DNA from: an uncultured virus (IMG/VR IMGVR_UViG_3300042526_000204)
Lineage: Duplodnaviria; Heunggongvirae; Uroviricota; Caudoviricetes
DNA length: 20,000 bases
Direction: 5' to 3' (one strand)
IMG/VR virus record: IMGVR_UViG_3300042526_000204
Of the stretch, positions 1-20,000 are shown in pieces. How positions within the stretch are numbered: the first letter of the stretch is position 1; each line of letters begins with the position of its first letter. The position numbers were made by a program, and so were the translations under genes. Below the pieces are notes generated by a model, which had not been told where the DNA came from, made no database searches, and was given only the letters and a program-made list of their open reading frames with translations.

Positions 1-1702
1 TTTGAGCTTGTATATTACCATCAGTATCTAAAGCAGGAATAAGAAAATTACCTTTATCATCTACTTTATAAGTTTTACCATTTACAGGATAAGTTGCTGT
101 TTTAGAATACTTAGCATCTCCTCCTGGAGGTACTAATCTTACATTACTATTACCATCTGGAGTTGTATAGACAGTATTCATATTTTTAGCATTATGAAGA
201 TTTAAAGATAAACTACCTCCTAAATCATTCAAAACTTTACCAATAGCTGTTGTAGCTTTAGCTCCTACTCCTGCTTGAACATTATCTGCTGTGTAAGTTA
301 TAGGTACATTTTTCTGATATCCAGGTTGTTTAGAATAGATATTAAACAACCTAGCTTTTCCATCTTCTGTTTTAGGATCAATAGCAACATATCTTTTTTT
401 ACCTTTTTCTAAAATACTAATAACAACATTTCCTTTTGCATCTTTTTGTCTACCATTTGCCCATGTAGTGTAGTCTTTATCTACTTCTTGTTGAAGTTTT
501 TGTTTAGCAAAAAGTTGTTTAAACTGTTCTATATATCCTTGACTATCAGGAATACCTGCAAAAGCAGAGTAATCTCCAGCACCAATTTGTTTTCCTAAAG
601 CTAATCTTTCTGCTTCAGTTTTAAGATTTAACTTATTAGCTACAACAGTAAAAAGTTGATTTTTAGAATTTATGATTTCTTTCTTAGTTGTGTTATAAGA
701 ATTATAATCATGAGTTAAAGGATGTTTATCTGTGTCTTGAAAACTAAATCCTACAGGTTGCTCTAATTCTCTCTCTCTAATACCAGCTGCATACTCTTGA
801 TTACCAGCTTCATTCCTTAATTTAGCATTACTAGTTTTAACATCTGTAATACCATATTTTTCTTTAGCATAATTAAGTTCTCTGTAAAAAGCATTGTTTT
901 TAGTGTCATCAATAATAGGAACCCCTTTTTCATCAAACAATGGTTCTTGATAACCAGGTACTCCTAAAGAATTTAATTGTTGCATTGCCCCTAATTGATT
1001 TGGGTCTGCTACTAAAGCTGCTCTATATTTTGATTTTAATTTAGCATCAGTCCAACCTTCTGTACCTCTTTCTCCTTTAATTTGCCAAAGACCTTTGTCA
1101 TAATCCCAAGAAACACTTTTAACTTTACCTACAGCTTCTTTAAGAATATCATCTATAAATACATCAGTAGGTTTCTTTTCTAATAAAGCCTCCCCAGTAA
1201 AAGTATTATAAGTATTTGGATTTTGATAATTGGTCCCTTTAAAATCATCTAACTTTTTAGCTTTTAAAAGTTCCCATTGTTGAGGAGAAATCTTGTTACC
1301 TGCTTTTTCTGCCTGTTTTTTAGTTTCTTCTTCCCAAGCATTATATGCAGCAAGATTACCTTGTATCTTAGCTACCTCTCCCATTTTCCAATCTGAAGTA
1401 ATCCTTCTTTTAAGATCTTCTATTTTAGGCATATAAGAAGCGGCATTCATAGCATCTCCATAGATACCTGAACTAATGTCTCCTACTTGATTTGTGTAGC
1501 CACTTATAATTTGTTGTAATCTAGGGTCATCTACTTTTAAACCTTTTGCTTCTAATAAAGCATTTAGTTCACTGTTAGATTTTGCAGTTTCTTCAACTTC
1601 TTTATCTTTTTTAGCAATAAGTTGCCCCATTAACTCAGAAGGAGCATTATACATAGCATCATCTAAGAAAGTAATATCTGCACCTTTATAAAACTGTCCC
1701 AT
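1..1702 (-). CDS. Putative virion cargo/ejection protein (crAss-like cargo 2 position), truncated by the window edge, at least 567 aa
   Basis: Not in the ORF track. Translated by hand from the ATG at 1702, 2 bp after the upstream TAA (TAATCATG): MGQFYKGADITFLDDAMYNAPSELMGQLIAKKDKEVEETAKSNSELNALLEAKG... The frame stays open to position 2 (...ALDTDGNIQAQ). The function is inferred from its position after the muzzle and cargo-1 genes. Confidence 0.75.
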   Translation of the reverse strand, partial: MGQFYKGADITFLDDAMYNAPSELMGQLIAKKDKEVEETAKSNSELNALLEAKGLKVDDPRLQQIISGYTNQVGDISSGIYGDAMNAASYMPKIEDLKRRITSDWKMGEVAKIQGNLAAYNAWEEETKKQAEKAGNKISPQQWELLKAKKLDDFKGTNYQNPNTYNTFTGEALLEKKPTDVFIDDILKEAVGKVKSVSWDYDKGLWQIKGERGTEGWTDAKLKSKYRAALVADPNQLGAMQQLNSLGVPGYQEPLFDEKGVPIIDDTKNNAFYRELNYAKEKYGITDVKTSNAKLRNEAGNQEYAAGIRERELEQPVGFSFQDTDKHPLTHDYNSYNTTKKEIINSKNQLFTVVANKLNLKTEAERLALGKQIGAGDYSAFAGIPDSQGYIEQFKQLFAKQKLQQEVDKDYTTWANGRQKDAKGNVVISILEKGKKRYVAIDPKTEDGKARLFNIYSKQPGYQKNVPITYTADNVQAGVGAKATTAIGKVLNDLGGSLSLNLHNAKNMNTVYTTPDGNSNVRLVPPGGDAKYSKTATYPVNGKTYKVDDKGNFLIPALDTDGNIQAQ

Positions 1703-1704
1703 GA

Positions 1705-4700
1705 TTATGTAAGTTTAGATTTTTGTTGTTTTAATAACTTTTCAAATTCTGCTCTAGGAATACTAACTTTTTTTCCATTTTCATCAGTGTATACTATATC
1801 CTTATTACTTAAAGTACCATCATCTTCTCCTTGTACATAAGTCCCTGATTTTTTCTGCATATTCCATTTCATTTTACTCTCTTTCATATCATTAAGGTCT
1901 TTACCAGTCTGCATAAGACCTTCAGCAAATTGGTTTCTTCCTTTACCTAAAGCAGTGTAGTAAGCATCCTTAGCAGCTTCATTAGCCATAGCAGCATCAT
2001 ACTCTCCTTTACCTTTAAGTTGATCTGCATTCATAGCTACACCTGATTTCTGTACATCAATACCTGAAATCTGTTGAGCAGCTCCTGCACTAATTTCTGC
2101 TATCTGTTGGTTTAAAGCAGTGTCATAAAGCCAATCCATACCTCTCATTTGGTTTACTCCTCTAGCAGAATTTCTACCTCCTCTTTTACCTCCTCTAGAA
2201 GTAGAGGTAGCTTTTACTATAGCTTGAGCTTTACTAACTTCAATTCCTTGTTTAGCATTGTCAAGAAGTTTCTGAGACTCATCTCCAGCATTTTTATAGA
2301 CATTAGTATGAGTTATATCACTTGCTCTTTGTTCTCCAGCAGTTTTAATACCTGCAGTCATACCTAAATAGTTACCAAACATTTTAGTAAGGTCTCCTAC
2401 ACCAGGTATGCTTCCCATAAACTTACCTGCTTTACTTTGCTTTTTTTCTCCTTTAGGAGTTCCTACTTGACCTCGAGTATAAAAAGCAGCATCTTCTTCT
2501 GCATCAAAACCAGCTTCACCAGGGTCTTCTCTAAAGTCTTCTTGCAGAAATTGTTCTCCTTCTTCTAAATTCATACCAAAACCTCTCACAAAACCTGGGG
2601 CATTTTCTTTGCCTGTACTTACTATAGGGTTTACATATCCATCAGGTGATTTATCTTTATTAGCTGCTAACCAATTTTGAGAAGCTTTATAAGTAGCTGG
2701 TCCAAACATCTTACCAAAACCTTTAGCATTATTTGCTATACCTATATCACTTTGAATAAAGTTCATATCCATTACACCACCAGGATTTAACTCATTGTAC
2801 TTAGCATAAAAGTCTTTAAACATATCTGCATTATATCCTTTACCATATACTATACCTTCAGGTGGAGTTCCTGAATAATATTTCATAACTCCTTTACTTC
2901 CTGTACCATAACCATACTCCATAGAATCTCCTATAGGATTATCTTGTAAACCTGCCATACCTGTACCAAAAGCTGCTACCATAGTATCAGCCATAGCTTG
3001 CATATTGTTTACTTTTTCTTGAAAGTCTAAATCAGCCATTTCTTCTTTTTCAATAGCCATCATCTTTCTCTTAGCAGCATTCTTTACAGCTTGATCTACT
3101 AAAGCTTGTGAAGCAATCTTTTCAAGATTAGCAGTTTGTCTTTCTCTTGTAGCTTTTCTTTCAGCTAAAGTCTTGTTACCTACCTTAAGTCTATCAGAGT
3201 ACACTTTAGTCCCTTCTTCTACATCTTCTCCTACTTCTAATGGAATACCTCCTTGCTCATGAGCAGGTCCTTCAAATTCTCCTACTTGTCCTTGAGGTGT
3301 TTCATACATCTCTCCTCCTTCAACTTCTACATCAGCTTGAACATTGTTTATACCATTAGCACCATATTGGCTATTATTATCTCCAGCAGTTCCTGCATAA
3401 GTATCTCCATTATTTGCACTTTCTCCAGGTTTTAAAACATTAGCATTTATACCTCTACCTACAAAACTTTGAGCAGCTCCTCCTACAGCAGCTACTATAG
3501 GTATCCAAGGATTAGACATAGCTTTAGCTTCTACTTTAGCCATTTGAATATTATAATCATTCAAAGCTTCAGCAGGACTGACTATATAATTAGACCCAAC
3601 ATTACTGGTACCATTAGCATACTTCTTTCTAGGGTTCATTTTTGTTTTCATAATTCCTTGGGAGTTAGTTCCATAACCATGTTTTATTAATCCATTTTGA
3701 GTATAGTATTCAGCTAACTCAACATTAGGTATTTCAATCTCTTCTCCAGATTGTCTTCCATATTTAACAGCTTCTCTAGGTGTTAATTTACTTAACAACC
3801 CAAGTTCATCTTGAATAACACTTGGAGATACAAAAGCATTACCTTCATTATCTGTTGAGTACTGCATTAAATGAGTTGTCTTTGAACCATCTTCATTTAT
3901 CATCATAGGATAATCAGAAGGATTTAAAGCTCTTTGTACAAAGTTTTTATCTTTGTTTCTTTCAGTAATAACTTTAGACATTAACTCATTTTCAAAAGCA
4001 AGTCTAGTAGGAGGATCTCCAATACCATTATCTCCAGTTCCAAAAGCTAATTCTTCTACAGGTATCTTACCAATTAAATTAGGTTTTTTACCATCATCAG
4101 GTAATGCTGTTCCTGCATAAGCTCTAACTTTTTTATAAAAAGTATCTGCCTTTTCAGGATCTGTTTTAGAAAAATCATAAGAGTCATATATTTCTGTTTC
4201 TCCTAGTGCATTCTTTTTATAAGAAACTCTACCTAACATAGTAGCTGCTTGTATAGCAGGGTCAGTAGAAATCATTTGTTTTTTACCTGCTGACATTCCT
4301 TGAAAAGCTTGTTCAACTTCAGGACTGTAATCAATATATTGTGTTCCTCCTGAATCTTTACCTGTTCTTTTCTGAGCATTCTTTACACTCTTAATTAAAG
4401 CTTCTTGTATATCTGGAGTTAAATCTTGAAGACCTAACTTATTATCTTTGGTTGCAATAGCAGTAAGAAACTGAGCAGCTTGGTCTGGCATTAGAGTTCC
4501 TAAAACTTCTCTAGTTACTTTAGTTTTTAAATCTGAAGTAACAGGTACATTGTTTTGTGCTTTCCATTTTTCTAACTGAACTGAATTAGACACAGGAACA
4601 TATTTTACTCCTTCTTCATCTCCAGGCTTTTCTACTTTTCCTCTTTTAGGATTAGTGTTGTAATAGACTACTTTAGATTTTTTTGTTTTACTAGATTCTT

Positions 4701-5292
4701 CTTTTTTTGGTAATTGACCTTGTACAGCCCCTGCTACATCACTTAAAGTGTTTGTTGTATTTAAAGTTGCTGCTGTTGTAATAATTCCAGCTTTATTTCT
4801 AGGAGCTTTAGTTATTACTTTATCAAGAACTTTACCAGTGCCTTTCTCAATTATTTTAGTAAGCTTTTGAAGACTTTCTGCTCCTATTCCTACTCCCATA
4901 CTTGCTGCTGCTATAGGGTTAGCTCTTCCTCCTCTACTAGCTCTTTGAATTGATCTACCTACATTTTTTCCTTCTTTTAATACAGCAGGAACTACTTTCT
5001 CAGCTTTTGCTACAAGTTTATTTACTTTGTTTAATCCTTCAATGTATTTATTTGCTGTTCTTATTGCTTTAAGACCTTTACCTGCTTTTCCAATAACAGG
5101 CAAAGCACCTAAAACTTCTAACCCTGTACCTAAAGAAAACAATCCTTCTTTCTTATAACTCCTATATACATCATCATAAGAAGACATACCTGTAGGGTCA
5201 AAAATTTCAAAGATATCTTCTGCCAGACTATCTTGAGTCTTTGACTTCTTATTTCTTGAAGACCTTTTGTTAGATTTCTTAGGTTGTAACAT
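1705..5292 (-). CDS. Putative virion cargo/ejection protein (crAss001 gp45-like core) with a ~547-aa modular N-terminal extension
   Basis: 1195-aa ORF directly after the muzzle gene. It contains VEVEGGE...GPAHEQGGIP...KVYSDRL, which I recognise from crAss-like cargo proteins. It also has Ala/Gln-rich coiled-coil stretches and short hydrophobic Gly/Ala helices. Confidence 0.65.
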   Translation of the reverse strand: MLQPKKSNKRSSRNKKSKTQDSLAEDIFEIFDPTGMSSYDDVYRSYKKEGLFSLGTGLEVLGALPVIGKAGKGLKAIRTANKYIEGLNKVNKLVAKAEKVVPAVLKEGKNVGRSIQRASRGGRANPIAAASMGVGIGAESLQKLTKIIEKGTGKVLDKVITKAPRNKAGIITTAATLNTTNTLSDVAGAVQGQLPKKEESSKTKKSKVVYYNTNPKRGKVEKPGDEEGVKYVPVSNSVQLEKWKAQNNVPVTSDLKTKVTREVLGTLMPDQAAQFLTAIATKDNKLGLQDLTPDIQEALIKSVKNAQKRTGKDSGGTQYIDYSPEVEQAFQGMSAGKKQMISTDPAIQAATMLGRVSYKKNALGETEIYDSYDFSKTDPEKADTFYKKVRAYAGTALPDDGKKPNLIGKIPVEELAFGTGDNGIGDPPTRLAFENELMSKVITERNKDKNFVQRALNPSDYPMMINEDGSKTTHLMQYSTDNEGNAFVSPSVIQDELGLLSKLTPREAVKYGRQSGEEIEIPNVELAEYYTQNGLIKHGYGTNSQGIMKTKMNPRKKYANGTSNVGSNYIVSPAEALNDYNIQMAKVEAKAMSNPWIPIVAAVGGAAQSFVGRGINANVLKPGESANNGDTYAGTAGDNNSQYGANGINNVQADVEVEGGEMYETPQGQVGEFEGPAHEQGGIPLEVGEDVEEGTKVYSDRLKVGNKTLAERKATRERQTANLEKIASQALVDQAVKNAAKRKMMAIEKEEMADLDFQEKVNNMQAMADTMVAAFGTGMAGLQDNPIGDSMEYGYGTGSKGVMKYYSGTPPEGIVYGKGYNADMFKDFYAKYNELNPGGVMDMNFIQSDIGIANNAKGFGKMFGPATYKASQNWLAANKDKSPDGYVNPIVSTGKENAPGFVRGFGMNLEEGEQFLQEDFREDPGEAGFDAEEDAAFYTRGQVGTPKGEKKQSKAGKFMGSIPGVGDLTKMFGNYLGMTAGIKTAGEQRASDITHTNVYKNAGDESQKLLDNAKQGIEVSKAQAIVKATSTSRGGKRGGRNSARGVNQMRGMDWLYDTALNQQIAEISAGAAQQISGIDVQKSGVAMNADQLKGKGEYDAAMANEAAKDAYYTALGKGRNQFAEGLMQTGKDLNDMKESKMKWNMQKKSGTYVQGEDDGTLSNKDIVYTDENGKKVSIPRAEFEKLLKQQKSKLT

Positions 5293-5320
5293 CTTTCTTT
5301 AATTTATTAAAGGTTGAGAT

Positions 5321-8300
5321 TTATCTTTCTGATTGTTTTTTATCCAAAGCTGAGAAGTTAAAGATTAATCTTGTATCAGCAAAGTTATCAAATATTAACC
5401 TTACCACCAAGAACTTATCTCTGAAACTTTCTAACTGTGACCAATCCTTATTGTAATCAATAGCACTAGGATTAACTACCTTATCTATGTAATAATTACT
5501 TTGAAGAGAAGCTATATTTTTTAAGAACATAGGTACAGTATGAGCTCCAAAAAGGTTGTCTTGTTTTCTATAATCTTTAAGGTTGTTAAGAGTCCAGTCT
5601 CTTTCATTTCTATCTACTGTTACTACTCCTGGAGTATTACTAGTCTGTTGGAAGAAATAGTTGGTGCTATCATTTTGTTTAGGTGCTAAAGTAAGCATTC
5701 CAGTAGTTTGTAAAGTATTATAGAATACCCCTTTGTTAAAAGTCATATTAGGTTGATCTAAATACTCTTCTGAAACAGGGTCAAACTTCTTAGCTTCAGT
5801 TTGAAATAATATGTTATCCCAAACCTTAGTTGTTAAAGGTGAAGGGTTATCTACATACTCTACAATAAAAGGATAAGTAGTTCCATAAAAAGTTTGATAG
5901 TGATTAGGTCTGTTATGTTTCCATATGTAGTTAGACCCTTGTGGCCAAGAATAAAACTTTTCTTGAACATGCATATAGAAACTAGGAATATAAGGATGCC
6001 AACTTACCCACTCTTGTCTCTTTAAAGAGTAAGACATAGTGTACCCATTGTTTAGAATTTGAGGAACAAAGACTTGACCATTTTCATATTCTATTTGAGT
6101 TACAGGATATGTATTTGTAATTTCTACTTCTGTTCTTTCTATAGTAGAAGTTAAAACATTCTTCATATCTAAAGCAAATTGACAAGGAGAAATCATAAGT
6201 TCACTACCTGGACAATCTGTAGTAGCTAATGTAACTGGTATATTATTCTTATCAGAAATTACTGACCACCCATATTGTTCTAGTCCTGGATTAGTATCAG
6301 GAGCAGTTATTAAAGTTTTGTAAGGGTTAACAAGAAGTTTACTTTTTAAAGTTTCCCAATCTGCTGCAAGAGCTGGAGTAGTTGAAAAATATAAATTAAG
6401 AGGAAGATCATTAACTTCTGATATAGTATAGTTTCTCCCCTTAACAGCAGCTAAACAGTGCATAAGAAAGTTCTTAGATTTTGGAGTAGAAATTACAGGA
6501 TAACATATACCAACAAACTTTTCAAATGTAGAATGTACTCCACTTGCCCCTGTAAAATTATTATAATGAGTTGTGTAAGAAGTAGTAGGTTGTCCAGTAA
6601 AAGACATAAGTAAAGTACTAGTTACTATAGTTTGAGGAATTTGAGGATAAGTAGGAGGAGGTCCTAAAGGATCATTTACATATACTATTATTGTTTTATA
6701 AACATTATTGTAGTAAGGATTTACTTCATCTACAGCTTCATTTACAAAAGAGAGAAGTAGAACTTTACCTCTATCTGCTAAAGGAATTAAACTAGGGAAG
6801 TTTAACCATTTCTCTGTAGAGTTATAAACTTTTTGTGAAGTCCCTGTCCAACCTGAAGGCTCTAATTCATCAGTAATCCATTTATCAAAAGCATCTTCTA
6901 ACTGAGCTAACAATACAGGTTCCATAGTATCATCAAAGAAAGCCCAAACATCCATATCATTAGAAACAGAAACAAACTTAGTAACTGTATCAGTTTTAGT
7001 TTGGTAAGTAGTTTTTTCAAACTTCATCTTACAATCTTCTATACCAATATAATCCCACCCTGCTGCAAGTCTTGTTGCTATTATTTGGGCCATGTTAGGA
7101 AAAATAATAGTCTGACTTCCTTCAGAACAAATCTCATAAGAATTTAAAGGAAGATTAGTTATCTGACTATCTTTCTTAGTAATAATAAACCTTTCTTTAT
7201 TACTATCATAAGTAGATAAGAACCCTACTCCTAAAAGATTTGAGGGATTATTGTTGTATGGATATTCTCTTTTATTAATCTCATAGTATTGATCTTCTAG
7301 TAAAAAGTCCATGTGAGTTTTAAAGTAATTGCTATTACCACTATCACTAATAGGTTGTAAACTTTCTCCATTAAACAAATACCATTTCTTTTCTTTCCAA
7401 GATGGAAATAAGATACCATACTTAGTTTTAGTTCTTGCCCACTTATGTCTATTACCAGCAGAAGAGTTACTATCATCTACCATCTTTCTAGGAGGAATAG
7501 AAAAATACTCTCCTGTTCCAATAAAAGTTATTACATCATTAGTAACTCTTTCTTGGAAAGTCTGAGGACAATGCCATAACCCTTCTTCAGTATGAATATA
7601 AAGATTGTTTTGTACTCTAAAGATATCAGTAATCTCACCTGTCTCAGCTTCCAAATCTTTGTAGTTGTTAGGTAAGAACATTCTAAAGTTATCAGTAAGT
7701 TCTTCTTGGAAAGCTTGTTCTGACCAGTGCCATCTATGAGGAAAAGTTTCTATACAATCTGAACAACAATCATATTCTAAAGCTAAATGATTAAATATTT
7801 TTTGCTTGTTTCTTCTTGTATAATCAGGGTTTATTAGATAAACTTCTCCTGGAGGTATTTGTAAATAAGATCTTCCTCCTTGTCTTTTTTCATCTAAGTA
7901 GGTTAATTTGTTTAGCATGTAAAAATCAAAAGTAGTTGTAGGAAGAAGAGTGGTATCTCTTACATACCAAACACCATGAAACTCCCCATTAATTTCTACA
8001 TGGGTAACACCAGATTCTACTTTCCCTGGAGAATCTATAAAACCTGTAGTACCATCACTGAAACTATGTCTTAATCCCATGTTTACAGCTGACTCAAACC
8101 AAAGATTTACACACTCTCCTAACCATTGAATTTCATCATCTCCAGGATTAGCACTAAATCCTCTTTCATTAAATGAAACAGGGTCAGTATCATACAAAAC
8201 AAAACTGTCTGAAATAGTATCTCTTAATCCTACTTTATACATTTGATTATAAGCCTTACTCCAAGCTTCTGTTTTTACACCTGATAAAGTTAAAGCAACA

Positions 8301-11300
8301 CCTACTCCTGCCACAAGACCTATACCTGCTGTAATAGCTGCAGCAGCTACAAAAGAAAGAGTTCCCCAACTAATTACAGATAATACTACAGCTCCTACAA
8401 TTAAAAGAACTCCTACAAATATAGCCCAAAAACCTTTTTTTGTGGCTCTCCTACTTATTCTTGTATCATAGTAAACAGTGTTAACATATCTTATAGAGTT
8501 TATATAAGTATCTCCATTAAAGATTACACAACTGCCTTCATTAGTAGTATCATTAAAAAGTTCAGGATTCTGACTTTCTTTATAATAAGGATCTAATCTA
8601 TAGTTAGAATAAGGTTCTCTTAACTCTCTATATAAATAAACATAAGGTAATTTTCTAACAGGGTAGTAAACAAAATTTTCTTTTAAGTGTAATATACCTA
8701 TTTTATTATCTATAGCTAGATTAAAAACATTTACAGATGTATCAGTACTATCTTCAGTTAATCTATCTTCAAGAGCATTTAAGTAATAGATTTCTTTAAT
8801 ATCATCTTTATCTAAACTAAAAGAATTAGATGATTTAAAGTCTGTAAAAGTTTCTCTAGTTTTAATTTGAAGACTCCAACCATCATCATCAGAACCTTTA
8901 TGTCCTCTTTGCTTACTAGTTCCAGGTGCTACATCTTGTATTCTTACTCTACTTTTTACAACTTCTTCTTTTTCAAACTCTCCTTGTTGAATAATTTTAT
9001 TAAAAACAGAATATTTTCTACCATTAAATTTATGTTCAGGAGAAACAAAGGCTACTACATCTTTCTTAATTCTTTGAGCTTCAGTAGCAGCAGTATTAAA
9101 TTCAGGAAATATGAGACCTTGTGCTACAAAATTCTTTTGTTGTGTTGTAGAGAGAAGAACAGCACTATCTACAACAGTTCTGTCTTCTTCTTTTCTTTCA
9201 TTTCTTACAATATAATATCCTGTAACTTTTACTCCTCCTGTTACTTCTAGAGTAGGTCTTTGAATATTAGAAAACTTAATTCCAAAAATAGGACACACAT
9301 ATAAAGGTTCTTCAGAAAATAGTATTCCTACATATTTAGTTACTGTGTAAGTCATTCCAGTTACTCCAGAGGTTCCAGTATAAGAATATGTTTCTGTAAT
9401 TGGATCAAAAGTAGGTCCTGTTAAAGTTACAATGTTAATTTCAGGGTCTGCACTAGAATCTAAAACTTCTCTAATTTGAACTACTCCAACATTTAATCCA
9501 TTTATAGGAGAAGACTGTGCTGTATATTCTACATTTATACCATTGTCTTCATCAGGACCTATAGCATATTCTGCAGGGTCTATTGTCCCTGCATAAAAAG
9601 TTTCATTAATTGTACCATCAATAACATAATCTACTTCATAACTATATACACCACCAGGGTCATCAGGACTTCCAAAATCTGCTGGAGTTGAAGTACAAGG
9701 AGGTTCACCAGGAACAGGGTCAGGACAAATTACAGGACAAACAGCATCTTCTTTACTAACTTTTACTATTAATCTAGTTTGTTCAAAACTAGTGTTATCA
9801 GCTCCTTCAGTTACTTTTTCTACAAAAGGAATATTGTAATCAGTTCTTAAAGGAAACCTATGATGTCTAACAGGTTTATCAGTAAGACTAACTCCTTTAG
9901 AATCTTCTCCCCAATAAGTATCTATACCACAAGTAGGGTTATCAATGTATCTTGTAGATTCACATTGATTATCAATGTTACTCATAGGATAAATGTTACT
10001 ACCTACAGAATACATTTCATCTAAAGGAGTTCCAATATCAGGGTTTTTCCCAGGTATATGATACACAGGAGAAGTAGTGTTATCTTCAAAAATATAAACT
10101 ATACCAAAAGAGTATATCTCCCCTGGCATATAACCTACCCCATTAAAGTGAGCAGCAGGATCTTTAGAATTAGCTTCACTATCTTTAGATACTATTACAG
10201 TCTTTGTAATCATATCTGCATTAATCTTGCTAGCAAATTTTTGAAGTTTACAATAGTTAATTTGTTTTCCTTCTATGTTACCGAGGACTAATCTGTTTTC
10301 AATTTGTTCAATACTTTGAGCTTTGTCAATAATATTGTTAAACATTGTTACCTCTTCTTGAGAACCAATACTTTCATAGTTGGTTCCTGTGTAATTAAAA
10401 AAAGGTTGTTTTGTAGAAATTTCAGAAGTATATTTAGTATCAGTAATTAAACCTCCACCTGCAGTAGCTTCTGTTATTGCTAATCTATAGAAAGGAAAAT
10501 CAGTATCTAAACTAGTTGGGTCAAATTTAATTCTAATAGCTTTGTTACTAACAGGAAAATCATAATAAGTACTTTCTTTTTTTCCAGTAGCCCCTTTTTT
10601 ATCTTTATAAAGAGTTGTAGCAGGGTCATTATAAATACTTATAGTTTCTGTACTTGTTACAAATTCAGTAGGGTTAAAATCTTCATCAAGATACTGAATA
10701 GAAAAATTATAAGAACCAGGAGCTAAAGTTCCTGATGCATCTAAAACTTCAATACTTTCTACTACAGGTATTTTTTTGTAAACTTTAAATAAGTTAAACT
10801 TAGAAATAACCCACTCACCTGTAGTCTTATCTTGAAACTCTTCTTCTTTGTCTAAGATAAACATTCTAGGTTTAGGATCAATCCAATACACAACTCTCTC
10901 ACAACCTCTTCTTAATCTAAAAGTGGCATCAATTTGTTGAGTTATTTTAAAACCCATTTTTTCATCTTGATTCTTATCACTAAAAACAGTAGTAAGATTA
11001 CAATTTTTATCTGCTATAACCATAGCAGAGTTTCCATTAGGATTAGCTAAAAACAAAAGAGTATTCTCATCACCAATATATACCTTACCTATAGGCACAT
11101 AATTAACCCCTAATAAAACTTCATTAAGAAAGTCATAACAGTCTTCATTAGATTCTTCATTTGCAAGAAAACCTAAATCTCCTTCTTTAGTTTCATTTAC
11201 TCCTGTCAGAACAAATCTTGTGGTTCCTTGAGGTTGAGTGACTAAAGAGGAGTCTGTATTTAATCCCCCTGGTTGAGTTACATTACCTTCTTCTCCTCCA

Positions 11301-11344
11301 AGTTCTTGTTGTAATTGTTTTACAATACTTTTATCCTTTGCCAT
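5321..11344 (-). CDS. Tail stabilisation/muzzle (nozzle) protein, P22 gp10 / crAss001 gp44-like, with large insertions
   Basis: 2007 aa. It starts with GGLNTDSS, contains GYMPGEIYSFGIVY, RHHRFP and FLPNNYKDL...GEIT, and ends with TMSYSL...WVSWHPYIP...FRDKFLVVRLIFDN. These motifs are typical of crAss-like tail stabilisation proteins. It follows the tail tubular gene. Confidence 0.8.
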   Translation of the reverse strand: MAKDKSIVKQLQQELGGEEGNVTQPGGLNTDSSLVTQPQGTTRFVLTGVNETKEGDLGFLANEESNEDCYDFLNEVLLGVNYVPIGKVYIGDENTLLFLANPNGNSAMVIADKNCNLTTVFSDKNQDEKMGFKITQQIDATFRLRRGCERVVYWIDPKPRMFILDKEEEFQDKTTGEWVISKFNLFKVYKKIPVVESIEVLDASGTLAPGSYNFSIQYLDEDFNPTEFVTSTETISIYNDPATTLYKDKKGATGKKESTYYDFPVSNKAIRIKFDPTSLDTDFPFYRLAITEATAGGGLITDTKYTSEISTKQPFFNYTGTNYESIGSQEEVTMFNNIIDKAQSIEQIENRLVLGNIEGKQINYCKLQKFASKINADMITKTVIVSKDSEANSKDPAAHFNGVGYMPGEIYSFGIVYIFEDNTTSPVYHIPGKNPDIGTPLDEMYSVGSNIYPMSNIDNQCESTRYIDNPTCGIDTYWGEDSKGVSLTDKPVRHHRFPLRTDYNIPFVEKVTEGADNTSFEQTRLIVKVSKEDAVCPVICPDPVPGEPPCTSTPADFGSPDDPGGVYSYEVDYVIDGTINETFYAGTIDPAEYAIGPDEDNGINVEYTAQSSPINGLNVGVVQIREVLDSSADPEINIVTLTGPTFDPITETYSYTGTSGVTGMTYTVTKYVGILFSEEPLYVCPIFGIKFSNIQRPTLEVTGGVKVTGYYIVRNERKEEDRTVVDSAVLLSTTQQKNFVAQGLIFPEFNTAATEAQRIKKDVVAFVSPEHKFNGRKYSVFNKIIQQGEFEKEEVVKSRVRIQDVAPGTSKQRGHKGSDDDGWSLQIKTRETFTDFKSSNSFSLDKDDIKEIYYLNALEDRLTEDSTDTSVNVFNLAIDNKIGILHLKENFVYYPVRKLPYVYLYRELREPYSNYRLDPYYKESQNPELFNDTTNEGSCVIFNGDTYINSIRYVNTVYYDTRISRRATKKGFWAIFVGVLLIVGAVVLSVISWGTLSFVAAAAITAGIGLVAGVGVALTLSGVKTEAWSKAYNQMYKVGLRDTISDSFVLYDTDPVSFNERGFSANPGDDEIQWLGECVNLWFESAVNMGLRHSFSDGTTGFIDSPGKVESGVTHVEINGEFHGVWYVRDTTLLPTTTFDFYMLNKLTYLDEKRQGGRSYLQIPPGEVYLINPDYTRRNKQKIFNHLALEYDCCSDCIETFPHRWHWSEQAFQEELTDNFRMFLPNNYKDLEAETGEITDIFRVQNNLYIHTEEGLWHCPQTFQERVTNDVITFIGTGEYFSIPPRKMVDDSNSSAGNRHKWARTKTKYGILFPSWKEKKWYLFNGESLQPISDSGNSNYFKTHMDFLLEDQYYEINKREYPYNNNPSNLLGVGFLSTYDSNKERFIITKKDSQITNLPLNSYEICSEGSQTIIFPNMAQIIATRLAAGWDYIGIEDCKMKFEKTTYQTKTDTVTKFVSVSNDMDVWAFFDDTMEPVLLAQLEDAFDKWITDELEPSGWTGTSQKVYNSTEKWLNFPSLIPLADRGKVLLLSFVNEAVDEVNPYYNNVYKTIIVYVNDPLGPPPTYPQIPQTIVTSTLLMSFTGQPTTSYTTHYNNFTGASGVHSTFEKFVGICYPVISTPKSKNFLMHCLAAVKGRNYTISEVNDLPLNLYFSTTPALAADWETLKSKLLVNPYKTLITAPDTNPGLEQYGWSVISDKNNIPVTLATTDCPGSELMISPCQFALDMKNVLTSTIERTEVEITNTYPVTQIEYENGQVFVPQILNNGYTMSYSLKRQEWVSWHPYIPSFYMHVQEKFYSWPQGSNYIWKHNRPNHYQTFYGTTYPFIVEYVDNPSPLTTKVWDNILFQTEAKKFDPVSEEYLDQPNMTFNKGVFYNTLQTTGMLTLAPKQNDSTNYFFQQTSNTPGVVTVDRNERDWTLNNLKDYRKQDNLFGAHTVPMFLKNIASLQSNYYIDKVVNPSAIDYNKDWSQLESFRDKFLVVRLIFDNFADTRLIFNFSALDKKQSER

Positions 11345-11346
11345 AA

Positions 11347-12375
11347 TTATCTCATATAAGCTGAGTTACCTGATGTGTATCTGTATTTGTTTGTAAAGTT
11401 AGGATCATTAAATATCCTATCTTCTGCTTTACCAAGTTTACCAAAGAAACCATAGTATCTTTTATTTCTAGGTAGTAAGTAGTTTCCTTGCTCCATAAGG
11501 TTTTCATACTCATCAGTTCCCCAAGGCATTTTAGCTTTGTTCTTAAACTGTTTAATGTATTTCAACCATCTAGCTTCAGCTACTTGAGCAATCTGCATAG
11601 CACCTTCTCTGTGGTTCCAAGCTTCTCTTTCTTTTACTTTCCAACCTAAGTAGTAAGTAATAGCTGCTTTAGCTGACTCATCATCAGGAACCATAGGGTA
11701 ACCTGTTTCTATATCTACCTTAGTTCTAAGATAAGCTACAGCTACAAGACCTTCCTTAAAACTAAATCTAAGTTGGTCTTCAATTATGCTATACTCATCT
11801 GTAAGAGAGTTGCTATTATTATACAAGCCATCACTGTCTTTGCTTTGACAAACTAGTGTATTAAAGAAAGTATGATTAGCTAGTCTCACTGGAGTAAACT
11901 TACTTCTAAAAGCTTTAGAGTGAACCCACCCTAAATATTCATACTGAAGATCAAAATAAGGTCTGTAGTATCCCACTTCAGGATCTCCTATTAACTCTCC
12001 ATTACAATCTAATAAAACCATGTCATGTGCATGTGAAGTACAGCAAGTAGAACATCCACAATTTGTGTGAGGTGTTTCTGAGACAAGATCAGTAATAATA
12101 GCTTGAGGAGTACAACTAACTTTTTCAGTAGCTGTCCAAGTATTATTCTTTGCTACTTGGATTATGTATTGTAATCCATTAGGCAAAGTAGCTTGATAGT
12201 TCTTAACCTCTAAAAAAGCAATAGCTTCTTCTGACATAGTAGCCATTTTCATGTGCCCTAATGCTTCTCCTATCCATTCAATAGCATCATCTTCATTAAG
12301 CTCATTGCCTCTGAAGTCTCTTAGATACTTAGATAGGATTGTATCTACACTTACATATTGAAATCTTTGTTGCAT
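11347..12375 (-). CDS. Tail tubular/ring protein (P22 gp4-like; crAss-like ring 1)
   Basis: 342 aa. It carries YVSVDTILSK...DAIEWIGEAL...VKNYQATLP and FSFKEGLVAVAY...GYPMVPDDES...AITYY, as in crAss-like tail tubular proteins, and lies immediately upstream of the muzzle gene. Confidence 0.75.
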   Translation of the reverse strand: MQQRFQYVSVDTILSKYLRDFRGNELNEDDAIEWIGEALGHMKMATMSEEAIAFLEVKNYQATLPNGLQYIIQVAKNNTWTATEKVSCTPQAIITDLVSETPHTNCGCSTCCTSHAHDMVLLDCNGELIGDPEVGYYRPYFDLQYEYLGWVHSKAFRSKFTPVRLANHTFFNTLVCQSKDSDGLYNNSNSLTDEYSIIEDQLRFSFKEGLVAVAYLRTKVDIETGYPMVPDDESAKAAITYYLGWKVKEREAWNHREGAMQIAQVAEARWLKYIKQFKNKAKMPWGTDEYENLMEQGNYLLPRNKRYYGFFGKLGKAEDRIFNDPNFTNKYRYTSGNSAYMR

Positions 12376-12376
12376 C

Positions 12377-12643
12377 TTAGTCTAGTTTATCTGCCAAAGA
12401 TTTATCTTTAGGCATGTTGATTTTAACTGGGTTTTCTTTTTGGAACCATTCTTTAGAAAAGTAATCATACTTAGTGTCATCACTTCCTTGAGGTGTCCAT
12501 TGAATATCATAACTCTTACAAATTATAAATCCATTTTCAATTTCTCTGACTCTGATATTAGTACTTTTCTTTACTATTGTTGCTCCTTCAGGTAGAGTGA
12601 AAGTCTTTTTACCTTCTATCTCTGCATTCATTATTTCTGCCAT
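12377..12643 (-). CDS. Small hypothetical phage protein (88 aa from the likely start)
   Basis: The track ORF starts at 12667, inside the upstream gene. The ATG at 12643 (TAAAAACATG; MAEIMNAEIEGKK...) avoids the overlap and matches the tight stop-start coupling seen elsewhere. It contains IRVREIENGFII. Confidence 0.7.
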   Translation of the reverse strand: MAEIMNAEIEGKKTFTLPEGATIVKKSTNIRVREIENGFIICKSYDIQWTPQGSDDTKYDYFSKEWFQKENPVKINMPKDKSLADKLD

Positions 12644-12647
12644 GTTT

Positions 12648-14075
12648 TTATGCTTTAGTGTATTCAAGAATTAATAAGAAGTCATTGATTGTAATGGCAC
12701 TTTGTGCTTCTTCAAATGTAACATTATTTCTATTAAGCATAATAACACCTGTAGAACCAATTCCAACATTAGAAGTAGCTCTAGCCATAGTAATTGGAAA
12801 AAACCAAGCAGCATCTTCTGTTGTAACACCTACAGGTGCATTAACAGTAACATCAGCTCTAAGGTACTTATCAATGTTTAAATTATGAACAATACCTACT
12901 CCTGCTGGAGCATCTAAAAGACCAGGTACAGTGAAAGCAATTACCTTTCTGTAGATAGGTTTACCATCAATCCAAGTTCCTCCTGTAAGAGCTTCTGTTT
13001 GAGAATAAGAATTATTTAGTTCTATAGGTTTATCAACTCTAATAATATTTGAATTATTATCAATGCCTAAAATTCTTCTGTTGTCTATGGTGATTTTACT
13101 AACACTATCAACACTATTGTTAACATAATAAATATTACCTAATGAATCTACAGTAATATCAAAAACATTTTCGTCTTCGCTTATAGTAGTTAATACACTT
13201 GTAGGAGTTCTTTTAACTACTTTTAATGCCCCACCTACATAAACATTATTTAAAGAATCTGTAGTTATACAATAAGGAAATACTACTGCGGTACTAAAAA
13301 CACTTCTTGCTCCTCCAGAAGTAATCCTATTTATAGTGTTGTTTGTATGACAAGTAAAAACATTACCTAATGAATCTACAGTTATATCTGTAGGATCAGG
13401 ACTTATAATACTTAAAGTACTAGGTGTTCCAACAGAGGTAATTTTAGTAATATTACTTGAAAGTTTATTAGCTGTATAAATATTTCCTGCTGAATCAACA
13501 GTTATAGCTCTAGGTTCGTTTCCAACAGATGCAAAAATACTTGGGTTTCCTGCTGGAGTTATTTTAGTAACAGTATCATCTACAGCACTACAAGTATATA
13601 TATTGTTTAATGAATCTATAGTTATGGCAATAGGTTTATTAATTGTACTAGCAAAAACACTTGAAAACCCTCCTGAAGTTATCTTAGTTACGTTATCCGA
13701 ACCAAAATTACAAGTATAAACATTACCTGAAGAATCTACTACTATTCCAATAGGCTGACTTCCTGTTGTTCCTAAAGTACTTGATGTTCCATCTGGAGTA
13801 ATTTTAGTTACATTATCTGAAAGTCTATTAGCTGTATAAGTATTTCCTAATAAATCTCTAGCAATACTATAGGGTTGAGATCCTGTAGTTCCTAAAATAG
13901 AAGTTGTATTTTCAATAGGTGGTATAGCTACTTCTATTTCATTTGAAATAATGTTAATATTTTTCCCTTCTAATAATGTTTGACCACTACCCCCTAATTG
14001 TTTTTTTGTTTGGTAGTATAAGTCTACTACTAATTGCTCTAATTTCTTTATTCTGAGTAATAACTGCTTTTCCAT
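12648..14075 (-). CDS. Putative fibre/receptor-binding protein: shared leader, 7 NHL/Vgb-like beta-propeller repeats and a C-terminal fibre-tip-like domain
   Basis: 475 aa. Seven ~40-aa repeats (P-x-x-I-x-x-D-S-x-G-N-x-Y...V-T-K-I-T) at about aa 60-332. The C-terminal YSQTEALTGGTWIDGKPIYRKV is a motif common in phage fibre C-terminal domains. Confidence 0.7.
   Translation of the reverse strand: MEKQLLLRIKKLEQLVVDLYYQTKKQLGGSGQTLLEGKNINIISNEIEVAIPPIENTTSILGTTGSQPYSIARDLLGNTYTANRLSDNVTKITPDGTSSTLGTTGSQPIGIVVDSSGNVYTCNFGSDNVTKITSGGFSSVFASTINKPIAITIDSLNNIYTCSAVDDTVTKITPAGNPSIFASVGNEPRAITVDSAGNIYTANKLSSNITKITSVGTPSTLSIISPDPTDITVDSLGNVFTCHTNNTINRITSGGARSVFSTAVVFPYCITTDSLNNVYVGGALKVVKRTPTSVLTTISEDENVFDITVDSLGNIYYVNNSVDSVSKITIDNRRILGIDNNSNIIRVDKPIELNNSYSQTEALTGGTWIDGKPIYRKVIAFTVPGLLDAPAGVGIVHNLNIDKYLRADVTVNAPVGVTTEDAAWFFPITMARATSNVGIGSTGVIMLNRNNVTFEEAQSAITINDFLLILEYTKA
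13080..13898 (-). repeat. Seven tandem ~120-bp coding repeats (beta-propeller blades)
   Basis: Examples: ILGTTGSQPYSIARDLLGNTYTANRLSDNVTKITPDG / TLGTTGSQPIGIVVDSSGNVYTCNFGSDNVTKITSGG / IFASVGNEPRAITVDSAGNIYTANKLSSNITKITSVG. Confidence 0.9.
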
Positions 14076-14553
14076 TTTAGTTTAAATTAAATTAAGTTAA
14101 TCTTATTTTTACTACTCCTGCTGTGTGATATAAACCTCCAACAGGTATTCCTCCTGCTGCAGCTAAAGCATCAGTTGCGTAATCATTTGATAATGGTGCT
14201 GTCATAATAAATTTACTACCTGTGACATCACCTGTTCTGTTTACTGAAAAAGTAGTTGCACCATTATTTGCCCCAACATAACAAAAACCTGTTGTAAGAC
14301 TATTAGAATATATACCTATACCACCATTAGCAGTTATTGAAGATAAAGCAGTTGATCCAGGTTGAGTATTAAAATTTCTTACAGCAACATTTATTGGAAA
14401 TCCAATATTTTCAAAAGTTTTTGCTCCTTCTATAGATTGATTACCAGTTATTAAAACTGCTCCTGCTTGTTGAGTACCACTTCTTACATTACGAAATAAG
14501 TCTACCACTAGTTGTTCTAGTTTCTTTATTCTAAGTAATAATTGTTTTTCCAT
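14019..14553 (-). repeat. 57-bp dispersed repeat at the 5' ends of two adjacent genes (14497-14553 and 14019-14075)
   Basis: Both copies encode MEKQLLLRIKKLEQLVVDL. They match at 50 of 57 nt, and all 7 differences are synonymous. Confidence 0.95.
14092..14553 (-). CDS. Short fibre-like virion protein with the shared N-terminal leader
   Basis: 153 aa. TGNQSIEGAKTF is a tail-fibre shaft-type motif. The C-terminus YATDALAAAGGIPVGGLYHTAGVVKIRL is of a type seen at the ends of phage fibre proteins. The first 19 aa are identical to those of the next gene. Confidence 0.65.
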   Translation of the reverse strand: MEKQLLLRIKKLEQLVVDLFRNVRSGTQQAGAVLITGNQSIEGAKTFENIGFPINVAVRNFNTQPGSTALSSITANGGIGIYSNSLTTGFCYVGANNGATTFSVNRTGDVTGSKFIMTAPLSNDYATDALAAAGGIPVGGLYHTAGVVKIRLT

Positions 14554-14584
14554 AATAATCTTAGTTGATATTAATTATAAATTT

Positions 14585-16894
14585 TTATACACAAGGTACA
14601 TACACAAAGTCAATAGCACCACTTACTTTTCTAATACAAGTTACACAAGAATCTATAACAGAAGATAGTAAAGTGTTAGGTGGAAGATTTACAGCTCCTA
14701 TATCTTCTGAACAAGTTACAACATATATTTCTATAGTCTCAGTTAAACTAGGGTTTAAAATATCAAATTCACAACAACCTGCTTTATCTATACCTTCTCC
14801 TTTTGAAAGAACTTGTGCCATACATATACTAGTTCCTGAAGTTAGTACAAAATCTTGAACCCAAGTTCCATCACATTTATAACCAGTAATTGTTTGGTCA
14901 CTAATAAGATTATTTATGTAAGTATCACAACATAGTTCTTTACCTGGACAGTATCTTCCAAAAATACCATTAATAAATTCAGTGCAATCTGTACAATCTT
15001 TATGCACTCCTCCAATATCTGATGCAGTAATTGTAGCTACTCCTGTATCACTCCAAGATAATATTTCATAACAACCAAGACCTGTTGTAAGAACTAGTGA
15101 TAGTGCTTCTCCTACATTATACACAGGTTGTAAAGCTACTACTTCAATCTCTTCTGTACAACAATTTTGTACTGTGTAATAAAATGTTGTTGGGCATTCA
15201 TTATCTGCTAGACAATCAGTACAAGCATCAGTACCATAATCTACAGCAGGAATAATAAATGATAAATCAGGAAAAGCATAAACAGTACCAGTAGTCATTA
15301 TTGTCCAACACATTCCAAAAGTATCAACAAAAGTACTATCAACTAAAAGACTAGGTAATGTAGTCTGAAGTAATTCTAATGTAGTAAAGCCAACTAATTC
15401 TCCTTCATTACAACAAGAACTTAAAGCTACCACAGTAGGACAATCATTAGCAGTAACACACTCTGCACTTAAACAAGTTGTATTAGGATAAACTGTATCT
15501 ACTTCTACTACATTTGTAATAGGACCTCCTGTTATTTTTGTTACACCCCAGCAGAATCCATTTACATCTACAAAAGTATCTCCTACATTAACTCCAATTA
15601 AAGCTGCTGAAAATACTTCTTCTTCTTCTTCTTCTCCACAACAAGGCTGAATTGTAAAGTTTTGAGGACATGGATTATTAGCCATACATAAAATACAATC
15701 TTCATAAGAATTAGATAAAATTCTAGTTGATGTTACAGCATCTAATGTTGTTGATTCTACACTCCAACAATTCCCATCACTGTCAACAAAAGATTCTCCA
15801 ACAGGAGTTCCATTATTAATAATGATTTCTGAGTAAGCAGGATCACAGCAATTTCTAATAAATAAATTTTCTCCTATACCAATACAAGCTTGAGTAACAT
15901 CTAATGTATAAGAGAATCTAACATCTATTGGAGCAATAGTGTCTCCTTCCTCAGTACCTACAGTCATACCTACAACAAAAAATGTTTCATCTGCAGGTAA
16001 CACACTTGCTAACACAGTTGTTTCTGAGAAACAAACTTTTAAATTATTACTAAGAAATGAATATGGAGCAACAGGTATCACTGTAGATAATGAAATAACA
16101 CCATCTCTAGTTGAGATAGTTGAACAATCAAAACGTGAAACAGTGATATAAAATTTAGGGTTGATTAACTCTACACTGTTAGTTACATCAAGATATGCAA
16201 TACCAGAAATTTTTATTGTATCTCCTATGTTTAAATCTATAGAAAGAGGAATACCAATATTAGCAATTAGACCTTTTGTAACAATTAAATTTCCAAAACC
16301 ATCAACTGCAAATGATGATTCATAGGCTCCATAAGACCAACCAAGACGAGAAGTAAGATTTCCACCAAACATAGATTCTATATTAGGAGAATTATAATTG
16401 TCTGATTCAAAAGCCCCAGACACTGCAGCTAATTTAAAGTGGTCAGGACAAGATCCTCCTCCTCCAGTACCAGGAGGACCTATCTCTCCCTGAAGACCTT
16501 GTTCCCCTTGTTCACCTTGAAGACCTTGCTCTCCCTGTTCTCCTGTATTTCCTGTGTCTCCTTTAGATGCTACAAGTTGCCACCCATTACTAGGTGGAGA
16601 GAAAGAAGAAAAAATTAAAGTAGGAGCATAATAAGAAGAACCATTAAACTCAACTACATCTCCTTCAGAATAATCAGTTCCATTTACCCAAGGTCCAGTA
16701 AAATTCCAAAGAGCATCTATACCATCTGCACCTGGCTCTCCTTGTTCTCCTTGTTCTCCTTGTTCTCCATCTGCACCTGGAACCCCAGGTGGGCCTGGAG
16801 GACCAGGAGGTCCCTGTTCTCCTGAAGAAGGAAAACACAAGCACTGAAAAAGGTGCTCTAATTTTTTAAGTCTGTGTTCAAAATTATTTAGCAT
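14585..16894 (-). CDS. Collagen-like fibre protein with a CBM5/12-like insert and Cys-rich tandem repeats
   Basis: 769 aa. Gly-X-Y runs at 16715-16822 (12 triplets) and 16472-16561 (10 triplets) flank WNFTGPWVNGTDYSEGDVVEFNGSSYYA...WQLVASKG. Four 6-Cys repeats follow at about aa 344-650. Confidence 0.75.
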   Translation of the reverse strand: MLNNFEHRLKKLEHLFQCLCFPSSGEQGPPGPPGPPGVPGADGEQGEQGEQGEPGADGIDALWNFTGPWVNGTDYSEGDVVEFNGSSYYAPTLIFSSFSPPSNGWQLVASKGDTGNTGEQGEQGLQGEQGEQGLQGEIGPPGTGGGGSCPDHFKLAAVSGAFESDNYNSPNIESMFGGNLTSRLGWSYGAYESSFAVDGFGNLIVTKGLIANIGIPLSIDLNIGDTIKISGIAYLDVTNSVELINPKFYITVSRFDCSTISTRDGVISLSTVIPVAPYSFLSNNLKVCFSETTVLASVLPADETFFVVGMTVGTEEGDTIAPIDVRFSYTLDVTQACIGIGENLFIRNCCDPAYSEIIINNGTPVGESFVDSDGNCWSVESTTLDAVTSTRILSNSYEDCILCMANNPCPQNFTIQPCCGEEEEEEVFSAALIGVNVGDTFVDVNGFCWGVTKITGGPITNVVEVDTVYPNTTCLSAECVTANDCPTVVALSSCCNEGELVGFTTLELLQTTLPSLLVDSTFVDTFGMCWTIMTTGTVYAFPDLSFIIPAVDYGTDACTDCLADNECPTTFYYTVQNCCTEEIEVVALQPVYNVGEALSLVLTTGLGCYEILSWSDTGVATITASDIGGVHKDCTDCTEFINGIFGRYCPGKELCCDTYINNLISDQTITGYKCDGTWVQDFVLTSGTSICMAQVLSKGEGIDKAGCCEFDILNPSLTETIEIYVVTCSEDIGAVNLPPNTLLSSVIDSCVTCIRKVSGAIDFVYVPCV
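14945..15865 (-). repeat. Four ~70-80-aa Cys-rich coding repeats (CC...VGxxFVDxxGxCW...CxxC...CP)
   Basis: Visible in translation: NCC..VGESFVDSDGNCW..CILC..NPCP; PCC..VGDTFVDVNGFCW..CLSAEC..NDCP; SCC..VDSTFVDTFGMCW..CTDC..NECP; NCC..VGEA..GLGCY..CTDC..YCP. Confidence 0.9.
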
Positions 16895-16897
16895 GAC

Positions 16898-17368
16898 TTA
16901 TGATTTTATTAGATATTCTTTTCCTTGTTTTATACTATAATGTATAGTTCTTTTATTAGCTCTAGTTAGAATAAAGTTATAATAAAGTTTATTCTCTATT
17001 GGCACTCTATTCTTAGACCAGTGTAATTTATAAACTACACCATCAGTTTCTTCATTAAGACAATACACAATCTTTCTTGTTGCTTTTGCATCAGGATTGT
17101 TTTCCCAAAGCTTCTTAGTCTTTGACCAATTAGGAGGCAACATTGGAATACCATCTTTATTAAATTGTAATTTCTTTTTTACTCCTTGAATAAACAAAGT
17201 ACCTAATCTAGCAGGCATTGTAACCTCTTCTCCTTGTACTGCTTTCTGAATTAAAAACTCCATGTAACCATTAGCTATTGAGATAAAAGAGTTTATCTCA
17301 ACAGGAGTCTTTACTTCTTTAGAATATCTTTTGTAAGAAGTTCTTATATTTAAATCAGTCTTTTGCAT
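16898..17368 (-). CDS. IHF/HU-like DNA-binding protein (crAss-like IHF family)
   Basis: 156 aa, basic. It has a helix followed by QGEEVTMPARLGTLFI (HU/IHF-type turn), then PNWSKTKKLW...IVYCLNEETDG...WSK. An IHF-like gene near the ring and tail tubular genes is typical of crAss-like phages. The start overlaps the upstream stop (TAATG). Confidence 0.7.
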   Translation of the reverse strand: MQKTDLNIRTSYKRYSKEVKTPVEINSFISIANGYMEFLIQKAVQGEEVTMPARLGTLFIQGVKKKLQFNKDGIPMLPPNWSKTKKLWENNPDAKATRKIVYCLNEETDGVVYKLHWSKNRVPIENKLYYNFILTRANKRTIHYSIKQGKEYLIKS

Positions 17369-18069
17369 TATCTTCCTTCAGGTCTTTGTATATCTCTTGA
17401 GTTATTAGCATTGTCTTCTCCTCTTCCTGCAAATATACCAATAATTTCTGCAACACATATATCAATTAAAGGTTCTATTAAATCTCCATCAATATTAAAT
17501 TCATGGTCATAAGCTGGAATACAATCTGTACAATTTTCACAATCATCACACAAAGAAGGAAAATGCATAGCTTCTAAAGGATCTTCAGCAAGAAGTTTAA
17601 TCTTAACTATACCTGGAGATTTCTTTATTGGAAAATACAAATAACCATTCTCAAATAAGAACTTAGGTTTGTTTCCTGTGTATTTATTACCTTTTAAATA
17701 AAGAACACCTTGTCTTGAAACTTCTTCTATTCTCATTCCATTTTCAACAGACATAACAAATTCTATGTAATGTCTATTAGAATCTGTCAATACTCTTGGT
17801 ATAGGAAATTTAGTTCTAAATACATCACAACCTAAATCTCCAAGACAAGAGCATTCATGATTAGGTACTTTAATAAGTTCTACACAAGGTAGTACAGAAT
17901 AGTTCCAATCACTAACTCTTTGTTTTTTCTTAAGTTGTTGAGAAATAAGTTGCATTCTAACTGTGAGAATTTTGTTATAGACATGTCTATCTGATAACCT
18001 AGACTCATCACTAGATACCCCTTTAGAATAAAGGGATTGAATTCTTTCTATAACTTCTCTAATAAACAT
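17368..18069 (-). CDS. Putative tail ring/adaptor protein (crAss-like ring 2 type)
   Basis: 233 aa. It contains SSDESRLSDRHVY, LPCVELIKV...C-x-C...RTKFPIP and ENGYLY...EDP...C...D-x-EFNID...NANNSRD. Size, motifs and position fit crAss-like ring proteins. Confidence 0.65.
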   Translation of the reverse strand: MFIREVIERIQSLYSKGVSSDESRLSDRHVYNKILTVRMQLISQQLKKKQRVSDWNYSVLPCVELIKVPNHECSCLGDLGCDVFRTKFPIPRVLTDSNRHYIEFVMSVENGMRIEEVSRQGVLYLKGNKYTGNKPKFLFENGYLYFPIKKSPGIVKIKLLAEDPLEAMHFPSLCDDCENCTDCIPAYDHEFNIDGDLIEPLIDICVAEIIGIFAGRGEDNANNSRDIQRPEGR

Positions 18070-18071
18070 GC

Positions 18072-18401
18072 TTATTGAATTTTAAAAATTACACCTTGTG
18101 CTAAAGCACTTGCTATTGTAGTGTTTATTGTACTATTTACTTTAACATTAAAAATTACCACTTTAGGATAATCTCCTTCTTTAACAAATGCAGTAGCTTT
18201 CTTTACTGACCAATTTGTAACAGCTCTAATAAAAGTAACTGTAGCAGTTTGTTTTGCTGCAGGTACAGTAATTAACACTAAGTCTAGTTGTTTTCCAATA
18301 CCCTGTTTTTGATCTAATTTTTTACTTTCATTAGGAAAGAAAAGACCAAAAGATAATGTACCTATTGCTTTTTTAAGTCTGTGTAATTCAAAATGTTTCA
18401 T
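18072..18401 (-). CDS. Protein with the shared-type leader fused to a divergent ribosomal L7/L12 C-terminal-like (ClpS-like fold) domain
   Basis: 109 aa. Residues ~38-109 (LDLVLITVPAAKQTATVTFIRAVTNWSVKKATAFVKE...PKVVIFNV...ALAQGVIFKIQ) align by eye with the bL12 CTD ([45 protein letters not shown]...LEEAGAEVEVK). Confidence 0.55.
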   Translation of the reverse strand: MKHFELHRLKKAIGTLSFGLFFPNESKKLDQKQGIGKQLDLVLITVPAAKQTATVTFIRAVTNWSVKKATAFVKEGDYPKVVIFNVKVNSTINTTIASALAQGVIFKIQ

Positions 18402-18403
18402 AA

Positions 18404-19108
18404 CTAATTGTTTAATTGTTGTTTTAAAATATCAGTAACATCTTCTGTATTAAAGAGTTGATAATTACCATCTAAGCCAAGCCATATAATAACTCTTTTA
18501 CTTACCTTAACTCCTACTTGTTCAAGAAGAAGTTGGTAATAAGACAACTGAATTACATAGTGATTTAAAGGATTATCTAATAAATGACTAAAGGGCCCTA
18601 TCATAGTTTTACCTTTATAGTTCTTTAGCAAATCTTTATTAGTCTTGTAATCAGCTATTATATATGATTGTGTTTTAGTATCAAAGAGAATGATATCTGC
18701 TGTACCTGCAAAGAGATGTTTAAAGTGATACATCCTAAGTTCAGCAGCTAGTGGAAGTATATGTTCTGGGACATCTTTCCAAAACTTTACAATAGCTTCT
18801 TCTTGAGGGCAAGAAGGAGAAAGGTTTCTATTAAACTGATAGACTTCTCCAAAGTTATGAACTCTGTGTCCTCTATCTCTAGACTCTTGATTTATGACTC
18901 TCCACTCTTCAAGAATTTCTTCTGTGGTTACTCCAGCTTTAGCAGCAGAGTAAGGGGCAACTAATTCAGCATTAAATGGCTCATAAAAATTAGAAATCAA
19001 CCCTGAGACTGAAGTCTTCAAAGGTTGGTTATCTACAAAATACCTATGCTTTTTTTCTTCAAAAGTCAGGTTACTAAAAGGCTTTTTTATCTTTGTCAAT
19101 AATTCCAT
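18404..19108 (-). CDS. PD-(D/E)xK superfamily nuclease (RecB/lambda-exonuclease-like)
   Basis: 234 aa. It has RGHRVH, E-L-R, AGTADII (motif II), IIADYKT (motif III) and HYVIQLSYY (QxxxY). Confidence 0.85.
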   Translation of the reverse strand: MELLTKIKKPFSNLTFEEKKHRYFVDNQPLKTSVSGLISNFYEPFNAELVAPYSAAKAGVTTEEILEEWRVINQESRDRGHRVHNFGEVYQFNRNLSPSCPQEEAIVKFWKDVPEHILPLAAELRMYHFKHLFAGTADIILFDTKTQSYIIADYKTNKDLLKNYKGKTMIGPFSHLLDNPLNHYVIQLSYYQLLLEQVGVKVSKRVIIWLGLDGNYQLFNTEDVTDILKQQLNN

Positions 19109-19112
19109 GACA

Positions 19113-19120
19113 CAAAGATA
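19113..19120 (-). promoter_or_regulatory. Bacteroidota-type sigma -7 element (TATCTTTG) upstream of the nuclease gene
   Basis: Exact match to TAnnTTTG in the 21-bp intergenic gap, 4 nt before the ATG. The -33 position reads TTA rather than TTG. Confidence 0.55.
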
Positions 19121-19129
19121 ACAAATTAT

Positions 19130-19717
19130 CTAAGAGATTGTAAGCTTGGTAATTGTCTTTTTTACTTCAGTCATAACTTTAGTAAAATTCTTCTTAATAT
19201 CAAACCCTGCTCTTTTAAAATTCTCAAAGAATATAGAGTAAAATTCTATAGCACAACAGAACCCAATAAAGATTAAAGTAAGAGTCATATCCTCATTACT
19301 TATGTGACTTAGTTTAAAACTTCTAATAATAAATACTTTCTCTATTCCCCATACTGCAAGTATTGCACTAGCATAAGTAAAAGCTTTAATTCCAGAAAGT
19401 TTCAATTTGTCAGAAGATATTAAATTTTTCTCTTTTAAACTTGGATCTAATTCTTCAGCTTGTTTTTTCTCTTTCCAAGAAGCAAGGATACCTGTTATAA
19501 AATCTAACACATAAAATGCTACTAATAAATAGACAGCTTTTTCTGTATTAGTCATTGCAGAAGCAACTATGACAGTTCCTGTTGTTACTCCTGTCACAGG
19601 ACTTGATACCATTGTCTTTAAACTAATTCCTAACTTTAAAAAATACTTAGTGTAAAGAGAAAGCCATTCCATAATACAATGATTTACAAGTGTTAAAGGA
19701 TATGTCAGTGTTTTCAT
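19130..19717 (-). CDS. Holin-like membrane protein (phage holin family 4-like)
   Basis: 195 aa with 3-4 hydrophobic helices, LDFITGILAS...ISSDKLK...GIK and IEFYSIFFENFKRAG, and a basic C-terminus. The true start may be the ATG at 19672. Confidence 0.7.
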   Translation of the reverse strand: MKTLTYPLTLVNHCIMEWLSLYTKYFLKLGISLKTMVSSPVTGVTTGTVIVASAMTNTEKAVYLLVAFYVLDFITGILASWKEKKQAEELDPSLKEKNLISSDKLKLSGIKAFTYASAILAVWGIEKVFIIRSFKLSHISNEDMTLTLIFIGFCCAIEFYSIFFENFKRAGFDIKKNFTKVMTEVKKTITKLTIS

Positions 19718-19740
19718 AGCCTTGTGGTATAGTTAAGTTA

Positions 19741-19748
19741 CAAATATA
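19741..19748 (-). promoter_or_regulatory. Bacteroidota-type sigma -7 element (TATATTTG) upstream of the holin-like gene
   Basis: Exact match to TAnnTTTG in the intergenic gap 19718-19750. No clear -33 TTG. Confidence 0.5.
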
Positions 19749-19750
19749 AT

Positions 19751-19888
19751 TTATTTTCCTTGTCCACCATACATCTTTTTATAGTTTTTTGAACTCTTTA
19801 AAGATGATGTTTTTGACTTTGAATGTACTCCAGGTCTAGATACTTTGGAGACTACTTTCTTCTCTGATGTGTTGGATAATTTTGCCAT
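19751..19888 (-). CDS. Small very basic peptide (45 aa)
   Basis: Not in the ORF track. Hand translation: MAKLSNTSEKKVVSKVSRPGVHSKSKTSSLKSSKNYKKMYGGQGK. The start lies 1 bp after the upstream TAA (TAAGATG), and the gene fills an otherwise empty gap. Confidence 0.8.
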   Translation of the reverse strand: MAKLSNTSEKKVVSKVSRPGVHSKSKTSSLKSSKNYKKMYGGQGK

Positions 19889-19889
19889 C

Positions 19890-20000
19890 TTATTTAATTA
19901 TTCGGGTTAATTTTAAAACTAGAATTGCTATCAATAATGTAGGAGTACTTACAATAGCATCCTTATTACTTTCAAATCTTTCAGGTTCTTCAATAAATCT
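19890..20000 (-). CDS. 3' end of an upstream hypothetical gene (partial)
   Basis: This is the only minus-strand frame open across this stretch: ...RFIEEPERFESNKDAIVSTPTLLIAILVLKLTRIIK-stop. It ends 1 bp before the next ATG. Confidence 0.55.
   Translation of the reverse strand, partial: RFIEEPERFESNKDAIVSTPTLLIAILVLKLTRIIK

Follow-up and report, generated by a model that had tools for sequence, protein, structure and literature searches.

Depletion of CG dinucleotides in the tail module of a crAss-like phage and in its relatives

The window, the whole 20,000-nucleotide stretch of uncultured virus DNA analysed here, contains exactly 14 CG dinucleotides compared with the 510 expected from its base composition (G+C 32.3%), an observed/expected ratio (o/e) of 0.027. 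This purge is a trait of the crAss-like phage lineage that neither Flavobacterium hosts nor unrelated phages infecting the same host display. It is also ongoing, in that new CGs are almost never fixed. A literature search found no publication on a CG purge in crAss-like phages.

CG content of the window

The CGs begin at positions 1441, 2474, 10282, 13172, 13178, 13289, 13517, 13691, 13698, 14178, 14492, 16134, 16347 and 19903. This list is identical to the one compiled by eye in a first-pass annotation, which had missed none and had rightly anticipated several hundred CGs by chance. That annotation also described GC, CC and GG as common, and their computed o/e values are normal (0.97, 1.08 and 1.08).

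Three null models were run 200 times each. Mononucleotide shuffles of the window yield 510±18 CGs (lowest 465), and back-translation of its 13 open reading frames (ORFs) with the codon usage of Flavobacterium psychrophilum yields 577±19 (lowest 514). Shuffling the codon order within each gene, which retains the codon usage of the phage, still yields 135±10 (lowest 102), whereas the actual ORFs hold 13. Depletion extends to CGN codons, NCG codons and codon junctions alike, as had been noted by eye, with 4 of 123 expected CGs present at codon positions 1-2, 1 of 120 at positions 2-3 and 8 of 130 at positions 3-1. CG depletion is independent of codon usage and of host composition, and the target word is under-represented against both composition and codon controls, as in restriction-site avoidance. 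A search for TpG/CpA excess in the window found none (TG 1.00, CA 1.08); the dinucleotides in excess are instead AG (1.55) and CT (1.25).

Gene content and the location of leftover CGs

From its predicted proteins, the window is assigned to the tail module (muzzle, ring proteins and fibres) of a crAss-like phage akin to FpV4 and Fpv1. The profile matches that place it among crAss-like phages (PF25731 and PF25729 for the muzzle, PF24228 for ring protein 1 and PF25702 for ring protein 2) all score well above their cut-offs. The nearest cultured relatives are the Fipvunavirus phages FpV4 and Fpv1 of F. psychrophilum, at 55% identity, and there is 24% identity to the tail tubular protein of the gut crAss phages cr56_1 and cr113_1. 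No integrase is present among the 13 ORFs. The features are as follows.

1..20000, CG-purged stretch, 98% coding, every ORF on the minus strand
2..1702, minus, predicted tail-module ORF (phrog_14670), 567 aa here and running past the window edge; 1 CG (1441)
1705..5292, minus, predicted tail-module protein (phrog_15413), 1195 aa; 1 CG (2474)
5321..11344, minus, predicted muzzle protein, 2007 aa (crAss_MUZ PF25731, 5.5e-38; crAss_MUZ_C PF25729); 1 CG in 6 kb (10282), as the first-pass annotation had remarked
11347..12375, minus, predicted tail ring protein 1 (PF24228, 3.8e-57); 0 CG
12377..12667, minus, phrog_16394 protein, 96 aa; 0 CG
12648..14553, minus, CG island comprising a predicted beta-propeller NHL/SBBP protein (12648-14075) and a 153-aa ORF (14092-14553); 8 of 14 CGs
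14585..16894, minus, predicted collagen-repeat tail fibre (PF01391; phrog_5073, tail fiber); 2 CGs (16134, 16347)
16898..17368, minus, phrog_12177 protein, 156 aa; 0 CG
17368..18069, minus, predicted tail ring protein 2 (PF25702, 2.5e-37); 0 CG
18404..19108, minus, exonuclease-like protein (phrog_298, 1.5e-33; no Pfam match); 0 CG
19130..19717, minus, predicted holin-family protein (PF05105, 1.4e-10); 0 CG
19903..19904, no strand, the sole intergenic CG of the window

The CG island has an o/e of 0.175, compared with 0.013 for the remainder of the window (binomial p 1.2e-5). Its two genes, for fibres or receptor-binding proteins, are lineage-specific. No nucleotide match to them was found in six close relatives, and within the beta-propeller protein residues 354-474 alone have relatives elsewhere. 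The island may be a recently imported module in which the purge is incomplete. Leftover CGs cluster in imported genes and in those that encode tmRNA and tRNAs. Others occur where a second avoided word forces the choice. There are 13 copies of CCCGGA in crAss001, and the relative G022 carries 86 NCC|GG codon pairs compared with 5 NCC|GA, demonstrating that CG can arise and persist.

Relatives, hosts and unrelated phages

Seven of 11 whole crAss-like genomes are strongly purged, with CG o/e values of 0.028 (the gut phage crAss001), 0.032 (G008), 0.053 (G005), 0.065 (FpV4), 0.080 (Fpv1), 0.117 (G022) and 0.137 (G007); the other four are weakly purged (G004 0.39, G006 0.42, phi14:2 0.46 and cr56_1 0.59). 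The gene for ring protein 1 served as the marker for finding relatives and building a tree. All 31 IMG/VR loci that carry the ring-protein gene have a CG o/e below 0.45, and 23 of them fall below 0.1. The CG level shifts inside both sub-clades of the ring-protein tree.

The CG o/e is 1.05 in F. psychrophilum (152 kb sampled) and 0.91 and 0.85 in two other Flavobacterium species. Two phages of F. psychrophilum that are unrelated to the crAss-like group retain CG as well: temperate phage 6H has an o/e of 0.96, and Fpv5, which encodes its own C5 methylase (PF00145, 1e-46) and keeps 139 CCGG sites, has an o/e of 1.56. A host-mimicking dinucleotide signature was considered and rejected on the distance between these host values and those of the window and FpV4. 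According to the first-pass annotation, a match to the background of the host and all related phages would make the depletion an unremarkable lineage trait. The depletion is indeed a lineage trait shared by relatives, but it is no unremarkable background, because hosts and unrelated same-host phages are not purged.

Substitution dynamics

The ongoing nature of the purge is seen at silent NNY sites. When the next base is a conserved G, the frequency of T/C differences per T is 0 to 0.107 times that found when A, C or T follows, a pattern common to all seven genome pairs (Fisher p 1e-6 to 3e-38). The same suppression affects A/G differences at fourfold NCR codons. We infer that this block on new CGs reflects selection rather than a bias of mutation or repair.

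FpV4 and Fpv1 share 97.2% genome identity, and 87 of the 94 CGs in FpV4 are conserved in Fpv1, compared with 95.1% conservation of all dinucleotides. Among close pairs, 11 of 45 C-bearing CG sites are unshared. Hypermutability of CG predicts 39.4 (P 3e-22), selection of uniform strength 18.9 (P 0.011), and a process that simply does not generate CGs 8.4 (P 0.20). This leaves room for selection of highly variable strength or for a bias in mutation or repair. Per C, loss before G is just 1.5-fold that before other bases. Lost CGs mostly become TG or CA, and FpV4 has a TG/CA excess of 1.16.

CpG methylation followed by deamination, the second of three causes offered in the first-pass annotation, is not the cause of the purge. 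The rejection of hypermutability, the retention of 87 of 94 CGs, the host o/e of 1.05 and the TG and CA values of the window all contradict it.

Restriction-site avoidance and sequence context

Classic avoidance of restriction sites is readily seen. The palindromes CCGG, CGCG and GCGC are each absent from the window, where 13 of each are expected. Observed and expected counts in FpV4 are 0 and 216 for GATC, 7 and 216 for CTAG, 2 and 30 for GGCC, and 6 and 21 for CTGAAG. In G006 they are 0 and 223 for GATC and 1 and 38 for CCWGG, and in crAss001 they are 1 and 330 for GATC and 2 and 330 for CTAG. F. psychrophilum is described as carrying about 10 methylases per strain on average, with a frequent CCNGG enzyme, and the motifs given for strain CSF259-93 are CCGG, CCNGG, GCSGC, CGCG, CGCAG, GATC, CTGAAG and GTATNAC (PMC11837570). 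Four of these eight always include CG. FpV4 avoids six of the eight (CCGG, CGCG, GCSGC, CGCAG, GATC and CTGAAG), GTATNAC mildly and CCWGG not at all (58 observed, 22 expected), a comparison that concerns F. psychrophilum as the host of this relative.

The purge of CG reaches beyond such sites. Its depth in the window is similar for WCGW (0.030), mixed (0.022) and SCGS (0.038) flanks, and equal in palindromic (0.021) and non-palindromic (0.030) NCGN contexts, the latter accounting for 72% of the CG deficit. In lone non-palindromic positions 368 CGs are expected and just 11 are left. Because these CGs lie beyond any orthodox palindromic 4-6-bp site and are equally purged, orthodox restriction is insufficient. 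The survey by Rusinov et al. (2018; PMC6286503), in its account of which systems provoke avoidance, describes it almost exclusively for orthodox type II sites, rarely for type III and not for type I or IIG. In genome G022, CCGG is enriched (187 compared with 63 expected) and all other CG contexts stand at 0.02-0.11; contexts in which one strand has a C ahead of the CG are 2-4-fold less purged.

The first cause proposed from the sequence, that selection removes restriction or defence targets containing CG, is the best supported of the three, although in part only. New CGs are kept from fixation in a methylase-less lineage with classic site avoidance, but the purge is just as deep outside palindromic 4-6-bp sites.

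Further observations sit awkwardly with a restriction reading. GC is as common as CG in restriction sites, yet it is undepleted. In G022, CCGG behaves independently of other CGs. Finally, FpV4 keeps CCWGG despite the common CCNGG enzyme of its host.

Methylases and DNA modification

DNA methylase profiles PF01555, PF02086 and PF02384 each have no match in 13 crAss-like genomes, and the C5 methylase profile PF00145 has none in the eight of these that were scanned for it. The phage lineage thus appears to lack a protecting methylase, a statement that for the phage of the window rests on close relatives such as G008. Weakly purged relatives are equally devoid of PF01555, PF02086 and PF02384, an observation that runs against a defence-evasion reading.

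Three full C5-methylase genes occur in F. psychrophilum. Their specificities, as predicted from sequence, follow best alignments to HhaI or HaeIII, with weak and partial alignments to the CG-specific M.MpeI (4dkj), and the type strain has a full-length HhaI-like methylase. Of 81 Flavobacterium genomes, 47 have a PF00145 match above the cut-off. No CG-specific cytosine methylase was found by the PF00145 scan of the eight phage relatives or by alignment of the three host enzymes.

A Pfam scan of the 42 replication-module proteins of FpV4 revealed no recognisable base-modification pathway; the third cause in the first-pass annotation, a cost linked to phage DNA modification, is without support.

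Candidate explanations for the purge

The most likely cause, which we hold with evenly balanced confidence, is evasion of defence in two layers by a methylase-less crAss-like lineage under ongoing directional pressure against CG. CG would be removed by silent rewriting that uses AGA for arginine, NCT or NCA codons, and T for C before a codon beginning with G. The first layer, visible in the site counts above, is ordinary, lineage-dependent avoidance of probable host restriction sites (CCGG, CGCG, GCGC, GATC, CTAG and GGCC). In a probable second layer, each unmethylated CG would carry a context-free cost, arising either from the summed risk of many CG-containing specificities, asymmetric ones included, across the host population, or from an activity that recognises CG almost irrespective of its flanks. 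Residual CGs would then lie in structured RNA genes, in recent imports, or at spots where the alternative word is worse.

A possible but less probable account is that the DNA of crAss-like phages is exposed to one dedicated reader that recognises bare CG, or D-C-G in a single strand. Candidates are a Bacteroidota host defence or sensor whose action scales with the number of unmethylated CGs, or a phage function (host-DNA nuclease, packaging or transcription) for which CG in the phage's own DNA would be harmful. Such a reader would fit the context independence of the purge and its recurrence across hosts, in crAss001 of Bacteroides and FpV4 of Flavobacterium, while unrelated same-host phages keep CG. 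The G022 pattern is consistent with a strand-wise D-C-G reader or with protection by CCGG methylation, and the weak per-site effect, with about 100 sites tolerated, is consistent with dose dependence. However, we know of no CG-only reader in bacteria, and no gene family occurs in all five strongly purged genomes examined and in none of the four weakly purged ones. An efficient CG-cutting nuclease is also hard to reconcile with the 84-129 CGs that remain per genome, and because purge depth differs greatly among close relatives, the agent would have to vary too.

It is improbable that the deficit is neutral, produced by a mutation or repair bias of the phage replication machinery that makes TG-to-CG and CA-to-CG changes rare. 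This reading accounts for the context independence, for the modest 1.5-fold difference in C loss, and for the close pairs, which fit best a model where CG is rarely created and is lost at an ordinary rate. In addition, all five genomes with a PolA-type polymerase have an o/e of at most 0.14, and of the six that carry the other polymerase type, four reach 0.39 or more. It requires, though, that a single mispair be suppressed 14- to 80-fold within a single dinucleotide context, and to our knowledge no enzyme does this. FpV4 and Fpv1 have the non-PolA polymerase type and yet stand at 0.065-0.08, and CG is written freely in CCCGGA and NCC|GG, where another avoided word forces the choice. The higher CG content of imported genes is compatible with both selection and mutation.

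A cost in RNA is quite unlikely. A ribonuclease of host or phage would cleave or bind CG in phage transcripts, or CG would harm translation. Because CG reads the same on both strands, strand analysis is blind to the difference between RNA and DNA, and the window is nearly all coding. In G008 and FpV4, CG per kilobase is about 4-fold higher in non-coding than in coding DNA, as this reading would have it, but the non-coding stretches with more CG are RNA genes too (tmRNA and tRNAs), and the remaining intergenic DNA is CG-poor as well. We know of no CG-specific bacterial RNase.

We give very little credence to a replaced or decorated C or G that makes CG costly for modifying enzymes or for replication of modified DNA. 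FpV4 does encode ThyX-like, MazG-like and ThiF-family proteins in a replication module with many ORFs outside known families, and long ThyA proteins occur in the weakly purged G004 and phi14:2, with a dNMP kinase in G004. Nevertheless, the G004 ThyA passes the model of a true thymidylate synthase (TIGR03284, 179 bits with a cut-off of 108), a PurA-like protein in G006 is far below the cut-offs of both PurA and PurZ, and standard sequencing has assembled such genomes many times over.

Decay of 5-methylcytosine to thymine after host or phage CpG methylation, as in vertebrates and some Mollicutes, is scarcely credible: the three host C5-methylase genes, the FpV4 TG/CA excess and the conversion of lost CGs to TG or CA (which any transition bias gives) favour it, but the substitution data reject it and the host enzymes resemble HhaI and HaeIII, not M.MpeI.

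Comparison with known systems

Older examples of restriction avoidance include phages free of GATC. The crAss-like purge resembles avoidance in non-temperate, methylase-less phages, where short words are silently removed from a virulent genome (PMC6286503); it likewise goes deeper in phages taken to be lytic than in temperate ones that share their host, and in FpV4 the words partly match host motifs. It differs in that a two-base word is purged in all 16 flank contexts, whereas the published survey describes orthodox type II sites of 4-6 bases (PMC6286503).

Like methylation-driven CpG loss in vertebrates and in Mollicutes with M.MpeI or M.SssI, the deficit is genome-wide and affects all codon positions. 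Unlike in those cases, the search for a CG methylase was negative for phage and host alike, CG is retained in the host genome, and the sites are not hypermutable. Vertebrate CpG o/e is about 0.2, and the crAss-like deficit is roughly 10-fold deeper. CG-specific methylation in Mollicutes was described by Wojciechowski et al. (2013), as cited in PMC11282364.

CpG suppression is attributed to ZAP for vertebrate RNA viruses and to TLR9 for DNA (PMC11282364). The second layer of the favoured defence-evasion explanation would work as these readers do, with a bare dinucleotide read as non-self in a dose-dependent manner. The readers are eukaryotic, however, and the host here is not CG-poor, so that recognition of CG as non-self would require host DNA to be shielded by methylation or some other mark. 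We know of no bacterial counterpart.

GATC is reportedly counter-selected in enterobacteriophages by Dam/MutH (a finding attributed to McClelland, 1985, and to Deschavanne and Radman, 1991). There too phage DNA loses a word whose unmethylated form is cut by a host repair nuclease rather than a classical restriction enzyme, but GATC has four bases and a known reader, and we are aware of no comparable system for CG.

An o/e of 0.03 over a genome of 90-100 kb implies that about 2000-3000 sites have been rewritten.

Depletion of CG in the window

The CG deficit of the window is fully confirmed and goes far beyond chance. There are 14 CG dinucleotides, each exactly where the first-pass annotation, which had claimed a near-total absence of CG, had placed one, against 510 expected from base composition (observed/expected, o/e, 0.027; G+C content 32.3%). 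GC, CC and GG occur at normal frequency, TG (1.00) and CA (1.08) show no excess, and AG (1.55) and CT (1.25) are in excess. The same annotation had held that the dinucleotide itself is affected rather than the choice of arginine codons, and the CG counts in the three codon phases bear this out (4, 1 and 8, compared to 123, 120 and 130 expected). The observed number is far below the outcome of all three null models, each run 200 times. A mononucleotide shuffle of the window yields 510±18 CG (minimum 465), random recoding of the 13 ORFs with the codon usage of Flavobacterium psychrophilum yields 577±19 (minimum 514), and a within-gene shuffle of codon order, which keeps the phage codon usage, yields 135±10 (minimum 102) versus 13 observed in the ORFs.

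The window represents a crAss-like phage tail module. Its 13 ORFs, which occupy 98% of the sequence, are all encoded on the minus strand, and they include genes for the following products.

Minus strand, tail module: muzzle protein (PF25731, PF25729)
Minus strand, tail module: ring proteins 1 and 2 (PF24228, PF25702)
Minus strand, tail module: collagen-repeat fibre
Minus strand, tail module: beta-propeller fibre or receptor-binding protein
Minus strand, tail module: exonuclease-like protein
Minus strand, tail module: holin-family protein

Among cultured phages, the closest relatives are FpV4 and Fpv1 (Fipvunavirus), phages of F. psychrophilum with genomes of ~90 kb. Ring protein 1 is 55% identical to theirs, and at the nucleotide level an identity of ~76% extends for only ~400 bp. 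Searches of the window for tRNA genes and Rfam matches found none. When the window DNA was compared to 401 Flavobacterium genomes for CRISPR spacers and a PAM, 214 matched, all over short stretches (24-102 bp) resembling chance matches or conserved sequence; they yielded neither a clear spacer nor an assigned host, and the idea was therefore dropped. Window positions 5279-5306 and 10478-10509 have matches of 27-33 bp with 90-96% identity in many different Flavobacterium genomes (at least nine and at least six, respectively, among the genomes listed), and look like conserved or low-complexity shared words rather than spacers.

Distribution among crAss-like phages

Among IMG/VR loci that carry a ring-protein gene (9-21 kb each), CG o/e is below 0.45 in all 31 and below 0.1 in 23. 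Genome-wide figures come from whole genomes of relatives, the window phage being known from 20 kb.

CG content of whole crAss-like genomes (G-numbers denote IMG/VR relatives of the window phage)
Genome; CG o/e; CG count and length
G008 (near the window); 0.032; 84 CG in 95.5 kb
G005; 0.053
FpV4; 0.065; 106 CG in 88.3 kb
Fpv1; 0.080
G022; 0.117
G007; 0.137
G004; 0.39
G006 (76% complete); 0.42
crAss001 (Bacteroides phage); 0.028; 87 CG in 102.7 kb
Cellulophaga phage phi14:2; 0.46
Gut phage cr56_1; 0.59

The purge of CG is strong or fairly strong in seven of these 11 genomes, and all 11 lie below the level of their hosts. Strongly purged genomes of 90-100 kb have ~100 CG where 2000-3000 are expected. 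The CG level shifts inside both sub-clades of the ring protein 1 tree, and the trait is therefore labile.

ORFs near the two ends of the G008 contig duplicate each other (992-2083 versus 90913-91989, plus neighbouring ORFs); the duplicates include a DNA ligase-like ORF (363 and 358 aa) and ORFs of 102 aa. This contig, classed as 'linear' in IMG/VR, is probably either circularly permuted or terminally repeated over several kb.

Exclusion of new CG dinucleotides

The fixation of new CGs is continually prevented in these genomes, and the surviving CGs act like tolerated sites. Close genome pairs were compared at silent third-codon pyrimidines with conserved flanking bases, and the pair FpV4 and Fpv1 (97.2% identity) gave the following counts.

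Silent third-codon pyrimidines in FpV4 versus Fpv1
Next base; TT; CC; CT
Conserved G; 3194; 26; 10
A, C or T; 7069; 894; 210

Counted per T, T/C differences before G are 0.107 times as frequent as before other bases (Fisher p 2e-22); in six further pairs the value lies between 0 and 0.049. Fourfold NCR codons show the same pattern. Loss per C is only 1.5 times higher before G than in other contexts, and CGs are kept in 87 of 94 cases from FpV4 to Fpv1 and in 87 of 105 from Fpv1 to FpV4, with all dinucleotides conserved at 95.1%. Three two-state models were fitted to the two closest pairs. Of the 45 C-bearing sites that precede G in these pairs, 11 are unshared.

Two-state models of CG turnover
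Model; unshared sites expected; P
CG hypermutability; 39.4; 3e-22
Selection of one uniform strength (S about 2.6); 18.9; 0.011
CG rarely created, loss at the ordinary rate; 8.4; 0.20

These fits exclude decay of the deamination type. CpG methylation with deamination, one of three causes proposed in the first-pass annotation, is refuted both by the failure of the hypermutability model and by the retention of FpV4 CGs in Fpv1. The close-pair data agree with very uneven selection, in which most positions are strongly counter-selected and a few are harmless. They also fit a bias of replication or repair against the creation of CG, an explanation that we consider unlikely. Six relatives that are 75-79% identical to the window retain none of its aligned CGs, a distance too great to be informative.

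Restriction-site avoidance

The same genomes exhibit textbook avoidance of restriction sites, which differs between lineages.

Site avoidance (observed/expected, or observed counts where one number is given)
FpV4: GATC 0/216; CTAG 7/216; GGCC 2/30; CTGAAG 6/21
G006: GATC 0/223; CCWGG 1/38; GCGC 0
G005 and G004: GGCC 0-1
crAss001: GATC 1/330; CTAG 2/330; GGCC 0/94

The window keeps GATC (28 observed, 58 expected) and CTAG (62 and 58). According to the accessible part of a 2025 study, F. psychrophilum has ~10 methylases per strain (55 methylase genes in 17 strains), and strain CSF259-93 has the motifs CCGG (the commonest), CCNGG, GCSGC, CGCG, CGCAG, GATC, CTGAAG and GTATNAC (PMC11837570). Four of these eight motifs always include CG. 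The type strain has a full-length HhaI-like methylase, and among 81 Flavobacterium genomes, 47 have a PF00145 match above the cut-off. Among crAss-like genomes, PF01555, PF02086 and PF02384 were each found in none of the 13 scanned and PF00145 in none of a subset of eight, the Pfam scan of FpV4 covering its 42 replication-module proteins only. Given the CG-containing motifs and the methylases of the hosts, a CG-free phage without methylases would be insensitive to much of the host arsenal.

Restriction does not explain everything, since the purge itself is even over sequence contexts and GC is spared. In the window, o/e is 0.030 for A/T-flanked, 0.022 for mixed and 0.038 for G/C-flanked CGs, and 0.021 in palindromic versus 0.030 in non-palindromic NCGN contexts. 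Lone non-palindromic CGs number 11, compared to 368 expected; by our reasoning, a lone CG with non-complementary flanks cannot lie within any palindromic site of 4-6 bp. Depletion is likewise even over contexts in the weakly purged genomes (G004, G006, phi14:2 and cr56_1; 0.39-0.59). Avoidance is reported almost solely for orthodox type II sites in the accessible part of an earlier survey (Rusinov et al. 2018, PMC6286503). Because the purge is even and context-free and the avoided sites are lineage-specific, we see two layers, namely avoidance of orthodox sites that is particular to each lineage and a context-free purge of CG with a putative reader.

CCGG behaves independently of other CG contexts, with 0, 0, 0 and 1 sites in the window, G008, FpV4 and G005, respectively. 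In G022 (L183-L187; the IMG/VR contig of locus L017), 187 of 286 CGs lie in CCGG where 63 are expected, a three-fold enrichment. Its non-CCGG contexts have values of 0.02-0.11, the purge being two to four times weaker where a C precedes CG on one strand. CTGG/CCAG occurs 29 times versus 267 expected and CCWGG 3 times versus 43, and the codon pairs NCC-GG number 86 versus 5 for NCC-GA. The pattern looks like a sparing of CCGG, either through protection by CCGG methylation or through a reader that recognizes D-C-G one strand at a time. Vsr-type repair converts CTGG to CCGG, and the CCGG excess of G022 could alternatively be its footprint. FpV4 does not avoid CCWGG (58 observed, 22 expected), although a CCNGG enzyme is common in its host.

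Hosts and unrelated phages

Mimicry of host composition as the cause of the CG deficit is refuted. Among sampled Flavobacterium hosts, CG o/e is 1.05 in 152 kb of the F. psychrophilum type strain and 0.91 and 0.85 in two others, and unrelated F. psychrophilum phages keep CG (temperate phage 6H, 0.96; Fpv5, 1.56). Fpv5 carries its own C5 cytosine methylase and has 139 CCGG sites (27 expected). Over its whole record (KU599880), the CG bias is opposite to that of the window, with AG at 0.49, CT at 0.32 and TA at 0.48, and CATG is observed once (122 expected), CTAG never (122 expected) and CGCG never (27 expected). Two of its genes are listed here.

Fpv5 30419-31486: C5 methylase
Fpv5 33132-33743: dATP/dGTP pyrophosphohydrolase-family protein

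Search for a genetic determinant

ORFs from 11 genomes were clustered by BLAST and then by HMM, a procedure that small divergent proteins may escape, and no family was common to all five strongly purged genomes yet missing from the four weakly purged ones. A GIY-YIG homing endonuclease family comes closest, but it is present in phi14:2 and cr56_1 as well. A PolA-type polymerase is found in G008, G005, G022, G007 (phrog_17) and crAss001 (PolA), all five with CG o/e of 0.14 or less, and another polymerase type (phrog_1252) in FpV4 and Fpv1 (0.065-0.08) and in four genomes at 0.39 or more. Polymerase type and CG level are thus partially associated, among lineages that are not independent and with FpV4 as an exception.

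The idea that weakly purged relatives carry base-modification genes was not upheld and is at most a weak lead, since the ThyA of G004 passes the true ThyA model and a PurA-like protein of G006 falls below the cut-offs of both PurA and PurZ. The genes concerned are as follows.

L126:9978-11084 and L126:13011-13982, minus strand: nucleotide-metabolism genes of G004 (ThyA, dNMP-kinase-like)
L134:10116-11285, plus strand: divergent adenylosuccinate-synthase-like gene of G006 (138 bits, PurA cut-off 402; 37 bits, PurZ cut-off 300)

A long ThyA (358-368 aa) is common to G004 and phi14:2, and a dNMP-kinase-like gene to G004 and G022. Weakly and strongly purged relatives may possibly differ in their nucleotide-metabolism genes.

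Remaining CG dinucleotides

Eight of the 14 CGs of the window lie in two fibre or receptor-binding genes.

Window 12648-14553, minus strand: CG island, o/e 0.175 versus 0.013 in the rest of the window (p 1.2e-5)

Both genes are lineage-specific, and six relatives showed no nucleotide match to them. In the first protein, relatives elsewhere are limited to the C-terminal 120 residues; nearly all of the 80 IMG/VR loci kept align only C-terminally, from about residue 307 (best match, residues 354-474 at 61% identity), and no donor of the CG-bearing beta-propeller part was found among them. We infer that the island is a recent import that has yet to be purged.

In relatives, leftover CGs cluster in the tmRNA gene (G008, FpV4), in a cluster of 18 tRNAs (G005) and in the surrounding non-coding DNA. 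Both tmRNAs (RF00023) are full-length and hold several leftover CGs, and ARAGORN gives a tag peptide for that of G008.

G008 25563-25969 (L120:5563-5969), minus strand: tmRNA, 74.3 bits
FpV4 81947-82361 (L002:31947-32361), minus strand: tmRNA, 58.2 bits

The FpV4 tmRNA falls in a stretch annotated as gene-free.

In crAss001, 13 of the 87 CGs are in CCCGGA inside genes (e.g. 10798, 12368 and 30953), and several can be read as Pro-Gly codon pairs whose alternatives would make CCWGG, which occurs 5 times versus 61 expected. This fits Pro-Gly being written CCC-GGA, so that CCWGG is avoided. The k-mers enriched around leftover CGs are tRNA T-loop words (G005, crAss001), TCCGTA (G008), TCCGAA (FpV4) and CCCGGA (crAss001). 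No longer motif is common to the leftover sites listed, and a dispersed signal was accordingly rejected.

Possible causes and implications

Our data show that some force in these infections distinguishes CG from all other dinucleotides. We favour, with about even confidence, a purge that evades host defence under ongoing selection, in which orthodox restriction is the documented part and a putative context-free cost of CG the larger part. It is possible, but distinctly less probable, that an activity of the Bacteroidota cell or of crAss-like phages reads bare, unmethylated CG, perhaps strand by strand as D-C-G, with a penalty proportional to CG count; such a dedicated reader could operate within defence evasion or beside it. 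A cost of CG at the RNA level is very unlikely, more so than the replication or repair bias.

The human gut harbours no phages more abundant than the crAss-like ones, whose relatives are under trial against fish disease. Literature searches revealed no report of CG loss in Flavobacterium or crAss-like phages, and the accessible part of a preprint on CpG in human-associated phages (10.1101/2025.05.15.652987) mentions neither depletion nor restriction nor Flavobacterium. We rate the trait as site avoidance extended to a whole dinucleotide, for which we found no published description. A genome of 90-100 kb nearly free of CG is an extreme and easily checked property. In practice, CG islands reveal imported genes, and CG content may aid the binning or classification of crAss-like contigs.

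If host restriction systems together make up the force, this would be the most radical site avoidance known, and it would predict the hosts into which a phage can cross. If there is a dedicated CG reader, it would represent a new kind of bacterial immunity or of phage self-recognition, a prokaryotic counterpart of CpG sensing that crAss-like phages such as crAss001 and the window phage would escape by means of nearly CG-free genomes of ~100 kb.

What the first reader, a model, noticed from the sequence alone, without database searches (positions are those of the whole stretch)
12648..18401. Four genes share a conserved N-terminal leader fused to four unrelated payloads: a candidate plug-in virion display system
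Seen in the sequence: the 475-aa and 153-aa genes both start MEKQLLLRIKKLEQLVVDL. The 769-aa gene starts MLNNFE-HRLKKLEHLFQCLCFP and the 109-aa gene starts MKHFELHRLKKAIGTLSFGLFFP. The last two share a 16-bp identical stretch (16862-16877 and 18369-18384) and ATTTTGAA[tta]CACAGACTTAAAAAA, differing by a one-codon indel. The common core is R-[IL]-K-K within an amphipathic helix. After the leader the proteins are unrelated: beta-propeller, short fibre, collagen plus Cys repeats, and an L7/L12-like domain. Inference: the ~20-aa helix is a coiled-coil docking or trimerisation tag that attaches interchangeable modules to a common site on the capsid or tail collar. This could allow mixed decoration or hetero-oligomers.
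Basis: partly seen in the sequence, partly recalled or inferred. Interest (0 to 1): 0.85.

Follow-up and report, generated by a model that had tools for sequence, protein, structure and literature searches.

The report
Swappable coiled-coil leaders on phage fibres
Three fibre genes of an uncultured crAss-like phage begin with the same kind of 25-residue helical tag, which related phages shuffle freely among different binding domains, most likely to bundle each fibre into a trimer and mount it on the particle; the fourth gene only mimics the tag and is a small look-alike of a ribosomal protein.

Summary
The window is the tail module of an uncultured crAss-like phage related to Flavobacterium phages.

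F475 and F153 share an identical 19-residue start that differs at 7 silent bases and at no amino acid. F769 carries a related leader (profile-profile E 4e-6, Met to Met in register). Both leader classes have a strict heptad pattern, with hydrophobic residues at 5, 9, 12, 16, 19 and 23, plus R8 and E13. Class A ends in VDLY and class B in a Cys-Cys motif.

Across public data, 116 proteins carry these leaders: 115 at residue 1, and one at a Met 18 residues into an over-long gene call. Their payloads fall into 29 clusters. Three clusters carry either class, with payloads up to 83-84% identical behind unrelated leaders. So a modular, exchangeable N-terminal module is shown. That it trimerises and docks the fibres on the virion is inferred, by analogy with crAss001 gp22 residues 1-26 and the "conserved peptide" of Klebsiella phage receptor-binding proteins. 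No THA/THB hub genes were found, so the docking site is unknown.

The 109-aa protein is not a member. Its family profile does not match either class, and it has a bL12/ClpS-fold C-terminal domain. Its likeness to F769 is a patch specific to this genome. This is a new variant of a known kind, of moderate interest.

The parts
14001..14075 (-). Class A leader of F475 (residues 1-25, MEKQLLLRIKKLEQLVVDLYYQTKK)
   Evidence: Heptad hydrophobics at 5, 9, 12, 16, 19, 23. E13 and D18 invariant, Y20 nearly so, in the class.
12648..14075 (-). F475: class A leader, Gly/Ser linker, NHL/SBBP beta-propeller and a C-terminal domain
   Evidence: SBBP 2e-17, Vgb_lyase 2.9e-15, NHL 1.3e-7; phrog_8401.
14479..14553 (-). 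Class A leader of F153 (the first 19 residues are identical to F475, with 7 silent base differences)
14092..14553 (-). F153: class A leader plus a small fibre-like payload
   Evidence: weak BppL_N, 20 bits, below the cut-off; nearest Atlas clusters are phage hyaluronidase-type trimeric fibres, score 0.90, a lead only.
16820..16894 (-). Class B leader of F769 (MLNNFEHRLKKLEHLFQCLCFPSSG). Residues 3-11 are P109-like; residues 12-20 are typical class B with Cys18 and Cys20.
14585..16894 (-). F769: class B leader, two collagen stretches (about residues 25-58 and 109-147), a CBM_5_12-like piece and Cys-rich repeats of about 75 aa
   Evidence: Collagen 4.4e-10; phrog_5073 tail fiber 2.3e-21; repeat families D1, D7, D9, D17, D18.
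18072..18401 (-). P109: a conserved 109-aa protein. N-terminal three short helices (3-28), polar linker, bL12-CTD/ClpS-fold domain (41-109). Not a member of leader classes A or B.
17368..18069 (-). Tail ring protein 2 (R2)
   Evidence: PF25702, 2.5e-37.
16898..17368 (-). IHF/HU-like protein, homologue of crAss001 gp42. It marks the upstream border of the variable fibre slot.
   Evidence: E 3e-14; gene maps.
12377..12643 (-). P96: a conserved small beta protein (phrog_16394) inside the fibre slot. The likely start is the ATG at 12643 (88 aa).
11347..12375 (-). Tail ring protein 1 (R1), with about 85 extra residues relative to crAss001 gp43. It marks the downstream border of the fibre slot.
   Evidence: PF24228, 3.8e-57.
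5321..11344 (-). Muzzle protein
   Evidence: PF25731, PF25729; phrog_15100.

Best explanation
F475, F153 and F769 are accessory fibre or decoration proteins of a crAss-like phage. Each begins with a leader of about 25 residues that forms three heptads of a parallel, probably trimeric, coiled coil, followed by a Gly/Ser/Pro linker and a free-standing binding payload. The leader comes in two related classes of equal length and register. Class A ends in V-D-L-Y-x-K. Class B ends in a Cys-Cys or C-x-C knot and is often followed directly by collagen.

Shown: the leader is a separate evolutionary module that recombines with payloads, and the protein sequence, not the DNA, is what selection holds constant.

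Inferred: the leader nucleates the trimer and plugs it into a site on the virion, and the two classes address two different sites or partners. F475 and F153, with identical leaders, would then use the same site. The site is unknown, because this lineage lacks recognisable THA/THB hub genes. The enlarged R1, R2, the muzzle or a primary fibre encoded upstream of the window are candidates.

P109 is a different thing. It is a conserved small protein with a bL12-CTD/ClpS-fold domain. Its first 11 residues resemble F769 only in this genome, probably through a short 5' sequence exchange or convergence.
For: Context:
- The genes sit in a crAss-type tail block, R2 - IHF-like - [fibres] - P96 - R1 - muzzle.
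- In 31 related loci the slot between the IHF-like gene and R1 holds 0-5 variable genes. It holds only P96 in Flavobacterium phage Fpv1.

Leader is real and N-terminal:
- An iterated leader HMM hits 33 of 487 N-termini and 0 of 4943 internal control segments at E<0.01.
- In 5.8 billion proteins, class A finds 87 and class B 29 at E<=0.01. All 87 class A matches and 28 of 29 class B matches start at the N-terminus. The one exception is an upstream-extended gene call.

Modularity:
- The 116 proteins fall into 29 payload clusters. Three clusters hold both classes, giving 75 cross-class pairs.
- P0127 (A) and P0205 (B) are 79% identical overall, but their leaders differ.
- L004 458 aa (A) and L009 452 aa (B) are 58% identical, with leaders aligned in register and without gaps.

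A and B are related: hhalign probability 87%, E 4e-6, Met to Met.

Coiled coil:
- LIVMF occupies 99-100% of positions 5, 9, 16, 19 and 23 in class A (28% at 12, which is mostly Ala).
- LIVMF occupies 90-100% of positions 5, 9, 12 and 19 in class B. There, 16 is 59% LIVMF (mostly Tyr otherwise) and 23 is 52%.
- E13 is present in 86 of 86 and 29 of 29. R8 is present in 68 of 86 and 29 of 29.
- By established coiled-coil rules, R8 (g) and E13 (e') are an i to i'+5 ion pair.
- The collagen payloads are obligate trimers.

Protein-level constraint: 7 silent and 0 replacement differences between the two class A leaders.

Known analogues:
- In crAss001, residues 1-26 of the trimeric fibre gp22 are held in the docking hub (PMC10172136, passages read).
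- In Klebsiella podophages, a short N-terminal conserved peptide docks secondary receptor-binding proteins (PMC6872550 passages; PMC13352976 abstract).

P109 is separate. Its bL12-type domain.
Against: - No result here shows that any of these proteins is in the virion, is trimeric, or binds anything.
- THA (PF25724) and THB (PF25711) pass the cut-off in 0 of 5 relatives' records, and neither matched any of the 13 window proteins scanned at E<=0.01. The crAss001 docking site therefore has no visible counterpart.
- The leader HMMs do not match crAss001 gp22 or any of the other 24 crAss001 N-termini tested below E 0.01. gp22 scores E 1.2 with class A; the best score overall is 0.037, gp25 with class C.
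- No column of R1, R2, the IHF-like protein or the exonuclease separates genomes with class B from those without.
- No deposited phage genome carries the leader or P109, so no proteomics can be consulted.
- Single-class HMMs do not find the other class. The A-B relationship rests on one profile-profile comparison and on in-register alignments.
- P109 co-occurs with class B in the 11 loci where the whole exonuclease-to-R1 stretch is seen (window included). Class B also follows the IHF-like gene in 3 further P109-bearing loci cut short (L043-L045), while a fourth (L037) ends after two class A genes. It is absent from the fibre slot in the 21 loci without P109. This could mean P109 belongs to the system after all.
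Confidence: 0.65

Rival explanations
1. The leader is only a folding and oligomerisation nucleus, like a foldon or the coiled-coil and cystine-knot starters of collagens. It plays no part in attachment. The proteins are then attached by other parts, or are soluble trimeric lectin-like proteins released at lysis.
For: The heptad pattern, the R8-E13 pair and the Cys-Cys motif next to collagen are what a trimer nucleator needs. No docking partner was found.
Against: - The leader is the only element shared by payloads of 29 unrelated clusters. If they attach at all, nothing else is common to them.
- Two conserved classes, with invariant surface residues (D18, Y20 and K22 in A; C20 in B), are more than oligomerisation requires.
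- The genes lie inside the tail gene block.
Confidence: 0.17
2. All four proteins, P109 included, form one system. P109 is a small adaptor or placeholder whose N-terminal helices pair with, or occupy the same site as, class B leaders. It would display a bL12-like domain on the particle.
For: - P109 and class B occur together in the 11 loci seen whole. Both are missing in L011 and L015, which are nested among carriers.
- P109 sits directly upstream of R2, where crAss001 has THB.
- In the window, codons 3-11 of F769 match P109 at 25 of 27 nt (my count on the alignment).
- The local pair score is reached by 2 of 682 background comparisons.
Against: - Profile-profile comparison gives no relation (probability 0.5%).
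- P109 lacks E13 and the heptad after residue 12.
- Only 1 independent pair lies on supported branches, 3 on all branches, so the co-occurrence cannot reach significance.
- The F769-P109 patch is unique to this genome. The other 28 of 29 class B proteins have x-[KN]-S-[IL]-Q-[ED] at residues 2-7.
Confidence: 0.12
3. The shared starts are kept at the DNA level, as homology arms for cassette exchange or as a translational or regulatory element, rather than for the protein.
For: The leader sits exactly at the recombination junction between conserved flank and variable payload. A short DNA patch is shared by F769 and P109.
Against: - The two class A leaders differ at 7 of 11 silent sites and at no replacement site.
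- The upstream non-coding DNA is not conserved beyond AT-richness.
- Promoter-like and terminator-like sites are at chance level.
Confidence: 0.04
4. The leader is a capsid-targeting or ejection signal that loads the proteins inside the particle. The capsid-targeting sequence of T4 internal proteins is the model (recalled, not looked up).
For: It is a short conserved N-terminal tag on unrelated proteins. crAss-like phages do carry cargo proteins (PMC10172136).
Against: The payloads are typical external binding modules: collagen, beta-propellers, a CBM-like piece and fibre-like folds. The cargo genes lie downstream of the muzzle gene and lack the leader.
Confidence: 0.02

Closest known systems
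Conserved N-terminal docking peptide of secondary receptor-binding proteins in Klebsiella podophages and in K1-5/SP6/G7C-type phages (Latka et al. 2019, PMC6872550; 2026, PMC13352976)
   Same: A short N-terminal sequence is conserved within a phage group and sits in front of divergent, horizontally exchanged payloads. Several such proteins occur per genome. The principle of plug-in fibres at defined positions is the same.
   Different: - Those peptides are 7 to some tens of residues long and dock on a T4gp10-like branching domain of a primary fibre or on an adaptor. No such partner was seen here; the upstream fibre cluster lies outside the window.
- This leader is a three-heptad coiled coil in two related classes, one with a Cys knot.
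- There is no sequence similarity.
crAss001 tail fibre gp22, whose residues 1-26 sit in the THA2-THB docking hub on R1/R2 (Bayfield et al. 2023, PMC10172136)
   Same: The same virus order and the same R1/R2/muzzle tail barrel. A trimeric fibre is held by its first ~26 residues.
   Different: No THA/THB genes are detectable. The leader HMMs do not match gp22. The fibre genes lie between the IHF-like gene and R1 instead of after the portal gene.
crAss001 head fibres gp21 and gp29, bound in hexon pockets by residues 1-38 and 1-58 (PMC10172136)
   Same: Small proteins are anchored by their N-termini, with free C-terminal domains. The small class A proteins (137-170 aa) are of similar size.
   Different: There is no sequence relation. 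The same leaders also carry payloads of 450-1266 aa.
Phage-encoded bL12-domain proteins (Mizuno et al. 2019, PMC6375957). This comparison concerns P109 only.
   Same: A small phage protein with a bL12 C-terminal-type domain. Such domains occur in phages either alone (about 100 aa) or inside larger proteins.
   Different: P109 does not reach Pfam's threshold for Ribosomal_L12 and has no bL12 N-terminal domain or Ala/Pro hinge. Its function, on the ribosome or in the virion, is open.

Membership tests
Modular fibre with conserved N-terminal docking peptide (Latka-type) | A short N-terminal sequence conserved among proteins whose remaining sequence is unrelated | tested here: met
   116 proteins in 29 payload clusters. 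The leader is at the N-terminus in all but one, which is an extended gene call.
Modular fibre with conserved N-terminal docking peptide (Latka-type) | Payloads are exchanged horizontally while the N-terminus stays fixed, or the reverse | tested here: met
   Sharp identity breaks at about residue 30. Three payload clusters carry both leader classes.
Modular fibre with conserved N-terminal docking peptide (Latka-type) | A partner docking domain (T4gp10-like branching domain or adaptor) on another virion protein | not tested
   The main fibre cluster lies upstream of the window's end. In relatives only the N-termini of its proteins were read and four of them were scanned against Pfam (collagen and a CBM_5_12 piece, no docking-type domain). 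No structure-based search was done.
Modular fibre with conserved N-terminal docking peptide (Latka-type) | The peptide is required for incorporation into the virion | not testable with these tools
   This needs an isolate and genetics. No deposited phage carries the leader.
crAss001-type fibre docking hub | THA and THB hub proteins encoded next to R2 | tested here: not met
   PF25724 and PF25711 pass the cut-off in 0 of 5 relatives' records. Neither family matched any of the 13 window proteins at E<=0.01.
crAss001-type fibre docking hub | R1, R2 and muzzle tail barrel | tested here: met
   PF24228, PF25702, PF25731.
crAss001-type fibre docking hub | The fibre N-terminus is related to gp22 residues 1-26 | tested here: not met
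   Leader HMMs against 25 crAss001 N-termini: gp22 scores E 1.2 and none falls below 0.01.
Parallel trimeric coiled coil | Heptad a/d hydrophobic pattern over at least 3 heptads | tested here: met
   Positions 5, 9, 12, 16, 19 and 23 carry the pattern. LIVMF is 90-100% at most of them. Exceptions: position 12 in class A is mostly Ala; positions 16 and 23 in class B are 59% and 52% LIVMF.
Parallel trimeric coiled coil | Trimeric state | not testable with these tools
Ribosomal protein bL12 (P109) | C-terminal beta-alpha-alpha-beta-alpha-beta domain | tested here: met
   - AF2 model, pLDDT 84.
- Foldseek: 1ctf, target-normalised TM 0.77; ClpS E 2.7e-3.
- Viral library: top hit is a phage RplL, E 4.9e-4.
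- The family profile hits three multi-repeat Ribosomal_L12 proteins at E 7e-5 to 8e-4.
Ribosomal protein bL12 (P109) | Passes Pfam Ribosomal_L12 (PF00542) gathering score | tested here: not met
   0 families for the window protein. 4 of 41 family members match, best E 0.0082. 0 of 5 records match.
Ribosomal protein bL12 (P109) | N-terminal dimerisation and uL10-binding domain (PF16320) and a flexible hinge | tested here: not met
   PF16320 matches 0 of 5 records. The linker is 12 polar residues, not an Ala/Pro hinge.

The most novel reading that the evidence does not exclude
P109 is a structural partner of class B fibres. A ribosomal-stalk-type protein (bL12-like domain on a short helical N-terminus) would have been recruited as a small adaptor or site-filler on the tail of this crAss-like lineage, replacing the missing THB. 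The short sequence exchange between the P109 and F769 starts in this genome would be tolerated because both N-termini fit the same site.
Probability: 0.12. Interest if true: 0.7.

Novelty: new variant of a known kind. Interest (0 to 1): 0.42.

Why it matters
crAss-like phages are abundant, but the way they mount and exchange host-recognition modules is known from one structure only (crAss001). This lineage shows a simple, sequence-defined rule: a three-heptad leader in two classes, a linker, then any payload.

The rule explains how a variable slot in the tail operon is refilled. It gives a handle for listing receptor-binding modules in metagenomes, with 116 proteins and 29 payload types found here. 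It also predicts where a foreign domain could be attached to such a particle.

The lineage seems to lack the crAss001 hub proteins, so the docking site itself is an open structural question. The principle of N-terminal docking peptides is already established in other phages, which limits the surprise.

Tried and rejected
- Whole genome: none is held for this window, so the leader census rests on the window, 44 related loci and protein databases.
- Megablast against deposited phages: no match.
- Single-sequence PDB searches for the 156-aa, 109-aa and 96-aa proteins: nothing below E 0.26.
- P96 as a possible hub: the model is a three-strand meander (pLDDT 76) with no PDB match below E 0.1. This remains unresolved.
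- THA/THB search in relatives: nothing over the cut-off. The one weak match lies inside the muzzle ORF.
- Search for residues or cysteines in R1, R2, the IHF-like protein or the exonuclease that track class B: no fully discriminating column. R2 C205 is present in 11 of 11 carriers against 6 of 21 non-carriers, which is only partial.
- Within-genome agreement of residues 8-11 across classes, as a sign of a shared partner: seen in the window only. I read the leaders listed for five other genomes with two or more classes and none showed it, so I dropped it as a general rule.
- Co-evolution test of P109 with class B: 1 independent pair on supported branches, so there is no power.
- Complex prediction (three class B leaders plus P109) was not available, and nothing was folded. 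No statement about binding follows from it.
- Signal-peptide reading: rejected on sight, because the leader is charged and amphipathic with no hydrophobic core.
- Earlier notes of this scan: nothing on this genome or on these sequences.


Full report
WHAT THE WINDOW IS. All genes lie on the minus strand. Pfam and PHROGs identify a crAss-type tail module. In transcription order it reads:
- holin-like gene (19130-19717)
- PD-(D/E)XK exonuclease (18404-19108)
- P109 (18072-18401)
- ring protein 2 (17368-18069, PF25702, 2.5e-37)
- a 156-aa homologue of crAss001 gp42, IHF/HU-like (16898-17368; E 3e-14)
- F769, F153 and F475
- a small conserved protein, P96 (12377-12643)
- ring protein 1 (11347-12375, PF24228, 3.8e-57)
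- the 2007-aa muzzle protein, followed by two cargo-like proteins

No deposited phage is close at the DNA level. By protein, the nearest are 29 Flavobacterium psychrophilum phage records of the FpV4/Fpv1 group, at about 55% identity in R1. No whole genome is held for the window.

THE OBSERVATION.
- The quoted starts, the 16-base identity and its coordinates are all correct.
- F475 and F153 share 19 identical residues encoded with 7 base differences, all silent (pS 0.64, pN 0). The chance that 7 random changes are all silent is about 5e-6. Directly after the leader, identity falls to 19 of 60 bases, and BLASTP finds nothing else in common. Selection therefore holds the peptide, not the DNA, and the duplication is old.
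- I scored each pair against 682 comparisons of its two leaders with 341 unrelated N-termini from the same phage group. The A-A pair is unmatched (0 of 682). F475-F769 is unmatched without gaps (0 of 682; local score 9 of 682). F769-P109 is matched twice (2 of 682). F475-P109 and F153-P109 are ordinary (123 and 117 of 682).

THE LEADER IN RELATIVES.
- I fetched 31 loci through R1 and 13 through P109.
- The gene maps show a conserved frame: exonuclease - [P109] - R2 - IHF-like - [0 to 5 variable genes, P96 among them] - R1 - muzzle. In Fpv1 the slot holds only P96.
- An HMM seeded with the four window leaders and iterated over 487 N-termini converged on 33 hits at E<0.01. It gave 0 hits at that level among 4943 internal 32-residue control segments.
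- The hits fall into three groups: class A (M-E-K-Q-I-L-x-R-I-K-K-x-E-Q-R-V-V-D-L-Y-x-K), class B (M-x-K-S-I-Q-E-R-L-x-x-L-E-R-x-x-R-x-L-C-C) and the P109 family.

THE LEADER IN PUBLIC PROTEINS.
- In a 5.8-billion-protein collection, the class A profile found 87 proteins (103-603 aa) and the class B profile 29 (127-1266 aa) at E<=0.01.
- The match starts at the N-terminus in all 87 class A proteins and in 28 of 29 class B proteins. The exception has an upstream-extended gene call.
- No deposited phage genome carries the class A leader or P109.

MODULARITY IS SHOWN.
- After removal of the first 28 residues, the 116 proteins fall into 29 payload clusters. Three clusters contain both leader classes, giving 75 cross-class pairs with payload identity up to 83-84%.
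- P0127 (class A) and P0205 (class B) are 79% identical overall, yet residues 1-30 differ.
- L004 458 aa (A) and L009 452 aa (B) share a DUF5122 beta-propeller payload at 58% identity, and their leaders align without a gap.
- L006 267 aa (A) and L007 309 aa (B) share a 150-residue module at 71%.
- Named payload types are collagen, DUF5122 and NHL propellers, and CBM_5_12. Most payloads have no family.

WHAT THE LEADER LOOKS LIKE.
- Put in register, both classes place large hydrophobic residues on a 3-4 heptad spacing at positions 5, 9, 12, 16, 19 and 23.
- LIVMF is 99-100% at 5, 9, 16, 19 and 23 in class A, where 12 is mostly Ala. It is 90-100% at 5, 9, 12 and 19 in class B, where 16 is 59% (Tyr otherwise) and 23 is 52%.
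- E13 is invariant (86 of 86; 29 of 29). R8 is present in 68 of 86 class A and 29 of 29 class B proteins.
- With 9 as an 'a' position, R8 is 'g' and E13 is 'e'. This is the i to i'+5 ion pair of parallel coiled coils. That step is inference from textbook coiled-coil geometry.
- Class A adds invariant D18 and near-invariant Y20 and K22. Class B adds invariant C20, mostly with C21 or C18.
- Gly, Ser, Pro and Thr dominate from about residue 25.
- Profile-profile comparison relates A and B in register, Met to Met (probability 87%, E 4e-6). Single-class HMMs do not retrieve the other class.
- Many class B leaders, and some class A leaders, run straight into collagen repeats, which require three chains. 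A trimeric parallel coiled coil, in class B locked by a cystine knot, is therefore the most economical reading.
- The oligomeric state was not tested, because the complex predictor was unavailable.

HOW IT MOST LIKELY WORKS.
- Shown: an N-terminal module that is exchanged independently of the payload and is held constant at the protein level.
- Inferred: it nucleates the trimer and docks it on the particle.
- The inference rests on three things. The leader is the only element common to 29 unrelated payload types. The genes sit inside the tail operon between R2 and R1. And there are precedents.
- In crAss001 each of 12 hubs on R1/R2 accommodates residues 1-26 of the trimeric fibre gp22, and the head fibres gp21 and gp29 bind hexon pockets by residues 1-38 and 1-58 (PMC10172136, passages read).
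- In Klebsiella podophages a short N-terminal 'conserved peptide' docks the second receptor-binding protein on a branching domain of the first (PMC6872550 passages). This was confirmed by engineering (PMC13352976, abstract only).
- The two classes, each with its own invariant surface residues, would address two sites or partners. The same payload occurring on either class fits relocation between positions.
- F475 and F153, with identical leaders, would share one site, by competing or alternating. Heterotrimers cannot be judged here.

WHAT IS MISSING.
- The crAss001 hub has no counterpart. THA and THB Pfam models pass the cut-off in 0 of 5 relatives' records, three of them 99-100% complete, and neither matched any of the 13 window proteins at E<=0.01.
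- The leader HMMs do not match gp22 or any other of 25 crAss001 N-termini.
- R1 here has about 85 more residues than crAss001 gp43, in the middle of the protein and including a Cys cluster. That makes it a candidate site, but no column of R1, R2, the IHF-like protein or the exonuclease tracks the presence of class B.
- P96 gave no structural match.
- Relatives carry further fibre genes upstream of the holin gene, with other helical, Cys-bearing starts: MAGIEERL..LE.IL..LCC plus collagen, and MALLEIERIKKDI..RCL. A primary fibre outside the window may therefore be the platform.

P109 IS SOMETHING ELSE.
- It has 91 homologues of 106-129 aa and no Pfam domain. The first 45 residues are its best-conserved part.
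- The AF2 model (pLDDT 84) shows three short helices (3-13, 15-21, 23-28), a polar linker and a beta-alpha-alpha-beta-alpha-beta domain.
- That domain is of the bL12-CTD/ClpS fold, on five lines of evidence:
  - The family profile's best PDB hit is Thermotoga L7/L12 (E 0.062).
  - Foldseek gives ClpS at 2.7e-3 and E. coli L7/L12 CTD at target-normalised TM 0.77.
  - The best viral hit is a phage RplL (E 4.9e-4), and the list also holds bL12-CTD proteins of crAss-like phages.
  - Ribosomal_L12 is the most frequent Pfam family among members, but in only 4 of 41, best E 0.0082.
  - An exhaustive profile search of 1.84 billion representatives found, beyond 14 full-length family members, three proteins (E 7e-5 to 8e-4) that Pfam calls multi-repeat Ribosomal_L12.
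- The Pfam thresholds for the bL12 C- and N-terminal domains are not met. It is therefore a bL12-like domain protein, not a bL12.
- Phage bL12-domain proteins are known (PMC6375957, passages read).
- The P109 family profile is unrelated to leader classes B and A (probability 0.5% and 3%). P109 lacks E13 and the heptad after residue 12.

WHY F769 AND P109 LOOK ALIKE HERE.
- In the DNA alignment of class B and P109 gene starts from five genomes, by my count F769 codons 3-11 match window P109 at 25 of 27 bases with one codon missing. F769 codons 2-11 match its own closest orthologue at only 20 of 30.
- At residues 2-7, the other 28 of 29 class B proteins read x-[KN]-S-[IL]-Q-[ED], while F769 alone reads LNNFEH. 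P109 families read K-H-L-E-L-H.
- R-[IL]-K-K at residues 8-11 is a minority state in every class (8 of 84, 2 of 28, 9 of 91), yet it is present in all four window genes. In the five other genomes with two or more classes whose leaders I read, I saw no such agreement.
- Whether the exchange was tolerated because the two N-termini do similar jobs is open. P109 and class B co-occur in the 11 loci seen whole. Three further P109-bearing loci that are cut short (L043-L045) also have a class B gene right after the IHF-like gene, and one more (L037) ends before the question can be answered. Both are absent in the 21 loci without P109, including L011 and L015 nested among carriers. The tree offers only one independent contrast on supported branches.

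VERDICT.
For three genes it reflects a genuine, widespread, exchangeable leader.
- The docking or trimerisation reading is the best explanation (0.65) but is unproven.
- The fourth gene is a separate, mildly interesting bL12-like protein.
- The kind of system, N-terminal docking tags on modular phage fibres, is known. What is new is the coiled-coil form, the two interchangeable classes, and its occurrence in a crAss-like lineage without recognisable hub proteins.

Noticed in passing
window 18072-18401 (-): P109 is an undescribed family (91 homologues, no Pfam hit) with a bL12-CTD/ClpS-fold domain. It extends the set of phage bL12-like proteins to a Flavobacterium-type crAss-like lineage. Structural neighbours include bL12-CTD proteins of other crAss-like phages.
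   Followed up: yes
P0227, P0228, P0229: Three proteins of 163-278 aa from the representative library carry 2-4 tandem Ribosomal_L12 C-terminal domains (Pfam E 1e-18 to 1e-29). This is an unusual repeat architecture. Their source and function are unknown.
   Followed up: partly
window 11347-12375 (-), residues 75-204 of R1: R1 is 342 aa against 236 aa in crAss001. The extra ~85 residues lie mid-protein and hold a variable Cys cluster (C106 and C108 occur only in the window's closest kin). It is a possible replacement for the missing hub.
   Followed up: partly
window 12377-12643 (-): P96 (phrog_16394) is conserved in most relatives and ends in K-S-L-A-D-K-L-D. It is predicted as a three-strand beta meander with no PDB match. 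The ORF list starts it at a TTG (12667) overlapping F475, but homologues fit the ATG at 12643.
   Followed up: partly
window 14585-16894 (-), about 14650-16400: F769 holds about four or five Cys-containing repeats of roughly 72-81 aa (motif F-V-D-x-x-G-x-C-W), seen as DNA repeat families D7, D9, D17 and D18. They match no Pfam family.
   Followed up: no
L041:3884-6676, L042:5369-6295, L042:6310-7539, L039:3823-7242, L046:5030-7479: The fibre cluster upstream of the holin gene in relatives uses further conserved helical, Cys-bearing starts on proteins of 274-1140 aa: MAGIEERL..LE.IL..LCC plus collagen, and MALLEIERIKKDI..RCL. The whole fibre set of this lineage may follow the same leader logic.
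   Followed up: partly
L033:8453-13366 (crAss001 gp25, gp26): crAss001 gp25 and gp26 share an N-terminal motif (..R.DT..RW...NPVL..GE..) in front of different bodies. This is a parallel case of a shared fibre start in the reference crassvirus.
   Followed up: no
L018:about 11000-17000: In locus L018 the muzzle gene appears as two ORFs (467 and 1517 aa). This could be a frameshift, a sequencing error or a real split.
   Followed up: no
window 17368-18069 (-), R2 residues 174-183: R2 carries a C-x2-C-x2-C-x2-C run (CDDCENCTDC) that is largely conserved across relatives. It fits the disulfide-stabilised barrel described for crAss001, or a metal site.
   Followed up: no

Follow-up and report, generated by a model that had tools for sequence, protein, structure and literature searches.

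A strongly diverged bL12-domain protein encoded among the tail genes of uncultured crAss-like phages

Phage-encoded homologues of ribosomal protein bL12 are already known, as the original prediction for this locus had stated. In the sections of Mizuno et al. (Nat Commun 10:752, 2019; PMC6375957) that we draw on, proteins with a bL12 domain are described from varied genomic contexts as having been acquired repeatedly, with 28-34% identity to cellular bL12 and with the residues that contact translation factors and uL11 reportedly kept. Some of them are 98-107 aa long, with the domain spanning the whole protein; examples given there are those of Dinoroseobacter phage DFL12phi1 (106 aa), Roseophage DSS3P2 (107 aa) and Ralstonia phage RSB3 (98 aa). 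The same sections report one phage bL12-domain peptide in E. coli ribosome fractions and a tagged protein that did not pull down ribosomes, and they treat the function of these proteins as unproven.

Two gut crAss-like phages also encode proteins recognized by the Pfam family Ribosomal_L12 (PF00542), namely cr50_1 (YP_010110179.1, 141 aa, 39.2 bits), with its gene in a tRNA/tmRNA accessory region, and cr126_1 (YP_010111725.1, 308 aa, 46.4 bits), with its gene beside that of a DNA primase. In cr50_1 (locus L033, 35585-36234), a 73-aa 'ribosomal protein-like' gene directly follows the bL12-hairpin gene and gave no Pfam match at E ≤ 0.01; lying near tRNA and tmRNA genes, the two possibly form a small translation-related accessory cluster. 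A full-text literature search found no paper joining crAss-like phages and L7 L12. For the tail of crAss001, the parts of Bayfield et al. (2023; PMC10172136) used here assign roles to the consecutive products THA (gp38, 215 aa), THB (gp39, 114 aa) and ring protein 2 (gp40), and describe a tail hub that grips residues 1-26 of the trimeric fibre.

The window analysed here is a stretch of 20,000 nucleotides from an uncultured virus (IMG/VR record IMGVR_UViG_3300042526_000204). It contains an ORF of 109 aa plus stop codon (18072-18401, minus strand), which we call X and which is a strongly diverged variant of the known class of phage bL12-domain proteins. The segment in which a degenerate L7/L12 C-terminal-like domain had been predicted by eye (18072-18290) corresponds to residues 38-109 of X plus the stop codon. 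On either side a gap of 2 nt separates the gene from its neighbours, the nuclease gene upstream and that of ring protein 2 downstream. That it is real follows from its homologues (91 of the 96 scored candidates match at E ≤ 0.01, forming 91 homologue clusters with 55-92% identity and lengths of 106-129 aa), from the matches of its family profile in a library of 1.84 billion representatives (18 proteins at E ≤ 0.001, 14 of which are X-family representatives of 109-122 aa), and from dN/dS values of 0.15-0.63 in nine pairs. No fused form longer than 129 aa was present among the 18 library matches, apart from the L12-repeat proteins discussed below and P0106. The latter (1132 aa, matching profile positions 70-91) and the 58-aa fragment P0105 were excluded from the alignments.

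As a single sequence, X matched no Pfam or PHROG family at E ≤ 10, and in the PDB (phmmer) it found only unrelated proteins at E values of 0.57 and 1.1. BLASTP gave no alignment with E. coli RplL, and tblastn detected no relative at E ≤ 1 in 50,697 deposited phage records. The Pfam Ribosomal_L12 model, which the original prediction had put forward as a check, therefore came out negative for the single sequence, and its gathering cut-off of 25.9 bits was not attained by any of the 56 family members scanned.

The AlphaFold2 model of X, computed from 43 sequences, has a mean pLDDT of 83.7 and a pTM of 0.65. It comprises a helical N-terminal module (residues 1-30, 18312-18401, minus strand) with helices at 3-13, 15-21 and 23-30, a hinge (residues 31-37, 18291-18311, minus strand) with the lowest pLDDT (65 for the block) and a length that varies in the family, and a bL12-CTD-like head (residues 38-109, 18075-18290, minus strand). 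The head is predicted to fold as beta-alpha-alpha-beta-alpha-beta, with strands at 41-45, 80-83 and 105-108 and helices at 51-62, 66-74 and 90-101. A model of the distant member P0098 (pTM 0.50) has the same three N-terminal helices and the same head, joined by a 19-residue hinge (residues 31-49) that lacks secondary structure (pLDDT 51-57). Longer linkers rich in V, T, A, E and P join module and head in P0098 and in P0102-P0104, and the hinge has about 7-10 residues in most family members. Since N-terminal helices, a variable unstructured hinge and the head recur in both models, these predictions point to two modules on a flexible tether, a bL12-like design.

Conservation is unevenly distributed along this architecture. 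Averaged per segment, the commonest residue has a frequency of 0.87 in residues 63-74, 0.83 in 75-85, 0.61 in helix 4 (51-62) and 0.32 in 86-103, so that the best-conserved stretch of the family (63-85) consists of helix 5, strand 2 and the loops that belong to them. W64, F72, P79 and K80 are invariant in the 56-member alignment, and the conserved positions of the N-module include F18, F21, F22 and P23. The patch made of helix 4, helix 5 and strand 2 (residues 51-85, 18147-18251, minus strand) holds the R..TG[WL]..K.A..V motif that X shares with bL12. The helix-6 region (residues 86-103, 18093-18146, minus strand) is hypervariable, and relatives carry insertions of up to about 25 aa there.

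When the predicted structure was compared with the PDB by Foldseek, nearly all rows listed were ClpS or bL12 CTDs, the exception being 4o2x; the E values are marginal (best 8.6e-3, none ≤ 0.001). The model superposes on the bL12 CTD 1ctf with a TM-score of 0.77 and an rmsd of 2.4. The ESM Atlas clusters nearest to X are viral, most of them with PF00542 (score 0.82, to be read as a lead only), and in BFVD a phage RplL ranks first (E 3e-3). As a predicted fold, the head thus has the topology of the bL12 CTD as well as that of the ClpS core, and the earlier suggestion that the fold of residues 38-109 is shared with ClpS holds.

Sequence was compared on a broader base. Alignment A3 holds 56 X-family members (43 + 13), and alignment A2 holds 11 bL12 sequences, from E. 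coli, seven diverse phage-collection records and three enterobacteria; the bL12 profile was built in this way, from eight diverse loci plus three enterobacterial ones, because the first homologue search had returned Enterobacteriaceae only (at least 87% identity among the 120 matches listed). Profile-profile comparison by hhalign gave P values of 3.8e-4 to 4.1e-4 for the full-length alignments and 1.8e-5 for the C-terminal parts alone (probability 78%, 58 columns). None of 200 bL12 column shuffles reached the score of 29.4 (mean 9.4, sd 2.0, maximum 18.2), and the reversed alignment scored 7.8, the shuffle being a lenient control because it destroys helix periodicity. All eight single bL12 sequences aligned to the head of X over overlapping parts of the CTD (P 0.0018-0.021). 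By both fold and profile, then, the predicted L7/L12 CTD-like domain was recovered.

ClpS, the N-degron adaptor of ClpAP (2wa8, 3o2b, 1mbu), behaves differently: its core fold is alike, but there is no profile signal. The E. coli protein aligned to the X family with P values of only 0.13-0.27, and identity to X is 7-12% versus 16-19% for bL12. No PF02617 match was listed for any of the 43 + 13 family members, and the N-D-[DE] motif that follows strand 1 in E. coli ClpS, which we take to be its N-degron pocket motif, occurs in 0 of 56. A ClpS-like adaptor that delivers substrates to a host Clp ATPase or protects them from it would suit the fold; these sequence results rule the reading out at their level, and we regard it as extremely unlikely. 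As far as sequence goes, the signal is in favour of bL12 over ClpS.

Further searches lead to the same family. The narrower profile A1 gave nothing significant against PDB sequences (a designed TPR 0.17, 1dd3 0.22, PCNA chains 0.5-1.8), whereas the broader A3 placed T. maritima L7/L12 (1dd3) first with an E value of 0.006, aligning positions 36-100 to residues 56-121, with one other sequence at E ≤ 10. The TPR and PCNA matches are considered chance, only the TPR being left after broadening (E 0.15). Ribosomal_L12 was the sole Pfam family matched by more than one of the 43 members (four members, best E 0.0082), and P0097 scored best against it among the 13 further representatives (19.2 bits). 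In the representative library, A1 also found P0107 and P0108 (library-wide E 1.6e-4 and 2.8e-4), which are repeats of the bL12 helix 4/helix 5 hairpin confirmed by Pfam (PF00542 E 5.6e-27 and 1.4e-29); the patch 51-85 of X matches these hairpins and the cr50_1 protein. Both repeat proteins consist of three to four tandem hairpins plus a hydrophobic N-terminal segment, probably a membrane anchor, and carry a W where the X family has its invariant W.

An unrelated alpha/beta two-layer sandwich could in principle reach such matches through helix composition. We hold such convergence to be very unlikely, because separate tests (HMMER against the PDB, hhalign, the sub-threshold Pfam matches and the links to L12 hairpins) agree on bL12 in overlapping registers, and because the R..TG[WL]..K.A..V motif is accompanied by a G-D-Y after helix 5 that the X family has in common with the cr50_1 protein. 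Very probably, therefore, the head of X (38-109) descends from the bL12 CTD.

X is accordingly what defines the class of Mizuno et al., a phage gene with a domain homologous to the bL12 CTD, here on the evidence of structure and profiles. Like members of that class, it is a small free-standing bL12-CTD protein encoded by an accessory gene without a gene for uL10. It nevertheless falls below the Pfam-based screen that defined the class and would be missed by it, and it differs by lying among the tail genes of a crAss-like phage. Ralstonia phage RSJ5 ORF7 (92 aa) illustrates the reverse case, as it passes PF00542 with 39.8 bits but covers only Pfam positions 4-37 of 67, while X fails the model and yet has the whole six-element fold (predicted). 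With the cr50_1 and cr126_1 proteins, X shares the occurrence of bL12-like hairpins or heads in the same viral order-level group; unlike X, both pass PF00542, their N-modules differ from that of X, and neither gene lies by ring protein 2. The X family aligned to the cr50_1 protein better than to any single cellular bL12 (P 2.6e-4, 29 columns), and not detectably to that of cr126_1 (P 0.36).

In E. coli bL12, we take the factor-binding residues to be K65, V66, I69, K70, R73, E82 and K84. From the hhalign register and the family frequencies, the residues of X at these positions are Q51 (93%), T52 (95%), V55, T56 (variable), R59 (89%), K68 (82%) and T70 (95%). The R73 equivalent is kept, as R59; K65 has become Q, V66 T, K70 T, E82 K and K84 T, and L78 is replaced by W. 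The register agrees with the alignment previously made by eye, both in the residues retained (R73, T76, K81, A83, V87, the following Pro and the terminal glycine motif) and in the change of lysines 65, 70 and 84 to Q, T and T. The conserved factor-binding set of helices 4 and 5 is hence not preserved as such in X, and the Q, T, K and T at K65, V66, E82 and K84 set it apart from the Mizuno class, whose contact residues are described as kept in the sections of PMC6375957 cited above.

X also differs from bacterial bL12 (L7/L12, RplL; PF16320 plus PF00542; 1ctf, 1rqu, 1dd3, 8yeq) in its lack of a family match for the N-terminal domain (NTD), in its hypervariable helix 6 and in lying outside an rplJ-rplL gene context. 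Of four related viral records (two are 99-100% complete), none yielded a uL10 gene (PF00466) or, in six frames, a PF00542 match at E ≤ 10. Because the family models fail, uL10 is absent from these records and the ClpS motif is missing, we classify X as a diverged derivative of the bL12 head that is neither a bL12 orthologue nor a ClpS; it is not a working bL12 orthologue. Many 'phage' records with full-length rplL (H16-H30) are bacterial assemblies or unverified contigs of small size, for instance with rplJ adjoining rplL, and look like host contamination.

The N-module could in principle make X a true stalk substitute, sitting on host uL10 or host bL12 so that phage heads are carried on ribosomes and late factor recruitment is altered. 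X has the proportions of bL12, its helical N-domain measuring about 30 aa and its head about 70 aa, with a flexible hinge between them that is V/T/A/E/P-rich in the distant members, and hhalign between the N-module and the bL12 NTD gave a P value of 0.002 over 19 columns, a score reached by 0 of 200 shuffles. The phage bL12-domain peptide seen in E. coli ribosome fractions would fit as well, but ribosomes were not purified through the tagged phage bL12 in the same part of that work (PMC6375957). No match to the bL12 N-domain family PF16320 was listed for the 43 + 13 members, and the full-length model TIGR00855 matched one of 56 at E 0.12. Adding the N-module to the hhalign comparison weakens the bL12 match instead of strengthening it (P 3.8e-4 versus 1.8e-5), the hinge is short in most members, and the factor-contact residues are replaced. 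We therefore consider a stalk substitute improbable. The original statement that the L10-binding domain has been 'replaced' is plausible in so far as PF16320 and TIGR00855 lend no support to such a domain, and less so in that the bL12 proportions and the weak NTD signal persist.

What replaced it had been called a virion-type leader, and here the comparison can be made within the window, where three fibre-like proteins share a 24-aa N-terminal leader: a collagen-like fibre identified by Pfam (769 aa, 14585-16894, minus strand), a fibre-like protein (153 aa, 14092-14553, minus strand) and a beta-propeller protein, also identified by Pfam (475 aa, 12648-14075, minus strand). Together with 22 ORFs of related contigs they make up a leader family of 25 ORFs (loci L010-L026). 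By analogy with residues 1-26 of crAss001 gp22, fibres are probably docked into the tail hub through this leader. The first 19 residues of the 153-aa and 475-aa proteins are identical, which suggests module swapping. The 769-aa fibre carries cysteine-rich repeated modules and a glutamate run after its collagen-like repeats, and the distal parts of related fibres differ strongly.

X has H-R-L-K-K at positions matching the leader. However, an HMM trained on the 25 fibre-like ORFs, with X left out, scored true leaders at 40-51 bits (E ≤ 2e-12) and X at only 5.2 bits (E 0.15); other X members scored at most 1.8 bits, and the N-termini of ring protein 2 score like X. In the reverse search, most of the first matches of the X N-terminal HMM outside its own family were ORFs with fibre leaders, at weak scores (best E 0.012). 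On these HMM scores a fibre docking leader is rejected for X, and the earlier attribution of a virion-type leader is not supported. The weak signals in the sequence place the N-module neither with the fibre leaders nor with the bL12 NTD.

All 14 annotated ORFs of the window lie on the minus strand. Upstream of X is a PD-(D/E)XK-type nuclease (234 aa, 18404-19108; phrog_298 exonuclease E 1.5e-33, PF12705 weak), and the window also encodes a holin-family protein (Pfam), upstream of which lies a putative K- and S-rich ORF of 45 aa (19751-19888, minus strand). Downstream follow crassvirus tail ring protein 2 (233 aa, 17368-18069; PF25702 E 2.5e-37, PDB 7qog_C, crAss001 gp40, E 3.6e-9) and p156 (156 aa, 16898-17368; phrog_12177, without annotated function), which is homologous to crAss001 gp42. 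The latter is annotated as HU/IHF-like (BLASTP E 3e-14), and p156 is syntenic in 14 of the 14 related loci long enough to contain the whole gene. Beyond the fibre genes lie ring protein 1 (11347-12375, minus strand; Pfam E 3.8e-57) and the muzzle protein (5321-11344, minus strand; Pfam E 5.5e-38). The original placement of X inside a tail gene block is right in that it stands among crassvirus tail genes, but its upstream neighbours, the holin-like gene and the nuclease gene, are non-structural.

The order holin-like gene, nuclease, X, ring protein 2, p156 is found in 17 of 17 related viral contigs. In all 17 loci X is the least similar of the five syntenic genes by global identity (35-61%, against 51-76% for the holin-like gene and 71-91% for the nuclease, ring protein 2 and p156), and its dN/dS is the highest in eight of nine pairs, the exception being L021-L022. 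The nearest deposited genomes, with about 67% nucleotide identity, belong to phages of Flavobacterium psychrophilum, and 29 of 29 matching records are Flavobacterium phages. In Flavobacterium phage Fpv20, the nuclease gene abuts the ring protein 2 gene without X between them. The constant synteny, the fastest evolution and the absence from Fpv20 and deposited phages together mark X as an accessory gene that is restricted to a clade, evolves fast and keeps to one fixed site.

Position raises the question of a virion part, in which a bL12-like fold would be reused structurally or as an adaptor in a tail-hub or fibre-dock accessory that replaces THB. With its 109 aa and its gene directly upstream of ring protein 2, X occupies the place of THB and has about its size (114 aa). 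Neither PF25711, the THB family, nor PF25724 scored over cut-off in G001 (100% complete), G002 (99%), G003 or Fpv20, as against E values of 1.5e-57 and 1.1e-85 in crAss001; ring proteins 1 and 2 and the muzzle protein, by contrast, are recognized in this lineage. With no THA or THB match over cut-off there, its fibre-docking hub has no assigned protein, and a virion role of X is kept as a candidate. Fibre-like genes flank the holin-nuclease-X trio, and the weak fibre-leader matches of the reverse search point the same way. Against this, the X family shows no sequence similarity to crAss001 THB (hhalign P 0.41), which is also absent from the structural matches listed, and the 234-aa protein in the place of THA is a nuclease without similarity to it. 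The identification of X with crAss001 THB and of the nuclease with THA is thus ruled out on sequence, and only the positional likeness stays. Fpv20 lacks X although its ring proteins are the same, and X is the fastest-evolving protein locally, an unusual trait in a hub component of fixed stoichiometry; both observations argue against an essential structural component, and the low leader score of X is a further point. We regard a virion role as unlikely.

Our preferred reading is of a stalk-head mimic acting in the cytoplasm. X is an accessory protein specific to one clade of uncultured crAss-like phages, to which F. psychrophilum phages are the closest among cultured ones, and it would be made from a late operon in the infected cell. 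The face formed by helix 4, helix 5 and strand 2, with which bL12 docks translational GTPases, may have been re-specified in X so as to mimic the stalk head, binding either a host protein that recognizes this head or a partner chosen by the phage, while the N-module may tether or oligomerize the protein. This mechanism, whose partner, timing and effect we infer, is held tentatively and as somewhat less probable than its negation; the broader statement that joins descent from the bL12 CTD with a stalk mimic comes close to an even balance without reaching it.

A more specific proposal would have X act as a free stalk-head decoy that soaks up host proteins grasping bL12, the candidate targets being stalk-dependent defence nucleases of the CARF-RelE (Cami1) type or stress GTPases. 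Cami1 needs the ribosomal stalk, and PDB 8phj, with a bL12 chain, is presumably tied to it; Cami1 went unmentioned among the literature matches listed. An arms race of this kind would explain why X evolves fastest in a conserved tail block and why its face is conserved in the family yet unlike that of bL12. Even so, we rate a free decoy as distinctly improbable.

Of the 'ribosomal' genes that viruses carry, those for phage copies of the bL12 head rank with the commonest, and none is known to have a demonstrated function. Since 0 of 56 X-family members reach the PF00542 cut-off, the class is larger than screens with Pfam thresholds suggest. The X family represents a natural experiment in which the fold and the tethered design were kept while the docking face was rewritten and then conserved, and this makes it a good subject for learning what such heads bind, be it translation GTPases, defence proteins or virion parts.
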